From: a bacterium | GTDB lineage: Bacteria; Patescibacteriota; Patescibacteriia; UBA9934; GWF2-40-263 | Reading direction: 5' to 3' | NCBI GenBank assembly: GCA_020057555.1 | Contig: JAGVFR010000001.1 | Coordinates: forward strand, 3,062-67,061 | Length of the DNA stretch: 64,000 nucleotides | In this document: positions 1 to 64,000 of the stretch, one piece after another | Layout of the letters: each line of letters starts with the position of its first letter | Numbering within the stretch: position 1 is the stretch's first letter | Position numbers and translations under genes: made by a program | Notes under the pieces: generated by a model | The model's database searches: none | Told to the model about the DNA's origin: nothing | Seen by the model: the letters and a program-made list of their open reading frames with translations, nothing else

Positions 1-299
1 GTTATTCTATCAATGACACAATCGTTGTTCTTGATCGTACTAGAGAGAACCTTTTGCATCGCACAGGAGCTTCTTTGTCAGAAACAGTTGAAGCGAGCAT
101 TCAACAAACGCTTCTTCGTTCGCTTAACACAAGTTTAACAACTATTCTCGCTTTGCTAGCAATTTTTCTTTTTGGTGGTGATAGCACGCGTCCTTTCGCG
201 CTTGCGTTGATAATTGGAATCGCAGTTGGAACATATTCATCTATATTTGTGGCAAGTCCATTGTTGATTGTTTGGGAGAAAATGAAGAAAAGAAGCTGA
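1..299 (+). CDS. secF: Protein-export membrane protein SecF, C-terminal fragment; the gene begins upstream of the window
   Basis: Frame 3 is open from the window edge. Translation ...NDTIVVLDRTRENL... followed by TM segments (ILALLAIFLFGG, IIGIAVGTYSSIFVASPLLIV) is typical of the SecF C-terminus. Confidence 0.65.
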   Translation, partial: YSINDTIVVLDRTRENLLHRTGASLSETVEASIQQTLLRSLNTSLTTILALLAIFLFGGDSTRPFALALIIGIAVGTYSSIFVASPLLIVWEKMKKRS

Positions 300-370
300 A
301 GAAGTTGGAGAAGCTGAAGAAGTTGTAGAATAACAGGCGACATTCGCTTGTTCTTTTGATATAATAAAGT

Positions 371-1891
371 TTGAAGGATATGCTATCTCTTTTTGCGATT
401 CCGATCGTTCAACAAACAGTTCAAACTTCTACGGTTGCTTTTTCGTTCTTCGAGCGTCCGATTGACGTTATTCTTTTTGATTTTTTAATTTGGTTTGGAT
501 GGATTCCAATTGCGATTACTCTTGGTTGGGGGTTTGTAATGATGTGGCAAAATTATCGTCAAGGTGAATGGTCAAAGACTTTGAAATTTGTTTTGTTAGC
601 GATTGATGTTCCAACAATGACAGAACAAACGCCAAAAGCTTTGGAAAATTTATTTTCGAGTTTATATGGAGCAAAATCAAGTCTAACATGGAAAGAATTA
701 TGGATTGTTGGAAAATACCACCCAAGTTTTTCTTTTGAGATTATTTCGGCTGAAGGATACATACAATTTCTTGTTCGAACACAAACTCGTTTTCGCGACA
801 TGATCGAAGCAGGTATTTACGCGCATTATCCAGACGCTGAAATTTCAGAGGTTGAAGATTATGCTACGAAATTTCCAAATGTTTTTCCTGACAAAGAATA
901 TGAAATGTGGGGAGGGGAATTTAAATTGGCAAAACCTTCAATGTATCCAATCCGGACATATATTGAGTTTGAAGATAAAGTAACTGGTGAAATTAAAGAT
1001 CCTCTTGGACACACACTTGAGCAACTTGCAAAAATGAGGCCAGGAGAACATTTTTGGTTTCAGATGATCATTCAACCATCAACGAATGATTGGATTAAAG
1101 AAGGAATGACCCGATTGAATAAACTTTACGGAAAAACAGAGCAAGCTAAAAAGAGCGCGATTGTTTCCTCAATTGAATCTGTTGTTTCATGGCCGATTGG
1201 TGTGATTGCAAATGCGACAGGGACTGATCTTGGCGGTTTGTTTGGTATTACAGAAGAAGCAAAAAAAGAGCCTTATGTTTTACTGCCTTTGCAAGAAACA
1301 AAAGAGGCAGATGCTTTGTATAAAAAACTTTCAAAAGTCGGAATGGGAACAAAAATTCGGATTCTTTATGTTGCAAAAAAGAATGCGTTTGTAAAAGTCG
1401 AGAGAACTGGCATGGTTAAAGGAATTTTGAATCAATACTCCGATCTTGCGTTAAACAAGTTTGAACTTTTTATTCCTCAAGTTCCTAAAGATGATTATTT
1501 TTGGATGCGATGGGTTTATACAAAAAAACAACATACGCTCATGAAAGCGTACCAAAATCGTAGCTGGGGGATTGGAGCTGATCCATCTTTTTTGAACGTT
1601 GAGGAAATAGCTTCGCTTTGGCACTTCCCAACATTTGGATTTAAGGCGCCTTTGGTTAAGAAGGCTGAAGCTCGACGCGCAGAGCCTCCTGTTGGTCTTC
1701 CAATTACGTTTGAAGAAGATACTTTGGCAATTGGAAGAGAAGAAAAGGAAGAAAGAGAAGAAAAGGAAGAAAGAGAAGAAAAGGAAGAAAGAGAAGAAAT
1801 ATCTGATACGATCGGAACTGCTGAAGTTCCTATTGTTAAACCGCCAACAACTAAAAATGAGGATTTTGTTCCACCGAATTTACCTGTTTAG
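371..1891 (+). CDS. Membrane-anchored hypothetical protein with two N-terminal TM helices and a C-terminal acidic (EEKEER)n repeat
   Basis: 506-aa ORF. The N-terminus has two hydrophobic helices (FDFLIWFGWIPIAITLGWGFVMMW). The C-terminus has EEKEEREEKEEREEKEEREE followed by a Pro-rich tail. I recognise no family. The start is uncertain (TTG at 371 or ATG at 380). An extended -10 (TGaTATAAT, 357-365) lies just upstream. Confidence 0.6.
   Translation: MKDMLSLFAIPIVQQTVQTSTVAFSFFERPIDVILFDFLIWFGWIPIAITLGWGFVMMWQNYRQGEWSKTLKFVLLAIDVPTMTEQTPKALENLFSSLYGAKSSLTWKELWIVGKYHPSFSFEIISAEGYIQFLVRTQTRFRDMIEAGIYAHYPDAEISEVEDYATKFPNVFPDKEYEMWGGEFKLAKPSMYPIRTYIEFEDKVTGEIKDPLGHTLEQLAKMRPGEHFWFQMIIQPSTNDWIKEGMTRLNKLYGKTEQAKKSAIVSSIESVVSWPIGVIANATGTDLGGLFGITEEAKKEPYVLLPLQETKEADALYKKLSKVGMGTKIRILYVAKKNAFVKVERTGMVKGILNQYSDLALNKFELFIPQVPKDDYFWMRWVYTKKQHTLMKAYQNRSWGIGADPSFLNVEEIASLWHFPTFGFKAPLVKKAEARRAEPPVGLPITFEEDTLAIGREEKEEREEKEEREEKEEREEISDTIGTAEVPIVKPPTTKNEDFVPPNLPV
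1735..1799 (+). repeat. Coding tandem repeat: 18-nt unit agaaaaggaagaaagaga in about 3.5 copies, encoding (EEKEER)n
   Basis: Read directly from the sequence at 1735-1799. Perfect head-to-tail copies, in frame inside the 371..1891 ORF. Confidence 0.9.
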
Positions 1892-1938
1892 TTTTATCCT
1901 CACACACTCACCCCTTTTCTCCTCGCCCCTTTTTCTAT

Positions 1939-3927
1939 ATGTCCCACAACCACGATCACGAAAACGAAGTCACATACTTTGCTAAAACAAACTTTAGAAA
2001 CTCAATGACAAAGTTTGGCATCAAGACTGACGATAGGCGTCGTCATGTTTATGTGATTGGAAAAACAGGCATGGGAAAAACAACTTTGCTTGAAAATTTT
2101 ATTTTATCTGATATTTACGCAGGACATGGTTGTTGTTATGTTGATCCGCACGGAGACACGGCAGAAAAATTGATTGATTACATTCCAAGCTGGAGAATAA
2201 ACGATGTAATTTATTTCAACCCATCAGATGTTGATTATCCGATTGGTTTTAACATTTTGGAAGCAGTAAGTGAACGACACAAACATTTGGTCGCTAGCGG
2301 AATGATGGGTGTTTTCAAAAAGATTTGGGAAAACATGTGGTCTTCACGAATGGAATATATTTTGAATAACACTATCCTGGCTCTTCTTGATAATCCTGGA
2401 CAAACCTTGCTTGGAATCAACCGTATGCTTTCAGAAGAGGAATTCAGAAATCGGATTGTCGGAAATGTCACAGATCCAGTTGTAAAACAATTTTGGTTGA
2501 AAGAATTTGCTTCATATAACGACAAATATGCCCAAGAAGCTGTTGCGCCTATCCAAAATAAAATTGGTCAATTTTTGTCAGCGTCTGTAATTCGAAACAT
2601 TGTCGCTCAAGTTAAATCAACGATTCATATTCGCGAGATAATGGATTCTGAAAAGATATTTATTATCAACCTTTCAAAGGGTCGAATCGGTGAAGACAAT
2701 TCTCGTTTGCTTGGTGGACTTTTAATTACCAAATTGCAATTAGCCGCAATGGAACGTGTTGATGTCCCTGAAAATGATCGAAAAGATTTTTATCTGTACG
2801 TTGATGAGTTTCAAAATTTTGCTGTTGAGTCGTTTGCTGGAATTCTTTCCGAAGCTCGCAAGTACCGTTTGTGTTTGACAATGGCGCATCAATACATTGC
2901 TCAACTTACAGACGAGGTTCGAGAAGCTGTATTTGGAAACGTAGGAACGATCATCTCATATCGTGTTGGTTCTCCGGATGGTTTGTATATGGAAAAAGAA
3001 TTTGCGCCTCGTTTCATGCCAGAAGATATTATCAATCTTCCAAAATACAACGTTTATTTGAAATTGTTGATTGATGGTGTTTCAAGTCAACCGTTTTCCG
3101 CGATTACTTTGCCGCCGATTTCTAAGCGCACAGATTCTGCCGATCGTGTCATCAAAGTATCGCGTGAACGTTTTGCAAATCCACGAAAAGAAATTGAAGA
3201 AAAGATTTTGCAATGGAGTGGAATGGAAAACGCGGACATGGACACACTGCTTAAAGAAGCAGAAGAAAAAAAGAAAATGGCAAAGACGGCGCGAAAGCCT
3301 CGTTTTGAATATAATTGCACACGGTGTAACAAACAAATTATCTTGGCGGTTGAACTCGATCGTTCTCGACCGATCTATTGCGAGGAGTGTATAGAAATTG
3401 TTAGAGAGGAACGAAAACATGGAAAATCAAAACGGCCAGAAGTTCATGTAAAACCAGAACTTCCACCACGGCCATCTGAAGGTACAGTTGTTGAGCGTGT
3501 GGCAACCGAAACACCGATGAGTTTGGATCGGTTGAATGTGAAAAGTGAGAAGACCCAGACGACTGAAAGGACCAAGATGACCGAGAGGGAAAACGATTTA
3601 TCGCCTGAGCCTGTCGAAGGCAGTAATTTAACTCCTGCTCAAGCTAAAGATGATTGGTTGTCTAATGAGATTAAAAAACCAAATGCACATGTTGCAAGTA
3701 TTGCACCTCAACAAACAACAACAGCCGCGGGTTTTATCCAGCGTCAAAATACACAAGGCGAAAATAATAATAAACGAAAACGAAATAGAAAAAAGAAGCA
3801 AAACGTTCCACTTCCCAATGGGGACAACAGGGGATCGTCGGTAGCTCCGCAAATTGTTTCTCCGTCATCTATTCCACAAAAAAATACAGGGACACTCAAA
3901 CCAGGACAAACAATAAAGTTTGATTGA
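1939..3927 (+). CDS. TraD/TraG/VirD4-family P-loop ATPase (type IV secretion coupling-protein-like, FtsK/HerA superfamily) with a C-terminal Cys4 zinc ribbon and a low-complexity tail
   Basis: Walker A is VIGKTGMGKTT, followed by YVDPHGD (cf. VDPKGD of TrwB/VirD4). Walker B is LYVDEFQNF. The distal motif LTMAHQYIAQL...FGN matches the TraG-D_C type. The zinc ribbon is CTRCNK...CEEC. The tail is rich in S/T/Q/N/K. Confidence 0.75.
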   Translation: MSHNHDHENEVTYFAKTNFRNSMTKFGIKTDDRRRHVYVIGKTGMGKTTLLENFILSDIYAGHGCCYVDPHGDTAEKLIDYIPSWRINDVIYFNPSDVDYPIGFNILEAVSERHKHLVASGMMGVFKKIWENMWSSRMEYILNNTILALLDNPGQTLLGINRMLSEEEFRNRIVGNVTDPVVKQFWLKEFASYNDKYAQEAVAPIQNKIGQFLSASVIRNIVAQVKSTIHIREIMDSEKIFIINLSKGRIGEDNSRLLGGLLITKLQLAAMERVDVPENDRKDFYLYVDEFQNFAVESFAGILSEARKYRLCLTMAHQYIAQLTDEVREAVFGNVGTIISYRVGSPDGLYMEKEFAPRFMPEDIINLPKYNVYLKLLIDGVSSQPFSAITLPPISKRTDSADRVIKVSRERFANPRKEIEEKILQWSGMENADMDTLLKEAEEKKKMAKTARKPRFEYNCTRCNKQIILAVELDRSRPIYCEECIEIVREERKHGKSKRPEVHVKPELPPRPSEGTVVERVATETPMSLDRLNVKSEKTQTTERTKMTERENDLSPEPVEGSNLTPAQAKDDWLSNEIKKPNAHVASIAPQQTTTAAGFIQRQNTQGENNNKRKRNRKKKQNVPLPNGDNRGSSVAPQIVSPSSIPQKNTGTLKPGQTIKFD

Positions 3928-3936
3928 CAAAAAAAG

Positions 3937-4016
3937 AAGTAGTAGGTAGTAAGTAGCAGGTAGTAGGTAAATACGTTGAAAGAAGATACTTACTACTTAG
4001 TACTTGCTACTTTTTT
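3937..4016 (+). terminator. Imperfect AGTAG-rich hairpin followed by TTTTTT; a putative intrinsic terminator abutting the next start codon
   Basis: The 5' arm agtaggtagtaagtagcaggtagtaggta is partly complementary to tacttactacttagtacttgctact. The T6 tract at 4011-4016 is immediately followed by ATG at 4017. Confidence 0.45.
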
Positions 4017-5330
4017 ATGCACTCCTACGAACTTCGCGATCCAATTCATCATCGCATTTCATTTAACGAATTTGAACGGACGATCATTGATCATCCGTTT
4101 TTTCAGCGTTTGCGATTCATTAGCCAACTTGGCATGATGCATTCCTACGTATATCCAGGCGGAGTTCACGATAGGTTTATACATTCGATTGGGACAATGC
4201 ATGTTGCAGGACGATTATTCGATCATTTATTTTTTGATTCTTCAGAGCTTCAATCAAATTTGTCCGCAGAAGAAATGAAAGAACTTCGTTCTCGTGTTCG
4301 CGTTGCCGGACTTTTGCATGATATTGGTCATGGACCATTTTCTCATGCGTCTGAATTTGTTTTTCCATTACTCGAAACTTTTCCTCTCGATTGGTCTTGG
4401 TGGAAACAAAAACAAAATCGTAAAGCAATTCACGAAGATTACAGCATACTTTTAATACAAACACTTGTTCACGAAAATATTTTGGAAAAATCGTTTGCTC
4501 AAGATGTTGCGTCAATTATTCACAAAGATATTTTGCCGTCAGAATATTTAGACAAACTTTCAAATCGTATTCCAGGACTCGGTCGAGTTCTAAAGGGTCT
4601 TATTTCTGGCGAAGCTGATGCTGATCGAATGGATTATCTTTTGCGTGATAGTTATTTTTGTGGAGTCGCGTATGGAAATTATGATCTTGATTGGTTGATC
4701 TCATCGCTCGGTGTTGCACAATACGAAAGACAATTGATAATGACTCTTTCTGAAAATGGAGTTCGCGCGTATGAAGACATGCTGCTTGCTCGTTATCACA
4801 TGATCGATCAAGTTTATTATCACAAAACAAAAGCAGGGTTTGCGCATTATTTGGAAGAAGCGATTCAAACCAAAGAAATTCCACTTGCGATTCCTACTGA
4901 TCCGTATTTGTACACACAGTTGCGCGACGGAGCATTAATTGAACAGATTTTTGAGTCAGCAAAAAATCCGAAAAATTATTGGTCAGAACATATCGTAAAA
5001 CGAATTCCAGCAAAACGGATTTTACGTTTACAAAAAAATAAACCGGAAGATCATGATATTCTTTTAAAGCTGATTAATTTTTGTGAGAAAAATAATATCA
5101 GATATTTTATGCATTCAGTTTGGAACGAGCTTTCTCATTTTGGAGAAGGAGCGTCTGAAAGCGCGACAATGATTTATGTTGAGAAGCGTTTGGTGAACGG
5201 TGTTGAGTATATTCCAATTTTCAAGTATTCAGATTTACTTCAAAAGTATAACGAAAAGTTGGATTTCACAGATTTTTTTGTGTTTCGTGAGGACGCGGAA
5301 AAGTTTGAGCAATTAGCTGCTAGCTTTTAG
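4017..5330 (+). CDS. HD-domain phosphohydrolase (dNTP triphosphohydrolase / dGTPase-like)
   Basis: N-terminal DPIHH...FQRLR...QLG...YPGG.HDRFIHSIG is the pattern of dGTPase-like HD proteins. The HD motif is LLHDIGHGPFSH, followed by ADRMDYLLRDSYF. Confidence 0.75.
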   Translation: MHSYELRDPIHHRISFNEFERTIIDHPFFQRLRFISQLGMMHSYVYPGGVHDRFIHSIGTMHVAGRLFDHLFFDSSELQSNLSAEEMKELRSRVRVAGLLHDIGHGPFSHASEFVFPLLETFPLDWSWWKQKQNRKAIHEDYSILLIQTLVHENILEKSFAQDVASIIHKDILPSEYLDKLSNRIPGLGRVLKGLISGEADADRMDYLLRDSYFCGVAYGNYDLDWLISSLGVAQYERQLIMTLSENGVRAYEDMLLARYHMIDQVYYHKTKAGFAHYLEEAIQTKEIPLAIPTDPYLYTQLRDGALIEQIFESAKNPKNYWSEHIVKRIPAKRILRLQKNKPEDHDILLKLINFCEKNNIRYFMHSVWNELSHFGEGASESATMIYVEKRLVNGVEYIPIFKYSDLLQKYNEKLDFTDFFVFREDAEKFEQLAASF

Positions 5331-5377
5331 TTTCGATTATGTGTTTTCTAACGGCTAATAGCTAAAGGCTAACGGCT

Positions 5378-6496
5378 ATGACTAATTCATCAAAAGTCCT
5401 ACTCGGAATGTCTGGAGGGGTTGACTCGTCAGTGTCAGCGGCTTTGTTGTTGGAACAAGGATATGAAGTAATCGGAGCGTTCATGAAAAATTGGTCTGAA
5501 AACGAATGCAATGGACCAGAGTTCAAAGAGTGCGGTTGGAAAACAGAACGACGCGATGCGGCGCGTGTTGCGGCGAAACTTGGGATTCCATTTTTAACTC
5601 TGGATTTTGAAAAAGAATATCGTCGAGATGTTATCGAATATCTATTTCGCGAATCAGAAGCCGGTCGAACTCCAAATCCTGATGTTATGTGCAATAAGTT
5701 TATAAAGTTTGATCGTTTTGTACGCGAAGCAGATCGTCTTGGATGCGAGTTTATTGCGACCGGACATTATGCGAGGATTGCTCGTTCTAGATCCTTCGAC
5801 TCGTCCAGCCAAAAGGCCGGACTCGCTCAGGATGACACAAAGGATTGGAGTATTCTTGCAGGGAAAGATTCCAACAAAGATCAAACTTATTTCCTATGGG
5901 CGATAGATAAGAAAATTTTACCTCGAATTATATTTCCAATCGGTGAAATGAAAAAACCAGAAGTCCGCGCAAAAGCTCGCGAACTTGGACTTGATGTTGC
6001 TGAAAAAAAAGACAGTGTTGGAATTTGTTTTGTTGGTGAAGTTGAAATGCGAGAATTTTTGAAAACAAGAATCAAAGAAGATCCAGGGAAAATAGTAACC
6101 ACAGATGGAAAAATTGTTGGTGAACATTCTGGAATATATTTTTTCACAATTGGTCAGCGTCATGGTTTGAATATTGGTGGTGGAGCTCCATATTACGTTG
6201 TTGAAAAGCGCGAAAAAACAAAAGAGCTTATTGTCACAAGTAATTATCATCCATCTTTATACAAAGACGAATTATGTGTTGAGCAAATCAATTTGCTTGT
6301 TGATTCGCTTCCAAAAAACATCAAATGCAAATCTCGTATTCGTTATCGTCAACCACTTCAATCTTGCGCAGTAACTTTTCTTCCAAATAAAAAAGTTGTG
6401 GTTAAATTTGATAAATCACAGCGTGCTGTAACACCAGGACAGTCAATTGTTTTTTACGATGCTGAAGTGATGTTGGGAGGTGGAGTGATTGTGTAA
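5378..6496 (+). CDS. mnmA: tRNA-specific 2-thiouridylase MnmA
   Basis: PP-loop LLGMSGGVDSSVSAALL. The MnmA-typical central and C-terminal regions are present (ATGHYARI..., DQTYFLW). Confidence 0.9.
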   Translation: MTNSSKVLLGMSGGVDSSVSAALLLEQGYEVIGAFMKNWSENECNGPEFKECGWKTERRDAARVAAKLGIPFLTLDFEKEYRRDVIEYLFRESEAGRTPNPDVMCNKFIKFDRFVREADRLGCEFIATGHYARIARSRSFDSSSQKAGLAQDDTKDWSILAGKDSNKDQTYFLWAIDKKILPRIIFPIGEMKKPEVRAKARELGLDVAEKKDSVGICFVGEVEMREFLKTRIKEDPGKIVTTDGKIVGEHSGIYFFTIGQRHGLNIGGGAPYYVVEKREKTKELIVTSNYHPSLYKDELCVEQINLLVDSLPKNIKCKSRIRYRQPLQSCAVTFLPNKKVVVKFDKSQRAVTPGQSIVFYDAEVMLGGGVIV

Positions 6497-7074
6497 AACC
6501 ACTCATAAAACTTTTTTGCTCCCAAAATTGGATCAGTTTTTGTGGTTGAATATGAAGCCGGGTCTTTTTCATTTACATTGATCGGAACTGGTATAAGCAT
6601 GTATTCGTTCATTCCTTTTATGTGAGTTTGAATTGATCCTTCAATTGGCGCGATAGTCACCAATTGCTGATAATCATAATTGATTAGAGTTGCCGAACCA
6701 CTTACTAGAACATTTTCCGTTTTGTTCGTTTCTATAAAAAGAGGAACACGGTCTTTATTGACAACAATTATTCTTCCTTTTGGAAATCGAATTTTTCGTT
6801 CTTTTTTGTAGAGACGATAAAGTTCAAGCCGCGATCGTTCATCGATTCCAATTTGAATGTTGTTTCCAATATTGATTGCGAGATATTCGCCAGCCTTTGT
6901 TTCAATAAATTCGCCTCGACGAAATTTTTCGCCAACAATCCGATCAGATCCTGATGTTGAAACTATGACAACCGACTCTTCTGGAATTGTGTCAAAACGT
7001 CTAATCAAAAGAAGACCTGCGATAACAGTGAAAAATAGAGCGGCTATAAGAATTTGAACGCGAGTTTGTTGCAT
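6454..7074 (-). CDS. Hypothetical membrane-anchored / secreted protein
   Basis: 206-aa ORF with an N-terminal signal anchor (ILIAALFFTVIAGLLLI). No catalytic motifs recognised. It overlaps the mnmA 3' end convergently by 43 nt. Confidence 0.5.
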   Translation of the reverse strand: MQQTRVQILIAALFFTVIAGLLLIRRFDTIPEESVVIVSTSGSDRIVGEKFRRGEFIETKAGEYLAINIGNNIQIGIDERSRLELYRLYKKERKIRFPKGRIIVVNKDRVPLFIETNKTENVLVSGSATLINYDYQQLVTIAPIEGSIQTHIKGMNEYMLIPVPINVNEKDPASYSTTKTDPILGAKKFYEWFYTITPPPNITSAS

Positions 7075-7093
7075 GCTAAGATAATATCACAAT

Positions 7094-7345
7094 ATGAAAT
7101 ACTTTTTTTACGGGGACGAATGTCCTCATTGCCACGTAATGATACCAATTGTGGATAAACTCATTGGCGAAGGCATTAAAATCACAAAGCTTGAAACTTG
7201 GCATAATTCAGAAAATGCGTCTCTTTTTGAAACGAAAGACAAAGGTTTGTGTGGTGGTGTTCCATTTTGCTTCAATGATAAAACAGGGAAATCAATTTGC
7301 GGTGAAGCTTCTGAAGAAGAAGTTCGGAAATGTTTTTTGGAATAA
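7094..7345 (+). CDS. Small thioredoxin-fold protein (glutaredoxin-like) with a CPHC active-site motif
   Basis: 83 aa. CPHC near the N-terminus follows a beta-strand-like segment (FFYGDECPHCH). A C-terminal GG...C segment is present. Confidence 0.55.
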   Translation: MKYFFYGDECPHCHVMIPIVDKLIGEGIKITKLETWHNSENASLFETKDKGLCGGVPFCFNDKTGKSICGEASEEEVRKCFLE

Positions 7346-7351
7346 ACGTTT

Positions 7352-8287
7352 ATGAAATTTCGATTGAATCATTCCGTCGCTCTAACATGTTGCGCAATTC
7401 TTTTTGTTGGAGCAGGTTGCACTCAACAGATTGTTTCAGACAAAACTCCAGAGCAAGCCGCCGCTCTTCTCAATCTTGAAGCTGGATCGAAAATTACTTT
7501 GCGGGAAACAATACTTGGCGTTGGTGGAAAAGCAATTTCTTTGTTTGAGGGAACAGATGCAGATCGAATCATTTCGGTCAAATCTTGGGAGCCGAAAGTT
7601 AGAGGAGTTTTTTCATGGGAAAGATCTTTGAAAAAGGAAACGTCAGCTTCATCAGAAGCACGTAAAAAATATTTTAAAGAATACGCGTCTGCTTCGATTG
7701 GCACACAACTTCCAAATCCACCAGAACCAGTTTACGAAACAGTTGTTGAAAATGGTTTACTTGAGACTAATTCCCTTAATAATGGAAACAAAATTTCACT
7801 TCCGATTTTCTGGCAAGAAGATCAGAACACAGACGATCAGAATTTAAAAGATGATTCTACACTAATCTGGTTATCAAATAAGCAATATAAAGAACTTGTT
7901 GAAAATCGACGTACAGAAATTCATCTTGGACTATTTGATGATTCCGTTTCTTATATAACCGGACTGACTGATCAGATTGAATCTTTTATTGATCAATTGA
8001 AAGGCGACACTCCAGTTGTTCAAGAAAAAAAAATATCTGAAATTGAAGCAGATATAAATTGGAAAACTTATAGACTAAAAGTAAACGGAGTTTTGACGGA
8101 CGTGCGCGCTATTCAAGCTCAAAACGCTTTCGCTCGTTACACAATTCTTGCAAATGAAAATAATCCCCTTATTTTGGAGATTATTCTTTCACCTGCCTCG
8201 CGAGGAACAGCAAACCTTTTTAATTTAAAAGCTCTTGGAGAAGCATTTTGGGGATACGAAGTCACTTCAATTACAACCTCACAATAA
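7352..8287 (+). CDS. Probable lipoprotein or secreted protein of unknown function
   Basis: The signal peptide ends ...LFVGAGC, which is lipobox-like. No enzymatic motifs recognised. Confidence 0.55.
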   Translation: MKFRLNHSVALTCCAILFVGAGCTQQIVSDKTPEQAAALLNLEAGSKITLRETILGVGGKAISLFEGTDADRIISVKSWEPKVRGVFSWERSLKKETSASSEARKKYFKEYASASIGTQLPNPPEPVYETVVENGLLETNSLNNGNKISLPIFWQEDQNTDDQNLKDDSTLIWLSNKQYKELVENRRTEIHLGLFDDSVSYITGLTDQIESFIDQLKGDTPVVQEKKISEIEADINWKTYRLKVNGVLTDVRAIQAQNAFARYTILANENNPLILEIILSPASRGTANLFNLKALGEAFWGYEVTSITTSQ

Positions 8288-8307
8288 ATTAAGAGGATAC
8301 GGGCTAT

Positions 8308-9162
8308 CTAAATTCCGAGTCGTTCTGTCCAATGAGGATCAACATCAACAGTAAGTTCAAGGAAAATTTTTCTGTTCATCGCACCTTCAAGTTCTTTGCG
8401 TGTTGATTGTCCAATTTCTTTTACCCCTTGTCCGCCAGTTCCGATGATCATTCTTTTATATCGATCGTTTGTTGTATAAATAGTTGCGGCTATGACTAAC
8501 ATGCCGTTTTCTTTATCTTGAATATCAGTGACTTCAACGTGAGTTGTGTATGGAACTTCCTGACGAAGACGTAAAAATAATTTTTCTCTTATCAATTCCG
8601 CAATCCAAAATGCGTTTGGAATATTTGTGATTTGATGTTCTGGATAAAAATACTCGCCTTCTGGAATAAATGAAAACAGTGTGTTAATTAGCGCTTCAAT
8701 ATTTGTTTCGCGTAGAGATGAAATTTCAACAGTAGCATCGAATTCAGGAGAAAGATCTCTATAAAAATCAATGAACGGCTTTTTTCTTTCGTCTATTTTG
8801 TTGATTATGAGAACTCGTTTTGCATCTATCTGTTTTATTATTCTCAATGCCTCATGTTCTTCATCACCAATTTCACGAGTTGGATCAACAACATAACCGA
8901 TAACATCAACATCTTGCAAAGATTGTTTTACAGTTTCAAGTAATTTTTTCGTTAAAGCATCACGTCGTTTTTTGTAAATTCCAGGTGTGTCAACAAAAAC
9001 AATTTGGCCTTCATCTCGCGTGAGAATGCCTTGAATTGGAAGACGAGTTGTTTGTGGTTTCGGCGTTGTAATGGAAATCTTTGACCCAATGATTGCATTA
9101 AGAAGTGTTGATTTTCCAACGTTTGAACGGCCGAATAGCACTACAAATCCTGATTTAGGCAT
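8308..9162 (-). CDS. era: GTPase Era
   Basis: G1 is GRSNVGKSTLLN, G2 is TTR, G3 is DTPG, G4 is NKID. A C-terminal KH domain is present. Confidence 0.9.
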   Translation of the reverse strand: MPKSGFVVLFGRSNVGKSTLLNAIIGSKISITTPKPQTTRLPIQGILTRDEGQIVFVDTPGIYKKRRDALTKKLLETVKQSLQDVDVIGYVVDPTREIGDEEHEALRIIKQIDAKRVLIINKIDERKKPFIDFYRDLSPEFDATVEISSLRETNIEALINTLFSFIPEGEYFYPEHQITNIPNAFWIAELIREKLFLRLRQEVPYTTHVEVTDIQDKENGMLVIAATIYTTNDRYKRMIIGTGGQGVKEIGQSTRKELEGAMNRKIFLELTVDVDPHWTERLGI

Positions 9163-9181
9163 AGTGGACTTTAGGTTATAT

Positions 9182-9207
9182 TAAAAAAGAGCTTCTGTGA
9201 AGAAGCT
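9182..9207 (-). terminator. Intrinsic terminator of the MFS transporter gene
   Basis: On the minus strand: gagcttct-tcac-agaagctc (perfect 8-bp stem, 4-nt loop) followed by TTTTTT. Confidence 0.6.
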
Positions 9208-9223
9208 CGAGAGAAAAGAAAGA

Positions 9224-10699
9224 TCAGTGCGCGCGACCCTTGTTTGGATAGGCATGATAGATCTTCATGCCGAGAATGGCTCCGAATATTGTGAATGGCA
9301 ATATGATGATAGGCCAAGCTAGCCATTCGTTTGGATCAGTGATTTTGTGCAATGATGCACCAGGTTGAAAGACCGGAACATAGATACCCATTATGAATGA
9401 TTGCAGTGATGTTCCGAGATACACTGCTCCGTCGATGATTCCAACGGATTTTGCAACGTTCTTTGGACCAGCGAATTCCGCTGAAGCCGTTCCAGACAGA
9501 ATTCCATGCACACCAATGACTGACATGAGAATAATGAAGAGCCCAACACCGGTTACCAAAGACCCGTTGTGCTGTGTATTCTGTCCGATCGAGAAAGCGA
9601 TGATCGCAGAGCCGATGATCATGAGAAAGTAGAGCATCATTGCCATTGGCCCGCGGCGTGACTGGAAGAACTTGTCAGAGATCCATCCGGTTGCGTTTGC
9701 GCCGATCAAACCAGCAATGAGCAATGCAAGGCCCCAATTGCTGGAAAGAAAGAAATCATCCTTGAATCCGATGTGGCTTGCGAATTTCGGATAAGTCTGG
9801 ATACTTCCGTTACGTATTGCCCCAGAGCAGAACTCAATGAGGCAGATGATGAGAACTACGCGGTGCTTCGGATTCAGGAAAACTTCCTTCAGCATCTGAA
9901 ACATCGTGAGCGAATTTGCACTCATGTTTTCGACACCAGTGTCGAATTCTTCAAACCCCGCATCGCTTGGAGTGTTTCGAAGCGTAATCAAGATCGGAAT
10001 CATCCAGAAAAGTCCGAACAGTGCTGGGAATAAGAACAACCACCAACTTTCGTTCATCGCATGTCCGCCAGTACCGAGAATAGATCGAAATGCTGAAGCA
10101 GTGATCGAAAGCTTGTCTAGATCAATTTGTTTTCGAGTTGCATCAACGATCGCATATCCCCAGTCAAAGGCGAAGTAGTTGCCGAGTGCGATGAGAAAGC
10201 CGAAGATCGTTGCAAAGAAGCCTCGTCCACGAGTGTGAAACCATGGAAGATTCACAGCGACAATCGACATGGCTCCGAGCGACTGGAAGAACATGTTGGC
10301 CGAATACAGAACTGTCATGATCGAGACGAACGGTAGTTTCCATGATCCGTTGATGGTCTCCATGACAAGAAATGACATCATCAGGTTGCAAATGATCGTT
10401 CCAGTGAGGCCGAAGAGCATTCCCCAACGTCCGCCCTTGCGATCAACGAGTGGACTCATCGTAAGAAACCCGATCACGTACATCGCGGAGCCCCATGCGA
10501 AAATTCGATAGAAATCCGCTTCTGTCATCAGATTGTCGTCGCCGAGCGCGTGTTGACCTGCATTCAGGCCGTAACGCATGAACACGAGACTCGCGTATCC
10601 GAGGCCCAATGGGAACCAGTTGAGAAAACGTCGAAAGCGATAGCTCGGTGTGTGAACAGGTGTTCCGTTCTTGAATGTAATGAGCGATTGTTTGACCAT
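9224..10699 (-). CDS. MFS-superfamily transporter (about 12 TM); noticeably G+C-richer than its flanks
   Basis: 491 aa and multi-TM. The MFS loop-2/3 signature resembles PLVDRKGGRWGMLFG. GC content is visibly higher than in neighbouring era and GT2, and the gene has its own terminator. Confidence 0.65.
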   Translation of the reverse strand: MVKQSLITFKNGTPVHTPSYRFRRFLNWFPLGLGYASLVFMRYGLNAGQHALGDDNLMTEADFYRIFAWGSAMYVIGFLTMSPLVDRKGGRWGMLFGLTGTIICNLMMSFLVMETINGSWKLPFVSIMTVLYSANMFFQSLGAMSIVAVNLPWFHTRGRGFFATIFGFLIALGNYFAFDWGYAIVDATRKQIDLDKLSITASAFRSILGTGGHAMNESWWLFLFPALFGLFWMIPILITLRNTPSDAGFEEFDTGVENMSANSLTMFQMLKEVFLNPKHRVVLIICLIEFCSGAIRNGSIQTYPKFASHIGFKDDFFLSSNWGLALLIAGLIGANATGWISDKFFQSRRGPMAMMLYFLMIIGSAIIAFSIGQNTQHNGSLVTGVGLFIILMSVIGVHGILSGTASAEFAGPKNVAKSVGIIDGAVYLGTSLQSFIMGIYVPVFQPGASLHKITDPNEWLAWPIIILPFTIFGAILGMKIYHAYPNKGRAH

Positions 10700-10750
10700 T
10701 ATAATACCTCCGGGTGAATGGCACCTTCATGTCACTCGTAATTAGTTTGT

Positions 10751-10779
10751 TTGTCAATAGTTTCAAAAATGAGTAAAAT
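10751..10779 (+). promoter_or_regulatory. Sigma70-like promoter (TTGTCA-17nt-TAAAAT) upstream of the GT2/corA genes
   Basis: The hexamers TTGTCA (10751-10756) and TAAAAT (10774-10779) have exactly 17-nt spacing, about 10 nt before the 10789 start. Confidence 0.45.
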
Positions 10780-10788
10780 AGCTTTACT

Positions 10789-11505
10789 ATGTTGACGATT
10801 GTTATTCCAACAAAAAATGAAGAAGAGTTTTTACCGAAACTTCTTGACTCTATTCGCAAACAAACATTTCAACCATCTGAAATAATTGTTGCTGATGCTG
10901 GCTCAACAGACCGCACACGAGAAATTGCGCGTCAGTATGATGCTCGAGTGATTGAGGGTGGATTGCCAGGGCCAGGTCGAAACCGCGGTGCAGTGCTTGC
11001 AAAAACAGAGTTCGTTCTTTTTTTGGATGCCGATGTTGAACTGCGCGATCCAGAATTTTTGGAAAAAGCTGTTGGTGAAATGAAAGAGCGGAAATTAGAT
11101 CTTGCTACATGCGATGTGTTTCCTCTTTCAGATGATCTGCTCGATCACTTCATGCACAAAGCATATAATACATACGCTCGCGCGTGGGGTTCACTTTTTC
11201 CTCATGCCCCGGGTTTTTGTATGTTTGTTAGAAAAGATAAGCACGACAAAATCGGTGGCTTTGATGAGAGTGTGACATTTTGTGAAGATCATGATTATGC
11301 GCGCCGTTTTTTAGATGTTGGCGAGTTTGGATTTCTGAAGAAAACAAAAATTCCAGTTTCAATTCGTAGACTTGATCGAGATGGAAGAATCAACATCGCA
11401 ATCAAGTATTTACTTGCTGAACTTCACACAGCATTTATTGGTCCGATTCGTCACAATCGGTTTCAATATACGTTTGGTCATTCAAAAAAACGAAAAGATG
11501 TATGA
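10789..11505 (+). CDS. Family-2 glycosyltransferase
   Basis: N-terminal LTIVIPTKNEEEFLPKLLDSIRKQT. An acidic DAD-type motif (FLDADVEL) is present. Confidence 0.8.
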   Translation: MLTIVIPTKNEEEFLPKLLDSIRKQTFQPSEIIVADAGSTDRTREIARQYDARVIEGGLPGPGRNRGAVLAKTEFVLFLDADVELRDPEFLEKAVGEMKERKLDLATCDVFPLSDDLLDHFMHKAYNTYARAWGSLFPHAPGFCMFVRKDKHDKIGGFDESVTFCEDHDYARRFLDVGEFGFLKKTKIPVSIRRLDRDGRINIAIKYLLAELHTAFIGPIRHNRFQYTFGHSKKRKDV

Positions 11506-12419
11506 CACACAAAATTATTAAAGCAAAAGAAATTGTCTGGATTCATATAAATAGCGTGAATGAGGAATCTTTGGATTATCTCAAACAAAATTTTAAGTTT
11601 CATCATCTTGATTACGATGATATAAGCGCCAGAACATCTCTTTCAAAAATTGACACATACAAACATTATATTTTTTTCACTTTTCATATTCCTGTTTTGA
11701 AAAAAGATGAAAAGATTGTAAGTGGAAACGAATTGTACATATTTATAGATGAGAAGTACATTATCACACTTACACACGAGCCGATTACCTCAATCGAAAA
11801 TTTGTATGAGCACATGGAAAAAGTAAACAAGTTTCGTACAAATGTTTTATCAAAGGGTCCGGCATTCATGCTTTATCGAATTTTAATGGATGCTTTTCGT
11901 GAAACACAATCAATCGTATCTTTTTTAACTCGTGAAGTCGCCAGACTTGAGGAAGCAATCAATCATAGTCATGATAAAAAGATCACAGTTGATCTTGGTA
12001 AAGCAAGACGAAATATTCTTTTTCTTCGACACCTGATTGATCCACAACGTACGATTATTTCAAATCTTACGAGTTCAAAACGTCAGTTTATTTTGGAAGA
12101 TCTAAATATATATTTTGATGATTTACGCGATAATCTTGATACGGTTTGGTCATCGTCTGACAATTTGAAACTATTTGTTGATGGATTATTTGATGTGAAC
12201 GAAGCTTTGCTTTCCCACAAAACAAACGATGTAATCACTCTCCTTACAATTATTTCCGCTTCTATAATGGTTCCGACTTTTATTGCCGGTTTTTACGGAA
12301 TGAACGTTCCGTGGCTTCCTTTTGCGCATCGTCCAGAAGTTGTCGCTTTTGTGTTTTTGGTTTCTTTAACTGTTATGCTTGTAACTGTGCTTTTGATTGT
12401 AAAAAAACATCGATCGTAA
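11502..12419 (+). CDS. corA: CorA-family Mg2+/Co2+ transporter
   Basis: C-terminal two TM helices with YGMNVPWLP (the GMN motif) and a basic tail. A 4-nt overlap with the upstream gene. Confidence 0.8.
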   Translation: MTHKIIKAKEIVWIHINSVNEESLDYLKQNFKFHHLDYDDISARTSLSKIDTYKHYIFFTFHIPVLKKDEKIVSGNELYIFIDEKYIITLTHEPITSIENLYEHMEKVNKFRTNVLSKGPAFMLYRILMDAFRETQSIVSFLTREVARLEEAINHSHDKKITVDLGKARRNILFLRHLIDPQRTIISNLTSSKRQFILEDLNIYFDDLRDNLDTVWSSSDNLKLFVDGLFDVNEALLSHKTNDVITLLTIISASIMVPTFIAGFYGMNVPWLPFAHRPEVVAFVFLVSLTVMLVTVLLIVKKHRS

Positions 12420-12422
12420 TTT

Positions 12423-13499
12423 ATGCGTTTCATATTGTTTTCAATTCTAATTTTATTTCCAATAGCTGTTAGCGCTGTTAGTGCTGATCTTTCGATTGGT
12501 GCTGATGACATTCGTTTTTCAAAAGAGATTTTAATTTCTGGTGACAAAGTTCGACTGTATTCGCGAGTTTATAACATTGGGGTTGAAGATGTGTCCGGGT
12601 TCGTAACTTTTTTTCAAAGCACAACAGTGTTGGGAAACTCGCAAGTAATTTCCGTACTTAGTGGTGGTTCGCCAGAAGAGGTATACATTGATTTCACTGT
12701 CCCTTCAGGAGCGTTTAATATAAGGGCGGAAATTCAAGGCACAGATCCCACAGACATAAATTTACAAAACAATACAGCCATCACTGGTATGTTTGAACCA
12801 GTTCATGATCAGGACCTTGATGGTGTTACTGATCAAAAAGACAATTGCGTGAGTTTAGCAAACGCAGATCAAAAAGATGCAGACGCTGATGGTCTTGGTG
12901 ATCTTTGTGATGACGATGATGATAACGACGGTCTGTCAGATGAAGTTGAAGCAGAACTTGGTTTAAAGTCAAAACAAAAAGACACAGATACAGATGGCGT
13001 TGTTGATAAAAAAGATGCTTTTCCAAATGACGCAGATCAGTCAAATTTATCAGAGACTTTTTCTAAAATTGTGAATCAAGTTGTAGAGGATTTGAAGAAG
13101 GCTGAAGAGACAACGGTAGTAGAAGAAGAGGAATTGCAATTTTCTGTTGAACCTCTAACTTTTTCACCTCACACAGTTTTTGGATATTCGCATGACAGTT
13201 GGAATACCTTCACTTTTTCGTTGGTTGGTCCGATTGACGAAAGTTCGCAATACGAATGGACTTTTGGTGATGGAACGAAATCAAATAAAATTAATGTTAC
13301 GCATACTTATAAAAAAAGCGGGGCATATAGTGTAACACTAACAAAAACAGGTGAGAGCGGTCTTTCAGAAAAAGAATTAACAACGGTGCTTGTTCCATTT
13401 TTTACGTTGCAAAATATTTTTGTTGATGTATTGATCGGGCTTCTTGTATTATTGCTCGCAACCGGAGTATTTACGTTTTGGAAGTTAAACAAGAAATAA
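12423..13499 (+). CDS. Surface/secreted protein: signal peptide, CARDB-like domain, thrombospondin type-3 (Ca-binding Asp-rich) repeats, PKD domain, C-terminal TM anchor
   Basis: The signal peptide is ILILFPIAVSAVSA. The TSP3 region is DQDLDGVTDQKDNC...DADADGLGDLCDDDDDNDGLSD. The PKD region is WTFGDGT...THTYKKSGAYSVTLT. A C-terminal hydrophobic helix is followed by KLNKK. Confidence 0.7.
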   Translation: MRFILFSILILFPIAVSAVSADLSIGADDIRFSKEILISGDKVRLYSRVYNIGVEDVSGFVTFFQSTTVLGNSQVISVLSGGSPEEVYIDFTVPSGAFNIRAEIQGTDPTDINLQNNTAITGMFEPVHDQDLDGVTDQKDNCVSLANADQKDADADGLGDLCDDDDDNDGLSDEVEAELGLKSKQKDTDTDGVVDKKDAFPNDADQSNLSETFSKIVNQVVEDLKKAEETTVVEEEELQFSVEPLTFSPHTVFGYSHDSWNTFTFSLVGPIDESSQYEWTFGDGTKSNKINVTHTYKKSGAYSVTLTKTGESGLSEKELTTVLVPFFTLQNIFVDVLIGLLVLLLATGVFTFWKLNKK

Positions 13500-15104
13500 A
13501 TGTTTCGTTTTCTTCACGCTGAATCAAAAACAATAATTGGAGCCGCCGCGATTGTCGGTGCTCTTTCGTTTGTTAGTAGATTTGTAGGTTTTATTCGAGA
13601 TCGTTTACTTGCCGGTGCCTTTGGGGCAGGTGATACTCTCGATGTTTATTACGCGGCGTTCAAAGTTCCTGATTTGATGTTTAATCTGATTGTTGTTGGC
13701 GCAATTTCTTCAAGTTTTATTCCTCTATTTTCTGAATTGTATTTTGGTGATCGAAAGGAATATGCTTGGAAATTCACAAACACAGTGTTGCATATCTTGG
13801 GTCTCATAATGATTGTCATTTCTGTTATTTTGTTTATTTTTTCGGCTCCAATTAGTTCGTTGATAGCTCCTGGTTTTGATGAAGTAAAGCGCGAAGCCGT
13901 AAGTCAGTTCATGCGTGTGATGCTTCTTGCACAGATACTTCTTTCTTTCTCGATGGTTTTTGGGAGTGTTCTTCAAAGTTTCAAACAGTTTTTTCTTTAT
14001 TCACTTGCTCCGATTTTTTACAATGTAGGAATAATTTTTGGTGCTTTGTTTTTAACTAAATTTTTTGGACCAATAGGTTTGGCATGGGGTGTGGTGCTCG
14101 GTGCTTTTTTGCATGTTCTAAGTCAATGGCTTGAATGTAGGCGGTCTGGATATCGACATAAATTTGTTTTTTCAAAAAATACAAAAGAGATGAAAGAGAT
14201 GATTCGAATGACAAGTCCAAGAATGATTGGGATCGTAGTAAATCAATTACTGTTTTTTGTTTTGATGATTATAGCCACGACTCTTCCGACTGGAAGTGTT
14301 ACGGTCTTTCAATTCGCGTATAACATTCAATTCTTTCCAATTGGAATAATCGGTGTCTCATTTGCGATTGCGGCATTTCCGCTTTTTTCTGAACATATAC
14401 AACGTGAAGACATAAAATCTTTCCGTGAATCTTTTTCATCTACAATTCGTCAAACTTTATTTTTACTTATCCCGTTCATGATTCTATTTTTAATTTTGCG
14501 TTCACAAATTGTACGCGTTGTTGTTGGCGCTGGAGCTTTTGATTGGACAGCAACGATTCTAACAGCAGACACTCTTGCGTTTTTTGCTCTAACTTTTATT
14601 CCACAAGCTTTTGTTTTTATTCTTGCACGAGCTTTTTTTGCGCTTCATGACAGTGTCACGCCACTAACCGCAGGACTTGTTGGAACATTGGTTGGAATCA
14701 TTAGTGCGTATTTATTCAGTCCATCATTTGGAGTTGTTGGTCTTGGAATGGCATACTCTTTGTCAGCGATTGTGAATGCAGTGCTTTTGTGGGTGCCGCT
14801 TCGACAAAAGATTCAATCACTTGATGAATCAGTTATATTACAATCTCTCATTAAGTTTTCAGTTTCTGGTTTAGCGTGCGCTGTTGTAATGCAAGGTTTA
14901 AAGCATGTTTTAGTTTTGTTCTTGCCTCTTCACACGTTTTTTAACGTTTTTTTCCAGGGACTTATTGCTGGCGGAGTCGGGTTGCTTGTATATTTTTTCA
15001 TTGCATGGTTGTTAAAGGCAGAGGAGATGAGGGCTTTTGTTGGATCAATGCAAAGAAGGATTCTGCGCAAGGCGCAAGTGGACGCAACTCAAACCCTTGG
15101 GTAG
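13500..15104 (+). CDS. murJ: Lipid II flippase MurJ (MviN)
   Basis: N-terminal IGAAAIVGALSFVSRFVGFIRDRLLAGAFGAGDTLDVYYAAFKVPDLMFNL is a MurJ hallmark. About 14 TM, 534 aa. Confidence 0.85.
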   Translation: MFRFLHAESKTIIGAAAIVGALSFVSRFVGFIRDRLLAGAFGAGDTLDVYYAAFKVPDLMFNLIVVGAISSSFIPLFSELYFGDRKEYAWKFTNTVLHILGLIMIVISVILFIFSAPISSLIAPGFDEVKREAVSQFMRVMLLAQILLSFSMVFGSVLQSFKQFFLYSLAPIFYNVGIIFGALFLTKFFGPIGLAWGVVLGAFLHVLSQWLECRRSGYRHKFVFSKNTKEMKEMIRMTSPRMIGIVVNQLLFFVLMIIATTLPTGSVTVFQFAYNIQFFPIGIIGVSFAIAAFPLFSEHIQREDIKSFRESFSSTIRQTLFLLIPFMILFLILRSQIVRVVVGAGAFDWTATILTADTLAFFALTFIPQAFVFILARAFFALHDSVTPLTAGLVGTLVGIISAYLFSPSFGVVGLGMAYSLSAIVNAVLLWVPLRQKIQSLDESVILQSLIKFSVSGLACAVVMQGLKHVLVLFLPLHTFFNVFFQGLIAGGVGLLVYFFIAWLLKAEEMRAFVGSMQRRILRKAQVDATQTLG

Positions 15105-15164
15105 AATGACCCAAAGGTCCGAGAGGTCCAAAAGGACCAAGATGTAATATTAAAATCCAATCTT

Positions 15165-17033
15165 GTGAATCTAAAAGACGTTAGAAAAAAGTATCTTGAA
15201 TATTTCGAAAAACAAGGGCATAAAATTGTGCCTTCTGCTTCGCTATTGCCTGAAAATGATCCGACAACTCTGTTCACTGGTTCTGGAATGCAACCAATGG
15301 TTCCGTATCTTTTAGGCCAACCACATCCGCTTGGAAAACGAATTGCAGACAGTCAAAAATGTTTTCGATCTCAAGATATTGACGAGGTTGGAGATAATCG
15401 TCACACAACTTTTTTTGAAATGCTCGGGAATTGGTCACTTGGCGACTATTTCAAAAAAGAACATATTAAATGGATGTTTGAATTCTTAACAAAAGAAATT
15501 GGTTTGGATCCAAAGCGTTTGTACGTGACGGTCTTTCGAGGAAATGAAGTTTTTGGAATTCCTCGCGATACAGAATCTGTTGAGCTTTGGAAAAAAGTTT
15601 TTGCAGAATCTGGAATCGATTCTCTTGATGTTGATTTTTCTGAACGTGATGGAATGCAAAATGGAAGGATTTTTTATTGTAGTGAAGAAAAAAACTGGTG
15701 GTCGCGTTCAGGTGTTTCAGAAAAAATGCCAATTGGTGAGCCTGGTGGACCAGATAGCGAAATGTTTTGGGATTTTGGAGTCGAACTAAAATTGCATGAA
15801 AATTCGCAATACAAGAACGAACAATGTCATGTCAATTGTGACTGTGGCCGTTTTTTGGAAATCGGAAACAATGTTTTCATGGAATATCTCAAAACTGAAA
15901 AAGGTTTTGAAACGTTGCCGAACAAAAACATAGATTTCGGTGGAGGTCTTGAACGTATAACTGCAGCTCAAAACAATACACCGGATATTTTTTTGATTGA
16001 TGCGTTTGCATCAACTCGGAAAAAATTAGAAGAATTGTCAAACCGTTCATATGACTCTATATCTTCAGATGCAAAAGCATTTCGAGTTATTATGGATCAC
16101 ATTCGTGCCGCTGTGTTTTTGATCGCCGACGGAATCACACCATCTAACAAAGACCAAGGATATTTTGCTCGTCGCTTAATTCGACGCGCTGTTCGATTTG
16201 GGCAAAAGATTGGTATTCAGGAAACGTTTTGTTCTCAAGTCGGCAACGAAGTGATTGAAACTTATACGGAACATTATTTAAATCTTGAGAAACAGAGTAA
16301 AACCATTTTGGAAAAACTTGATGATGAGGAAAAGAAGTTTCTCAAAACACTTTCAAAAGGTGAACGTGAATTTGATAAAATATTTTCTGAACATGGAAAA
16401 ATTTCCGGTCAAGACGCGTTTTTACTTTATGCAACATATGGATTTCCAGTTGAACTCACAGAAGAAATGGCACAAGAAAAAGGTCAGGAAATAGATAAAC
16501 AAATTTTTTCACAAGAGTTTAGTAAACATCAGGAGCTTTCTCGAGCTGGCTCAACAGAAAAATTTTCTGGAGGACTTGCAGACCATTCAATTGAAACAGT
16601 TAAACTTCACACAGCAACGCACATGTTAAATCAAGCGCTTAGAATGGTTCTTGGTGATCATGTTTTTCAACGAGGATCTAATATCACTCATCAAAGATTG
16701 CGTTTTGATTTTTCACATTCTGATCGCTTAACAGACGAACAAATCAAAAAAGTTGAATCAATCGTAAATGAAAATATTCAAAAAAATCTCCCAGTCCATT
16801 TTGAAATTTTGGATCTTGAAGAAGCAAAACAAAAAGGGTCGATTGGAGTCTTTGATGATAAGTATGCTCAACTTGGAGGCAAAATAAAAGTCTTCTTTAT
16901 AGGTGAATCTTTCAGTAAAGAAGTCTGTGGAGGCCCTCATGTTGAGAATACAGGCGAGCTCGGGCACTTCAGTATCCTAAAAGAGGAGTCTGTTGGTGCT
17001 GGTGTCAGACGTATCAAAGCTAGCTTAACTTAG
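15165..17033 (+). CDS. alaS: Alanine--tRNA ligase, short form (catalytic + tRNA-binding + editing domains; no C-Ala domain); GTG start
   Basis: N-terminal LKDVRKKYLEYFEKQGH...PTTLFTGSGMQP. The editing-domain motifs are HTATHMLNQAL and CGGPHVENTGELG. The ORF ends right after the editing domain. Confidence 0.85.
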   Translation: MNLKDVRKKYLEYFEKQGHKIVPSASLLPENDPTTLFTGSGMQPMVPYLLGQPHPLGKRIADSQKCFRSQDIDEVGDNRHTTFFEMLGNWSLGDYFKKEHIKWMFEFLTKEIGLDPKRLYVTVFRGNEVFGIPRDTESVELWKKVFAESGIDSLDVDFSERDGMQNGRIFYCSEEKNWWSRSGVSEKMPIGEPGGPDSEMFWDFGVELKLHENSQYKNEQCHVNCDCGRFLEIGNNVFMEYLKTEKGFETLPNKNIDFGGGLERITAAQNNTPDIFLIDAFASTRKKLEELSNRSYDSISSDAKAFRVIMDHIRAAVFLIADGITPSNKDQGYFARRLIRRAVRFGQKIGIQETFCSQVGNEVIETYTEHYLNLEKQSKTILEKLDDEEKKFLKTLSKGEREFDKIFSEHGKISGQDAFLLYATYGFPVELTEEMAQEKGQEIDKQIFSQEFSKHQELSRAGSTEKFSGGLADHSIETVKLHTATHMLNQALRMVLGDHVFQRGSNITHQRLRFDFSHSDRLTDEQIKKVESIVNENIQKNLPVHFEILDLEEAKQKGSIGVFDDKYAQLGGKIKVFFIGESFSKEVCGGPHVENTGELGHFSILKEESVGAGVRRIKASLT

Positions 17034-17071
17034 CCAAAAAATAACATTTTTGATTATCCACGCGAGGTTTC

Positions 17072-17100
17072 TTGACAGCATTCAAAGGAATGCGTAAAAT
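17072..17100 (+). promoter_or_regulatory. Near-consensus sigma70 promoter (TTGACA-17nt-TAAAAT) for the infA-rpmJ-rpsM-rpsK-rpsD-rpoA-rplQ-rplM-rpsI operon
   Basis: TTGACA at 17072-17077 and TAAAAT at 17095-17100, with a 17-nt spacer, about 28 nt upstream of the infA ATG. Confidence 0.6.
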
Positions 17101-17127
17101 ACCGCCGCCTCACAAATTCACTAAATT

Positions 17128-17349
17128 ATGGGCAAGGCAACAAAGGATTTCATTGAAATGCGAGGCACGGTTGAAGAACTTCTTCCGTCCGCAAGTTTTA
17201 AAATCAAGCTAGAAAACGGTCAAACTATTCTTGGCCATCTATCTGGAAAAATGCGAAGGTTTCGCATCAGATTACTTCCGGGTGATGAAGTAAAGGTAGA
17301 AATCAGTCCATACGACCTTACAAAAGGGAGAGTTGTTTATCGTTTTTGA
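17128..17349 (+). CDS. infA: Translation initiation factor IF-1
   Basis: 73 aa S1-like OB fold: ...[43 protein letters not shown]... Confidence 0.9.
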
Positions 17350-17352
17350 TTT

Positions 17353-17466
17353 ATGAAAGTTAGAGCATCTGCTAAAAAAATTTGTCGTGATTGTCAAGTA
17401 ACACGTCGTAAAGGACGTGTTGTTGTCATTTGTAAAAATCCTAAACACAAACAACGTCAAGGTTAA
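17353..17466 (+). CDS. rpmJ: 50S ribosomal protein L36
   Basis: 37-aa [40 protein letters not shown] with the L36 CxxC...C...H zinc ribbon. It is not in the ORF track because it is under 60 aa. Confidence 0.85.
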
Positions 17467-17475
17467 TATTGAATT

Positions 17476-17865
17476 ATGGCAAGAATCGCTGGTGTAAATA
17501 TTCCATCTGAAAAAAGAATCGTCATTGCTCTGGCGTATATTTATGGCGTTGGAAAACCGATGTCAGAAAAGATTTTGAAACAAGCCGGAGTTGATGAAAA
17601 TATTCGAACAAAAGATCTCACTGATGATCAAGTCAAAGCAATCCGTTCTATTCTTGAAGTTCCTGAAACGCGACTTGAAGGTGATTTACGACGCGACGTT
17701 CTTGGAAACATTAAACGTCTGAAAGAAATCGGATCTTACCGTGGAAGCAGACACGCGAAACATTTGCCAGTTCGAGGTCAACGCACAAAATCAAACTCAC
17801 GAACAGTGCGTGGAAACGCTCGACGAACAACTGGAAGCGGTCGTCGTCTTCTAACAAAGACATAA
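17476..17865 (+). CDS. rpsM: 30S ribosomal protein S13
   Basis: [23 protein letters not shown] is canonical for S13. Confidence 0.95.
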
Positions 17866-17868
17866 GAT

Positions 17869-18300
17869 ATGGCAACTGAAAAATCAGTCACAAAGGAAAT
17901 AAAAGCACCTGCACCGAAAACCTCGAAATCCAAAAAGAAGAAAGTGGTTCGACAGGTTTCTCAAGGTTGCGCATATATTCAAGCGACGTTTAACAACACG
18001 ATCGTTACTTTTACGGATTTGAATGGAAATACACTTGCTTGGTCAAGCGCTGGTCATTGCGGATTCAAGGGTCCAAAAAAATCAACACCTTATGCCGCAG
18101 GAATTGTGATTAAGGATGCTATTGAACGTTCAAAAGAAACAGGGCTAAAGGAATTGAACGTATTTGTTACTGGAGTTGGTTCTGGTCGTGATTCAGCAGT
18201 TCGCGCGTTAAATGCAAACGGAATCATAGTTTTGTCGATTAAGGACACCACTCCACTTCCACACAACGGTTGTCGTTCTCCTAAACCTCGTCGAATATAA
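17869..18300 (+). CDS. rpsK: 30S ribosomal protein S11
   Basis: AYIQATFNNTIVTFTDLNGN...WSSAG...FKG.KKSTPYAA. Confidence 0.95.
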   Translation: MATEKSVTKEIKAPAPKTSKSKKKKVVRQVSQGCAYIQATFNNTIVTFTDLNGNTLAWSSAGHCGFKGPKKSTPYAAGIVIKDAIERSKETGLKELNVFVTGVGSGRDSAVRALNANGIIVLSIKDTTPLPHNGCRSPKPRRI

Positions 18301-18303
18301 AGT

Positions 18304-18918
18304 ATGGCAAAGGATTTTACACCAATTGTAAAACGCTCACGTCGTCTTGGAGTAGTGCTTGGAAAAGAAAAAGCTGCTCGTCGACGAAACTATCCTCCGG
18401 GAATTCACGGACCAAAACAGGCACGCTCACGTGCTCGTCTTTCTTCGTATGGAGAACAGTTGCAAGAAAAACAAAAAGCAAAAGCGCTTTATGGAATTTT
18501 GGAACGTCAAATGAGAAAAACTTTTGAAAAAGCCAGCCGTAAGAAAGGGAACACAGCAGAAACCTTTGTTCAATATTTGGAATTACGTTTGGACAATGCG
18601 ATTTATCGTTTGGGTTTTGCCAAAACTCGACGCCAAGCGCGCCAAATGGTAAGTCATGGTTTCATTTTGGTTAGCGGAAAGCATGTAGACATTCCTTCAT
18701 TTGCTGTTTCTGTTGGAGATCAAATCACAATTAAGGAAAACAAAAAAGAAAAAGGCATTGTTAAACAGATTCCTGAAGCAATGATTTCAAGCAAACTCCC
18801 ATCATGGCTTACTCGCGATGAAAAACTATTTTCAGGGAAGGTCACTGCAATTCCTCAAGGTGAGGATCTAGATCAAATTTTTGACCCGACCTTAATCGTC
18901 GAATTTTATTCTCGTTAA
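18304..18918 (+). CDS. rpsD: 30S ribosomal protein S4
   Basis: N-terminal basic region and an S4 RNA-binding domain (LDNAIYRLGFAKTRRQARQMVSHGFILVSGK). Confidence 0.95.
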   Translation: MAKDFTPIVKRSRRLGVVLGKEKAARRRNYPPGIHGPKQARSRARLSSYGEQLQEKQKAKALYGILERQMRKTFEKASRKKGNTAETFVQYLELRLDNAIYRLGFAKTRRQARQMVSHGFILVSGKHVDIPSFAVSVGDQITIKENKKEKGIVKQIPEAMISSKLPSWLTRDEKLFSGKVTAIPQGEDLDQIFDPTLIVEFYSR

Positions 18919-18927
18919 TATATTTGT

Positions 18928-19611
18928 ATGGAAAATATTCTTCTCCCATCTTCCATCACTTTTGAGAAAGGACAGCGGCCAAATGAAGGCGTGCTGATTA
19001 TTGAGCCATGTTTCCATGGCTATGGAACAACGCTAGGCAATGCATTGCGTCGCGTTCTGTTGTCTTCTCTTCCTGGCGCTGCTGTCACAGCAATCAAAAT
19101 GAAAGGAGTGAATCATGAATTTCAATCAGTTGAAAATGTTAAAGAAGATGCTTTGGAAATAATTTTGAATCTCAAAGCTTTGAGAATTCGAATGTTTACT
19201 GATGAGCCAGTCACGCTTAAACTCTCTGTTTCAGGGGAGCAAGTGATAACTGCCGCAGACTTTGAACCTAATGCTGATGTTGAAATCGTGAATCCTGAAA
19301 TGAAAATAATGACAGCAACAGATGCGAAGAGCAAAATTGATTTGGAAATTATTGTTAAAAAGGGCCGAGGTTATTCCTCAACAGAAGAACGATCAGGCGA
19401 AACATCAGATCTTGGAACAATCGCGATCGATTCTCTGTTCTCACCAATCCGAAATGTTGGATATCGTGTTGAAGACACGCGCGTTGGAGAAATCACAAAC
19501 TACGACAAGTTAATTATGACAATTGAAACTGATGGAACGATTGCTCCTGAAGAAGCAGTAAAGCAATCAGCGCAATTCTTGATTGATCACTTTTCTTTGT
19601 TGATAAAATAA
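18928..19611 (+). CDS. rpoA: DNA-directed RNA polymerase alpha subunit, N-terminal (assembly) domain only; the alpha-CTD is not encoded
   Basis: 227 aa matching the alpha-NTD (EPCFHGYGTTLGNALRRVLLSSLPG...). rplQ starts 1 nt after the stop, so there is no room for a CTD. Confidence 0.9.
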   Translation: MENILLPSSITFEKGQRPNEGVLIIEPCFHGYGTTLGNALRRVLLSSLPGAAVTAIKMKGVNHEFQSVENVKEDALEIILNLKALRIRMFTDEPVTLKLSVSGEQVITAADFEPNADVEIVNPEMKIMTATDAKSKIDLEIIVKKGRGYSSTEERSGETSDLGTIAIDSLFSPIRNVGYRVEDTRVGEITNYDKLIMTIETDGTIAPEEAVKQSAQFLIDHFSLLIK

Positions 19612-19612
19612 T

Positions 19613-19966
19613 ATGCGTCATCGTAAGGTAAAGAAACAAATTGGACGTTCAGCAACAGCAACAAACGCAATGATGAGAAGTCTTGCCGCAAGTCTTGTAT
19701 TACATGAGAAGATTAAGACAACTGAAGCAAAAGCAAAAATGGTTCGTCCACTTGTTGAAAAGGCGATCACGTCTGGAAAAAAACCAACCCTTGCAACACG
19801 ACGCAAACTCATGACATTTTTTTACACAGAACATCCTGTTAAGAAAATACTGGAAGTTTTAAGTCCTCGTTATGCAACACGTCCTGGAGGATACACTCGG
19901 ATCACCAAAATCGGTCATCGTCCTTCTGACGGCGCTGACATGGTTCAAATAGAATTCGTTAAATAA
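19613..19966 (+). CDS. rplQ: 50S ribosomal protein L17
   Basis: MRHRKVKKQIGRSATATNAMMRSLAASLVLHEKIKTT. Confidence 0.95.
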   Translation: MRHRKVKKQIGRSATATNAMMRSLAASLVLHEKIKTTEAKAKMVRPLVEKAITSGKKPTLATRRKLMTFFYTEHPVKKILEVLSPRYATRPGGYTRITKIGHRPSDGADMVQIEFVK

Positions 19967-19967
19967 T

Positions 19968-20327
19968 ATGCGAGAAGAACAACGCGACATACAAACAATA
20001 GACGCTGAAGGACAAACACTTGGACGATTAGCATCACACATCGCCACTATTCTGATTGGAAAAGATAAACCAGCGTTTGAGCCGAATCGTGATTTGGGCG
20101 ATCATGTTCAAGTTGTGAACGCGTCCAAGATTGTTTTTTCTGGAAATAAAATGGATCAAAAAGTTTATTGGCATCACACAACATTCGGTCAAGGTCTTCG
20201 CATGATTGGACTCAAAGCTTTGTGGAGTAAAGATCCATCCGATGTTCTACGACGCGCGGTTTCAAGAATGCTTCCTAAAAATAAACATCGAACCGAGCGC
20301 ATGAAGCGTCTTGTTGTAAAGAATTAG
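19968..20327 (+). CDS. rplM: 50S ribosomal protein L13
   Basis: DAEGQTLGRLASHIATILIGKDKPAFEPNRDLGDHVQVVNASKI. Confidence 0.95.
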   Translation: MREEQRDIQTIDAEGQTLGRLASHIATILIGKDKPAFEPNRDLGDHVQVVNASKIVFSGNKMDQKVYWHHTTFGQGLRMIGLKALWSKDPSDVLRRAVSRMLPKNKHRTERMKRLVVKN

Positions 20328-20328
20328 T

Positions 20329-20733
20329 ATGACTGAAACTCCAAAACAATATATTGAAGCAGTTGGACGACGTAAAGCCGCGATCGCCCGCGTTCGACTT
20401 GTAAACGGTGGAACAGGAGCATTTTTGATCAATGAACGATCGCTCGAAGTTTATCTTCCTGTTGCGCTCCTGCGCCAGTCAGTGCTTTCGCCATTTAAGC
20501 AAACTGGAACAGAAAACATGTTTGATGTTTCCGTGAAAGTTGTTGGTGGTGGAATTCATGGACAAGCAGACAGTATTCGATTGGGAATTGCTCGCGCGCT
20601 GGTTGACTTTAATCCTGAATTTCGAGCAGTGTTGAAGAAGTCGAGTTTCCTAAGCCGAGACGCGCGTATTCGTGAACGAAAGAAGTTCGGAAAGAAATCA
20701 GCTCGTCGATCTCCACAGTGGTCAAAACGTTAA
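20329..20733 (+). CDS. rpsI: 30S ribosomal protein S9
   Basis: GRRKAAIARVRL..G.G...N; C-terminal KKFGKKSARRSPQWSKR. Confidence 0.95.
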   Translation: MTETPKQYIEAVGRRKAAIARVRLVNGGTGAFLINERSLEVYLPVALLRQSVLSPFKQTGTENMFDVSVKVVGGGIHGQADSIRLGIARALVDFNPEFRAVLKKSSFLSRDARIRERKKFGKKSARRSPQWSKR

Positions 20734-20741
20734 AAAAAGAA

Positions 20742-20765
20742 CAGAGGGAAACCTCTGTTTTTAGT
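20742..20765 (+). terminator. Intrinsic terminator of the ribosomal/rpoA operon
   Basis: cagaggg-aaa-cctctg hairpin followed by TTTTT, directly after the rpsI stop. Confidence 0.65.
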
Positions 20766-20836
20766 TTTGACAAGCAAAGTTTAACGTGCTTAACTCATAT
20801 TGTTTTCGGCAAATGCTTTTACGATCGGAGAACACC

Positions 20837-21667
20837 ATGGCAGAGAGAAAGTATGTTCCTGTTCATGTGTCTCTTGGGGACGCCTTAAAAGGCCCCATGC
20901 TTCGTCGAGAACTCAATTTGGGCACAACTGATCTACCAGAGGGCATCGATTTCGTTCGCTTGCCTGATTTAGGCATAATTCCAGCGGTCGTTGGATTACG
21001 AACAGAGCTTGATGTTCGCGCTGATGAGATATTCGAACCTCAAGACAAGTGGAGGGTCGTTGTTTCTCCGAACGATAGCCAACTTCTCAAGCGACTCTTG
21101 GGAAGAGAAAAGGGTGAGCTAAAGAGGGAAGGCTTTGGCGTTCGATACGACCTTGTTGACGCGCTCCGCGTTGCTCATGTGCGTTTATCGTACCTTGCAC
21201 CACCGAGCCAAACAATAATTCAGATCTGTTTCGCGTTCTTGCGAGATGGAAAACCAGTTGTTGAATGGAAGGCTTCATCAATTGGTCATCTCATTCGTGA
21301 AAGAAATCGTGTACTGCTCGAAAACGAAGTTATTCGTGCTGGGAATATGTTCGGTCATTGGAAGTTTCTTTGGTGGCAGATTGGCAAACCAGAACTTCCA
21401 GTTCCAAGCGTTCCAGACACTGACGAGTGGCTGAATGACTATCACGTGGACGTCGAGAATATTGTTCGAACGAATTTCGTACCAGTTCTTCAGAGCCTCT
21501 GGCGTGCTGAATTTGCCGAAGGCACACAAGCAACTCAACTAAGTCGCGCAGGCTACAAGCTTGAAGCTATTGGCCGAACACAAATCGGCGCAGGATCTCT
21601 AAGTGAGCTTGTGAAAGAACGACGCGCAAGACTTACTTCTCTCACTTTTCTTGGTGATGATGGCTGA
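20837..21667 (+). CDS. Hypothetical protein, G+C-rich stand-alone gene of unknown function
   Basis: 276 aa from ATG 20837 (GGAG 7 nt upstream); the ORF track's longer form starts at 20786. A TTGACA-like sequence sits at 20766. The gene has its own terminator and its GC content is visibly above the flanks. No motif recognised. Confidence 0.55.
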   Translation: MAERKYVPVHVSLGDALKGPMLRRELNLGTTDLPEGIDFVRLPDLGIIPAVVGLRTELDVRADEIFEPQDKWRVVVSPNDSQLLKRLLGREKGELKREGFGVRYDLVDALRVAHVRLSYLAPPSQTIIQICFAFLRDGKPVVEWKASSIGHLIRERNRVLLENEVIRAGNMFGHWKFLWWQIGKPELPVPSVPDTDEWLNDYHVDVENIVRTNFVPVLQSLWRAEFAEGTQATQLSRAGYKLEAIGRTQIGAGSLSELVKERRARLTSLTFLGDDG

Positions 21668-21680
21668 CGACAAGTCTGAT

Positions 21681-21707
21681 GGCGTAATAATATACGCCAT
21701 TTTTTTA
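21681..21707 (+). terminator. Intrinsic terminator of the G+C-rich hypothetical gene
   Basis: ggcgta-ataata-tacgcc followed by a(T)8. Confidence 0.6.
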
Positions 21708-21751
21708 TTTAACTAGAGCTTCACAAAAACGGTCTTTTACCGTAAGATTTC

Positions 21752-23185
21752 ATGCATGTGGCAAGTCGTTTAGCTAAAAATACGCTGTTTCTAACAGTTG
21801 CTTCTGTTGGTCAAAAGACGATTGCGTTTGTGTATTTTTTGTTTCTCGCAAGAATAATGATGCCTGAACAAACAGGCGTATATTTTCTGGCTGTTTCTAT
21901 CTCAATGATTTTTTCTGTGATTGCTGATTTCGGAATTACTCCAGTTATCATTCGTGAAATCGCAAAACATCCCGAAGATACTCATAAACTTTTCCAACGA
22001 ACTTTAACTGTAAAATTTCCATTGTTGTTGATTGGATATTTAATTGCTGTTAGCGCAACTGCTTTGATGGGATATGAAATTCAGATTTTATCGCTTGTAT
22101 TTTTTACAGGACTTGTTTTAGTTCTTGATTCGATTCATTTATTTTTTTATGGAGTGTTAAGAGGGCATCATATTTTATCTATTGAATCAATCGGAATGTT
22201 TTCAGGGCAACTAATAACTGCAATTGTAGGAGCTATGGTGCTTTGGTTACATCCATCACTACAACTTCTTGTGCTAGCTCTTCTTGCTGGCAGTTTGACG
22301 AATGTTATTCTTTCAACCTCAATGTTAGTTAGAAGGTTTGGTGTTAAATTATTTTCACCAGTTTTGGATTGGTCATTCGTACGATTTTTACTCAAAGCCG
22401 CATTGCCATTTGCACTCGCGGCAATTTTTGTGAAAGTTTATTCTTACATCGACACTGTGTTCATTTCGAAATTCATGGATGCTACTTCGGTTGGTCTTTA
22501 TGGTCTTGCGTATAAATTCACTTACGCGTTTCAATTTTTACCGCTTGCATTCATTGCCGCATTGTATCCGAATCTGAGTTCACTAATTAATTCTGATAGT
22601 GAAAATCTCAGTAAAACGTTTCATCGTTCAATGTGGTACATGCTGATTTTATCAACACCAATTGTTTGTGGGCTGTGGTTAATTGCACCAAACGTTGTTT
22701 TGCTTGCAGGTGATTCTTACAGTGCATCAGCACCAATTCTTTCTGTTTTGATATTTGTTTTGTTTCCAATTTTTTTAGATTTTCCAATTGGTTCATTGTT
22801 AAATGCCGCAAACAAACAGTCTACAAAAACAGCAATCATGGGAATTACAATGGTCATCAACATTATTTTGAATGCATTGTTTATTCCATCCTTTGGAATC
22901 ATTGGCGCGGCTTATGCTGCGTTGATTAGTTTTTCACTTATGTTTTTGATGGGACTTTATTTTGTTCCAAAAGTTATTTCGTCATTCAAATTTTTACCAT
23001 TATTTAGAAATGCAGTTTTAATTGTTGGTTCAGGAATTGTAATGGTTGTGGTAGGAAAGTTGCTTATAACTCAAATCGGATGGCTGGCCGTGGTTCCTGT
23101 TTGTACGATTGTTTATATTTTTTGTTTGTTTGTCACTAGAATGATAACTCGCAATGATTTCAAAACACTTCGAGCAAGTATATGA
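21752..23185 (+). CDS. Oligosaccharide/polysaccharide flippase (Wzx, MOP superfamily)
   Basis: 477 aa, about 12-14 TM. The N-terminus AKNTLFLTVASVGQKTIAFVYFLFLARIM...GVYFLAVSI is typical of the Wzx family. Confidence 0.8.
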   Translation: MHVASRLAKNTLFLTVASVGQKTIAFVYFLFLARIMMPEQTGVYFLAVSISMIFSVIADFGITPVIIREIAKHPEDTHKLFQRTLTVKFPLLLIGYLIAVSATALMGYEIQILSLVFFTGLVLVLDSIHLFFYGVLRGHHILSIESIGMFSGQLITAIVGAMVLWLHPSLQLLVLALLAGSLTNVILSTSMLVRRFGVKLFSPVLDWSFVRFLLKAALPFALAAIFVKVYSYIDTVFISKFMDATSVGLYGLAYKFTYAFQFLPLAFIAALYPNLSSLINSDSENLSKTFHRSMWYMLILSTPIVCGLWLIAPNVVLLAGDSYSASAPILSVLIFVLFPIFLDFPIGSLLNAANKQSTKTAIMGITMVINIILNALFIPSFGIIGAAYAALISFSLMFLMGLYFVPKVISSFKFLPLFRNAVLIVGSGIVMVVVGKLLITQIGWLAVVPVCTIVYIFCLFVTRMITRNDFKTLRASI

Positions 23186-24267
23186 GCAACAATAGGCTAT
23201 TGCTATTAACACCGGATTTTCCACCGAACAACGGTGGTGTTGCCAGATATTTATCAAAACTGGCTTCATATTTTTCTTCACGCATTCTTGTTATTTCTTC
23301 AGTAAAAAATTCAGCGCAAACAATTCCGTTTCCAGTTCTTGAGCAACAACTCCTGAATCCTTTTTTTTGGCCGAAGTGGATTGAAACAGTTAAACTTCTT
23401 TTTACGTTTCGACAATCTTACGATATCGCGCTAACAAGTCATGTTTTACCATTTGGCACTGCGGCATTTTTTTCTTTTTTGTTTACTAAAAAGCCCTACA
23501 TTGTTTTTGTTCATGGAATGGATGTGCGACTTGCGTGTTCAAACTTTAGAAAAAAACATATTGCAAAAATTGTTTTCAAACACGCGCGAGTTGTTGTTGC
23601 AAATTCGCGATCGCTTGCGCAGGAAGTTTCAGATAAGTTTGGAGTCTCTCTGCCACTTGTTGTGTATCCATGTATTGAGAGTAAAGCAGGAAAGACAGCA
23701 GATTGGAAGCAGGAAAGACGGCAAATCCGATATTTAACAGTAAGTCGTCTTGTCGAGCGCAAAGGTCATATCAAAGTATTGATGGCGCTTGCTGAACTTA
23801 AACAATCCAAATCAATTCCAAATTTTCAATATGACATTGTTGGTGAAGGACCCATGTTGCAGTCGCTAAAAGATCTTGCAGAACAACTTCATTTGGATGA
23901 GGTTGTGTTTCATGGCTCAGTAGACGACAATTTATTGGAAAAGTTTTATATGAATGCGGATATATTTTTAATGCCAGTTATTGATGATCTAAAAGATAAG
24001 GAAGGTTTTGGTTTTGTTTTCATTGAAGCCGCAAATTATGAAGTTCCATCAATAAGCACTCAAGTTAGTGGTGTTGACGAAGCTATAATCGATAATCAAA
24101 CAGGGCTTTTGGCTAAACCAAACGATCACGCAGACTTATGTCGTTCAATTGCTGTTCTTTCAAATACAATTGAAATGCGATTACGATTTGGTAAACAAGC
24201 CAAAAAAAATGTTGAACAAAATTTCACATGTGCACAACAATTTGCAAAACTTGAGCCATATTTATGA
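23182..24267 (+). CDS. Family-4 (GT-B, group 1) glycosyltransferase
   Basis: C-terminal EGFGFVFIEAANYEVPSISTQVSGVDEAIIDNQTGLL, an E-x7-E type motif. A 4-nt overlap with the flippase gene. Confidence 0.8.
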   Translation: MSNNRLLLLTPDFPPNNGGVARYLSKLASYFSSRILVISSVKNSAQTIPFPVLEQQLLNPFFWPKWIETVKLLFTFRQSYDIALTSHVLPFGTAAFFSFLFTKKPYIVFVHGMDVRLACSNFRKKHIAKIVFKHARVVVANSRSLAQEVSDKFGVSLPLVVYPCIESKAGKTADWKQERRQIRYLTVSRLVERKGHIKVLMALAELKQSKSIPNFQYDIVGEGPMLQSLKDLAEQLHLDEVVFHGSVDDNLLEKFYMNADIFLMPVIDDLKDKEGFGFVFIEAANYEVPSISTQVSGVDEAIIDNQTGLLAKPNDHADLCRSIAVLSNTIEMRLRFGKQAKKNVEQNFTCAQQFAKLEPYL

Positions 24268-24968
24268 GCGAGATTTCAGTAATTATTCCAACTTATCAAC
24301 ATGGAAAAACAGTAGAAAATTGTATTGATTCTTTGTTGATGCAAACTATTCCTCCAAAGGAAATTATTGTTATTGATGATGGATCATCAGATGATACAAA
24401 ACATCGCTTAGATAAATTTGGAGTAAAAATCAAATATGTTTTTCAAGAAAATCAAGGCGCTCCTCAAGCAAGAAACAATGGCGCCAAACTTGCAACTGGT
24501 AAATATCTACTTTTTTGTGATGCAGATATTGTTGCAAAGCCAAACATGTTTGAGGAAATGATTTCGGTTTTGAGGACACATCCAAAAGTTTCTTATGTTT
24601 ACTGCGGATTTCTTTGGGACAACAAGAAATTTTCAGCTCAAGGTTTTGATGCAAATAAACTTCGAAAATCGAATTACATCCACACTACTTCACTTATTCG
24701 AAAAGATGATTTTCCTGGGTTTGATCCAAAAATCAAGCGCTTGCAAGATTGGGATTTGTGGTTAACAATGCTTGAGAATAACAAGATTGGAATGGCGATC
24801 GAGAAAATTTTGTTTTCCGTCACAAACGTTAGTGGAAGAAACAATATTTCAAAATGGATGCCTTCTTTTTTATACCTAATTCCTTGGAACATGTTTGGCT
24901 GGGCACCAAAATCAATAAAAGAATACAAGCTTGCAGAAACAGTGATAAAATCAAAACACGGAATATGA
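24264..24968 (+). CDS. Family-2 glycosyltransferase
   Basis: ISVIIPTYQHGKTVENCIDSLLMQT...IIVIDDGSSDDT...FCDADI. Confidence 0.8.
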   Translation: MSEISVIIPTYQHGKTVENCIDSLLMQTIPPKEIIVIDDGSSDDTKHRLDKFGVKIKYVFQENQGAPQARNNGAKLATGKYLLFCDADIVAKPNMFEEMISVLRTHPKVSYVYCGFLWDNKKFSAQGFDANKLRKSNYIHTTSLIRKDDFPGFDPKIKRLQDWDLWLTMLENNKIGMAIEKILFSVTNVSGRNNISKWMPSFLYLIPWNMFGWAPKSIKEYKLAETVIKSKHGI

Positions 24969-25810
24969 TTTCCACAATTACTGTAAATTACAAAACATCG
25001 GATTATCTCGAAAGAATGTTGGAAAGTTTTTTTGTATTTCATAAACCTAATGAAGTCGAAGTAATTGTTGTTGAAAATAATTCCGGTGATGATCTCTCAA
25101 AGATCGCAGCACGTTTTCCAAATGTTCGAATTATTTATAGCAATGTTAATCTTGGTTTTGCAGGAGGATGTAATTTAGGAATTAAATCAGCACATGGCGA
25201 TTACATTGTTTTAATAAATCCTGACATCATTTTCACACAAGATTCTCTTTATAAAATAAGAGATGCAATGGAAAAAGAAACTGACATCGGTATCGGAGGA
25301 GTTTCGTTGAAAAATTTTGATGGTTCACAACAAAAATGTGTATGGCATTTTCCAACACCAACTGATCAACTTGCTCTTTTGTTTAAGGTTCATCATTTGA
25401 TCCCATCGTTTCAACCGGTTTCAAAATGGAGAATGGATGATTTTGATTACTCAAAAGATGCTGATGTAGATCAGGTTATGGGTGCGTTTTTTTGCATAAG
25501 AAGGTCTCTGATCGATCGAATTGGCCTTTTGGATGATGATTTTTTCATGTGGTATGAAGAAGTTGATTATTGCAAACGTGCAAAAGACGCTGGATTTCGT
25601 GTTCACTATTTTTCACGTATCGAAGCTAAACACAAAAAGGGAAGTAGTTTTGATCGAGTCGGAACACTGAAAAAACAAAATATGTTTCGAAGAAGCGTCC
25701 GAAGATACATGAAAAAACATTTTGGATTTGTAATTGGTTCATTCTTTATCTTGCTGGAGCCAGTTTTTTGGTTGTTAAGCGTGATTGCTTCTGTATTAAA
25801 ACCAATGTAA
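24965..25810 (+). CDS. Family-2 glycosyltransferase
   Basis: ISTITVNYKTSDYLERMLES...VIVVENNSGDD...NLGFAGGCNLG. The ATG at 24965 overlaps the upstream stop (ATGA); the ORF track's longer form starts at 24854. Confidence 0.75.
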   Translation: MISTITVNYKTSDYLERMLESFFVFHKPNEVEVIVVENNSGDDLSKIAARFPNVRIIYSNVNLGFAGGCNLGIKSAHGDYIVLINPDIIFTQDSLYKIRDAMEKETDIGIGGVSLKNFDGSQQKCVWHFPTPTDQLALLFKVHHLIPSFQPVSKWRMDDFDYSKDADVDQVMGAFFCIRRSLIDRIGLLDDDFFMWYEEVDYCKRAKDAGFRVHYFSRIEAKHKKGSSFDRVGTLKKQNMFRRSVRRYMKKHFGFVIGSFFILLEPVFWLLSVIASVLKPM

Positions 25811-25823
25811 TACGAAAAATTTT

Positions 25824-25930
25824 AAGTCGGATGGATAGCTGTGTTTCCGGGCCAGCGGACTCTTCGCCGCTGGTGTTGTCCGGTCTGGCTTTCAGCCAGA
25901 CATCGTCCAACACGGCTAACCATCCGACTT
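25824..25930. repeat. G+C-rich palindromic repeat element, copy 1 of 4 (longest copy; multi-hairpin)
   Basis: The outer stem is aagtcggatgg/ccatccgactt. The core is TTTCCGGGCCAGCGGACTCTTCGCCGCTGGTGTTGTCCGGTCT. An internal perfect hairpin is gtctggc-tttca-gccagac. It sits in an AT-rich spacer between the GT2 and O-antigen-ligase-like genes. Confidence 0.75.
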
Positions 25931-25941
25931 AAACGAATTGT

Positions 25942-27489
25942 ATGATTGATCAATTTTTTTGCAAAACATTTTATTTGTCACTTTGTGCCTTGTTTGTTTT
26001 ATTTTTGATTTCGTTGTTTTCATATTTTTTTAGTGGCTCATTGTTTTTCATGATCGCGATAGCTTTAATCACGATTTCTGTTTGCGCGTATAATCCAACT
26101 TTTGGACTTCTCGGAGTTTTTCTTGAATTATTTTCAAGTCCGCACGGTCATCTTATCTCAACTGAATTGTTTTCATTTGATGTCTCATTAAGAATGACAG
26201 TCTTTATAGGATTTTTTATTGGATATATTTTTTTCTTACTAAGAACAAAACAAAAACTTTCAATTTCATCAAAGAATTATTTTCCATTTTTGATTTTAGC
26301 AGTTGCAATTGCAATCGGTTTCATATTTGGCTTTCTCTCAAACCATGCAGTGAATGTTTTTAAAGATGGAAATGCATATTTTTACCTGCTGTACGTTTTT
26401 CCAATTCTTTCAATCAATTGGGATTCAAAGGCGAAAAGACAAATTCTTCAAGTTTTTACAGCTGGAGCTGTGTGGAATATTTTGCTTTCATTTTTGATTC
26501 TTTATTTTTTCACGCACGTTTCTGAACCGTTAATAAAAGTAAGCTATATCTTTTTAAGAGATATTCGATTGGCTGAAATAACTAATCTCGGCGGATCGCT
26601 TTATCGTGTTTTTATTCAAACTCAATTTTTTTCATTGGTGTTTGGAGCCTTCATCCTTGCATTAATTCCTAAAATTCAATCAAGACGCGAAACGATTCAA
26701 GCAACGGTTTTATTGAGTGCAGTGTTTGCAACTCTAATTTTAAGTTTATCAAGAAGTTTTTGGATTGGAATAATATTTGCACTTTTTGTTCTTGTATTTT
26801 TTCTGTATCGGTATTACAAAAAGGAGATAAGACTGAAATCTTATCTAATTTGTCTTTTGAGTTCTGTTGTTTTATCAGTGTTACTTATTGTGACTATAGT
26901 TTTGTTTCCATTTCCGACTCAACGCGTAGGAGGAAGCGATTTATCTGATTTGTTTGTAAAACGTTTTACTCAAAATGATGATGTGGCAATCTCTAGTCGA
27001 TGGAAATTACTTGATCCAATGTTACAAACAATCTCAATAAATCCAGTAATTGGAAATGGTTTTGGAAAAGAAGTTACTTTTGAAACAGATGATCCAAGAG
27101 CTAGAGATATTCGTTCTGATGGAAAGTGGTCAACTTATGCAATGGAATGGGGGTGGATGGAATTGTGGCTTAAAATGGGTATTCTCGGGCCTGTTGGTTT
27201 TTTGTTTTTGTTCGTATACATAAATAAGCGCCTGATGACGCTTATGAAATCTGAACACTCTTGGATTTCAATTGGATTGATTTGCGGTTTGTTTTTTCTT
27301 TTTGCAACTCACATATTTTCCCCGTATCTCAATCATCCGATTGGCCTAGGATTCATTCTTTTTACAATCATTTTCATTCCAAAGGAATCCGAATCTTTTG
27401 CTATTCAAAAATCTTTCCAATCCAATCCTTCCGTCCAGCAAGAAATGCCTTTGCCTGCATCGGCGCTTTCCCTTCGGGCTGAAGAGTGA
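25942..27489 (+). CDS. O-antigen ligase/polymerase-like multi-TM membrane protein
   Basis: 515 aa, more than 10 TM, with a large periplasmic loop (RVGGSDLSDLFVKRF...). It ends the glycan locus. Its 3' end overlaps fmt convergently by about 89 nt. Confidence 0.55.
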   Translation: MIDQFFCKTFYLSLCALFVLFLISLFSYFFSGSLFFMIAIALITISVCAYNPTFGLLGVFLELFSSPHGHLISTELFSFDVSLRMTVFIGFFIGYIFFLLRTKQKLSISSKNYFPFLILAVAIAIGFIFGFLSNHAVNVFKDGNAYFYLLYVFPILSINWDSKAKRQILQVFTAGAVWNILLSFLILYFFTHVSEPLIKVSYIFLRDIRLAEITNLGGSLYRVFIQTQFFSLVFGAFILALIPKIQSRRETIQATVLLSAVFATLILSLSRSFWIGIIFALFVLVFFLYRYYKKEIRLKSYLICLLSSVVLSVLLIVTIVLFPFPTQRVGGSDLSDLFVKRFTQNDDVAISSRWKLLDPMLQTISINPVIGNGFGKEVTFETDDPRARDIRSDGKWSTYAMEWGWMELWLKMGILGPVGFLFLFVYINKRLMTLMKSEHSWISIGLICGLFFLFATHIFSPYLNHPIGLGFILFTIIFIPKESESFAIQKSFQSNPSVQQEMPLPASALSLRAEE

Positions 27490-28342
27490 TGAGTTCCAGA
27501 GCTTCAGAATTAACCGCAACTATAATTTTCTCTTGATTTTCACACAAAGTTCCGTTTGGTTTATTTAAATTCGTTTGTGTAACTTTGGCTTCCAAGATCT
27601 TTACTCTTACTCGCTCGTCATTTATTTTAATTGTTGTCCAAGCTGTTGGCCATGGAACAAAAGCGCGAATCATTCTTTCAATACTTTTTGCATCAGAATT
27701 CCAATTTATCAAACCATCTTTTTTTGACAGTAATCGCGACACACTTGCTTCTTGATTATTTTGATCTGAAGGCATGCAATTTTCGTTTACGTACGATCGC
27801 AAAACATCACACAAAAATTTTGGTCCAATTGAATGGATTTTCAATTCTAGCGAAATCGTAGTTTCGTTTTCTGATAGCTCAAGAGTTTTTTGAGCAAGAA
27901 TTGGACCTGTGTCCATTCCTTCATCGAGAAGCATAATTGAAATTCCTGTTTTTTTATCTCCATTCAAAATTGCTGACTGCATTGGTGAAGGGCCTCTGTA
28001 TTTTGGTAAAAGTGAAGGATGAACATTCACAACACCTTTTGGTGGGATGTTTAAGATTGAACTTGGAATTAACTTCCCATATGCAACAACAACAAAAATA
28101 TCAGAGTGAAATGATGATAGTGTTTCAACTGCTTCAGTTTTTTTTAGACTTTGAAATTGCATGACAGGAATGTTTTTTTGTTCAGCAAAAATCTTAACTT
28201 CAGGTGATGTAATTTTTCCACCACGACCAGATGGCTTATCAGGTTGCGTAACAACACAAGCAACATTAAAATCACTCTCATTAGTGAGAGCTTCAAAAAA
28301 AGGAACAGCGAACGCAGGTGTGCCAAAGAAAACAATTTTCAT
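27401..28342 (-). CDS. fmt: Methionyl-tRNA formyltransferase
   Basis: MKIVFFGTPAFAVP..., the formyltransferase core (NVHPSLLPKYRG), and a C-terminal domain. Confidence 0.9.
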   Translation of the reverse strand: MKIVFFGTPAFAVPFFEALTNESDFNVACVVTQPDKPSGRGGKITSPEVKIFAEQKNIPVMQFQSLKKTEAVETLSSFHSDIFVVVAYGKLIPSSILNIPPKGVVNVHPSLLPKYRGPSPMQSAILNGDKKTGISIMLLDEGMDTGPILAQKTLELSENETTISLELKIHSIGPKFLCDVLRSYVNENCMPSDQNNQEASVSRLLSKKDGLINWNSDAKSIERMIRAFVPWPTAWTTIKINDERVRVKILEAKVTQTNLNKPNGTLCENQEKIIVAVNSEALELITLQPEGKAPMQAKAFLAGRKDWIGKIFE

Positions 28343-28344
28343 GT

Positions 28345-28827
28345 TTAGATATTTTTATGATCCGTAAATCTTATAGTCTTATCTATGAAAAGAATTCCAT
28401 TTAAATGATCAATCTCATGTTGAAACACAATAGCAGGGAAACCCTTCAACTTAATAGAAACTTGTTGCGCATTCTCATCATAAGCTTGGACAATTACTCC
28501 TCTATATCTTCGCACGATTCCATACACACCCGGAACTGACAAACAACCTTCTTCACGTTCAATTTTTCTAAGCGAGTGTTTGACAACTTTTGGATTGAAA
28601 AATGCTTTTGGACCTGACTCGGTCTCGATAATAATAATTTGTTTTTGAACACCAATTTGAGGAGCTGCAATTCCAACCCCGTTTTCTTCATTCATTGTTT
28701 CCTTCAAGTCCTCAATCAGTTCTAGTGTTGACTCGCTATTTATTTCATCAACTTCAACAATTTGCGAAACTTTTCGCAATTCCTTGTTTGGATGTGTGAG
28801 AACTTGAATTATCATATGGAATAACAT
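28345..28827 (-). CDS. def: Peptide deformylase
   Basis: Motifs GVGIAAPQIG, EGCLSVPG and QHEIDHLNG. Confidence 0.9.
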   Translation of the reverse strand: MLFHMIIQVLTHPNKELRKVSQIVEVDEINSESTLELIEDLKETMNEENGVGIAAPQIGVQKQIIIIETESGPKAFFNPKVVKHSLRKIEREEGCLSVPGVYGIVRRYRGVIVQAYDENAQQVSIKLKGFPAIVFQHEIDHLNGILFIDKTIRFTDHKNI

Positions 28828-28831
28828 TCTG

Positions 28832-30637
28832 TCATGAAAAAGCGTTTATGTCAATAAGAAAATGATCGCCTAAGTCACCGAGTATTTTTAGAACTTCTTC
28901 AGAACGCGAAAAGGGAACTCGAATCACAAATTCCGATGTTACACGAACACCTTGTATGTTTTCGAGCTGTTGCTTCAGTGCGTTCGTTTGCAATTCACGC
29001 TTTCTATCTTCTGCTTCGCGAATCTTGATTTGTATCCATTGTTCAAACGGAGGTTGTTGAAATGATAATCTTCTTGCATTTTCTTCCGTGAACATTTTCA
29101 TAGGATCGTGAATGTATTGTTCAAAAAATTCTTGTTCTTCAGTTTGCACCACAAATTTTGCGTGATTAGCTCGCGCCAAACCCATCCATTCATAAAAATA
29201 CATTGAAGCTTGTTCGGCACTTCTAAAACTTGGTGAAAACAACGGCAGGTCAGCGTCAAGATATACCACACATTGAAAAAGATTATCTTGGGAAGGATCA
29301 AAATTATTTTCGATAAAAGCGCGTGTTGCAAGAGTTATAATTACGTCAGGATCGAAACTAATTTGTTGAGCATCTATGTGCTGTATTGAAGAAGTCGTAA
29401 ATATTTTTTTTAATATTTCAACAATTCGGCCGCTTCCAAATCCTCTAAATTCAATTTTTGACGAACGACATTGCGTGCAACGCAAAGGCAATGGATCAAT
29501 GATCTCACAACGAATGCATGTTAAAGTTTGTTCATCAACACGAACAAGATGGCCGCATCTTGAACAAACAAATACATGGCCGCAATCTTTGCAGCGCAGT
29601 CTCCATGCGTAACCTTTTTTATTTAAAATGATCAGGACATGACCTTGTTGTTCGATCGTTTCTGAAATTACCTCAATTGTTGATGATACAATTGCAACAT
29701 GTTCTGAAACAGATTTCTCAACTGATGGACGAACGAACTTTACTTTTAGTTCAGAATTGAATAACAAAATATTTTCTTCCTTAAATCTATATATGTCGTC
29801 GACTCTTGGTAATACATCGAAAAAAAATAGTTGCGTTGTAAACTTTTGCGAAAATAAATATACTACTTCTCTTGCGTCGATTCTTGGATTGCGTCTGTGT
29901 TCGACATGATTTTGATGTCCTGATCTCACAACGATGACAGTGGTTGTAGGAGCGTCACAAAAAAATATTCCTGCGCGCGTTGTTATAAGTAGACCGGTTG
30001 GATTTTCCCTGTAAGATTTCCAAGCTGAATATCTTTCATCATTTGATTCTTCTCCTGTAACACAAAGTGGTGAAAAAGATCCAAGATACTTTGATACTAT
30101 TCTTGCGTCACGAACATTCGGACACAGAATTGCAATTTTCTGTTTTGGTTTTTCATATAAAAATCTGGCAATGATTGCACAAGTACGCCTAAGATCGAAA
30201 GCTTGAACAAATCCGATGCGTCTTTCTGTCATTGCGTTTGCCAGCCTAACGATTGTTGCGCTTTCTTGATTTGGGACTGTAAGAGTAGTAACAGGCAGGT
30301 TGTTTTCTGTTTTTTCAGAGTTTGATTTTTTTGGGCGAGGGAATGCAGTATAAAGAAGAGTAGAAACTGATTGAGAAATTGATTTCGAAACTGATTCAAA
30401 AAATGAGAGTTCTTCATCTCTCAATTTGATTTCCTCGAAAACAGATAAAACATTTTTAAGGATGATCCCTCTCAACGCTTGTTCTTTAACTCGTTTAACA
30501 ATTCCCAAACACTGACTTGACCTAAAGGGAATTAAAACAAATTGTCCGCGCTCGAGTGATATTTCGTTCGGAACGGAATAGTCAAAGTGACTAAATTTTC
30601 GCGGCATTCGTCTAAGTGGATAAATTTCCGCGATCAT
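28832..30637 (-). CDS. priA: Primosomal protein N' (PriA)-like, with a 3'-DNA-binding N-terminus and a Cys-rich zinc region but apparently degenerate helicase motifs
   Basis: The N-terminus FDYSVP...GQFVLIPFRSSQ..GIV matches the PriA 3'BD. The Cys-rich region is CKDCGHVFVCSRCGH...CIRC...CTQC. No GxxxxGK[ST] or DExH box was found where expected (QAFDLRRT and VVRSGHQNH instead). Confidence 0.65.
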   Translation of the reverse strand: MIAEIYPLRRMPRKFSHFDYSVPNEISLERGQFVLIPFRSSQCLGIVKRVKEQALRGIILKNVLSVFEEIKLRDEELSFFESVSKSISQSVSTLLYTAFPRPKKSNSEKTENNLPVTTLTVPNQESATIVRLANAMTERRIGFVQAFDLRRTCAIIARFLYEKPKQKIAILCPNVRDARIVSKYLGSFSPLCVTGEESNDERYSAWKSYRENPTGLLITTRAGIFFCDAPTTTVIVVRSGHQNHVEHRRNPRIDAREVVYLFSQKFTTQLFFFDVLPRVDDIYRFKEENILLFNSELKVKFVRPSVEKSVSEHVAIVSSTIEVISETIEQQGHVLIILNKKGYAWRLRCKDCGHVFVCSRCGHLVRVDEQTLTCIRCEIIDPLPLRCTQCRSSKIEFRGFGSGRIVEILKKIFTTSSIQHIDAQQISFDPDVIITLATRAFIENNFDPSQDNLFQCVVYLDADLPLFSPSFRSAEQASMYFYEWMGLARANHAKFVVQTEEQEFFEQYIHDPMKMFTEENARRLSFQQPPFEQWIQIKIREAEDRKRELQTNALKQQLENIQGVRVTSEFVIRVPFSRSEEVLKILGDLGDHFLIDINAFS

Positions 30638-31422
30638 AAAATGTGGAATTGCGCGACCAAATATCCAACTCCAAACGGTGCTTCGTAAGACAGATTCTCT
30701 GCACGAACTTTTAGTTGATCAATAATTCCAAAAAGTATCAGCATTGGCCTAAGCGCGCATTCAGATGCTTTTTCAAGACGCTCTTCATCAAATGAAAGTA
30801 ACTTTGAAATTGATTTATGTTCAATGGCACGAAGAATCATATCATCGAATTCTTTTCCTTCTTCATGAAATCCCATTGGAGCATCGCTTGAAAGACTATG
30901 AGACAAATCGCCTGATGCAATGACCGCAATTCTTTTGTGGCTTTGTTGAATCATTTCGTTTAAAAGGCGACCAAAAGCAACATGTTGTTTGCGATCTGTT
31001 CCACTGTACGAAATTGGAACAAGTCGTGGCTTAATTTCATCGTTAAGAAGAAAAAGAGGAACACCACATCCATAATCTAGCGACGCATGTGATTCAAGCA
31101 CAAAAGAAATTGATTGTTTTCGTGCTTCACTTTGAATAGCAGAAATGAGTTCTAGATCAGGAACAAATTCCATTGATGTTGAAAGATCGCCGAATTCATG
31201 AAATTCAACAACATACTGGTTGTGAAGATTCAATGTAAAAGCTTTTTCGTGCATGAAGCTGTGAGAAGAAACAACTAAAATTATATCAGGTTGACTTAAT
31301 TTTAATTCGTCTGATAATTTTTTCATTGCCTCTCGTGTTTGAGTCAATTGTTTTATGTTTTCTTTTCCAATTGAATCTATAAGAAGAGGGGAATGTGGTG
31401 TGAATGCCGCAAAGCAAATCAT
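30634..31422 (-). CDS. LigB/Memo-superfamily (class III extradiol dioxygenase-like) protein
   Basis: Starting at MICFAAFTPHSPLLI (a PHSP motif near the N-terminus) and ILVVSSHSF, the protein resembles the DODA/LigB/Memo family. The assignment is tentative. The start was chosen at the internal Met 31422 to avoid a 50-nt overlap; the ORF track's longer form extends to 31473. Confidence 0.45.
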   Translation of the reverse strand: MICFAAFTPHSPLLIDSIGKENIKQLTQTREAMKKLSDELKLSQPDIILVVSSHSFMHEKAFTLNLHNQYVVEFHEFGDLSTSMEFVPDLELISAIQSEARKQSISFVLESHASLDYGCGVPLFLLNDEIKPRLVPISYSGTDRKQHVAFGRLLNEMIQQSHKRIAVIASGDLSHSLSSDAPMGFHEEGKEFDDMILRAIEHKSISKLLSFDEERLEKASECALRPMLILFGIIDQLKVRAENLSYEAPFGVGYLVAQFHIL

Positions 31423-31423
31423 A

Positions 31424-32857
31424 TTATCTGGTGGCGATATTAACGTCGGAAGAAGTATCAATTGAAGTGTCAATAGGTTCGGCTAATGAATGCAAGAGGA
31501 TCGATCTCTCATTTGTCCAAATTATTTGATTCCAATTCCATCCAAATGTTTTAAACGTTGCCTCGTCTTGTATGTGATGTCGAGTTCCATTTGAAATTAC
31601 ATAAATCTCTGGAGACTCTCGCATTGCAATGAGTGTTCCATCCTGAAACAATACCGGATCGACTGTCTCATACGAATTCAAGTCTTCAGGTTTCACTTGT
31701 GTAATTGTTGAAGAGGGAAAATTTGCTAGTAAAATTTCCTTTGACATTATCGGATGTTTATTTCCATTTTCGACGAAGAATACACCACCTGTTTTGTTAT
31801 TTTGAAGTAGTGTTCCTTTTGGATAAACGGAAGCGGTGTCAATTGGTTCTCCTTCTTCATAAGCATCTAGATCTTCCCATGCAACATCAGTAATCTCATC
31901 TGGTGAAAAACCAAGTGCACGGAATGCTTCTTGTGATTTAAATCCACGACGGAAATCGTCAACGATCAAATATACCGTTCCTCTTGGAGATCTTAACAGA
32001 GAATAGTTTGGAAATTGAATTGGAGCGCCGATTTCATATATTTCAAGAATACTTGGACCAACTTGAATAACGTTGTTTTGATTGAATCTTGATAGAAATG
32101 CCGCTTTGGATGTTATTGGTCTTCGAACCCCGTTTTGAATAAGCCAAATTCCACCAGTTGTTTTATCTTGAAGAAGAGAACCGTCAACATGACGATTGTT
32201 AAACCACCTATCCCAAATCTTTGCAAAATTTTGGTTACCATTTATGTGTGGTGTATAGGTGTATAAAACTGAAGTTGCAAAATTTTCTGGAATTATCTCA
32301 ACACCATCAATAACAACTTCTATTCCAGGGCCGATTCCACTTTCTGTAAATCCTCTACTTTCAAGATCTGAAAGATATGATTCGCGAATTCGTTTTGTGG
32401 CATAATAAATTTGGTTTGCAAATCCACTAAACTTTTGTAAAAGAGGATCTGTTTTTGAACACGAATCACAAATTGCATATCCCATTGCCCAATTGAGTTG
32501 ATCACTTGAAGGATTGGGATCTTCAATCAAACTTTGTTCACGTTGTAAAAGAACTGTTATAAATCGAGGATTGAGAGAAAATTTTTGCGCGTAATCCCAA
32601 ATTATTTCTGTTGCATTTTTTTGAATTCCGGAAACATCCTTAAACGACATACTGTTAAGAGCGCCTCTCGAAAGTAAGGATTCAAGTTCTGTTTTCGTTG
32701 TCGCAAATGTATCCAACATTTGATCATCAGAAGCTAAATAATCTAAATCAATTTCTGTTGAGGAATTAATTTCTGAAGCAAAAATACCCTGCGGTAAAGC
32801 AAGGATAATTATAATCAAAATAAGGATATTTTTACGTACAAAATCTGGCAATCGCAT
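31424..32857 (-). CDS. Secreted protein with four internal ~45-aa repeats, unknown function
   Basis: The signal peptide is ILILIIIILALPQGIFA. The repeats follow the pattern G.vyLI.nG.r..I.s.eaF...GF (GGIWLIQNGVRRPITSKAAF / GTVYLIVDDFRRGFKSQEAF / GGVFFVENGNKHPIMSKEIL / PEIYVISNGTRHHIQDEATF). Confidence 0.6.
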   Translation of the reverse strand: MRLPDFVRKNILILIIIILALPQGIFASEINSSTEIDLDYLASDDQMLDTFATTKTELESLLSRGALNSMSFKDVSGIQKNATEIIWDYAQKFSLNPRFITVLLQREQSLIEDPNPSSDQLNWAMGYAICDSCSKTDPLLQKFSGFANQIYYATKRIRESYLSDLESRGFTESGIGPGIEVVIDGVEIIPENFATSVLYTYTPHINGNQNFAKIWDRWFNNRHVDGSLLQDKTTGGIWLIQNGVRRPITSKAAFLSRFNQNNVIQVGPSILEIYEIGAPIQFPNYSLLRSPRGTVYLIVDDFRRGFKSQEAFRALGFSPDEITDVAWEDLDAYEEGEPIDTASVYPKGTLLQNNKTGGVFFVENGNKHPIMSKEILLANFPSSTITQVKPEDLNSYETVDPVLFQDGTLIAMRESPEIYVISNGTRHHIQDEATFKTFGWNWNQIIWTNERSILLHSLAEPIDTSIDTSSDVNIATR

Positions 32858-32872
32858 GACCCTATAATAACG

Positions 32873-35554
32873 CTAAGCAGAGGTTTTGGCCAGTTTTCTT
32901 TCTTTTCTAACTTCTTTTTGAATATTGATCTCGCCATTTGCCACAGATACCGAAACCTTTGATCCTTCTGAAATTTCACCTTTAACAATTTCAAGAGCAA
33001 GAGGATCTAGAATTAAGGACTGGATCACACGTTTGAGTGGTCTCGCGCCATAAGATGGATCAAAACCACGCTCTACCAATAAATCTTTTACAGAGGGCGC
33101 TATTGAGATATTTATTGAACGTTGTTTTTGTAAACGGTGAAAAACAATTTGCAATTGTCGTTCAACAATTTCTCCAATTTGTTTTTGTGAAAGAGAATGA
33201 AATACAATAATATCATCAACACGATTCAAAAATTCCGGTCTGAAATGATCCTTCAAGAGTCCCATTATTCTTTCTTTCATTTCATCATCTTCATTTGTTT
33301 CAGAACGATTTGTTTCAAAACCCATGTGCTCTTTTGATGTTCCTGAACTCAAGATCATGTCAGAACCGATATTGCTTGTCATGATGATTATCGTGTTTTT
33401 GAAATTTACAACACGACCCTTTGCATCAGTAAGTCTTCCTTCGTCCAAAATCTGCAAAAGCAAATTGAACGTATCTGGATGTGCTTTTTCAATTTCATCA
33501 AACAAGACAACACTATAAGGTTTTCTTCGGATCATTTCAGTTAGCTGACCGCCTTCTTCATATCCAACATACCCAGGAGGTGAACCAATCATTTTTGCTG
33601 TCCCGTGTTTTTCCATGTATTCAGACATGTCCAAACGAATAAGCGAAGTTTCATCATTAAACAAGAATGAGGCCAAAGCTCGAGCCAACTCTGTTTTCCC
33701 AACGCCTGTAGGCCCAAGGAAGATAAAAGACCCGATTGGGCGGCTTTCTTCGCCAATTCCAGCTCTGGAACGCCTTAAAGCGTTTGAAACAGCGCTAATA
33801 GCCTCTTGTTGCCCCACAACACGCTTTGAAAGCTCATCCTCCATTCTGGAAAGCTTCTCCATTTCGGATTCAAGCATTTTTGAAACAGGGATATGCGTCC
33901 ATCTTGAAACAACAATAGCGACATCTTCTTCACCAATAACTTCCTTTAACAACCCGCGCTCTTTTTGAAGTTTGGAGAGTTGATGTTCAGTGTCTTTTAA
34001 ACGTTTTTCTTCGGCTGGCATTTTTGAATAGCGAATCTCCGCGACTTTTTCCAAATCACCCTTACGCTCTTCCATTTCCGCGCGTGCTCGAAGACGATCA
34101 ATGTTGGCTTTGATTTCTTGCAGTGTTGTAATTTTTTCTTTTTCATTTTTCCATCGTCCTTCAAGTGCGCCGGCTTGCTCTTGCAAATCAGCCAACTGTT
34201 TTTCAATTTCTTTTAATCGTTTTTTAGATTCCTTGTCTTCTTCTTTTTGAAGTGCGCGTTGTTCGATTTCTAAACGCATGATATCGCGTTTTAGCACATC
34301 AAGTTCTTCTGGCATTGAATCAATTTGCATGCGAAGTGCCGAAGCCGCTTCATCAATTAAATCAACAGCCTTGTCAGGCAAGTGACGTTCTGTAATATAT
34401 CGAGCTGAAAGTTGAGCGGCCGCAAGAATCGCCGCATCAGAAATTCGAACTCCATGATGGACTTCGTATTTTTCTTTTATTCCACGCAAGATGGCGATTG
34501 TGTCATCAATTGAAGGTTCATCAACAATCACTGGCTGAAATCTTCGTTCAAGCGCTGGATCTCTTTCAATATATTTTTGGTATTCTTTTAAAGTTGTTGC
34601 TCCAACCGCACGCAATTTTCCTCGAGCAAGAGCTGGCTTGAGCATGTTTGAAGCATCAAGAGATCCACCTTCCGTTGTCCCAGTTCCAACTAAAGTATGT
34701 AGCTCATCAATAAACAAAATTATTTTTCCGGCTGAATTTTCTATTTCTTTAATTACAGCTTTCAAACGATCTTCAAACTCGCCTCTGAATTTTGTTCCTG
34801 CAACCATTGCGCCAATATCAAGCATAAACACGGATTTGTCTTTGAGTAATTCTGGAACATCACCTGAAACGATTCGCTGTGCAAGACCTTCGACAATTGC
34901 TGTTTTTCCGACTCCAGCTTCACCAATCAAAACAGGATTATTTTTTGTTCTACGTGAAAGAACCTGCATGATGCGACGGATTTCATTATCACGTCCAATG
35001 ATTGGATCAAGCTCGCCAGCACGAGCTGATTCAGTTAAATCAATTCCGTATTTTTGCAAAACTTGATATCTGGATTCCGGTTCTTGTGTGTCAACACGTT
35101 GAGAGCCACGTATATCTTTTAACGCGTGCATGACCGATTCCTCATTGATTTTATAATTCAAAAGCAGACGCGCAATCGCTTTGTTTGATAAAAGTCCAAG
35201 TAGTAAATGTTCGGTTGAAATGTAATCGTCCTTAAACTGTTTTGATAATTTATGAGCACTAGCCAAAACATTTGCCATTTGTTGGCTCATATAAATTTGA
35301 GCCATTCCGCCATGACTTGGCATTGCTTCTTTTGAAGATGGAAGAGAATTCAAAATTTCATCAACTTCATGCTGAAGCTCTTCTTTCATTTGTGTCACTT
35401 TGTCAATCACTGCTGATATAACTCCGTCATCTTGAGTGAGGAGCGAAGCAAGAAGATGGATCGGTTCAAGCGCTTGCTGACCTCTTTCAACAGCTATGTT
35501 ATGAGCGCGTTGTAAAGCCTCTTGAGATTTTAAGGTAAAATTATTTGGAAGCAT
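32873..35554 (-). CDS. clpB: Chaperone ClpB (Hsp104/ClpB disaggregase)
   Basis: Two AAA+ modules ([18 protein letters not shown] and [15 protein letters not shown]), a long coiled-coil middle domain, and a ClpB-type N-domain. Confidence 0.95.
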
Positions 35555-35557
35555 ATT

Positions 35558-35584
35558 TTGGCACTCATCATGCTAGAGTGCTAA
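35558..35584. promoter_or_regulatory. CIRCE-like inverted repeat (HrcA operator type) immediately upstream of clpB
   Basis: TTGGCACTC-atcatgcta-GAGTGCTAA compared with the consensus TTAGCACTC-N9-GAGTGCTAA. There is one mismatch and the spacer is exactly 9 nt. It ends 3 nt before the clpB start codon on the minus strand. Confidence 0.65.
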
Positions 35585-35678
35585 TGGTGGTTTGTCAAAT
35601 CGCTCGCTTGAAGGATTTTTTATATAAATCATGTAATATAGAACAATAATAACATTCGAAGCGGAAACAAGATAGATT

Positions 35679-36476
35679 ATGAGTGAAAAACATAAAATTT
35701 TCGGAGTAGCTTTTGATGATATTTCAACAAATGAAATGACTGATTTGTTTTTGAAATGGCTAAACGGATCGCAGGGAAAAATTATCTTCACACCAAACCC
35801 TGAATTTTTATTAAAAACACGAGTTGATTCAGGTTTTGGAAACTTGTTGAACCAGAGCGATCTTTCACTTGCTGATGGTATTGGCGTAAAATTTGCGATT
35901 GTCGCACTCACAGACAAACGACTTAAACATCGTCATACAGGTGTTGATACACTTGTTCAATTAGCAGAGATTTGTTCAAAGACAAACAAAAAATTGGTTT
36001 TATTGGGTGGAAAAAATTCTGTATCACAATCCGCCGCAGACGCACTAAGAAAACAATTTCCAAATCTTCAAGTTCAATCAATCGACCTTGGTTTTATTTT
36101 AGGAAATTCAGAAACTGTTTCAATTTCAGATGAACTAATCAATGAGATAAATAAATTTTCACCAAACGTGCTCGCTGTTGCATTATCTTTTGGAAAACAG
36201 GAAAGGTTTATTTTTAAAATCAGCAAACAAATCCCCTCTTTAAACATTGTAATTGGAGTTGGCGGGGCGCTTGATACAATTTCTGGCAGTCTTAAACGAG
36301 CGCCACTTTGGATGCGCAAAAATGGGCTTGAATGGCTTTGGAGAGTTATAATTGAACCAAGACGTATTGTAAGAATTTTTAGAGCAACAATCGTCTTTCC
36401 GTTATTTGTGGTTTGGGATACACTTAAACATCAGAGGTTTTGGAAAGCTGTGATAAAAGTAGTAGTAAGTAGCTAG
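35679..36476 (+). CDS. WecB/TagA/CpsF-family glycosyltransferase
   Basis: FTPNPEF...ADGIGV...NGLEWLWRVIIEPRRIVRIF is the family signature. Confidence 0.8.
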   Translation: MSEKHKIFGVAFDDISTNEMTDLFLKWLNGSQGKIIFTPNPEFLLKTRVDSGFGNLLNQSDLSLADGIGVKFAIVALTDKRLKHRHTGVDTLVQLAEICSKTNKKLVLLGGKNSVSQSAADALRKQFPNLQVQSIDLGFILGNSETVSISDELINEINKFSPNVLAVALSFGKQERFIFKISKQIPSLNIVIGVGGALDTISGSLKRAPLWMRKNGLEWLWRVIIEPRRIVRIFRATIVFPLFVVWDTLKHQRFWKAVIKVVVSS

Positions 36477-36495
36477 TAGCAGGTATATTCGCTTT

Positions 36496-37953
36496 ATGAA
36501 CATCAAGACTCGTTTTCCGCCGTCTCCAACAGGATATCTTCATGTCGGATCGCTTCGAACAGCGCTATATAATTATTTTTACGCAAAAAAACACAACGGC
36601 ACATTTCTTTTGCGAATTGAGGATACTGATCGAGAGCGATATGTTGCAGGTGCTGTTGAGTCACTTATCGGGACTCTCGATCGAATGAAAATTGATTATG
36701 ATGAAGGTCCTGTGATGAAGAATGGGAAGATTGTTGAAAAGGGAGGTAATGGTCCTTATGCGCAATCTGCACGTCTTGAAATTTATAAAAAGTATGCAAA
36801 GCAACTGGTTGATTCAGGTTATGCATATCATTGTTTTTGTTCAAAAGAACGTCTTTCTGAATTGCGTGAACAACAACAAGAGATTAAACAAACAACAAAA
36901 TACGATCGTGCATGCTTAAAGTTGTCTTCTGAAGAAATTAAAACAAAATTAGAGTCTGGTGAGTCGAATGTTATACGAATGAAAATTCCAGAAGGGAAGA
37001 CAACTTTTCATGATGAAATTCGAGGTGATATAACAATCGAGAACCAAGAAAATGATGATCAAGTACTTCTCAAAGCAGATGGTTTCCCTACTTATCATTT
37101 AGCTGTTGTTGTTGACGACCATCTGATGGGCGTGACTCACGTCATTCGTGGGGAAGAATGGATTTCATCTGTTCCAAAACACGTCATGCTTTACACATGG
37201 TTTGGTTTTCCTCTTCCTACATTTGCTCATCTTCCATTGATTCTAAATACTGACAAATCAAAACTTTCAAAACGACAAGGAGATGTTGCTGTTGAAGATT
37301 ATTTTGCGAAAGGATTTTTAGAAGAGGCGCTTGAAAATTTTGTTTCACTTCTTGGTTATAATCCAACAGCTGATAGAGAAATATATACACGCGAAGAATT
37401 TATTGAACACTTTGAACTTACAAAAATTAACAAAAGTGGAGCGGTTTTTGATGTCAATAAACTCCTGTGGATGAATGGTCAGTACATAAAAATGCTTTCA
37501 GATGAAACTTTTGTCGCTAAAGTTAAGCCCTTTTTGAAAGGGGAAGTTGAGGACGATATTTTGCGACGCATCTGCGTGATTGAAAAAACAAGAATAAATT
37601 TATTATCGGAAATTACAACAGTAATCGACTCCTATCAATCAATAACGAATTTCTCGAAAGAAATGTTAGTATGGAAAAAATCAGACAGTGAAGACGCAAA
37701 ATTACAATTAAAAAATATTTTTGAATTTATATCTTCACTTGATGACTCGGTTTTCAATAACTTGGAATTGATTGAACAGGCCATTGCAGGGTATATTAAA
37801 GATAACGGACTTCAAAATGGAAATGTTTTGTGGCCGCTTCGTGTTTCACTTTCAGGAGCCGAACGATCTCCAAGCCCATTTGAATTGCTCTGGGTGCTTC
37901 AAAAACAAGAATCGATGAAACGTATTGAACATGCAATCAAAATTTTTACTTAG
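36496..37953 (+). CDS. gltX: Glutamate--tRNA ligase
   Basis: Class I HIGH motif (PSPTGYLHVGSLRTALYN) and KMSKS motif (KLSKR). Confidence 0.9.
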   Translation: MNIKTRFPPSPTGYLHVGSLRTALYNYFYAKKHNGTFLLRIEDTDRERYVAGAVESLIGTLDRMKIDYDEGPVMKNGKIVEKGGNGPYAQSARLEIYKKYAKQLVDSGYAYHCFCSKERLSELREQQQEIKQTTKYDRACLKLSSEEIKTKLESGESNVIRMKIPEGKTTFHDEIRGDITIENQENDDQVLLKADGFPTYHLAVVVDDHLMGVTHVIRGEEWISSVPKHVMLYTWFGFPLPTFAHLPLILNTDKSKLSKRQGDVAVEDYFAKGFLEEALENFVSLLGYNPTADREIYTREEFIEHFELTKINKSGAVFDVNKLLWMNGQYIKMLSDETFVAKVKPFLKGEVEDDILRRICVIEKTRINLLSEITTVIDSYQSITNFSKEMLVWKKSDSEDAKLQLKNIFEFISSLDDSVFNNLELIEQAIAGYIKDNGLQNGNVLWPLRVSLSGAERSPSPFELLWVLQKQESMKRIEHAIKIFT

Positions 37954-39121
37954 TGCGTTTGTTATACTTTTTACATTGCAACCCGCAGGATTGCTAGTTT
38001 TTGCGCAGGAAGGTACTGATTCATCCGAAATTAACGTTCTTAACGATAAGATTTCGGAAAAGAAACAAAGTATCGACCTAATTAGTGACCGAATTGAAGA
38101 GTATAAGAAAAAGATCGAACAAAAACAGGCACAGAAAGCGTCGTTATCAGTTGAGCTTGATTTACTTGATAACAGAATTGCCAAAACAAAACTTGAAATT
38201 GAGGAAACCGAAGCAAGCATTGATCTTGTTAACACAGAAATATCATTGTTAAACAAGCAACTAACTTCGCTTGAACAGACTTTACAAAAAGATAGACAAC
38301 TTCTTGTCGCTGTTTTGCAAAAAATTCAAGTTAAAGATCAAGACTTGCCACTTAGACTTTTTTTTGGATCAAATTCTTTATCACAGCTATTTGATGAGGT
38401 TCAATCTCTTGAAACAATCAACCAAGACCTGAAGCAAACTCTTGAAAAAACAAAGCAGTCAAAAGAAGCCGTGCAAAATAAAAAAGAAGTTGAACAAACA
38501 AAAAAAAATCAAATGCAAGAAATGAGTCTTGCGCTTGCGCATGAAAAAGGCAAACTTGAAGATGAAGTCCAATCACAAGAGATTCTAATTACAGAAACAC
38601 AAAATTCAGAAAATCAGTTCCGTTTGCTTTTGCAACAGACAAAAGAAGAAGAACAATTTATCACGCAACAAATTTCTGCTTTGCAAAAAGAAATAGAAGG
38701 GAAGTTGAGCGCTTCAGATCAGGTAGGAGATAGTTCTTTGATGTCTTGGCCGTTTGATCCACCAAAAGGGTTGTCTGTATATTTCCATGATCCAACATAT
38801 CCATATCGTCATCTTTTTGAACACTCTGGAATTGATCTTCCAGCGCCAAAAGGAACTGGGATTGGCGCGGCCGCGCCAGGTTATGTTGCCTGGGCTAAAA
38901 AAGGACGACTATATGGAAACTATGTCATGATAATTCATTCAAATGGATTATCAACGCTTTACGCACATCTTTCTAGGATTGATGTTAAGGCTGACGAATT
39001 TGTTGCTCGAGGGCAAATTATAGGAGCAGTGGGGAGCACAGGTCTTTCAACAGGGCCGCACCTTCACTTTGAAGTACGAAAAGATGGAATTCCAACTGAT
39101 CCGCTAGCCTATCTTCAATAA
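37925..39121 (+). CDS. M23-family metallopeptidase with a long N-terminal coiled coil (EnvC-like murein hydrolase activator / peptidase)
   Basis: Signal peptide, then about 230 aa of coiled coil. The C-terminal M23 domain has H.G.D...GSTG.STGPHLHFE. Confidence 0.8.
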   Translation: MNMQSKFLLSAFVILFTLQPAGLLVFAQEGTDSSEINVLNDKISEKKQSIDLISDRIEEYKKKIEQKQAQKASLSVELDLLDNRIAKTKLEIEETEASIDLVNTEISLLNKQLTSLEQTLQKDRQLLVAVLQKIQVKDQDLPLRLFFGSNSLSQLFDEVQSLETINQDLKQTLEKTKQSKEAVQNKKEVEQTKKNQMQEMSLALAHEKGKLEDEVQSQEILITETQNSENQFRLLLQQTKEEEQFITQQISALQKEIEGKLSASDQVGDSSLMSWPFDPPKGLSVYFHDPTYPYRHLFEHSGIDLPAPKGTGIGAAAPGYVAWAKKGRLYGNYVMIIHSNGLSTLYAHLSRIDVKADEFVARGQIIGAVGSTGLSTGPHLHFEVRKDGIPTDPLAYLQ

Positions 39122-39130
39122 ATATATTTT

Positions 39131-39334
39131 ATGTTAGAAACAATTCTTACAATTATTGGATGGTTATTTGTTCTTGGACCAACTCTTGCGTTTATATGTG
39201 TGAGTTTCTACGTTATTAAGGGTGCGATGGGGGATGATGTCGTTGTTAACGCACTTGTGCTAATAGGCCTTGCTTTCTTCTTTATGGGGGCGATTTTATT
39301 ACTTACTCTATACCTCACGAATGTGTTTGGATGA
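39131..39334 (+). CDS. Small two-TM membrane protein (hypothetical)
   Basis: 67 aa, two hydrophobic helices. Support is weak; it could be spurious. Confidence 0.3.
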   Translation: MLETILTIIGWLFVLGPTLAFICVSFYVIKGAMGDDVVVNALVLIGLAFFFMGAILLLTLYLTNVFG

Positions 39335-39355
39335 ACTGGTGGCGTCGCACAATAA

Positions 39356-39423
39356 ATCTTATACGACACATAAGTTATTTTAAGCAAGAAATTGGTTTGC
39401 ATAAATTATGTGTCGTATAAGAT
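39356..39423. repeat. Long inverted repeat in a 283-nt intergenic spacer (18-bp perfect arms, extendable)
   Basis: atcttatacgacacataa (39356-39373) and ttatgtgtcgtataagat (39406-39423) are exact reverse complements. TACGACAC-like octamers recur at about 39435 and 39541. Confidence 0.8.
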
Positions 39424-39617
39424 CGTCATAGATTTTACGACTCTGAATTAGAGATCACAAAATCTGTCGTTATTACCGCTACTTATCTCACTTCATATAC
39501 TTCTCTTTCAAGATCTAATATAAGTAGTCTTTTTTTATTTTACGACACACTATAAATAATCAAACTTTTTTGTTATCCTTTGCTACTTTTTTACTCTCCT
39601 ACTTTACTACTTCACCT

Positions 39618-40445
39618 CTACTTATAATACACATGATCGCCGAATCTAAGGTCGATATACTCAAGCTTTGATACGTCCGTTATCTTTTCTTTTTTTATTA
39701 GTTCGAGTCTCTGTGCTTGAGCATCAACATCACCTGTGACATCAAATAGTATTCGATAACCACCTGTTGTGAGTACACCGGTCCACTTCCCTGCTAAGCG
39801 ATCAAACTCAACTTGCATATAAGAAATATTTTGTGCTTTAAGATGTTCACCAAATCTAAACACGGAATTGATTTCATTTGATGTAAGAACCGAGTCGCCT
39901 ATATCGATTTCAACATTGCTCCTGTCAACAAAAATTGGTAATGAAGACAGGAGATATTCCTCAGCAGTGCGAATTACGATTCCGTCCAAATCAACAACGT
40001 ACGATTGTCCTTTTGTTTGCCATACTAAAAACGAAGTTCGCTCATGAATTTGAATCTCAATTCGATTTTTGATTCTAGAAATTTGAATGTCACGCAATGT
40101 GAACTTCTCTTTCAGTAATTCAACAAGTTTATCTTGATCAAATAAATATCTGCTCTGACGAGGAAAAACTATAAACACTCGATCGCCAGTGTATGATCTC
40201 AACACATCATCAATTTCAGTTTTTGAAATTGTCTCAAGCCCAGAAACGTGAATTTCGTTTATTTGCAAAGAGGGATTTAAAAAAATGATAAATAGAAAAA
40301 CAAGAATCATTAAAAATGAAATCAATACACCGACTAAAATCATCATCGGACGTCTGTCGATTCGTTCGCGAAAATATGGATTTCGAAATGATCGAGACGC
40401 ATATCGTTTGTGTTGAGTTTTCCTAAAAAAATCTCGACGTTTCAT
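39618..40445 (-). CDS. ftsQ: Cell division protein FtsQ/DivIB (POTRA-domain)
   Basis: A basic N-terminus, a single TM helix, then POTRA-like I..I.V.G........I and a beta domain. 275 aa. Confidence 0.65.
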   Translation of the reverse strand: MKRRDFFRKTQHKRYASRSFRNPYFRERIDRRPMMILVGVLISFLMILVFLFIIFLNPSLQINEIHVSGLETISKTEIDDVLRSYTGDRVFIVFPRQSRYLFDQDKLVELLKEKFTLRDIQISRIKNRIEIQIHERTSFLVWQTKGQSYVVDLDGIVIRTAEEYLLSSLPIFVDRSNVEIDIGDSVLTSNEINSVFRFGEHLKAQNISYMQVEFDRLAGKWTGVLTTGGYRILFDVTGDVDAQAQRLELIKKEKITDVSKLEYIDLRFGDHVYYK

Positions 40446-40492
40446 ATATTAACAGCTATCAGCCGCTAACCTTTAACTGCTAGTTTTAAGAT

Positions 40493-41632
40493 TCACGAAA
40501 CAACGATCCTAGGTAAAAGTGGATTTATCCTCGTCACAATTTCGTAAGGAATGGTTTGAATTTTTCTTGCAACTTCAACTGCACTAATTTCGTGGCGTCC
40601 GTCAATTCCAAGTAAAGTTACCACTTGCTCTTTTTCGACTGTTGGAACTGACGAAACATCGATCATCATCATATTCATACAAACTCTTCCCATAACTTTA
40701 CATCGATAACCACCAACAAGAACTTCTCCGATTGATGACAGAGATCGATCATATCCATCCCTGTATCCAACAGGAAGAACCGCGATGCGACTGCGCTGTT
40801 TAAGTCGTTCTGTTGAACCATATCCAATCGGTGTTCCAATAGGTAAAGATTTGACTTGAGCGACTCGTGTTTTCCATTTGAGTGCAGGCCTCAATTCACA
40901 TGAGATATTTTGTTTGCGTATTGTCTGTTCAACAAGTTCAGATGGCCATATTCCATAAAGTCCAATTCCGGCTCTTACAAGTGTTCCGTGAGTAACCGGA
41001 TAAAGAAGTATCGCGGCTGTACAAGCACAATGAATATGAGGTGGATTAAAACCGTGGTTTTGTAATTCTTTCAACGCATCAGAAAATCGCGAAAATTGAA
41101 GCGAAGCATATTCTGCGTTACCAGTATCCTCAATACTTGCAAAGTGTGTTGAAATTCCACAAATGGAAACATGTGGGCTTCGTTTTATCTCAAGAAGGAA
41201 ATCAATCAATTCTTCCATCAAAATACCTCTCCTAGAAGTCCCAGTTTCGATTTTAAGGTGGATTTGGGCTGTTGATGCTGTTGCGGCCGCAACGCGCTCT
41301 AATTGTTCAATATCTTCGCGATCTGAAAGAGTAAGTTCAATCCCATTTCTAACAGCTTCAGGATATTGATATTGCATTACATATCCAAGAACGATTATTT
41401 GCGCGCTTGGTAGTAATTCACGCAAAACTAGCGCTTCGTCTAAATTATCTACACCAAATGATTGAACGCCAACACGCGCCGCGATTTGCGCAACTTCTTT
41501 CATTCCATGTCCGTATGCGTTGGCTTTTACAATTGCGCAAAAACGCGCTCCTTGAGACAAGGAACGCAATGTTTTGATGTTTGAAATAATCGCTTGCTCA
41601 TCAATTTCAACCCATGTTCTTTCCATATTCAT
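40493..41632 (-). CDS. alr: Alanine racemase
   Basis: PLP lysine context FCAIVKANAYGHG. The C-terminal beta domain is present. Confidence 0.9.
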   Translation of the reverse strand: MNMERTWVEIDEQAIISNIKTLRSLSQGARFCAIVKANAYGHGMKEVAQIAARVGVQSFGVDNLDEALVLRELLPSAQIIVLGYVMQYQYPEAVRNGIELTLSDREDIEQLERVAAATASTAQIHLKIETGTSRRGILMEELIDFLLEIKRSPHVSICGISTHFASIEDTGNAEYASLQFSRFSDALKELQNHGFNPPHIHCACTAAILLYPVTHGTLVRAGIGLYGIWPSELVEQTIRKQNISCELRPALKWKTRVAQVKSLPIGTPIGYGSTERLKQRSRIAVLPVGYRDGYDRSLSSIGEVLVGGYRCKVMGRVCMNMMMIDVSSVPTVEKEQVVTLLGIDGRHEISAVEVARKIQTIPYEIVTRINPLLPRIVVS

Positions 41633-42005
41633 CTTTCAATTGTTTAGTAAACTCGATCGGAATTTCTTGTTTATTTTCAGCCATCCATTTTCTTAAACTT
41701 AACTCCAATTTTTTTTGATCGTAACCTAAAACTATAATGTCAGGATCAATTTTTTTGACCACACCATAGCTCCCAAGTGTTTCATCTGATAATTCTGCAT
41801 CTTCAATTCCAGGAATTTGAAGAATAGTTTCAAGACGGATTTGCTCACTATTATTTGGAGATTTGTTTTTAAGTTTTTGTACATGAGAATCACGAGTGAC
41901 TGAAACAAAGAGCAAGTCCCCTTCCCTTTTTGCTTGTTTCAAAAAAAACAAATGCCCGGCATGAAGCCCGTCAAATGTTCCAAATACAAGCACGCGCCTG
42001 TTCAT
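41607..42005 (-). CDS. Small cytidylyl/adenylyltransferase-fold nucleotidyltransferase (HxGH motif)
   Basis: VFGTFDGLHAGH is the (T/H)xGH signature of the cytidylyltransferase-like family. 132 aa. It overlaps the alr start by 26 nt. Confidence 0.6.
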   Translation of the reverse strand: MNRRVLVFGTFDGLHAGHLFFLKQAKREGDLLFVSVTRDSHVQKLKNKSPNNSEQIRLETILQIPGIEDAELSDETLGSYGVVKKIDPDIIVLGYDQKKLELSLRKWMAENKQEIPIEFTKQLKDEYGKNMG

Positions 42006-42006
42006 A

Positions 42007-43482
42007 TTATTTGATTTCAGGACGCAACGTTGGAAACAGAATAACCTCTTTGATATTTTCCGCTCCAGTCAAAAGCATCACCATGCGGTCAACCCCAATC
42101 CCAAGCCCGCAAACTGGCGGCATTCCATGCTTGATTGCTTCTAAATAATCCTCGTCAGTTTGATGAGCCTCTTCAAAACCAGCTTTTTCACGAGCTTTTT
42201 CAGCGACAAATCGTTTTTCAAGATCAACTGGATCATTAAGTTCAGAATAGTTGTTTCCAATTTCACTTCCTAGCGCAAAAGCTTCAAATCGCTCAACAAA
42301 TTTTGAATCTGAACATTTTTTCGCAAGCGGAGAAACTTCAACCGGATAATCGTAAATTATTGTTGGTTGAATAAGTTTTTCTTCAACAAGTTCTTCAAAT
42401 GCAAAAGCCATCAGCTCACCAACTGTCTGCATTTGATCAATAATCTCATGTTGAGACTTTGGTAATTTTTTTTTCAATTCTTCTCTTGCTTTCTTTTCAT
42501 TTTCCCAAGTATTTGACTCAAGACCTCCGATTTTTTCTACTGCCTCTACAAGTCTCATTCTTTTCCATGGGCGCGCGAGTTCTATTGTTGTTTCGCCATG
42601 CAAAACACTTGTCTTGCCAAGCGCTTGTTTTGCCGCGAATTCAAAAATTTCTTCAAACAAATCCATACCATACAAATAATTTTGATATGCAATCTGCGCT
42701 TCAAACATTGTAAACTCTGGATTATGATCGCGATCAATTCCTTCATTTCGAAATACTTTTGTAATCTCGTAAACTTTTTCAAAACCTCCGACAATCAGTC
42801 GCTTGAGATACATCTCGTCTGAAATCCGAAGAAAAAAATCAGCATCAAGCGCGTTGTGGTGCGTTTTGAAGGGTCGAGCAAAACCTCCTCCATATACTGG
42901 CTGAAGTGTCGGTGTTTCAACTTCAATAAAACCACGCGAATCAAGCAAACTTCGAATCGCAACAATAATTCTTGATCTTGAAAGAAGACGTTCGCGCACT
43001 TCAGCATTCATTATTAAATCCAAATAGCGTTTTCTAAAACGTGTTTCAACGTCCGAAAGCCCATGCCATTTTTCTGGCAAAGGAAGCAATGACTTGGCAA
43101 GAGGAGTATAAACAAAAACATCCAAACTTTGTTCACCTTTTTTTGTGACAAACGCTTTTCCAGTGCATTGCAAAAAATCCCCAATATCCATCATTTGCAA
43201 GAATTGTTTGTACGATGCTTCACCAACGTGATCTTTTCGAATTACAATTTGAACAAGACCAGAACCATCTTGAATTTGGCAAAAAGTTAAACCACCGTGT
43301 GTTCGAATCAATCTAATTCGTCCAACCAGAGAAACATCTTGTTGCGAATTTTGAAAAGTTTCAAATTCTTTTAGAAACTCCGCAACAGTATTCGATCTTT
43401 GAGTTGTTGATGGATAAGGATCAATTCCAGCATCTCGCATTGCTTGAAGGCGTGCGAGTCGCGCTTGTGTTTCGTCAATCAT
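42007..43482 (-). CDS. lysS: Lysine--tRNA ligase (class II)
   Basis: The N-terminal OB domain and class II motifs (FRNEG, the GLGIGVDRMVMLLT motif-3 region). RFRKRYLDLI is typical of LysRS. Confidence 0.9.
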   Translation of the reverse strand: MIDETQARLARLQAMRDAGIDPYPSTTQRSNTVAEFLKEFETFQNSQQDVSLVGRIRLIRTHGGLTFCQIQDGSGLVQIVIRKDHVGEASYKQFLQMMDIGDFLQCTGKAFVTKKGEQSLDVFVYTPLAKSLLPLPEKWHGLSDVETRFRKRYLDLIMNAEVRERLLSRSRIIVAIRSLLDSRGFIEVETPTLQPVYGGGFARPFKTHHNALDADFFLRISDEMYLKRLIVGGFEKVYEITKVFRNEGIDRDHNPEFTMFEAQIAYQNYLYGMDLFEEIFEFAAKQALGKTSVLHGETTIELARPWKRMRLVEAVEKIGGLESNTWENEKKAREELKKKLPKSQHEIIDQMQTVGELMAFAFEELVEEKLIQPTIIYDYPVEVSPLAKKCSDSKFVERFEAFALGSEIGNNYSELNDPVDLEKRFVAEKAREKAGFEEAHQTDEDYLEAIKHGMPPVCGLGIGVDRMVMLLTGAENIKEVILFPTLRPEIK

Positions 43483-43495
43483 ATTTTAAGGAAAG

Positions 43496-43573
43496 CATGA
43501 GCTACAGCACACATGTCTCCGGGCCAGCGGACTCCTCGCCGCTGTTCCCTCCGACATGGTGCTGTAGCTCATG
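43496..43573. repeat. G+C-rich palindromic repeat element, copy 2 of 4
   Basis: Perfect 15-bp outer arms catgagctacagcac/gtgctgtagctcatg. The core is CATGTCTCCGGGCCAGCGGACTCCTCGCCGCTGTTCCCTCCGACATG. It sits between greA and lysS. Confidence 0.8.
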
Positions 43574-43588
43574 GAAGTCCATAAGTTA

Positions 43589-44053
43589 TTACAGAATTTT
43601 TACAATTTTATATTCAATAGAACCGCTTAGAACACTAATTGAAACTGCCTCCCCTACCCTGTGGCCAACAAAGGCTTGGCCAAGCGGTGATTCATTACTA
43701 ATTTTTCCTGAAACTGGATCAGCTTCTGTTGAACCAACCAATGAAAAAGTTTTTTCAATTCCATTTACAACAACTTGAAATGTGCATCCAAGATTGATTA
43801 CATCCGTGCCTGATGTTTTTTCAACCAAAACTGCGTTGTGAATCATTTCTTCAAGCTGAACAACTCGAGCCTCGTTTAGAGCTTGTTGTTCTTTCGCGTC
43901 TTGATATTCAAAATTCTCTGACAAATCACCGAGCTCTTTTGCAGAACTAATGATTTCCGCGATTTCACGACGTGTTTCTCTTGATCGTTTTTCAAGTTCG
44001 TCTTTTAGGTCTTCTAATTTTTCTTTTGAGAGATAAACCATAATATGTGTCAT
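43589..44053 (-). CDS. greA: Transcription elongation factor GreA
   Basis: The N-terminal coiled coil has the acidic tip (DLSENFEYQDAKE). A C-terminal FKBP-like domain is present. Confidence 0.9.
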   Translation of the reverse strand: MTHIMVYLSKEKLEDLKDELEKRSRETRREIAEIISSAKELGDLSENFEYQDAKEQQALNEARVVQLEEMIHNAVLVEKTSGTDVINLGCTFQVVVNGIEKTFSLVGSTEADPVSGKISNESPLGQAFVGHRVGEAVSISVLSGSIEYKIVKIL

Positions 44054-44086
44054 TCAAACCTACCGTTCTTAAGGATGTATGTCAAC

Positions 44087-45157
44087 CTATTTTTTAATAT
44101 GCTTCCCCCTAGGAATTGTAGCAAAAGCAGTTGCAAATGGAACAGTTAACATGAGCGATATTGTCCCAACAATTGTTCTTACAAATTCTTCAGCAACTGC
44201 CTGGTTATTGAGAAAAGTACCAACATCTGACGAAGATGAAAAATAAATAAGAAAAATTGGCAATGCCGCGCCAGCATAGACCAAGACAAGTGTGTTAACA
44301 GTTGAAGCAATGTGATGCCGACCAATACGCATTGCTCTGAAAAATAAATCCTTTCGCGAAAGTGTTGGATCAACGTCAAGCATTTCACCTACAACTTCTG
44401 ATTGAGTTACAGCAACATCATCCAAAACACCCACTGTTCCAAGAATCACGGCCGCAATGAAAAGCGCAACTGGATCTTTAATTGTTTCAACTTCCCACAA
44501 AAGCAATGTCGACTCTTCTGTTCCAACGCCTGAAAGTGAACTTACGTGTGTGAAAATATAACTTAATATCACAACAACGAATAACCCAGCGACTGTTCCT
44601 AGAAATGAAAAAAATGTTCGCACACGCAATCCGTGAGACAAATGAATGTTCACAAATAAAATAACAATTGAAGCAAGAACTGTCATTAGAATCGGATCGC
44701 GTCCAGCGAGAATTTGTGGAAACAAAAACCAAAACAAAACAAACAAAGTAAACGCAAGACCGATAAGCGAAAACAAACCTCGAAAAAATCCAATCACGAT
44801 TGCGATTGCCGCGAAAATGAAAAAAAGCGACATGAGCGATCCTGTTCGAACTTTGTCATCAAAATAAGTTGTTTGTGTTCCATCTGAATTTTCAACAATT
44901 CGCAACAATACTCGATCACCCTTTTTTAGGGTGATGTATAAACCGTCTGGATACGAATCAGATGTGTCGACCTTAAACACTTCACCAAATGAACTTTTTG
45001 ATTCAAATTTATAAAAATGCTTTCCATCTGACTCTTGATCTTGAATGTTTATAATTGTCGCTTTTACTTCTTTTGGTTCTGTAATTTCCTGCGCAAAAAC
45101 GCTCGTTGCAGAAAACATGAACAAAAAGAAACAAAAAATAATTCCCCGAGTTTTCAT
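44087..45157 (-). CDS. YibE/F-family multi-TM membrane protein
   Basis: The signal-like start is MKTRGIIFCFFLFMFSATSVFA and there are several TM helices. The family motif is GVLDDVAVTQSE. The longer ORF in the track (to 45256) would translate through the repeat element, so the start at 45157 is preferred. Confidence 0.65.
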   Translation of the reverse strand: MKTRGIIFCFFLFMFSATSVFAQEITEPKEVKATIINIQDQESDGKHFYKFESKSSFGEVFKVDTSDSYPDGLYITLKKGDRVLLRIVENSDGTQTTYFDDKVRTGSLMSLFFIFAAIAIVIGFFRGLFSLIGLAFTLFVLFWFLFPQILAGRDPILMTVLASIVILFVNIHLSHGLRVRTFFSFLGTVAGLFVVVILSYIFTHVSSLSGVGTEESTLLLWEVETIKDPVALFIAAVILGTVGVLDDVAVTQSEVVGEMLDVDPTLSRKDLFFRAMRIGRHHIASTVNTLVLVYAGAALPIFLIYFSSSSDVGTFLNNQAVAEEFVRTIVGTISLMLTVPFATAFATIPRGKHIKK

Positions 45158-45183
45158 AGGTTTATAGTTTACCATATCGGTCA

Positions 45184-45254
45184 TTTTGAGGTCGAACCAT
45201 GTCTCCGGGCCAGCGGACTCCTCGCCGCTGTTCCCTACGACATGATTCGACATC
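45184..45254. repeat. G+C-rich palindromic repeat element, copy 3 of 4
   Basis: The core is CATGTCTCCGGGCCAGCGGACTCCTCGCCGCTGTTCCCTACGACATG, flanked by tcgaac/gattcga arms. It sits between pilM and the YibE/F gene. Confidence 0.75.
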
Positions 45255-45286
45255 AAAATATAATGAAAAACAGCCTGAATTGGCTG

Positions 45287-46477
45287 TTACGAGAGAGTCA
45301 AGGTTCTCTTGGTGAAAGGAAACTTGATAGATATCGGAAGTTTGAATGGATTGCCCAGTAAGAAGCCTGAATACTTCGTGTCAGGTGGACAGAGATTGAT
45401 CCTGACGTCGTTCGCTCCGATCTTTGAATCGCCATTGAACCGTCTGGCAAGGCCGACTGCGACTGTTGCAAACGTTTCCATCTGACGAAGAAGTTCGAGG
45501 TCGAAATCGCGCGCATCAACACTGATGTTCTTGAATGGATTAACGAGCTCTACGGGAATTCTGAATCGCCGCTCACAAGCCCTGATAAAGGCGCTAGATT
45601 GCGACACACCTCCGCTTAAGTAAATCCGTGCGATGTCAGCTTTCATGGTAACTGCCGCGAAGTAGTCAAGAGATCGTTTTATCTCTGTGACGAATGTTTC
45701 CGATACGTGTTCCTCGAGCTTTCGCACTTCACAAAGCACAGAAGACGAGGAAATCGAATCGTCTTCTGATGTCTGGTAGTGCACTGCTTCTGCCCACGAA
45801 ACATTGAGCTGTTTCATTATCTCGGCGGTCAGAAACGTTCCGCCCATCGAGATCTCACGCGTAAAGGTTGTGATCCCGTTTGAGATCACATTGATACTGA
45901 TGCTTGAGGCACCAACATTGAAAAGAACAATGATCTCGTTTGAAGGACAGCTATAGTTCAGGTCGAACGAGTTCTGAACAGCGAACGTGTCAATGTCCAC
46001 GACTTCTGGGGAAAGCCCGGCTTCTCGAACCACATAAATATAGTCATTGACAACATCCTTTTTCGCGGCCACAAGCAAAACATCCATCTGTCCCTGATAA
46101 GCTTTGGGATTGAGGATTTGAACATCGATGTTGACTTTCTTTATGTCGAACGGGATGTACTGCTCTGCTTCCCAAATTATTGCCTCTCGCAGTTCTTCAG
46201 GAGTCATCTCTGGAATCGAGATCTTCTTGACGATAACTGAATGCCCTGACATCGAAATCGCGCATCGTGAACGTCCGCACTTATTAACTTTCACTAATTC
46301 GCGAAGTGTGTTGACAATCGCGTCGGGGTTCAACAGTGCCCCGTCAACAATGGTTTCCGGAGGCAACATGCAACTATCGAATTTGACGAGTTTGAGCCCA
46401 GTTCCAGTCTCTGCGAGCTGACACAGCTTGATTGAAGAAGATCCGATGTCCAGTCCAAGTAGTAATTTTCGTGACAT
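45287..46477 (-). CDS. pilM: Type IV pilus assembly ATPase-fold protein PilM (actin-like); orphan and G+C-rich
   Basis: The start is MSRKLLLGLDIGSSSIKL with AAAGGAG upstream. The actin/HSP70-fold motifs and PilM-like segments (EAEQYIPFDIKKVNIDVQIL, MDVLLVAAKKD) are present. No pilN/O/P/Q genes are adjacent. GC content is visibly higher than the flanks. Confidence 0.7.
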   Translation of the reverse strand: MSRKLLLGLDIGSSSIKLCQLAETGTGLKLVKFDSCMLPPETIVDGALLNPDAIVNTLRELVKVNKCGRSRCAISMSGHSVIVKKISIPEMTPEELREAIIWEAEQYIPFDIKKVNIDVQILNPKAYQGQMDVLLVAAKKDVVNDYIYVVREAGLSPEVVDIDTFAVQNSFDLNYSCPSNEIIVLFNVGASSISINVISNGITTFTREISMGGTFLTAEIMKQLNVSWAEAVHYQTSEDDSISSSSVLCEVRKLEEHVSETFVTEIKRSLDYFAAVTMKADIARIYLSGGVSQSSAFIRACERRFRIPVELVNPFKNISVDARDFDLELLRQMETFATVAVGLARRFNGDSKIGANDVRINLCPPDTKYSGFLLGNPFKLPISIKFPFTKRTLTLS

Positions 46478-46615
46478 TTCCGACTCCTTTTTGCGTCTGC
46501 CAGGAAACGCAGAGTTATTTAAACACATCTGAAGTATTTGGTCTACTTAAAAGTGTTCAAATCGTCCAGCAAAAATTGGTGTTTACGAGGAAATAAGGTA
46601 AACTTGCGCAGTTGT

Positions 46616-47476
46616 ATGAAATTTCTCAAACCACTACTTATAATCATAGTTATTATACTTGCCTCCTATAGTCTGTTTGTTGCATTTCCACGCAAAGTAA
46701 ACGACAACAACTATCAAAAACCATCTGTTGCCGCGACAATCTTTCCTCTTTACGATATTGTAAAAAACATTGCTGGAAATGAAATTGACGTCTCTCTGAT
46801 TCTTCCTCCTGGCGCAAGCCCACATACTTTTGAACCAACTCCGACGATTTTGCGAGAAATGAAAAAAGCCCAAACTGTTTTTATGATCGGTCATGGAATA
46901 GATGATTGGGCAAAAAGTTTAGTTGAAGATTCGAACAAAATTTTAGCTGTTGATAATGGAATTACTCTTCGTCCAAATGACCCTCATTATTTTTTAACAG
47001 GAGAAAACGCGATCCTGATTTCACAAACCGTTGCAGATTCTCTTATATTGGCACTTCCAAATTTAACAGGTTCAATTAGTGAAAATCAAAAAAAATATCA
47101 AATAGAACTAGAAAAAATGAATGAACAAATTAAAACAGAATTATCTAAAGTAAAAAATCGCGAACTCATTACTTTTCATGATGCGTGGTATTATTTTGCA
47201 GAGGCATACGGGTTGAACATCGTTGGAACATTCGAACCAAGTGTTGGCCGTGAACCAACACCGCAATATCTCGCAAAACTTTCACAGAAGATAAAAGAGA
47301 CTGGCGTTCGCGTTCTTTACGCTGAACCACAATTCTCAACACGAGGCATTGAAGCATTCTTGAATGACAACAATGTATCTGTTGTAATAATTGACCCAGA
47401 AGGTGGAGGTGTCGAGTCTACTTCATTTATAAACTTGATGATTTCAAATGCGCGAACAATTGCAAAAAACCAATAA
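46616..47476 (+). CDS. Metal (zinc/manganese) ABC transporter substrate-binding protein (ZnuA/TroA family)
   Basis: The signal peptide is LLIIIVIILASYSLFVA. The cluster-9 SBP motifs are PPGASPHTFEPTP and FHDAWYYFAEAYGL. Confidence 0.8.
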   Translation: MKFLKPLLIIIVIILASYSLFVAFPRKVNDNNYQKPSVAATIFPLYDIVKNIAGNEIDVSLILPPGASPHTFEPTPTILREMKKAQTVFMIGHGIDDWAKSLVEDSNKILAVDNGITLRPNDPHYFLTGENAILISQTVADSLILALPNLTGSISENQKKYQIELEKMNEQIKTELSKVKNRELITFHDAWYYFAEAYGLNIVGTFEPSVGREPTPQYLAKLSQKIKETGVRVLYAEPQFSTRGIEAFLNDNNVSVVIIDPEGGGVESTSFINLMISNARTIAKNQ

Positions 47477-47486
47477 TCAACATCCG

Positions 47487-48194
47487 ATGATACAAGTCAA
47501 AAATCTTTCGGTTGTTTATGGTCATCAAACAATTTTGTCTCATGTTTCATTTGATGTGAAACATGGCGAAATCGCCGCGGTAATCGGCCCAAATGGCTCT
47601 GGAAAAACGACGCTCATTCGCGCGATTTTAGGTTTAATACCTTTCGATGGAGAAATTTTGATTGATGGTCAACTTCCTTCACACGTTCGCTCGCATGTCG
47701 GATACGTTCCACAAAGATTTCGTTTCGACCCAGACTTCCCAATCACAGTTAGAGAATATCTTGATCTGTCAAAAACGCATGTTCATAAATATGAGTACGC
47801 GCACAAACTCAAAGAAGTTGGTCTTGAAACTTCCATTCTTCATAAACCTCTTGGTTCGCTTTCCGGCGGACAACTTCAACGCGTTTTAATCGCGCAAGCG
47901 ACAATCGATCATCCAACTCTTCTTATTTTAGACGAACCTTCAACTGGAATCGATATCGTAGGTGAAGAACAATTTTACGAACTTCTCAAATCACAACGCG
48001 ACCAACACGGAACAACAGTTATTCTTGTGTCACATGATATTGCTGTTGTTTCAAATGTTGTAGATCAAGTCATTTGCGTGAATAAACGTCTTGTTTGTTT
48101 TGGGCCGCCAAGACAAGCACTCACGCAAGAAAAACTCTCCGAGTTGTACGGGAAAAAAGACGCATCGCTTTATTCTCATCACCATCACAATTAA
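47487..48194 (+). CDS. Metal ABC transporter ATP-binding protein (ZnuC-like) with a C-terminal His-rich tail
   Basis: Walker A is GPNGSGKTT, the signature is LSGGQLQR, Walker B is LLILDEP. The C-terminal tail is SHHHHN. Confidence 0.85.
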   Translation: MIQVKNLSVVYGHQTILSHVSFDVKHGEIAAVIGPNGSGKTTLIRAILGLIPFDGEILIDGQLPSHVRSHVGYVPQRFRFDPDFPITVREYLDLSKTHVHKYEYAHKLKEVGLETSILHKPLGSLSGGQLQRVLIAQATIDHPTLLILDEPSTGIDIVGEEQFYELLKSQRDQHGTTVILVSHDIAVVSNVVDQVICVNKRLVCFGPPRQALTQEKLSELYGKKDASLYSHHHHN

Positions 48195-48196
48195 AT

Positions 48197-48997
48197 ATGG
48201 AACTTCTTGAATTCCTACAATACCCATTCATGCAACGCGCGCTTGTCGCTGGAATTTTGCTTGGCGTGCTTCTTGCTACTCTTGGCGTGTTTGTGACTTT
48301 AAGAAGAATGGCTTTTTTTGGTGAAGGGATAGCCCATGCTTCACTTGCGGGAATTGCGATTGGAATTCTCACAGGATTTAGTCCATTGCCGGTTGCTATG
48401 ATCTGGGCAGTCATTCTTGCTCTTCTTATTTTTACACTTGAACAAAAAACAAAACTTCCTATTGACACAGTGATCGGAATTTTTTTTACATCAGCAATGG
48501 CGCTTGGTGTTGTTTTGATGAATTTCACTTCTGGATATCAACCTGAACTTCTTTCATTTTTGTTTGGAAGCATTCTTTCTGTTTCGATTTCTGACCTTTG
48601 GACTATCGCCATATCAACAATTGTAATTCTTATTTGGCTAATTTCCTCACGAAGACAACTCACGTTTCTTTCTTTATCAGAAGAACAAGCGATTGTAAGT
48701 GGAATTCCAGTTCGTTTACAAACAGCGATTCTTTATGTCGCACTTTCTGTCGCAACTGTTCTTGGAGTAAAAATCTTGGGAATCATTCTTGTGTCAGCGC
48801 TTCTTATTATTCCTCCAGCGATTAGTCGATTGCATGCAAAAAGTTTTCGCTCGCACATGATTCTCGCGGTTTTATTTTCAGAAATTATAATTATACTCGG
48901 CTTGGCGCTTTCATTTTTTTATGATCTACCATCAGGCGCAGTAATTGTTTTGGTTGGTGCATTTCTATTTTTACTATCACTTCTTTTTTCACATTGA
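48197..48997 (+). CDS. Metal ABC transporter permease (ZnuB-like)
   Basis: About 8 TM. FFGEGIAHASLAGIAIG is typical of ZnuB/TroCD permeases. Confidence 0.8.
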   Translation: MELLEFLQYPFMQRALVAGILLGVLLATLGVFVTLRRMAFFGEGIAHASLAGIAIGILTGFSPLPVAMIWAVILALLIFTLEQKTKLPIDTVIGIFFTSAMALGVVLMNFTSGYQPELLSFLFGSILSVSISDLWTIAISTIVILIWLISSRRQLTFLSLSEEQAIVSGIPVRLQTAILYVALSVATVLGVKILGIILVSALLIIPPAISRLHAKSFRSHMILAVLFSEIIIILGLALSFFYDLPSGAVIVLVGAFLFLLSLLFSH

Positions 48998-49024
48998 TCG
49001 GAAGTTTTTTGTTCTGTCTTTTTT

Positions 49025-50926
49025 TTATTTTTCAGTAAACCACCAATATAAAATTTCTCTTGCGAGTGGAACTGCGGCGTCAGTACTTTCTCCTCCATCT
49101 TCAACAATAATTGCGATCGCGATTTCTGAATTCTCGTACGGAGCAAAACCAGTAAACCAAGAATGGTACTTTTCATGTCCTGGTGCTTGTGCTGTTCCAG
49201 TTTTTCCTGCCACAGACACTGGAAGTCCAGACAATGAACGTGCACTTCCTTGAGTCACTGTTTGTCGCATTCCTTGTTTCACAACAGAAAGGGCGTATGA
49301 ATCAAGCGACTTAAGTGTTTGATATGAAGTTTCATTTGTAACTTCATTCATTTTTTTGACTACATGCGGCACGAAATCCAAACCGTTGTTCGCTATAATT
49401 CCAGTCGCGTGCGCCATCTGAAGTGGTGTTGTTAACAAATCGCCTTGTCCAATCGCAAGATGATATGTATCTCCAACATACCAACGTTCTCCTTTTTCTT
49501 TCTCCTTCCATTCTTTTGAAGGCAAAAATCCATCAGCTTCTGATGGTAAATCAATCCCTGCTGGTTTTCCAAATCCAAAACGTCCTGCATAATCTGTAAT
49601 CCTATCAACGCCCAAACCGTTAATTTGATCAAGTCCGCCACCGATAATATAAAAAAAAGTATTCACTGATTCAGCAAGTGCCTTTCTAACATTTGTAATT
49701 CCGTGTCCACCAGCTTTCCAATCAGGAAAAAACCATTCATTAATTCTTATTCCTCCTGTTGAAAGAAAAGATGTGTTTTCAGAAATTATTTTTTCAACCA
49801 ATGCCGCATAAGCGACAAATGGTTTGAAAGTCGAACCAGATGGAAACTCACCTGCAATTGCTCTGAAAAATAATGGCAGATCCGGATCTTCAGCTAACTT
49901 TTGATAAGTGTCTTCCTCAATTCCCTGCGCGAATAAATTATTATCAAAAGTCGGTAAACTCACGAGCGCGTAAACTTCACCGTTTTTTGGATTTAATACA
50001 ACAACAGAACCTTTTGTTGAGCCAACTGACTTCATCGCATTTTCAAGTCGTTTTTCAATGAACTTTTGGAATTCAGAATCAACTGTCAAAGTTATATTTG
50101 AACCAACATCAGGATCAGTACGCGACACAACTGATAGTTCCCTACCCCTTGCGTCAACTTCAGTAACAATCTCGCCAGGTTGACCGCGCAATAAAATTTC
50201 TTGCGATCGTTCAACTCCTGTCTTTCCAATAACATCAATTGGTTTGTAACCTTTTTCTTTCCACAAAGAAAGATCTTCTAAAGTCATTTTTCCAGTGTAA
50301 CCTAGTATATGCGAAAGTGAAGGAATTGTTTGAGGATATCTACGCAGAGTTGAAGTTTGTAAATTAAAACCTGGAAGGTTTTTGATTTCAATTGCTAAAT
50401 GCATGGCGCGTTCAAAATTTATATTTCTTTTTACCGGAACAGCTTCAGTTTGATTTTTCGCATATTGCGTCATTAACAGATCCAAATCCGTTGGTTGAAT
50501 TCCAGCTAATTTGCTTACAGAATCAAATAATTCATAACGTTCGTTTTCGTCCGTTGGCAAATCTGCGATCGTCATTGTTAAAACAAAAGAAGGAATATTT
50601 TCCGCAAGTACAATGCCATGTGTATCAAAAATCAAACCTCGTTGTGGAACAAGACGTTCAGTTCGATATCTATTTGATTCTGCGAGCGCTCGAAAATGAT
50701 CTCCTTGAAAAATTTGCAGTTGAACTGAGCGACCCAAAAAAACGATTAACATTAGAAAAAATACAACTTGCGCAAGACGTATTCGCCAAAATGTAATCAC
50801 TGATCCAATACATCGAGTGTTTGGAAGCTGTTCGAAAATCGTAACACCACTTCGATCCGTGAGTTTTCCAATTGGTCCGTTCTCCTGCAAAACGAACAAT
50901 CTAGAATGTGGTGATTGATTTGACAT
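49025..50926 (-). CDS. mrdA: Penicillin-binding protein 2 (elongasome transpeptidase)
   Basis: The N-terminal TM helix and PBP dimerisation domain are present. The transpeptidase motifs are SGSTFKP (SxxK), SxN and KTGTAQ. It lies directly downstream of mreBCD. Confidence 0.85.
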   Translation of the reverse strand: MSNQSPHSRLFVLQENGPIGKLTDRSGVTIFEQLPNTRCIGSVITFWRIRLAQVVFFLMLIVFLGRSVQLQIFQGDHFRALAESNRYRTERLVPQRGLIFDTHGIVLAENIPSFVLTMTIADLPTDENERYELFDSVSKLAGIQPTDLDLLMTQYAKNQTEAVPVKRNINFERAMHLAIEIKNLPGFNLQTSTLRRYPQTIPSLSHILGYTGKMTLEDLSLWKEKGYKPIDVIGKTGVERSQEILLRGQPGEIVTEVDARGRELSVVSRTDPDVGSNITLTVDSEFQKFIEKRLENAMKSVGSTKGSVVVLNPKNGEVYALVSLPTFDNNLFAQGIEEDTYQKLAEDPDLPLFFRAIAGEFPSGSTFKPFVAYAALVEKIISENTSFLSTGGIRINEWFFPDWKAGGHGITNVRKALAESVNTFFYIIGGGLDQINGLGVDRITDYAGRFGFGKPAGIDLPSEADGFLPSKEWKEKEKGERWYVGDTYHLAIGQGDLLTTPLQMAHATGIIANNGLDFVPHVVKKMNEVTNETSYQTLKSLDSYALSVVKQGMRQTVTQGSARSLSGLPVSVAGKTGTAQAPGHEKYHSWFTGFAPYENSEIAIAIIVEDGGESTDAAVPLAREILYWWFTEK

Positions 50927-51430
50927 TTAATAATAACGATTATGTGAAGATAAAAACATAACTTGTACAATTTTTCTGATATGAGGTGCGAGTGAAAATA
51001 AAACTGCAACAACAACTATCAACATTCCAAGTCGCTCCGCGTGAGTTTGAAAAAATACTGACCAGTTATTTAATGTAAAGAAAACTCCAAACAAAACAAA
51101 CGTTGCATAACTACTTATTGCACAAGCAATAACACCGTAGAAAGATCGATTTGAAAAAAGTTGCTTTGAAGTAATTACTGCAACGACCGTTGCCGCGAAA
51201 ATAGGGATTATTGAAAAAGAAATATCGCCTAATTTCATCAAATCCATAAGAAATCCGTAACCTATCAACCACGCAATTCCGTCTGAAATTCCTTGATGCT
51301 GAATTAAATAAACACTCAAGGCAAATACGAGTGGAATCGCAGAAAATAATGAAGGAAGCGAACTTATAAAACTTGTTTCAATAAGAAACACAATTAGAAA
51401 CAAAATTGTCGAAATCGCTACACGTGTCAT
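50927..51430 (-). CDS. mreD: Rod shape-determining protein MreD
   Basis: 167-aa polytopic membrane protein between mreC and mrdA. The call rests on position and topology only. Confidence 0.55.
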   Translation of the reverse strand: MTRVAISTILFLIVFLIETSFISSLPSLFSAIPLVFALSVYLIQHQGISDGIAWLIGYGFLMDLMKLGDISFSIIPIFAATVVAVITSKQLFSNRSFYGVIACAISSYATFVLFGVFFTLNNWSVFFQTHAERLGMLIVVVAVLFSLAPHIRKIVQVMFLSSHNRYY

Positions 51431-52170
51431 ATTTCTTTTTGAATAAGAACTTGAACTGAAGTGTGCAAGCGTGAATCTACCAATGGTTCAATCACGGCTT
51501 CCAAAAACGGTGCATTTGGTTCTGGACGAACATCATTGATAATTCCAACAAGCAAACCCGAAGGAATGCGTGGTTCAAGACCAGAGGTCACAACAAGATT
51601 ATCAATTTCAATAACTGTTTCTTGCGGAATAAAATTTAATTTTAACAAATTTCCTGCCATTCCTTCTGCAACTCCAATTGTTTGAGATTGGTTTAACAAG
51701 CTGACTGCGGTTGCAACAGCAGGATCAGAAAGAGTTCTAACTGTTGAACTTTTTTGCGTTACTGAAATTACTTTTCCAATTAGTACCCCATCTTTTACAA
51801 TCACCGGATCTCCGACTTTAATCCCATCCTGCTCCCCACGATCAATTGAAAAGGTTGAAGTCTGGATCGTGTTGGATCGTGCAATAATAGTTGCCATTAT
51901 AGATGTCAAATCAGACCTTTCAATATAACCTAAAACCTCTTTCAACTCCTGATTTTCCTGAATGAGCTGTTCATATTTTGCTTTATCAATTGAAAGAGCA
52001 ACCAAACGACGCTCCAATTCTTCTTTGTTTGGCTGTTTGTAAAACCATGTACCAGCTTGTGCTAATGGTCGTTGAATAATTTGAATTCCACGCTCAAACC
52101 AGCCTCTTGCAAAAATTAGTAATATCACAATTGCTATTACAGTAAGAGATAAGTGAGCGCGACGTTTCAT
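51427..52170 (-). CDS. mreC: Rod shape-determining protein MreC
   Basis: An N-terminal TM helix, a coiled coil (KAKYEQLIQENQELKE), and a beta-barrel region (VVTSGLEPRIPSGLLVGII). Confidence 0.8.
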   Translation of the reverse strand: MKRRAHLSLTVIAIVILLIFARGWFERGIQIIQRPLAQAGTWFYKQPNKEELERRLVALSIDKAKYEQLIQENQELKEVLGYIERSDLTSIMATIIARSNTIQTSTFSIDRGEQDGIKVGDPVIVKDGVLIGKVISVTQKSSTVRTLSDPAVATAVSLLNQSQTIGVAEGMAGNLLKLNFIPQETVIEIDNLVVTSGLEPRIPSGLLVGIINDVRPEPNAPFLEAVIEPLVDSRLHTSVQVLIQKEI

Positions 52171-52175
52171 ATAAT

Positions 52176-53228
52176 CTACAAGATATTTCCTTCAGTTGCT
52201 GAAGGAAGCGAAATGTCTTTGAGTAAATCCTCTTGATCAAGCAGAAAACCAGCTCCGCGAACAACTGATGTTAGTGGATCATCAGCAATTCGAACCGGAA
52301 TCGCGGCTTGACGCGAAATTAATTTATCCAGTCCACGAAGAAGCGCTCCGCCACCAGTTAAAACAATTCCACGCTCATAAATATCAGCCACAAGTTCAGG
52401 AGGAGTTGTTTCAAGCACAGCTTTAATGCTATCAACAATTGTTCTAATTGAACGCTCCAATGCTTCACGGATTTGAGTATCGTTCACAATAATTTCCTTT
52501 GGAAGTCCTGTAAGTAAATCCCTTCCGCGCATTTCCATTTCAAGAGGTTCGTCTTGTTCGATCGCGGTTCCTATTCTCATTTTTACTTTTTCTGCAACGC
52601 GTTCACCCAAAAGTAAATTAAACACATCGCGGGCGTATTGAATAATATTTTTGTTCAATTCGTCACCGGCAATTGGAAGCGACTTCCATGTAACAATTCC
52701 AGCAAGTGACATAACAGCGATTTCTGTTGTTCCGCCACCAAGATCAACAATCATCATTCCAACTGATTCTGAAAGCGGAAGTCTTGCGCCAAGTGCCGCA
52801 AGCATAGGATTTTCAACAAGAAAAACTTGACGAGCTCCAGCAGAAAGTGCGGCATCCTCGATTGCTTTGCGTTCCACTTCTGTTGTTTCAAGTGGAACTC
52901 CAATTACAATTCGTGGACGAGGAACAATTGTAAATGACTCTGAATGAACCCTGTCAATAAAATATTTGAGCATTTTTTCAGTGACTTCAAAATCGGAAAT
53001 CACACCTTTGGTCAACGGCTTTGTCATTTCAATATGCGGTGGATTTTTTCCAAGCATGTCTTTTGCATCTTTTCCTACAGCTAAAATTTGATTTGTACGA
53101 ATATTGATAGCGACAATCGAAGGTTCATTTACAACAATTCCACCGTCTTTTGAATAAACGAGAGTATTCGAAGTACCAAGGTCGATTCCAAGGTCTTTTG
53201 AAAAGCGTCCAAAAAACTTGTTGAACAT
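52176..53228 (-). CDS. mreB: Rod shape-determining protein MreB
   Basis: LGIDLGTSNTLVY...VNEPSIVAI. The actin fold is present throughout. Confidence 0.95.
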   Translation of the reverse strand: MFNKFFGRFSKDLGIDLGTSNTLVYSKDGGIVVNEPSIVAINIRTNQILAVGKDAKDMLGKNPPHIEMTKPLTKGVISDFEVTEKMLKYFIDRVHSESFTIVPRPRIVIGVPLETTEVERKAIEDAALSAGARQVFLVENPMLAALGARLPLSESVGMMIVDLGGGTTEIAVMSLAGIVTWKSLPIAGDELNKNIIQYARDVFNLLLGERVAEKVKMRIGTAIEQDEPLEMEMRGRDLLTGLPKEIIVNDTQIREALERSIRTIVDSIKAVLETTPPELVADIYERGIVLTGGGALLRGLDKLISRQAAIPVRIADDPLTSVVRGAGFLLDQEDLLKDISLPSATEGNIL

Positions 53229-53254
53229 ATAAACCTGTAATCGTTGAAGAAGCG

Positions 53255-53340
53255 ATTTGCACCATGTCTTCGGGCCAGTGGACTCCTCGCCGCTGGTGTT
53301 GTCCGGTCTAGTCCTCGACTCCCTGCGACATGATGCAAAC
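53255..53340. repeat. G+C-rich palindromic repeat element, copy 4 of 4
   Basis: The core is CATGTCTTCGGGCCAGTGGACTCCTCGCCGCTGGTGTTGTCCGGTCTAG...GACATG, with flanking arms ttgcac/atgcaa. It sits upstream of mreB. Confidence 0.75.
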
Positions 53341-53465
53341 TGCTTCTTTGTTGTTTATTGAGTGATTGGAGGATGAAAAGGAAGGTTGAAGTAAGGTTCG
53401 CTTACCCAAAGATTTTACTCGACAACAAAAACAACAGCAAGCCCGCTGTTGAGTATATTTAGTGT

Positions 53466-53849
53466 TCAAAAGGATTGGTTGCGGCGGTTTAAAAAAAACA
53501 GCTCAACCAAGGAGAAAAGTATGACAAGTAAAAATGCTGACCACCATCGCATTAGATCAAAAGAAAGAAGCAACATGGCACAGATAAAGAGTCCTGTAAA
53601 AATAACGCTCTGTCTTAAAGCCCGAACAGTTTGTCTATATGGCATTCCATCTGGATGAAACCAAACACGAAGTAATGTTCCAAATAAGGCCGTTGTTCCT
53701 AAAAATGCGACTGCAAAAGTTACATAGAAAAGTGTGTAGCCAATGAAACCAGTTGAAACAGGGTCTGTTGTATTGAGAACAAAAACCCAACCAATCCAAG
53801 CCGCAACTGTCGCAAGTGTAATGATTATTAAAAACCAACGGAATGTCAT
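53466..53849 (-). CDS. Small four-TM membrane protein (hypothetical)
   Basis: 127 aa with four hydrophobic helices. Its start overlaps the stop of the upstream small gene by 4 nt. Confidence 0.5.
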   Translation of the reverse strand: MTFRWFLIIITLATVAAWIGWVFVLNTTDPVSTGFIGYTLFYVTFAVAFLGTTALFGTLLRVWFHPDGMPYRQTVRALRQSVIFTGLFICAMLLLSFDLMRWWSAFLLVILFSLVELFFLNRRNQSF

Positions 53850-54166
53850 ACTGTAGCATCTATTATTTTGCTTATGCGATATCGAACTTTGATTATTTTT
53901 TGCGTTGGAAATTCATTTTTTAGATTATTCAAAATTTGAAATTCGTGTTCTGAAAGATATTGAGCAGTTGATGAGTGAGAACTTTCAATGGTTAAAATAT
54001 TGTCCCTCAAAGAAACAGCACGAGCATCTGAATTCTGTTCATGCGGTAGTATTCGTGCGATTTCTTCATTGGCTTTTGTAACAACTTGTGTTGCGTTTAC
54101 CTGTGTTGAAACGTTTGCTCGTTTAAGAGCAGTTGTAAGCAAATCACGGATTGGGGTTAGGGTCAT
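53846..54166 (-). CDS. Small DUF721/DciA-like protein (tentative)
   Basis: 106 aa. The pattern ARAVSLRDNILTIESSHSSTAQYLSEHEFQILNNLKNEF resembles the DUF721 consensus (A.p..l.dg.L.v.v.ss.wa.eL.....il.kLn). It is co-directional with the upstream helicase-nuclease. Confidence 0.4.
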   Translation of the reverse strand: MTLTPIRDLLTTALKRANVSTQVNATQVVTKANEEIARILPHEQNSDARAVSLRDNILTIESSHSSTAQYLSEHEFQILNNLKNEFPTQKIIKVRYRISKIIDATV

Positions 54167-54180
54167 AGTATTATTCTATC

Positions 54181-57117
54181 TTAAATTTGCCTGAATTCAC
54201 AGATGTCAGCAAAATCACAGTACTGGCAATGAAATCCCGGGGTTGGAGGAAAATGACTTTCGCGAATTCGCGCAACTCGTTCAACAATATCTTCTTGCAA
54301 CTTCAACAAATCATCATCTGTGCCGATAAAAGAAACCACAGAATTATCTTCCAAATATACGAAAGAAAGTTTTTTCACATTTAAGCCAAGGACATCGCGC
54401 GCGGCAAGCTGATACAACCACAATTGTTCTTTGTCCAAACGTTCGATCTTTTTTTCAGTTTTTGGATTTCCTGTTTTGTAATCAATTATTTCAACACCAT
54501 CTTCAAAATGATCAATGCGATCCATTCGGCCTTTCAAAACAATGTCGCCGATTTTGTATGTGTATCCTTGTTCAAGCGCGAGCGGTTCAGGTGGATTTAT
54601 TTTCAAAGATGAAATGTAGGAAATGAGTTGTTCTCTTCCCTTTTTTCGATACCGTTCTCGCATTTGATCATTCGGATACCAATCATCTTGCCAGCAAGTA
54701 TTATAAAATTCCAACAATTCTTCAACGCTCACTTGCAAACCACTTATTGAAACTTCAACATTTTGTTTTGAAAAAAGTGATGTCTGTCGCTGGCCAGATC
54801 GTTCCATCCAAGCTAAAAAATATCGGTGCAAAGTATTGTGCATTGTTTTTCCAAACGAGTATGTCCATTTTCCAAGAACTGGAACTCGAAGAATGTGCGC
54901 AAACTTATATTGCAAAGGACATTTTTGAAAAGCCGCAAGTTGTGTGAATGAAAATCGTTTTGGAGTGTATGATTGCAGTCCTGTTATATCTCTTGCCTCT
55001 TGCCTATTGCCGATTTCCTCACACTCCTCTTCAAATAATTCCACAATGTTTTCTTGACCTTTCAGTCCTTTTTCAACTCCGACCTCCTCTAAAAACCTCG
55101 ATAACTTTCGACTACGCGCACCACCATAATCCTCTGCTGATGTAAAAAACAAACCTTCTTTTGCACGCGTCATTGCAACATAAAATAAACGTCGCTCTTC
55201 CTCAAGATGATTCAGCGCTTCGTCACTTGATTCTTTATCGTTCAAGAATTCATCAGGAAGAGGAATTGCTTCGCCACGGCGTTGTGTTGGAAATTTTCGA
55301 TCAACAAGATTTACAACAAATACATATCGAAATTCTAAACCTTTTGCGCCGTGAACGGTCATTATCCTTACCATGTCAGGGCCTGCGTCTAAATCAACAG
55401 CGAGTGAACCTTCTTCTCCGGCATCTCTTTCGAATTGAAACTCGGCTAAAAATTCATGAAGTGTTTTGTGTGGTGCTCTGCCTTCAAATGACTTAAGTCT
55501 TTGAAAAAACTGTTGAAGATATCCAAACGTTTCTTGCTTTCGAGCGTCAGACTGAAGATTGATCACATCAAGATATCCGGATGTTTTTATAATTTCCAAA
55601 AAGATTTCCGTAACACATTTTGTTGTTGATGTTTGTTGGATTGAATTTATGAAAGACAAAATCCGATCATGAGAAGATGATTTTTTCATCAACATTGCCT
55701 CGAATAAACTCTTGCCTTTTCGTTGCGCAAGACGATTTAATTCTGCTATTTCAATCGCGGGTAGCGACCACATTGGCAAAGTCAAAACTCGATACAAACT
55801 CGGGCTGTCATGCAGCCGATCAATTACGCGCATGAGAGCCATCACATCCAAAATGACCGACTTGTTGTAAAGACCACTTAATGCCAAAAACTGATATGGA
55901 ATGTTGTGGCGCTCAAGCGCGTGCGCAAAATCTGCTCCAGCGGAATTTGAGCGAACAAGAATTGCAAAATCGTTCCACACACACTCTTGGTCAGATTCTT
56001 TCAACGATAAAATCTTTTTAACAACAGCGCCGACTTCCTCTTGTGAACTTCCACAATGAATATGATCAATAACGCCGACGTTTTCTTTGTGAGCAATAAG
56101 TTTCTTTGACAGCACTCGTTCAGACTGCGCTTCAAGACGATTTGGATTATTGTGTTGAATAAAAGCGTGCGCGCTATCAAGAATCGATTGAGCGCTACGA
56201 TAATTACGAGTTAAAACAACACGCGTCGCATCAGGATAATCTGATTCAAAACGAAGAATGTTTTCAATTGACGCTCCACGAAATTTATAAATGGCTTGAT
56301 CATCATCACCAACAACTGTGATATTTCGATCAGGTTCTGAAATCATTTTGACAAGTTCATATTGAGCCGCGTTCGTATCTTGAAATTCATCAACAAGAAT
56401 AAATTGAAAACGTTCGCGCACTTCTCGCAAAACATTTGGACGCTCTTTTAAAAGACGAATTGCGTATAAAATCAAATCACCAAAATCAAAACTATCGTGT
56501 GAAAGCAAAATCTGTTGATATTTATGATACGCAGACGCAAGTTCGTTGATGCGACTCAACTCGCCAACTCGATCATCACTTTTTTGTAAGGAATCAGTGT
56601 CGGCTTCCAGTCGTTGAACAAGCGACAAATAATCATCAGATGAAATCGCGCGATCTTTTGCTCGCGAAAAATGTTGAATCAACGCTTTAAGATATTTTGT
56701 TGGATTTCCAAGCGGTCGATAATAATCGAGTTCAAATTCATCAAAATGTTGACGAGTAAGAAGCCATGAATCAAGTTCAGTTAATAATTGAAAATCAGTT
56801 GTCAAACCGATCTGTGTTCCATAATCGCGAAGCAACCGTTCACAAAATGAATGGAATGTTGAAATTTGAAGATCAACGTAACCATAAGGCAAAAGTAAGT
56901 CAACTCGTTCTTCCATTTCGTTCGCGGCCTTGTCTGTAAATGTGAGCGCGAGAATTTGTTCTGGTTTTGCATGACCTTGCTCAATAAGCCATGCGATACG
57001 ACGAGTGATAACAGTAGTCTTCCCTGTTCCAGCGCCAGCTACAATCATAAGCGGTCCGTTTGTGTGAGTAACGGCTTGGATTTGCTCTTGGTTTAGGTCG
57101 TCAAGAAGTGAGGGCAT
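54181..57117 (-). CDS. UvrD/PcrA-family SF1 helicase fused to a C-terminal RecB/AddB-type PD-(D/E)XK nuclease with an Fe-S Cys cluster
   Basis: Walker A is AGAGTGKTT. Motifs of UvrD helicase domains 1A and 2A are present (TFH, LVDEFQDTN, VGDDDQAIY, TVHGAKGLEF). The C-terminus reads ...GRMDRIDH..., then CQYCDFADIC (C-x2-C-x5-C) with an upstream Cys. Confidence 0.8.
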   Translation of the reverse strand: MPSLLDDLNQEQIQAVTHTNGPLMIVAGAGTGKTTVITRRIAWLIEQGHAKPEQILALTFTDKAANEMEERVDLLLPYGYVDLQISTFHSFCERLLRDYGTQIGLTTDFQLLTELDSWLLTRQHFDEFELDYYRPLGNPTKYLKALIQHFSRAKDRAISSDDYLSLVQRLEADTDSLQKSDDRVGELSRINELASAYHKYQQILLSHDSFDFGDLILYAIRLLKERPNVLREVRERFQFILVDEFQDTNAAQYELVKMISEPDRNITVVGDDDQAIYKFRGASIENILRFESDYPDATRVVLTRNYRSAQSILDSAHAFIQHNNPNRLEAQSERVLSKKLIAHKENVGVIDHIHCGSSQEEVGAVVKKILSLKESDQECVWNDFAILVRSNSAGADFAHALERHNIPYQFLALSGLYNKSVILDVMALMRVIDRLHDSPSLYRVLTLPMWSLPAIEIAELNRLAQRKGKSLFEAMLMKKSSSHDRILSFINSIQQTSTTKCVTEIFLEIIKTSGYLDVINLQSDARKQETFGYLQQFFQRLKSFEGRAPHKTLHEFLAEFQFERDAGEEGSLAVDLDAGPDMVRIMTVHGAKGLEFRYVFVVNLVDRKFPTQRRGEAIPLPDEFLNDKESSDEALNHLEEERRLFYVAMTRAKEGLFFTSAEDYGGARSRKLSRFLEEVGVEKGLKGQENIVELFEEECEEIGNRQEARDITGLQSYTPKRFSFTQLAAFQKCPLQYKFAHILRVPVLGKWTYSFGKTMHNTLHRYFLAWMERSGQRQTSLFSKQNVEVSISGLQVSVEELLEFYNTCWQDDWYPNDQMRERYRKKGREQLISYISSLKINPPEPLALEQGYTYKIGDIVLKGRMDRIDHFEDGVEIIDYKTGNPKTEKKIERLDKEQLWLYQLAARDVLGLNVKKLSFVYLEDNSVVSFIGTDDDLLKLQEDIVERVARIRESHFPPTPGFHCQYCDFADICEFRQI

Positions 57118-57210
57118 GACTGGGTAAGTTTATCAAAGTTCCATCCCCTTACCAAGTGTTACCGCTCTTTGTTATTAATTTTGGAATTGGGTGTTTGGAT
57201 AATTTCAACA

Positions 57211-57232
57211 AAAAAGCACCCAGTTTGAGTGC
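57211..57232 (-). terminator. Intrinsic terminator of the 57254..58000 gene
   Basis: On the minus strand a first hairpin gggct-aatctctgaa-gccc overlaps the stop codon. It is followed by gcac-tcaaactg-ggtgc and TTTTT. Confidence 0.55.
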
Positions 57233-57253
57233 AGAGAGTTAGGGCTTCAGAGA

Positions 57254-58000
57254 TTAGCCCTTGTGACGAGAAGGATCGTCAGAAGTGTCGTGCTGGCTTT
57301 CGCGATAGGCTTCTATTGCTCCACCTCGCGCGCTGTCCTCGTCCATCCATGGGTCATCATTAGGACATGCTTCGGAGGCCTCTATCGCCCTGATAAGGTC
57401 TTCGTCTGTCGCAACTGCCGCTCCAGGATCGGGATCGTCTTCGCTTCCGAGAACGTTCACCTCGTAGTTTGTGTACCACAGTGTCCAGAGTCTCTGGTCA
57501 ATCTTGTAGTAAGTGCCGCCTGCCGAAGTGTTGATGCGAAGATAGCAAGAGATTTCGGTTTTGGCATCGAAATCGGATGCGTTCAGTCCACTGATCATGT
57601 CGTGGATCTGTTGGACAACGTCCAATGGACCTTCGGTGTTGAGTCCGATGCACGGAACGTCCACGATCAGAACGATCGAAAAATCGGGGTGAACCTTTTG
57701 CGCTTCCTTGATCTGTCTTCGCAGGAGTGAGGAAGCTGTATCACTGTGTTCAGACATCAAACTACCATTAGCAAGACGAGTTGCTCCTCCGAGAACAGCG
57801 ATGACAATCGAACCCTCTGAAAACTTCTCTTCAGCGACGTACTCGCTACAGCAGAGTATGATCGCTGGCATTGCTGACTTGTCAGTACTGAAGGCCTTGA
57901 ACCCATGTTCTTTGCCCATGTTGACTTGTTTGATGACGCATTTTTCGGCCATCTTGACCACGAACCCGAGATCAGCTTCGTCAATGGTTCTGTCTGTCAT
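57254..58000 (-). CDS. Hypothetical protein (248 aa), G+C-rich, unknown function
   Basis: The ORF is intact, with a good RBS (GGAGAGGTG) and its own promoter and terminator. No motif recognised. GC content is visibly higher than the flanking helicase and atp genes. Confidence 0.6.
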   Translation of the reverse strand: MTDRTIDEADLGFVVKMAEKCVIKQVNMGKEHGFKAFSTDKSAMPAIILCCSEYVAEEKFSEGSIVIAVLGGATRLANGSLMSEHSDTASSLLRRQIKEAQKVHPDFSIVLIVDVPCIGLNTEGPLDVVQQIHDMISGLNASDFDAKTEISCYLRINTSAGGTYYKIDQRLWTLWYTNYEVNVLGSEDDPDPGAAVATDEDLIRAIEASEACPNDDPWMDEDSARGGAIEAYRESQHDTSDDPSRHKG

Positions 58001-58043
58001 TTCACCTCTCCATCTTTAGTTTAGACACAGAACAACCGTGAGG

Positions 58044-58072
58044 AGATTACCCCTAACATGATCTTTTGTCAA
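58044..58072 (-). promoter_or_regulatory. Sigma70-like promoter (TTGACA-17nt-TAATCT) for the 57254..58000 gene
   Basis: On the minus strand: cTTGACAaaagatcatgttaggggTAATCT, located between the upstream gene's terminator and the RBS. Confidence 0.4.
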
Positions 58073-58073
58073 G

Positions 58074-58095
58074 AAAAAGCACCTGATTAGGGTGC
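58074..58095 (-). terminator. Intrinsic terminator of the 58095..59171 gene, near-identical in design to the terminator at 57211-57232
   Basis: On the minus strand gcaccc-taatca-ggtgc is followed by TTTTT. The hairpin overlaps the stop codon. Confidence 0.55.
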
Positions 58096-59171
58096 TAGAG
58101 ACTGACTTCATCGAGTTTTCGCGTGTGTTGATTCACGATTCCAGTGATCAAATGCACACGACCCTTTAGATCAGGAACTTCTTCCTCGATCACGCTTAAA
58201 GCAAACTTTGAAAGCATGATGACCTTCTCTGTTGCTCGCGGGACATCGTACCCAGCCTCCTCGCGATATGGAGCACAGGTTAGAAGAACAATCCCATCAT
58301 CTGGCACACGACAGGCTTTGAGATTGTCAGCGATGAGTTTCGCCGCGGTTCGAATTGGCTTTGCAAGATCAGGATCAAACGGGCCCACCAAGAACGCAAG
58401 GTTCAAGATGTGCAACCAATCAAACCCTCTTCCAGCGCCGATAATACGCTCGCGATGTTCAGCTTCCTCAATTGGCCGATTCGATTTTCGCACTTCAGCA
58501 ATGTGTCGAACATTGCCAACAGCAAGCGGAAGCAAATCTTCCAGCATGCGGCTTTTCATGTCTGGATAAAGATCAGCGAGCGCTACGCGTAGGTCAGCTT
58601 CGGTATACCCGTCTGCCTTTGAAAGATCCAAAACCTTTCCATTGACACCATGGAAAACCAAAGCATCTTCGTCCGTCTCAACACCAAGACGAACTGGGTA
58701 TACGGTTGTGTGCCGTCTCCCGTACATCCTCTCAACTTGCGCGGTGAATTCGACAGTGTAGGCTCGAGCCGCTTCCTCATCATAACCAAATCCACGACAA
58801 CCACGATGCTTGTTGCCTCGTGACCAGTGATATGTGACAAGGATAATGCAGTCTCGACCTTTCCCCATGGAGTAACGAACCCAGTCAGTCACAACTTCAC
58901 CGAGGTATGGCCAACCAAGATCGAATTTTCCGCCAAGTCCACGCAATGGCTGAACAATTCCAAGTGGAATTTGCGCGATAAGAGGCAGATTGAGACGGCC
59001 GTCCATACACTTCAAGGCCATGAATTCCGTTGGATGCATGCCTCGATGTTGCATGCGAAGTCCTTTGGTGTCAGGCTCACAGAAAATTTCACTCTGTTGC
59101 CTGTTGTGCTCAAGAAGCCATGATCGTAGTTGAGCGATTGGCATTGTGTGTAGATCCAAGCCGTTTGTCAT
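58095..59171 (-). CDS. Hypothetical protein (358 aa), G+C-rich, unknown function; Cys/His motif pair reminiscent of a zinc site
   Basis: The ORF is intact, with GGAG 10 nt upstream. Residues KCMDGRL (C55-x-D57-x-R59) and KHRGCRG (H123-x2-C126) resemble the CxDxR...HxxC zinc-ligand motifs of beta-carbonic anhydrases. The resemblance is speculative. Confidence 0.6.
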   Translation of the reverse strand: MTNGLDLHTMPIAQLRSWLLEHNRQQSEIFCEPDTKGLRMQHRGMHPTEFMALKCMDGRLNLPLIAQIPLGIVQPLRGLGGKFDLGWPYLGEVVTDWVRYSMGKGRDCIILVTYHWSRGNKHRGCRGFGYDEEAARAYTVEFTAQVERMYGRRHTTVYPVRLGVETDEDALVFHGVNGKVLDLSKADGYTEADLRVALADLYPDMKSRMLEDLLPLAVGNVRHIAEVRKSNRPIEEAEHRERIIGAGRGFDWLHILNLAFLVGPFDPDLAKPIRTAAKLIADNLKACRVPDDGIVLLTCAPYREEAGYDVPRATEKVIMLSKFALSVIEEEVPDLKGRVHLITGIVNQHTRKLDEVSL

Positions 59172-59259
59172 AGTCTCACTCCATTAGTGTCTTAGATTGG
59201 GAATCCGAAACCCAATTCCAACTTGAAATGTCTTTCAAATTGGTAAGGAGTTCTAATCC

Positions 59260-59697
59260 TCAACTCTGTTTACCGACGTCTCGGTATTTTTTTCTCTTGA
59301 TTGCAACTCGCTCGCGGGCAAGTTCACGTTCAAGCATCGCGGCCGCGTCAGCAAACGCGACATCATCAATGTTTCGTTTTTCTTCAAGCATTTTTCGCGC
59401 GCGCTCTTTCGCGGCTTCAATTTTTTCTAACTCCAATTCTTCAACTCGTTCTGCAGTGTCAGCTAAAATCGTAACTTGATTTCCGTGCCTCACTTCCAAA
59501 AAACCAGTTGAAGAAACCAAATAAATTTCTTCATCATTTTTTTTCGCTCGCAACTCTCCAGCTTGAAGATTCGCAACAAGTGGAATGTGTCCAGGCAAAA
59601 TCGTAATCTCTCCCATCTGCGTCATTACAGAAACCGAATCTACCGTGTCTTCGTACACTACCCTTTCCGGCGTCACAATTTTAAGCGTGAGAGACAT
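59260..59697 (-). CDS. atpC: ATP synthase F1 epsilon subunit
   Basis: An N-terminal beta-sandwich (LKIVTPERVVYEDTVDSV...GEITILPGHIPL) and a C-terminal helical hairpin. Confidence 0.9.
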   Translation of the reverse strand: MSLTLKIVTPERVVYEDTVDSVSVMTQMGEITILPGHIPLVANLQAGELRAKKNDEEIYLVSSTGFLEVRHGNQVTILADTAERVEELELEKIEAAKERARKMLEEKRNIDDVAFADAAAMLERELARERVAIKRKKYRDVGKQS

Positions 59698-59700
59698 ATT

Positions 59701-59793
59701 TTGACGGGTGGCATGGTGTGGGGTCCCCGGACGGAGGACCGCAGCAAAGCGAGGACACGACGGACGGGGTGCAACACCATGACAGGACCCGTT
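59701..59793. other. G+C-rich, hairpin-prone intergenic element between atpD and atpC
   Basis: The roughly 93-nt spacer is far more G+C-rich than the surrounding AT-rich sequence. The nested complementary segments are acgggt/acccgt, catggtgt/acaccatg and ggtcc/ggacc. Confidence 0.4.
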
Positions 59794-59794
59794 G

Positions 59795-62087
<2,293 letters not shown>

Positions 62088-62092
62088 ATCAG

Positions 62093-63598
62093 TTACTTCT
62101 TAAACGTCTGATTAAAATTCGCAATATCTTTTTTGAGTTCAGCTTCAATTTCGTCACTGATCGCTTTTTCGTCTTGAAGCTTTTTGAGAGTTCCCGCGCC
62201 TGATGACAACATATATGAACGAAACTCCGCTTCCCACTTCACAACTTGATCAACAGGAACTTCATCCAAAAATCCATTGATCACAGCAAAAATAATCGTA
62301 ACCTGTTCCTCAAATGGTATTGGCTGATATTGTCTTTGTTTCAATATTTCAGTTGTGCGACGTCCGCGTTCGATTTGCGCTCGAGTTTGAGGATCAAGAT
62401 CAGTTGCAAATTGCGCGAATGCTTCAAGCTCACGAAACTGCGCCAAATCCAAACGCAACTTTCCAGCAACTTTTTTCATGGCTTTTGTTTGTGCTGATGA
62501 TCCAACACGTGAAACTGACAAACCAACGTTCAAAGCCGGTCGAATCCCGCGATAAAACAAATCGCTTTCAAGATAAATCTGACCGTCTGTGATTGAAATA
62601 ACATTTGTTGGAATATAAGCTGACACATCTCCAGCTTGAGTTTCAATAATTGGAAGAGCTGTGAGTGAACCGCCACCACATTCTGGACTCAATCGAGCCG
62701 CGCGTTCAAGCAAACGTGAGTGAAGATAAAAAACATCTCCTGGATATGCTTCACGACCCGGTGGTCTACGAAGAAGCAAAGAAATTTCACGATACGCCCA
62801 TGCTTGTTTTGAAAGATCATCGTAAATCACCAAAGCGTCTTCACCTTTTGCCATGAAAAATTCACCAATTGTGCAACCAGAAAATGGAGCAATATAAGAA
62901 AGAGCAGCTGGATCAGAAGCTCCGGCAACTACAACAGTTGTATATTCCATTGCGCCTGCTTCTTCAAGTTTTGCCACGATCTTTGCAACTTTAGATTCTT
63001 TTTGTCCGATCGCTACGTAAATACATTTTACGTTTTGTCCTTTTTGGTTGATGATCGTATCAACAGCAATCGCTGTTTTTCCAGTTTGACGATCTCCAAT
63101 AATAAGTTCGCGTTGTCCGCGACCAATCGGAATCATTGAGTCAATTGCTTTGATTCCGGTTTGAAGTGGAACACCGACGGATTTCCGAGTCATGACACCA
63201 GGTGCAACTTTTTCAATTGGAAAAAATTCGCGCGCTTCGATTTTGCCTTTTCCATCTTTTGGATTTCCAAGTGGATCAATAACGCGACCAAGAACGTTTT
63301 CCGAAACTGGAATGGACAGAATGCGTCCTGTTGTTTTAACTGTGTCGCCTTCTTTGATTTTTGACGCTTCACCAAGAATAACCGCTCCGACACTGTCTTC
63401 TTCCAAGTTGAGCACAACACCAAAAACTCCATTTGGAAATTCAAGCATTTCAGATGCTTGAGCTTTTTCAAGACCTGTCATGCGAGCAGTGCCATCTCCA
63501 ACAGATATCACAGTTCCGACTTGTTCCTCTTTTGCTGAAGAGTGAAACTGTTCGAGTGATTTTTTTAACGCGTCAATGATTTCTGATTTTGTTGACAT
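62093..63598 (-). CDS. atpA: ATP synthase F1 alpha subunit
   Basis: P-loop [11 protein letters not shown]. The F1-alpha fold is present throughout. Confidence 0.97.
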
Positions 63599-63601
63599 AA
63601 A

Positions 63602-64000
63602 CTATGAATTCAAGAGTGCTAACTTTATCTGATTCAAGCGACCGGATATAGAACCATCAACGGATCGATCATCCAGCCTAATTTTTGCTCCACCAATCAA
63701 TTCCTCATTTACTATTTCGCGAATCTCTGCGCCTGGAGCAATTTCTTCAACTTGTTTTTTTAATGACACTGATAATGGATGAGCGCTTTCAACTGTAATT
63801 GTTGCCGCGCCATATTGTTCTTTCCAGATTTTTTCAAACGATTGAATCACACCAAATATTCTATGAAGTTCGGCTCGCTCTGCTAGAAATCTCACAAATT
63901 CATCTGTAATTGCGCTAATGTCTTTCTTGTTTCCTTTTTCAACCGTTTCAAACAAGACGTTCGCTAATTGTTTATCTGTGAATTTCATACTTTGTCTATC
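63602..64000 (-). CDS. atpH: ATP synthase F1 delta subunit (OSCP); 5' end probably beyond the window edge
   Basis: The C-terminal region GGAKIRLDDRSVDGSISGRLNQI matches delta/OSCP. The reading frame stays open to the window end upstream of the first Met. Confidence 0.7.
   Translation of the reverse strand, partial: DRQSMKFTDKQLANVLFETVEKGNKKDISAITDEFVRFLAERAELHRIFGVIQSFEKIWKEQYGAATITVESAHPLSVSLKKQVEEIAPGAEIREIVNEELIGGAKIRLDDRSVDGSISGRLNQIKLALLNS

Follow-up and report, generated by a model that had tools for sequence, protein, structure and literature searches.

A DUF8128 membrane protein and a VirD4-type ATPase in Uhrbacteria-type Patescibacteria as the probable halves of a split type IV coupling protein

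What does a conjugation-type ATPase do when the genes around it are of housekeeping types? The question is raised by a 64-kb stretch of DNA (the window) from an ultra-small, Uhrbacteria-like Patescibacterium, in which a sequence-only reading had recognized three consecutive genes and grouped them as a module that might serve DNA translocation or defence, or be merely neighbours: a membrane protein with two transmembrane segments, an ATPase resembling T4SS coupling proteins, and an HD-domain hydrolase. All three ORFs are present (Table 1), but we find the module to consist of two genes. ORF1 and ORF2 very probably represent one member of the VirD4/TraD/TrwB family, a type IV coupling protein of actinobacterial (or monoderm) type, which has been split at a domain boundary into two co-transcribed genes.

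Table 1. Features of the locus, in positions of the window.
Feature	Position	Strand	Evidence or detail
3′ end of secF; gene runs off the left window edge	1..299	+	Pfam SecD_SecF_C, E 2.8e-22
Terminator-like hairpin (332-352) overlapping promoter-like site (337-365), ahead of ORF1	332..365	+	Consensus scan, pattern match only
ORF1, DUF8128 (PF26449) protein; probable N-terminal half of split coupling protein	371..1891	+	506 aa
Single transmembrane helix of ORF1, residues ~30-58	458..544	+	Kyte-Doolittle scan, AlphaFold model
Conserved alpha/beta DUF8128 domain, residues ~73-445	587..1705	+	Alignment A1, hhalign
Coding tandem repeat (EEKEER)n in ORF1	1735..1799	+	TRF: 18-nt period, 3.6 copies, 100% matches
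Conserved C-terminal peptide VPPNLPV-COOH of ORF1	1868..1888	+	Alignment A1
ORF2, soluble VirD4/TrwB-type ATPase; probable C-terminal half of split coupling protein	1939..3927	+	662 aa
Walker A GKTGMGKT, residues 41-48 (G41-T48) of ORF2	2059..2082	+	Invariant in alignment A2
Walker B FYLYVDE, residues 284-290 of ORF2	2788..2808	+	Alignment A2
Zinc ribbon CxxC-x17-CxxC of ORF2 (C460, C463, C481, C484)	3316..3390	+	Alignment A2
Variable disordered tail of ORF2, rich in S, T, Q, N, P	3391..3888	+	Alignment A2
Conserved C-terminal peptide ...GTLKPGQTIKFD-COOH of ORF2	3889..3924	+	Alignment A2
A7...T6 hairpin of heptamer repeats, likely bidirectional terminator	3933..4016	.	dG -31.9 kcal/mol, z -5.3; TRF rows 3939-3969, 3987-4012
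ORF3, HD-domain SAMHD1/EF1143-class dNTP-triphosphohydrolase-like gene	4017..5330	+	Pfam HD, HD_assoc_2

HMM searches with ORF2 gave matches above the Pfam cut-offs to both TrwB_AAD_bind (PF10412; E 1.1e-11, 44.7 bits, cut-off 20.5) and TraG-D_C (PF12696; E 3e-5, 24.4 bits, cut-off 22), which bears out the coupling-protein likeness noted earlier. The protein shares 31% identity (E 1e-53) with the ATPase part of an Embleya T4SS coupling protein; in the PDB, its sequence resembles TrwB in the Walker A region only (E 9e-4). A DPHGD motif occupies residues 69-73, and within Walker B residues F284, Y285, Y287, V288, D289 and E290 are invariant. The AlphaFold model of ORF2, derived from a shallow alignment, is of low confidence (pLDDT 48, with helices across residues 112-236, between the Walker motifs, where the TrwB fold has an inserted all-alpha domain) and served solely for a cautious fold search. 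The top 17 Foldseek matches of this low-confidence model were TrwB, DotL and Cag-beta (prob 0.90-1.00, E ~1e-3 to 4e-2); VirB4 followed at E 0.16. A hydropathy scan found no hydrophobic segment in ORF2, and hence no membrane helix. ORF2 therefore lacks the N-terminal anchor that canonical coupling proteins carry on the same polypeptide; since the anchor is located on the separate upstream DUF8128 protein, it is only ORF1 and ORF2 together that have the membrane anchor of a coupling protein.

Beyond the motor, ORF2 carries the zinc ribbon and the long S/T/Q/N-rich tail that the sequence-only reading had picked out. The four ribbon cysteines are invariant among 21 homologues, and PF23477/PF09723 are among the precomputed annotations of homologues. 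Across the species loci, the ATPase has one ribbon in 57 cases, two in 11, and none in 2. The tail is variable past approximately residue 495, has pLDDT below 50 for residues 495-648 (predicted disorder), and includes a basic patch, KRKRNRKKK. It ends in a conserved peptide in which F661 is invariant and G651, G656 and Q657 are nearly so, while the ATPases of sister clades terminate in [DE][IV]FPW or GERISFx.

ORF1 gave no match to the Pfam, NCBIfam or PADLOC HMMs, in the case of Pfam because the set used did not contain the PF26449 model. The assignment to PF26449 (DUF8128) was therefore made through annotated homologues: 119 of the 120 listed for ORF1 carry the precomputed annotation, as do relatives that were looked up. 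An alignment of DUF8128 proteins (A1), used as a profile, found no match among PDB sequences. The end of ORF1 is as previously given, but its start is likely to be ATG 380 rather than TTG 371, because GAAGGA lies directly 5′ of this ATG and the homologues begin with MLPLFAIP. Rather than the two transmembrane segments suggested earlier, there is one, seen both in the hydropathy scan and in the AlphaFold model, where it forms part of a single long helix (residues 31-70). D32, G43, W44, P46 and G54 are invariant in this helix, and the R/K residues that follow it suggest, from the positive-inside rule, an N-out, C-in topology.

The DUF8128 domain is modelled with pLDDT of 80-90 over most of its length, and ends in the motif LWHFP...APLVKKAEARRAEPPVGLP. 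It is followed by a variable, disordered linker (columns 500-700 of A1 are unconserved), which contains the acidic coding repeat. This repeat is real, and private to this genome: a relative of 92% identity in A1 has a non-repetitive acidic stretch at the same place. At the C-terminus, P501, L504 and P505 are invariant and N503 nearly so, and a peptide of the form x-P-x-[ND]-L-P-[VILMT] ends roughly 70 of the 75 DUF8128 C-termini read from the species loci. ORF1 thus supplies a single membrane helix and the DUF8128 domain, and ORF2 supplies the P-loop motor, the zinc ribbon and a long tail.

The relationship between the two is provided by Actinobacteria. PF26449 and PF10412 occur on one polypeptide in Streptomyces, Frankia, Nonomuraea and Acidimicrobiia, and among 100 relatives of the N-domain of the Embleya coupling protein approximately 70 carry PF26449, many of them fused to PF10412, PF01935 or PF12696. 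Alignment of A1 with the N-domains of actinobacterial coupling proteins (A3) using hhalign gave Prob 96.2 and E 2.7e-9 over 329 columns; the alignment stops at the junction that precedes the ATPase, and it is to this junction, immediately ahead of the ATPase domain, that the LWHFP motif aligns. Both ORF1 and ORF2 therefore align, in the same order, to fused proteins from T4SS clusters. By homology, we identify DUF8128 as the domain that forms the membrane-anchored N-terminus of type IV coupling proteins in Actinobacteria. Four actinobacterial loci have, completely or in part, the gene order T4SS_pilin, TrbL_3, PrgI, VirB4, DUF8128 coupling protein, Replic_Relax and NlpC/P60, with the roles of pilin, VirB6, VirB3, VirB4, coupling protein, putative relaxase (Replic_Relax) and NlpC/P60 protein. 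The Embleya protein and a standalone DUF8128 protein of Streptomyces yunnanensis each have one hydrophobic helix region before the domain. The apparent split in S. yunnanensis (L090) was not counted as an independent one: no Walker A motif is present in the downstream ORF, and a frameshift may account for the split.

The species loci were found by scanning genome contigs with two peptide patterns, which returned almost only Uhrbacteria-type genomes. In all 77 Uhrbacteria-type species loci in which the contig continues, the ATPase gene lies directly 3′ of the DUF8128 gene, the two being a median of 6 nt apart and overlapping by 4 nt in ten loci; the same order is found in two distant members (L092, L093). 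The neighbourhood of the ATPase is consequently conserved, contrary to the refuting condition set in the sequence-only reading (an ATPase family scattered without conserved neighbours), and the membrane protein is its genuine partner, as had been suspected. This invariable adjacency, together with fusion of the same two domains elsewhere, forms the basis for regarding the pair as one coupling protein split at the domain boundary.

In 77 species the pair occupies a fixed position in the core genome, between secDF and mnmA, and it is vertically inherited in Uhrbacteria-type Patescibacteria. Recent carriage on a mobile element was considered and rejected, as plasmid and viral-contig relatives were not found: ORF1 had no tblastn match among plasmids, and a scan of viral contigs with A1 returned no relatives. 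Judged by sequence conservation, purifying selection acts more strongly on the ORF2 motor than on MnmA or Era: conservation of the ATPase exceeds that of MnmA in all 48 loci compared, and that of Era in 13 of 16. Immediately upstream of ORF1, secF is a conserved neighbour; its reading frame is open from base 3 of the window. The promoter-like site between them reads GCGACA-17-TATAAT with a TG extension. Twenty-seven ORFs of the window were scanned with Pfam, and were of housekeeping types or had no match, apart from one PilM. None of these 27 was a T4SS or relaxase gene, an observation that speaks against a T4SS partnership; the earlier statement that the window has no other T4SS genes stands for this set.

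ORF3 does encode an HD-domain protein of the triphosphohydrolase-like kind proposed, and is predicted to be a SAMHD1/EF1143-class dNTPase-like enzyme. Its nearest solved relative is 2HEK (E 6e-37, residues 5-330), followed by EF1143 (2O6I; E 9e-28) and SAMHD1 (E 2e-22, residues 6-272). A Dgt-type or anti-phage dGTPase was rejected, its scores against dGTPase models (18.6-25.5 bits) being far under the curated cut-offs of 152-439 bits, with the N-terminal HD motif region alone aligning. The gene is found near the pair in only 30 of the 77 species loci, at gaps of 6-3027 nt, with genes such as bacA or one for an alpha/beta hydrolase inserted in between. L001-L003 lack it near the pair, and in L004 it lies two genes away. 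The HD gene is thus an independent neighbour with a predicted part in nucleotide metabolism, outside the ORF1-ORF2 module. The suggestion that the intervening hairpin sets it apart as its own transcript agrees with the folding analysis, in which 0 of 200 shuffles folded as well; the hairpin is likely to close the two-gene unit as a bidirectional terminator.

If the split coupling protein is correctly identified, ORF1 would anchor a hexamer of ORF2 at the cytoplasmic face of the membrane, where the motor would spend ATP in passing a substrate, either DNA or protein, into a membrane channel. This channel would most probably be the Patescibacterial T4SS that has no relaxase and is encoded at another site on the chromosome. 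Substrate or partners may dock at the zinc ribbon, at the basic tail and at the conserved peptide that ends each half. Such an arrangement has precedent: some canonical coupling proteins have C-terminal extensions for partner docking, and the C-terminal tail of F-plasmid TraD binds TraM.

ORF2 is almost certainly one of the orphan t4cp homologues described by Quinonero-Coronel et al. (2025; PMC12102498), which like ORF2 are VirD4-type and located away from virB4, and are near-universal in the phylum. VirD4-type homologues were reported in 2,918 of 3,035 Patescibacteria genomes, with only 148 of 5,713 homologues lying near virB4; VirB4 was present in 2,417 of the 3,035 genomes (~80%), and relaxases in few (PMC12102498). 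These authors described neither the upstream DUF8128 partner nor the split architecture, and we found no mention of DUF8128 or PF26449 in the literature searched. At least in the Uhrbacteria-type Patescibacteria examined here, the orphan coupling-protein ATPase is a two-gene unit.

Other readings of the locus differ widely in how much of the evidence they accommodate. The three genes could be an anti-phage defence module, in which a HerA/mad8-like ATPase acts with a membrane partner and a dNTPase serves as effector, given that ORF2 matches PADLOC mad8 (E 3e-17) and that the HD protein has weak dGTPase and Cas3-HD matches. We regard this, the defence function raised in the sequence-only reading, as extremely improbable: DUF8128 has no PADLOC match, the HD gene is absent or displaced in most loci and its product reaches 18-25 bits where the dGTPase cut-offs are 152-439, the scanned neighbours are of housekeeping types, no relatives were found on viral contigs or plasmids, and across 77 species the pair keeps one fixed place, flanked by secDF and mnmA, instead of lying in a variable island. 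In addition, mad8 is itself probably another coupling-protein relative free of membrane helices. A false lead is thereby removed, as neither the HD dNTPase nor the idea of defence belongs to this module. The gene order secD, secF, DUF8128, ATPase could also reflect a shared pathway, in which the pair acts with SecDF in protein export. Although secF is the immediate upstream neighbour in 70 of 80 species loci, and is upstream also in the distant L092 and L093, such synteny within a single lineage may be purely historical; secF is separated from ORF1 by a terminator-like hairpin and a promoter-like site, a sigma-factor-like gene intervenes in L093, and the fused actinobacterial homologues are in T4SS clusters and not beside sec genes. 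We therefore consider a role with SecDF very unlikely.

A less easily dismissed alternative shares the same ancestry and differs only in present function: the pair may be a coupling-protein-derived motor exapted to work without any T4SS, possibly as a DNA pump anchored in the membrane, with which these reduced cells might acquire DNA or nucleotides, release DNA or handle their chromosome. It would suit the lack of T4SS and relaxase genes among the scanned ORFs, the core-genome position, the conservation above that of MnmA and Era, and a zinc ribbon and basic tail that are plausible nucleic-acid binders. In Ca. Southlakia epibionticum, the one Patescibacteria lineage examined by Tn-seq, T4SS genes are essential and the t4cp homologue is not (PMC12102498); this, and the wider spread of coupling-protein homologues than of VirB4, both fit a T4SS-independent job, and exaptation was also left possible by the authors of that study. 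Against it, there is no direct evidence for an alternative channel or substrate, most Patescibacteria genomes (~80%) do encode a T4SS (PMC12102498), and coupling-protein genes are often away from virB4 in ordinary systems too. We consider exaptation possible but rather unlikely. Slightly more doubtful still is a broader proposal, in which a conjugation coupling protein has been domesticated to become part of the core housekeeping machinery, so that the pair serves nearly all Patescibacteria as a membrane motor independent of the T4SS. If true, this motor could pump DNA or some other polymer while nutrients are scavenged from the host or cells divide, and the zinc ribbon and two C-terminal peptides would be new docking sites.

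On the preferred reading of a split coupling protein, DUF8128, formerly a domain of unknown function, would become the membrane-proximal N-domain of a monoderm class of coupling proteins. A coupling protein conserved beyond Era and MnmA, with no relaxase in sight, would also provide a handle on what these host-dependent cells move across their membrane.

The pair can be compared with several known systems. TrwB (R388), VirD4, TraD, DotL and Cag-beta share with ORF2 the P-loop motor with PF10412 and PF12696 and include its top fold matches, but these canonical coupling proteins have their own N-terminal membrane helices and no DUF8128, and are encoded beside relaxases and T4SS genes. The ATPase of the MADS defence system, mad8, is the best single HMM match to the ORF2 core (residues 33-373); it is however the sole MADS match among ORF1-ORF3, and the genomic setting here is core and housekeeping. 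The DUF8128 model may have a likeness to the N-terminal domain of VirB4/TrwK, TrwK/VirB4 chains taking the first seven places in its Foldseek search of the PDB (E 1.5e-3 to 7e-3, prob 0.92-0.99) at a TM-score of only ~0.3, and hhalign of DUF8128 against four actinobacterial VirB4 proteins gave nothing beyond the P-loop. The Embleya sp. NBC_00896 plasmid protein WP_331738717.1 (812 aa) and Nonomuraea rubra P0291 have the same order of parts, DUF8128 followed by a VirD4-type P-loop ATPase with TraG-D_C, and in Embleya one membrane helix precedes DUF8128, as in ORF1. The actinobacterial form is usually a single polypeptide, whose gene belongs to a T4SS cluster that also encodes VirB3, VirB4, VirB6, a pilin, a Replic_Relax protein and a cell-wall hydrolase, whereas here there are two genes in a housekeeping neighbourhood. 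Compared with that form, each half has been extended by a long disordered tail that ends in a conserved peptide, and a zinc ribbon is present in the ATPase.

ORF2, the VirD4/TrwB-type ATPase gene, matches TrwB_AAD_bind (E = 1.1e-11) and TraG-D_C (E = 3e-5) in Pfam, both exceeding the curated cut-offs, and 21 homologues keep its Walker A, DPHGD and Walker B motifs and the four cysteines of the zinc ribbon without change. The matches and invariant motifs bear out the ATPase motifs, TraG-D_C region and zinc ribbon described in the sequence-only reading. The protein has no membrane helix. Its AlphaFold model rests on a shallow alignment and is of low quality (pLDDT 48); a Foldseek search with this model placed coupling proteins (TrwB, DotL, Cag-beta) in all of the top 17 positions, with probabilities of 0.90–1.00, and VirB4 ranked below them. 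The invariant ribbon, CxxC-x17-CxxC, lies C-terminal to the motor; of 70 ATPases from the species loci described below, 57 contain a single ribbon, 11 have another copy of the CxxC-x17-CxxC ribbon in the tail, and 2 lack it altogether. Past the ribbon, the ORF2 protein continues as a disordered, variable tail that contains a basic patch, and closes with a conserved C-terminal peptide, GQ[ST]IxF[DE]. This is one of three motif classes at the ATPase C-termini of comparison loci L006–L085, the sister clades ending in [DE][IV]FPW or GERISFx. The nearest plasmid relative of the ATPase core is a 395-aa orphan from Sulfitobacter mediterraneus (NZ_CP081110.1, L086:6986-8173; 40.5% identity, E = 9e-90), which has no annotated membrane helix; its gene sits between one for DUF3768 and transposases, away from any T4SS genes.

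Positions of the features discussed, in window coordinates
Feature	Position	Description
Tandem repeat at secF end	290-330	18-nt unit AGAAGCTGAAGAAGTTGG, 2.2 copies, 95% matches
ORF1	371-1891 (TTG, listed; 371-382) or 380-1891 (ATG)	DUF8128 membrane protein
Repeat within ORF1	1735-1799	Perfect 18-nt coding repeat, 3.6 copies, 100% matches
ORF2	1939-3927	VirD4/TrwB-type ATPase
Hairpin	3933-4016	-31.9 kcal/mol, z -5.3
Hairpin arm	3939-3969	(GTAGTAG)n
Hairpin arm	3987-4012	(TACTTAC)n
ORF3	4017-5330	HD + HD_assoc_2 protein (Pfam)
Heptamer repeat	5348-5378	CTAACGG, 4.4 copies
PilM gene	45287-46528	Minus strand; type IV pilus assembly

The start of ORF1 is probably the ATG, and the listed TTG wrong: GAAGGA lies immediately 5′ of the ATG, and homologues start MLPLFAIP. 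The coding tandem repeat reported earlier is present, but only one of the two proposed transmembrane segments was found, at about residues 30–58. Precomputed annotation on homologues assigns the family to Pfam PF26449 (DUF8128), a large family with 2,640 clusters at 50% identity (E up to 1e-3). Sequence searches with ORF1 itself against Pfam (in a local copy lacking the PF26449 model), NCBIfam, PADLOC and the PDB gave no matches. In the AlphaFold model (pLDDT 69.6 overall, 80–90 in the core), a single long membrane helix precedes an alpha/beta domain and a disordered tail; the PDB folds that match it best, TrwK/VirB4 chains, do so weakly (E about 1e-3, TM-score about 0.3), a tentative hint of a VirB4-like fold. 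The protein ends in a variable linker, within which the EEKEER repeat is a private expansion, and a C-terminus, x-P-x-[ND]-L-P-[VILMT], that is conserved in roughly 70 of 75 species loci.

The decisive lead to the identity of ORF1 came from the ATPase half. A tblastn search against plasmids found an 812-aa coupling protein from Embleya that is 31% identical to ORF2 (E = 1e-53), the match being limited to its C-terminal half. The Embleya protein lies within a T4SS cluster comprising PrgI/VirB3, VirB4, the coupling protein, a Replic_Relax protein and NlpC/P60. When the DUF8128 alignment (ORF1 and its homologues) was compared with it using hhalign, residues 94–452 of ORF1 paired with Embleya residues 94–399, which directly precede the ATPase domain and include the motif LWHFP...AP...A.R...PP. 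A search with the N-terminal 410 residues of the Embleya protein gave about 70 hits out of 100 that bear PF26449, many of them fused to PF10412, PF01935 or PF12696; these proteins come from Streptomyces, Frankia, Kitasatospora, Nonomuraea and Acidimicrobiia. Profile–profile comparison of the DUF8128 and actinobacterial alignments gave 96.2% probability (E = 2.7e-9, 329 columns). Further actinobacterial loci have, whole or in part, the gene order T4SS_pilin, TrbL_3, PrgI, VirB4, DUF8128 coupling protein, Replic_Relax and NlpC/P60. The homology, the fusion in actinobacteria, the tight, operon-like adjacency of the two genes and the presence of a membrane helix on ORF1 alone therefore indicate, at the level of sequence, that ORF1 and ORF2 together form a monoderm-type coupling protein, split exactly at the boundary between DUF8128 and the motor.

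Two actinobacterial loci seem to contain separated genes of their own. A Streptomyces yunnanensis Logan assembly (L090:9001-11576) has a standalone DUF8128 ORF of 460 aa followed by a 384-aa TraG-D_C ORF; the latter lacks a Walker A start, and we do not count this locus as a true split, since it looks more like a frameshifted coupling-protein gene. In Nonomuraea rubra (L089:7149-9004) it is VirB4 that is apparently split, into a 217-aa TraC_F_IV-like ORF and a 405-aa P-loop_TraG ORF, both immediately 5′ of the coupling-protein gene with DUF8128.

A scan of one genome per species gave 80 loci, almost all Uhrbacteria-type, with 36–89% identity to ORF1; these we examined by tblastn and ORF calling. 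Wherever the contig continues (77 loci), the ATPase gene is immediately 3′ of DUF8128, with a median gap of 6 nt and a 4-nt overlap in ten loci, and two more distant family members retain this order. The two-gene unit is therefore real. The HD gene, whose closest solved relatives are 2HEK, EF1143 and SAMHD1, occurs close to the pair in just 30 of these 77, with gaps from 6 nt to 3 kb and with bacA, an alpha/beta hydrolase or other genes intervening, and it is missing from the region in many. Of the three-gene module first proposed, the conserved adjacency of membrane protein and ATPase thus stands and the HD gene drops out. The hairpin reported between ATPase and HD gene is present; its heptamer-repeat arms, flanked by A7 and T6, give it a bidirectional terminator-like shape. 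Many of the species genomes with the pair (for instance L008, L009, L012, L017, L018 and OZ246408.1) bear the title ‘uncultured Gammaproteobacteria bacterium’, apparently a labelling error in their source records.

ORF1 and ORF2 have their best homologues in Uhrbacteria metagenome-assembled genomes (86–90% identity); the window belongs to the chromosome of a Patescibacterium closely related to Candidatus Uhrbacteria. A Pfam scan of 27 window ORFs identified housekeeping types (such as MurJ, AlaRS, PriA, ClpB, GluRS, PBP2, a UvrD/PD-(D/E)XK helicase-nuclease and ATP synthase) and one PilM, the sole pilus- or secretion-type gene; two ORFs had no match, and no T4SS or relaxase genes were among the 27. 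Of 11 tandem-repeat rows across the 64-kb window, 6 fall within its first 5.4 kb. One repeat begins in the final secF codons and extends beyond the stop, and may be the leftover of a longer K/E-rich tail; the CTAACGG repeat takes up the spacer that separates mnmA from the HD gene and stops right at the mnmA ATG.

ORF1 would be oriented N-out, C-in according to the positive-inside rule, and would tether the ORF2 motor at the membrane, where the motor could pass its substrate on to a channel; docking or substrate binding may be the task of the zinc ribbon, the tail and the terminal peptides. The chromosomal Patescibacterial T4SS would be the most economical partner. VirB4 is reported in 2,417 of 3,035 Patescibacteria genomes, typically close to dnaA and typically with no relaxase (PMC12102498), and no recognisable coupling protein was noted in the essential Southlakia T4SS cluster (Wang et al., 2023; PMC10633639). 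VirD4-type homologues occur in 2,918 of the 3,035 genomes, with only 148 of 5,713 near virB4 (PMC12102498). That they are found in more genomes than VirB4, and that the Southlakia homologue is dispensable while the T4SS is essential (PMC12102498), would fit an exapted motor working independently of the T4SS, as would the conservation of the ATPase core, which exceeds that of MnmA in 48 of 48 loci and of Era in 13 of 16, unusual for a conjugation accessory. We consider such an exaptation a possible but less likely alternative.

A SecDF-linked role is suggested by lineage synteny alone, secF being directly upstream of DUF8128 in 70 of the 80 loci. Against it count the terminator-like and promoter-like signals that separate secF from ORF1 and the occurrence of the fused relatives in a T4SS setting. 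The possible defence module raised in the sequence-only reading is not supported: the mad8 match (E = 3e-17) can be put down to a common ATPase fold class, ORF1 gave no match in PADLOC, the locus occupies a fixed position in the core genome, the HD protein misses the dGTPase cut-offs by a wide margin, and nothing similar was found in searches of plasmids with ORF1 or of viral contigs with the DUF8128 alignment.

Existing annotation already lists the ATPase as a T4SS DNA-binding-domain protein, and orphan coupling-protein homologues of this kind were counted in a 2025 survey (PMC12102498); our literature search found no mention of DUF8128 or PF26449. The recognition of the upstream gene as the missing N-terminal half, its actinobacterial coupling-protein relatives, and the architecture of split, zinc ribbon and terminal peptides in a core-genome setting appear not to have been described previously. 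The likeness to the known fused form includes the membrane anchor: the Embleya protein, like ORF1, has a single membrane helix preceding the DUF8128 domain.

Follow-up and report, generated by a model that had tools for sequence, protein, structure and literature searches.

Interspersed Palindromic Repeats with a Near-Invariant Apex and Covarying Arms in Candidatus Uhrbacteria

The REP/BIME elements of, for example, E. coli, which occur with RAYT (TnpA_REP), whose gene the REPs flank in a REPtron, are short imperfect palindromes with conserved bulges, and a conserved tetranucleotide, usually GTAG, stands immediately 5' of the palindrome (PMC8266576). They are extragenic and multi-copy, lie in either orientation and mostly behind genes, form mosaics with other motifs, and it is probably in single-stranded form that their hairpin is recognised. 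In the REPINs of Pseudomonas fluorescens, a long hairpin is the replicative unit and compensatory changes are common; these elements are also extragenic and show presence/absence dynamics. Their ends are two conserved 16-25-mers, while the spacer near the tip varies (PMC3116915). The small hairpin inversions in plastid non-coding DNA (e.g. PMC6824564, PMC6005162) concern a short stretch flanked by inverted repeats, which pair as the stem of a hairpin; related genomes have the stretch in one orientation or the other. Each of these loops belongs to one locus and measures from a few to tens of bases, and the loops neither share a conserved sequence nor form a dispersed family. MITEs, finally, are small, non-coding, structured intergenic elements with insertion polymorphism between relatives, and they have conserved terminal inverted repeats and target-site duplications.

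The genomes of CPR/Patescibacteria are about 1 Mb in size and are regarded as streamlined and repeat-poor. In the literature, we found no such elements described for CPR bacteria. Here, we analyse four hairpin elements located in a 64,000-nt stretch of DNA, called the window below, together with their relatives in Candidatus Uhrbacteria. They belong to what is apparently a so far undescribed family of interspersed palindromic repeats. The unit is an imperfect palindrome of ~80-110 bp, in which a 47-nt apex is near-invariant, whereas the basal 15-20 bp change fast and need only pair with each other. We will argue that the four elements are probably copies of a non-autonomous, hairpin-forming repeat that works like REP/BIME/REPIN elements.

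The Uhrbacteria repeats share with REP/BIME elements the features of form, copy number and location listed above except the GTAG-type foot, and probably also the single-strand recognition; their counterpart of the mosaics are composites of ~250 nt in relatives. Instead of such a foot, the bases 5' of the closing stem vary (GCAC, GTAC, ATGC, AGCT, GAAC and others), and the outer hairpin foot has only a loose preference for GAGC/GCTC. The Uhrbacteria unit is also larger, its apex is conserved and its base variable, and no RAYT was found in about 340 kb of Uhrbacteria DNA. The features named for REPINs other than the conserved ends are likewise shared, but the tip is invariant here and the outer stems vary; moreover, the flips and the apex swapping discussed below are not described for REPINs.

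Four hairpins in the window

A search with the core 24-mer, allowing up to 3 mismatches, gives four matches in the window (25849, 43521, 45207 and 53272), all on the plus strand, while the number expected by chance is 0 (100 shuffles). A covariance model run with the filters off finds the same four copies only, plus their reverse-strand shadows. Both searches uphold the four plus-strand copies reported in a preliminary description of the window. The conserved core given there is indeed present in all four, but it is longer than stated, the conserved unit being 47 nt, (C)CATGTC-TCC-GGG-C-CAGCGG-ACTCCTCG-CCGCTG-TT-CCC-TCC-GACATG(G). In the same way, the outer arms quoted there are correct but reach further out. 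The apex is asymmetric, with a T-N-C/T-N-C internal loop, C and TT bulges and the loop ACTCCTCG. The fold z-scores of the four hairpins are -3 to -9.5 as RNA and -4 to -10 as DNA.

Copy 1 (25821-25933, plus strand) is a 113-nt hairpin with arms at 25821-25845 and 25909-25933 (25 nt, 92% complementary); the plus-strand genes for a GT2 glycosyltransferase and a Wzy_C protein lie on either side of it. Of the conserved apex it retains the 5' half, together with 39 nt from the start of an optional 3' module (25873-25911), and a deletion has joined this module piece to the 3' closing stem. Copy 2 (43496-43573, plus strand) is a 78-nt hairpin with the canonical short apex (43511-43558) and the arms CATGAGCTACAGCAC (43496-43510) and GTGCTGTAGCTCATG (43559-43573). 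It lies in the spacer between greA and lysS, both on the minus strand, 13 nt from the lysS start codon. Copy 3 (45183-45259, plus strand) is a 77-nt hairpin with its apex at 45197-45243 and the arms ATTTTGA.GGTCGAAC / ATTCGAC.TCAAAAT, placed between the pilM terminator (45269-45288, minus strand) and a yibE-family gene. Copy 4 (53246-53349, plus strand) is a 104-nt hairpin with its apex at 53262-53330 and the arms AAGAAGCGATTTGCACC / GATGCAAACTGCTTCTT, members of the arm subfamily that occurs most often. This copy is placed upstream of mreB (minus strand) and downstream of a canonical terminator (53432-53451, minus strand).

The extended right half previously noticed in two copies is common to copies 1 and 4, which share GTGTTGTCCGGTCT(G/A)G 3' of CCGCTG. 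This sequence is the start of a 90-nt optional module that is complete in relatives and of which copy 4 holds a 24-nt leftover.

As described earlier, all four copies lie between co-directional genes. Copy 1 is found among plus-strand genes and copies 2-4 among minus-strand genes, which means that the orientation relative to transcription differs. The earlier suggestion that copies border acquired, G+C-rich genes found no support: the neighbours (GT2, Wzy_C, greA, lysS, pilM, yibE and mreB) are ordinary housekeeping genes of 35-41% G+C, and no sign of acquisition was seen in them.

Conservation, pairing and strand in the family

The same architecture occurs ~45 times in three Candidatus Uhrbacteria MAGs and groundwater metagenome contigs. 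Further copies do exist, therefore, though only in Uhrbacteria; a scan of viral contigs gave no copy. The density is 4 per 64 kb in the window and up to 4 per 11-13 kb (one per 3 kb) in relatives. Eight loci with 24-mer matches (L001, L005, L009, L014, L021, L027, L028 and L031) were rejected as members because they have no hairpin, and the 24-mer matches in Verrucomicrobia look like coding sequence.

Across 27 distinct copies (351 pairs), identity is 93% in the apex and 37-45% in the arms. Copies 2 and 3, for example, have apexes that are 98% identical and unrelated arms. The repeats resemble MITEs in the general traits given above, but it is their termini that are least conserved, and there is no evident duplication. 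With the outer arms aligned ungapped (a MAFFT alignment of the arms was mis-registered), 88% of the cells are paired, compared to 37-53% for slid partners and 73.5+/-0.9% for shuffles. Double changes are found at 20 of the 31 pairs, and the covariation score of 0.253 was reached by none of 500 shuffles (0.107+/-0.009). These results confirm that the structured family is real, with a conserved structure and strongly covarying arms. It is worth keeping in mind for ncRNA discovery that DNA-level palindromic repeats can yield strong covariation.

Copy 4 does have the C-to-T change in the inner stem (CAGTGG/CCGCTG, with a G.T pair), which had been taken to indicate a plus-strand RNA. The family does not support this reading: in 42 copies, the arm mismatches on the plus strand are 54 A.C versus 23 G.T, the minus strand is the better fold in 34 of the 42, and the orientation relative to genes is random. 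We also considered that arm mismatches might be G.U on the mRNA-sense strand. This is true for the four window copies but fails on the 42, where the mismatch asymmetry tracks the apex and not transcription.

The stable conserved fold with its covariation would suit independently transcribed small non-coding RNA genes, which had also been put forward earlier. In addition, the plus strand of a 40-nt insert found in some copies has a UUCG-capped hairpin, and one arm subfamily is preceded by a TATAAT-like box. However, the flanks beyond the hairpin are not conserved family-wide and no common promoter or terminator is seen. The density of up to one copy per 3 kb, the position within operons with the next start codon 6-21 nt away, and the conflicting strand evidence (UUCG on the plus strand, better pairing on the minus strand) also speak against such genes. 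No Rfam family fits: at the gathering threshold, the window gives no match and 19 related loci give tRNAs only, and the E-value mode gives only noise; the tRNA/tmRNA search found none. We consider this explanation extremely unlikely. On inspection, all helices are nested, and an HDV-like or otherwise pseudoknotted ribozyme topology was rejected on this ground. The apex contains an ATG, but its changes are non-synonymous and compensatory, which led us to reject a coding function.

Genomic setting and possible host functions

All ~45 copies are outside long ORFs, mostly at gene 3' ends, and crude ORF calls give about 14 convergent, 17 co-directional and 4 divergent gene contexts. No bias was found relative to gene direction (7 versus 10) or to local GC skew (18 versus 25), and a replication-tied orientation was discarded on the latter count.

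Another option is that the elements are Rho-independent, perhaps bidirectional, terminators that share a hairpin by chance. Consistent with this, their stems are G+C-rich while the genome is A+T-rich, convergent genes flank many of the relatives, which have A-runs and T-runs at the foot, and several have AAA-hairpin-TTT flanks resembling bidirectional terminators. An intrinsic terminator is a hairpin followed by a U-tract, and some relatives have T-runs, but on the transcribed strand of the four window copies there is no U-tract. Furthermore, lysS, the yibE-family gene, mreB and the Wzy_C gene begin 6-35 nt past the hairpin, which leaves no room for a promoter, and separate canonical terminators adjoin copies 3 and 4 and the related locus L002. 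Finally, a 47-nt apex that is 93% identical is not expected of independent terminators. Taken together, this makes the terminator explanation very unlikely, and the terminator role suggested earlier for the window copies is not borne out.

A stronger case can be made for a host-selected cis-acting RNA hairpin that provides 3'-end protection, read-through attenuation or cistron insulation and whose apex binds a host protein. Abundant compensatory changes, the preference for gene 3' ends and the AAA-hairpin-TTT flanks of several relatives would agree with it. On one strand, the conserved unpaired positions are G-N-A/G-N-A and GAGGAG, which resembles a defined single-strand motif, and it is this strand that folds better in 34 of the 42 copies. 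At orthologous sites, the apex is conserved well above the flanks: between L003 and L012 it has 3 differences in 47 positions, against ~24% flank divergence. Against a cis-acting hairpin, the orientation relative to the transcribed strand is random and flips between orthologues, so that transcripts at different sites would carry complementary apex sequences. In addition, copies 2-4 are missing in close relatives at essential genes such as lysS and mreB, and the window copies have no U-tracts, with copies 3 and 4 coming after canonical terminators. We regard this explanation as unlikely, though by no means far-fetched. It overlaps with the REP-like one, since an element that first spread and was then domesticated would show both sets of properties.

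Gain, loss, inversion and exchange

Whole hairpins are gained and lost among close relatives, and the places they occupy are permissive intergenic ones, for the most part behind genes. Relative to L038 and L040, copy 3 is a clean indel of ~84 nt, and L045 and L046 lack it as well, while copy 4 lies within a ~160-nt indel missing from L040. At the site of copy 2, L044 has no copy, L041, L045 and L046 have no greA-lysS spacer, and L038 and L039 have only a hairpin remnant. The L038 hairpin looks like the result of a deletion, so the polarity there is ambiguous; in general, insertion and deletion were distinguished by parsimony with few relatives. Conversely, a copy upstream of znuA in L038 is missing from the window. 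Decay products are also present, namely copies 1 and 4, the L038 remnant and a partial copy in L011. Full-length identity was not seen between any two copies at different loci, so that there is no sign of a recent burst.

At three orthologous sites, the apex has turned round with respect to the genes beside it, and apex variants and modules are traded between copies with different arms. The copy 1 orthologues L030 and L010, for instance, have a short-type apex in the opposite orientation. The same arms are found with apex type A or B, the 40-nt insert is 100% identical in 9 copies with differing arms, and L017 and L020, whose flanks are 94% identical, differ in a 90-nt module present in only one of them.

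These inversions, together with the 20-27-bp inverted repeats that bound the apex, could suggest an inverton-like DNA switch, in which the arms are recombination sites and flipping of the apex toggles a function. However, the flips accompany changes of apex type, which indicates replacement rather than switching. The same contigs from different samples have identical orientation (L015 = L036 and L017 = L026), the orientation differences being seen between species only. The 47-nt segment contains no promoter and no invertase was found near the copies. Plastomes show that small inversions bounded by a hairpin also come about passively (PMC6824564). The probability of such a switch is next to negligible.

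The insertion sites give no clear target-site duplication or target motif; for copy 3, comparison of filled and empty sites yields an ambiguous TA/AT at most. The arms, in any case, are not target-site duplications. That they were copied from target flanks or pre-existing palindromes was also considered, but the empty site of copy 3 and the occurrence of arm subfamilies at several loci argue against it; one subfamily, with ~17 nt of leader, is found at three different loci.

No transposase or recombinase is present among the annotated window ORFs, and the copies are therefore non-autonomous. When E. coli RayT was compared by phmmer with the six-frame ORFs of the about 340 kb of Uhrbacteria DNA, no credible match emerged, and a search of neighbouring ORFs found no recurrent transposase-like ORF adjoining the copies; both searches were underpowered. 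TIGR arrays, which consist of tandem units with box C/D-like motifs beside a Nop-domain Tas gene (PMC12045711), were rejected as a model: the copies are dispersed singly, the apex has no UGAUGA/CUGA, and no Tas-like gene is present in the window annotation.

Of the three candidates named in the preliminary description, the REP/MITE-like element thus fits best, the family being multi-copy, intergenic, mosaic and polymorphic in presence among close relatives. In such a mechanism, the folded single strand (replication-fork ssDNA, or RNA) would be recognised by a trans-acting enzyme, and at the foot of the hairpin the apex would be copied or replaced, be it by strand transfer, gene conversion or template switching. 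As the foot is palindromic, either strand could receive the apex, which would randomise its orientation. Effects on the host, such as partial termination, mRNA 3'-end protection and cistron insulation, would then be by-products. It is important to note that the apex is kept far better than the flanks at orthologous sites, which calls for ongoing homogenisation or host-level selection and not simple selfish decay. A more specific version, which we consider distinctly unlikely, is that the apex is a cassette exchanged between hairpins by a foot-specific strand-transfer/gene-conversion system new to CPR bacteria. Cassette exchange would account for the identical apexes on unrelated arms, the type swaps and flips at orthologous sites, and the supra-neutral conservation of the apex. 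In this version, the apex may also double as a host single-strand protein-binding motif (the G-N-A/G-N-A loop plus GAGGAG).

Dense and dynamic palindromic repeats would add a source of genome plasticity to the CPR/Patescibacteria and would place hairpins in many operons, where termination and mRNA stability are possibly affected. The family could also be used as a strain-typing marker. Its layout, with an invariant tip, covarying stems, in-place flips and module swapping, is unusual and offers a tractable case in which to ask by what route palindromic repeats are copied and kept homogeneous; this question is open even for the classical REPs. The ~250-nt composites, which occur in relatives and not in the window, are closed by an outer inverted repeat (GATCGT..CTGTTC / GAACAG..ACGATC) and have exchangeable centres, with the 40-nt and 90-nt modules as optional parts.

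The four copies in the window

The 24-nt core GGGCCAG(C/T)GGACTC(C/T)TCGCCGCTG has four matches in the window, at 25849, 43521, 45207 and 53272, all of them on the + strand, where none would be expected by chance. A direct-repeat scan returns the same four copies as the top family, and neither the core HMM nor a covariance model run without filters finds a fifth one in the 64 kb. The conserved unit of 47 nt, CCATGTC TCC GGG C CAGCGG ACTCCTCG CCGCTG TT CCC TCC GACAT, folds as a nested imperfect hairpin (the apex), and copy-specific inverted repeats around it (the arms) lengthen the helix to 77–113 nt. The hairpins, with a G+C content of 51–59% compared to 35–41% for the background, fold much more strongly than their shuffles, whether taken as RNA or as DNA. 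The core search, the repeat scan and the folding thus confirm the palindromic four-copy family of the preliminary description, which was somewhat understated. Copies 1 and 4 also retain remnants of an extra module 3′ of CCGCTG.

Copy 1 (25821–25933, +) is located between the genes of a GT2 glycosyltransferase and a Wzy_C protein, both on the + strand. Copies 2 (43496–43573, +), 3 (45183–45259, +) and 4 (53246–53349, +) lie among − strand genes, namely between greA and lysS, between pilM and a yibE-family gene, and between a small membrane protein gene and mreB, respectively. The same element strand is therefore sense once and antisense three times. The distance from the hairpin foot to the next start codon is 6–35 nt, and small canonical terminators precede copies 3 and 4 in transcription order (45288–45269 and 53451–53432). 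There is no sign of the acquired G+C-rich neighbours suggested earlier. Thirty further ORFs of the window are housekeeping genes and include neither a transposase nor a recombinase.

Family members, structure and strand

No Rfam family matches the element, and no prior description of it was found in a full-text literature search. A pattern scan with one genome per species gave ten copies with this architecture from three Candidatus Uhrbacteria MAGs, a metagenome scan gave ca 25 more, mostly from groundwater samples, and the core HMM found about ten further, more diverged copies on the fetched flanks. A scan of viral contigs gave none. The GreA protein of the window shares 92% identity with GreA of a metagenome contig and 84% with GreA of an Uhrbacteria MAG, which places the window in the Uhrbacteria lineage. 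According to crude ORF calls, ca 14 copies are in convergent, 17 in co-directional and 4 in divergent contexts. This is the distribution of elements that, like REPs, are tolerated 3′ of genes.

The one-genome-per-species scan also gave three Verrucomicrobia matches to the 24-mer alone, without hairpin and apparently inside coding sequence. Such hairpin-free core matches, in sequence that is conserved among the contigs and apparently coding, are seen in soil Verrucomicrobia MAGs (L001, L005, L009) and in unlabelled metagenome contigs (L014, L027, L028); the two inverted matches ca 200 nt apart in L028 are possibly a palindromic assembly artefact.

Among 27 distinct copies of the short type, the mean identity is 93% in the apex and only 37–45% in the 15 nt of each arm. 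The earlier proposal that the arms covary so as to conserve the structure is nevertheless borne out. In an ungapped alignment, 88% of the cells of 31 proposed pairs are paired, compared to 37–53% for slid partners and 73.5±0.9% for shuffles, and 20 of the 31 pairs have changes on both sides. The inner 21 pairs are 93.8% paired, with double changes in 10 of them and a covariation score of 0.253; slid structures reach at most 0.088 and shuffles 0.107±0.009 (0/500 at the observed value), the shuffle figures not being probabilities since the copies are kin sequences. The inner stem itself covaries (CAGCGG/CCGCTG, CAACGG/CCGTTG, CAGTGG/CCACTG). Judged by the slid controls and by how many pair types occur, the conserved paired structure is secure. 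The arms are not arbitrary but related by descent, with a consensus, GAGC-N-GTTTG-N-AC, and common subfamilies.

A single G·U pair in copy 4 had been taken to point to a plus-strand RNA. This is outweighed by the arm mismatches on that strand, 54 A·C versus 23 G·T, and by the better folding of the minus strand in 34 of 42 copies, counts whose weight is limited by the shared ancestry of the mismatches. The conserved unpaired bases T-N-C/T-N-C of the plus strand read G-N-A/G-N-A on the minus strand. The strand asymmetry goes with the apex; it is related neither to how the flanking genes are oriented (7 sense and 10 antisense at co-directional sites) nor to the local GC skew (18 negative and 25 positive).

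Gain, loss and exchange

Syntenic loci of relatives were obtained via GreA homologues. Copy 3 is a clean insertion of ca 84 nt between the pilM terminator and the TGGTAAA-TATAA box preceding the next gene, and is missing in L038, L040, L045 and L046. Copy 4 lies within an indel of ca 160 nt and is missing in L040. At greA-lysS, the genes overlap in L041, L045 and L046, L044 has a spacer without the element, and the copy of L040 differs in apex type and points the other way. All that is present there in L038 and L039 is a short hairpin, resembling a 5′ arm joined to an outer 3′ arm; that of L038 (6357–6380, TGATGCG-ATTGAAC-CGCATCA, with the 5′ arm ..TTGAACC) may have been left by a deletion in the centre of a former copy. 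Upstream of znuA, a copy is present in L038 and none in the window. The L038 copy belongs to one arm subfamily with the greA-lysS copy of L040 and with L010, the orthologue of window copy 1, and all three have ca 17 nt of leader in common despite their different loci, which shows that the whole hairpin moves as a unit.

With extracts oriented by the apex, L030 and L010 align in reverse complement to the flanks of window copy 1, as does L032 to those of L003/L012 and L037 to those of L015/L036. At three orthologous sites, the apex thus has the opposite orientation with respect to the genes. The arms measure at most 27 bp, less than the usual final k-mers of assemblies, which makes an assembly artefact improbable.

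The apex is also exchanged. At the site of copy 1, the orthologues are of the short type, and the window copy derives from the long type by deletion; L017 and L020, with 94% identical flanks, are distinguished by an optional 90-nt module. Apex types A and B are found on the same arms, and nine copies with differing arms contain one 40-nt insert, 100% identical throughout and with a GCCGGC-TTCG-GCCGGC hairpin. These swaps imply that homogenisation or replacement of the apex outpaces divergence of the arms. The G+C-rich insert, CCTACGCCGGCCATAGCCGGCTTCGGCCGGCGACGGCCGG, sits at the same apex point (after TCCGG) with CCGG at both boundaries, and all nine copies (L016, L024, L025, L029, L032, three in L033, and L037) come from one metagenome, Ga0265296.

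In relatives, the hairpin also occurs within composites of ca 250 nt, closed by a covarying outer inverted repeat and with exchangeable centres, which is a BIME-like mosaic organisation; the window has none. They are seen at L017 3335–3610 and L032 12600–12850, and also in L024, L025 and L015/L036. The closing repeat has 21–25 bp (GATCGT..CTGTTC / GAACAG..ACGATC), and the contents are the apex hairpin or other hairpin modules, with RNA fold z-scores of −8.7 to −9.8.

The repeat family is real, structured and dynamic, and is a variation, in a CPR lineage, on the theme of interspersed extragenic palindromes. The dispersed intergenic copies, their presence or absence in close relatives, the subfamilies common to different loci, the decay products, the mosaic structure and the random orientation fit a non-autonomous palindromic repeat, which we infer to be spread and homogenised through a folded single strand, as is thought for REP, BIME and REPIN elements (PMC3116915, PMC8266576). 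Either strand could accept the apex at the palindromic foot, and this would explain the flips, which might alternatively arise by passive inversion between the arms, as in plastid hairpins (PMC6824564). The element is not securely a member of the REP family: unlike REPs, it has no GTAG-type motif, its conservation gradient is reversed compared to REPINs, and no RAYT was found in the limited Uhrbacteria sequence searched. The hallmarks of MITEs are also missing. The apex is conserved far above the flanks at orthologous sites, which needs either continuing homogenisation or host selection, and a domesticated role under such selection, as RNA or protein-binding element, is therefore a live rival to the non-autonomous repeat. 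The terminator, sRNA-gene and TIGR readings are each contradicted by specific tests, and an inverton appears very unlikely.

Other features of the window

The longest palindrome of the window, unrelated to the hairpin family, is an A+T-rich 32-nt inverted repeat at 39356–39423 (84% complementary, 4-nt spacer) between convergent M23 peptidase (+) and FtsQ-like (−) genes, and may be a bidirectional terminator. A 662-aa ORF (1939–3924), located among housekeeping genes, combines a TrwB_AAD_bind domain (type IV coupling protein) with a long C-terminal tail of low complexity. Just 3′ of this TrwB-like gene, at 3937–4012, a GTAG-rich repeat, GTAGTAGGTAGTAAGTAGCAGG, forms a hairpin. It has a 76% similar copy at 36462–36503, and the greA-lysS spacers of L038 and L044 consist of similar CTAC-rich runs; these may represent a second intergenic repeat type. 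The gene orientation changes from + to − at ca 27400, with the cumulative GC skew maximum at 26–28 kb, which would fit converging replication (a terminus-like region), or else a strand bias of the genes alone.
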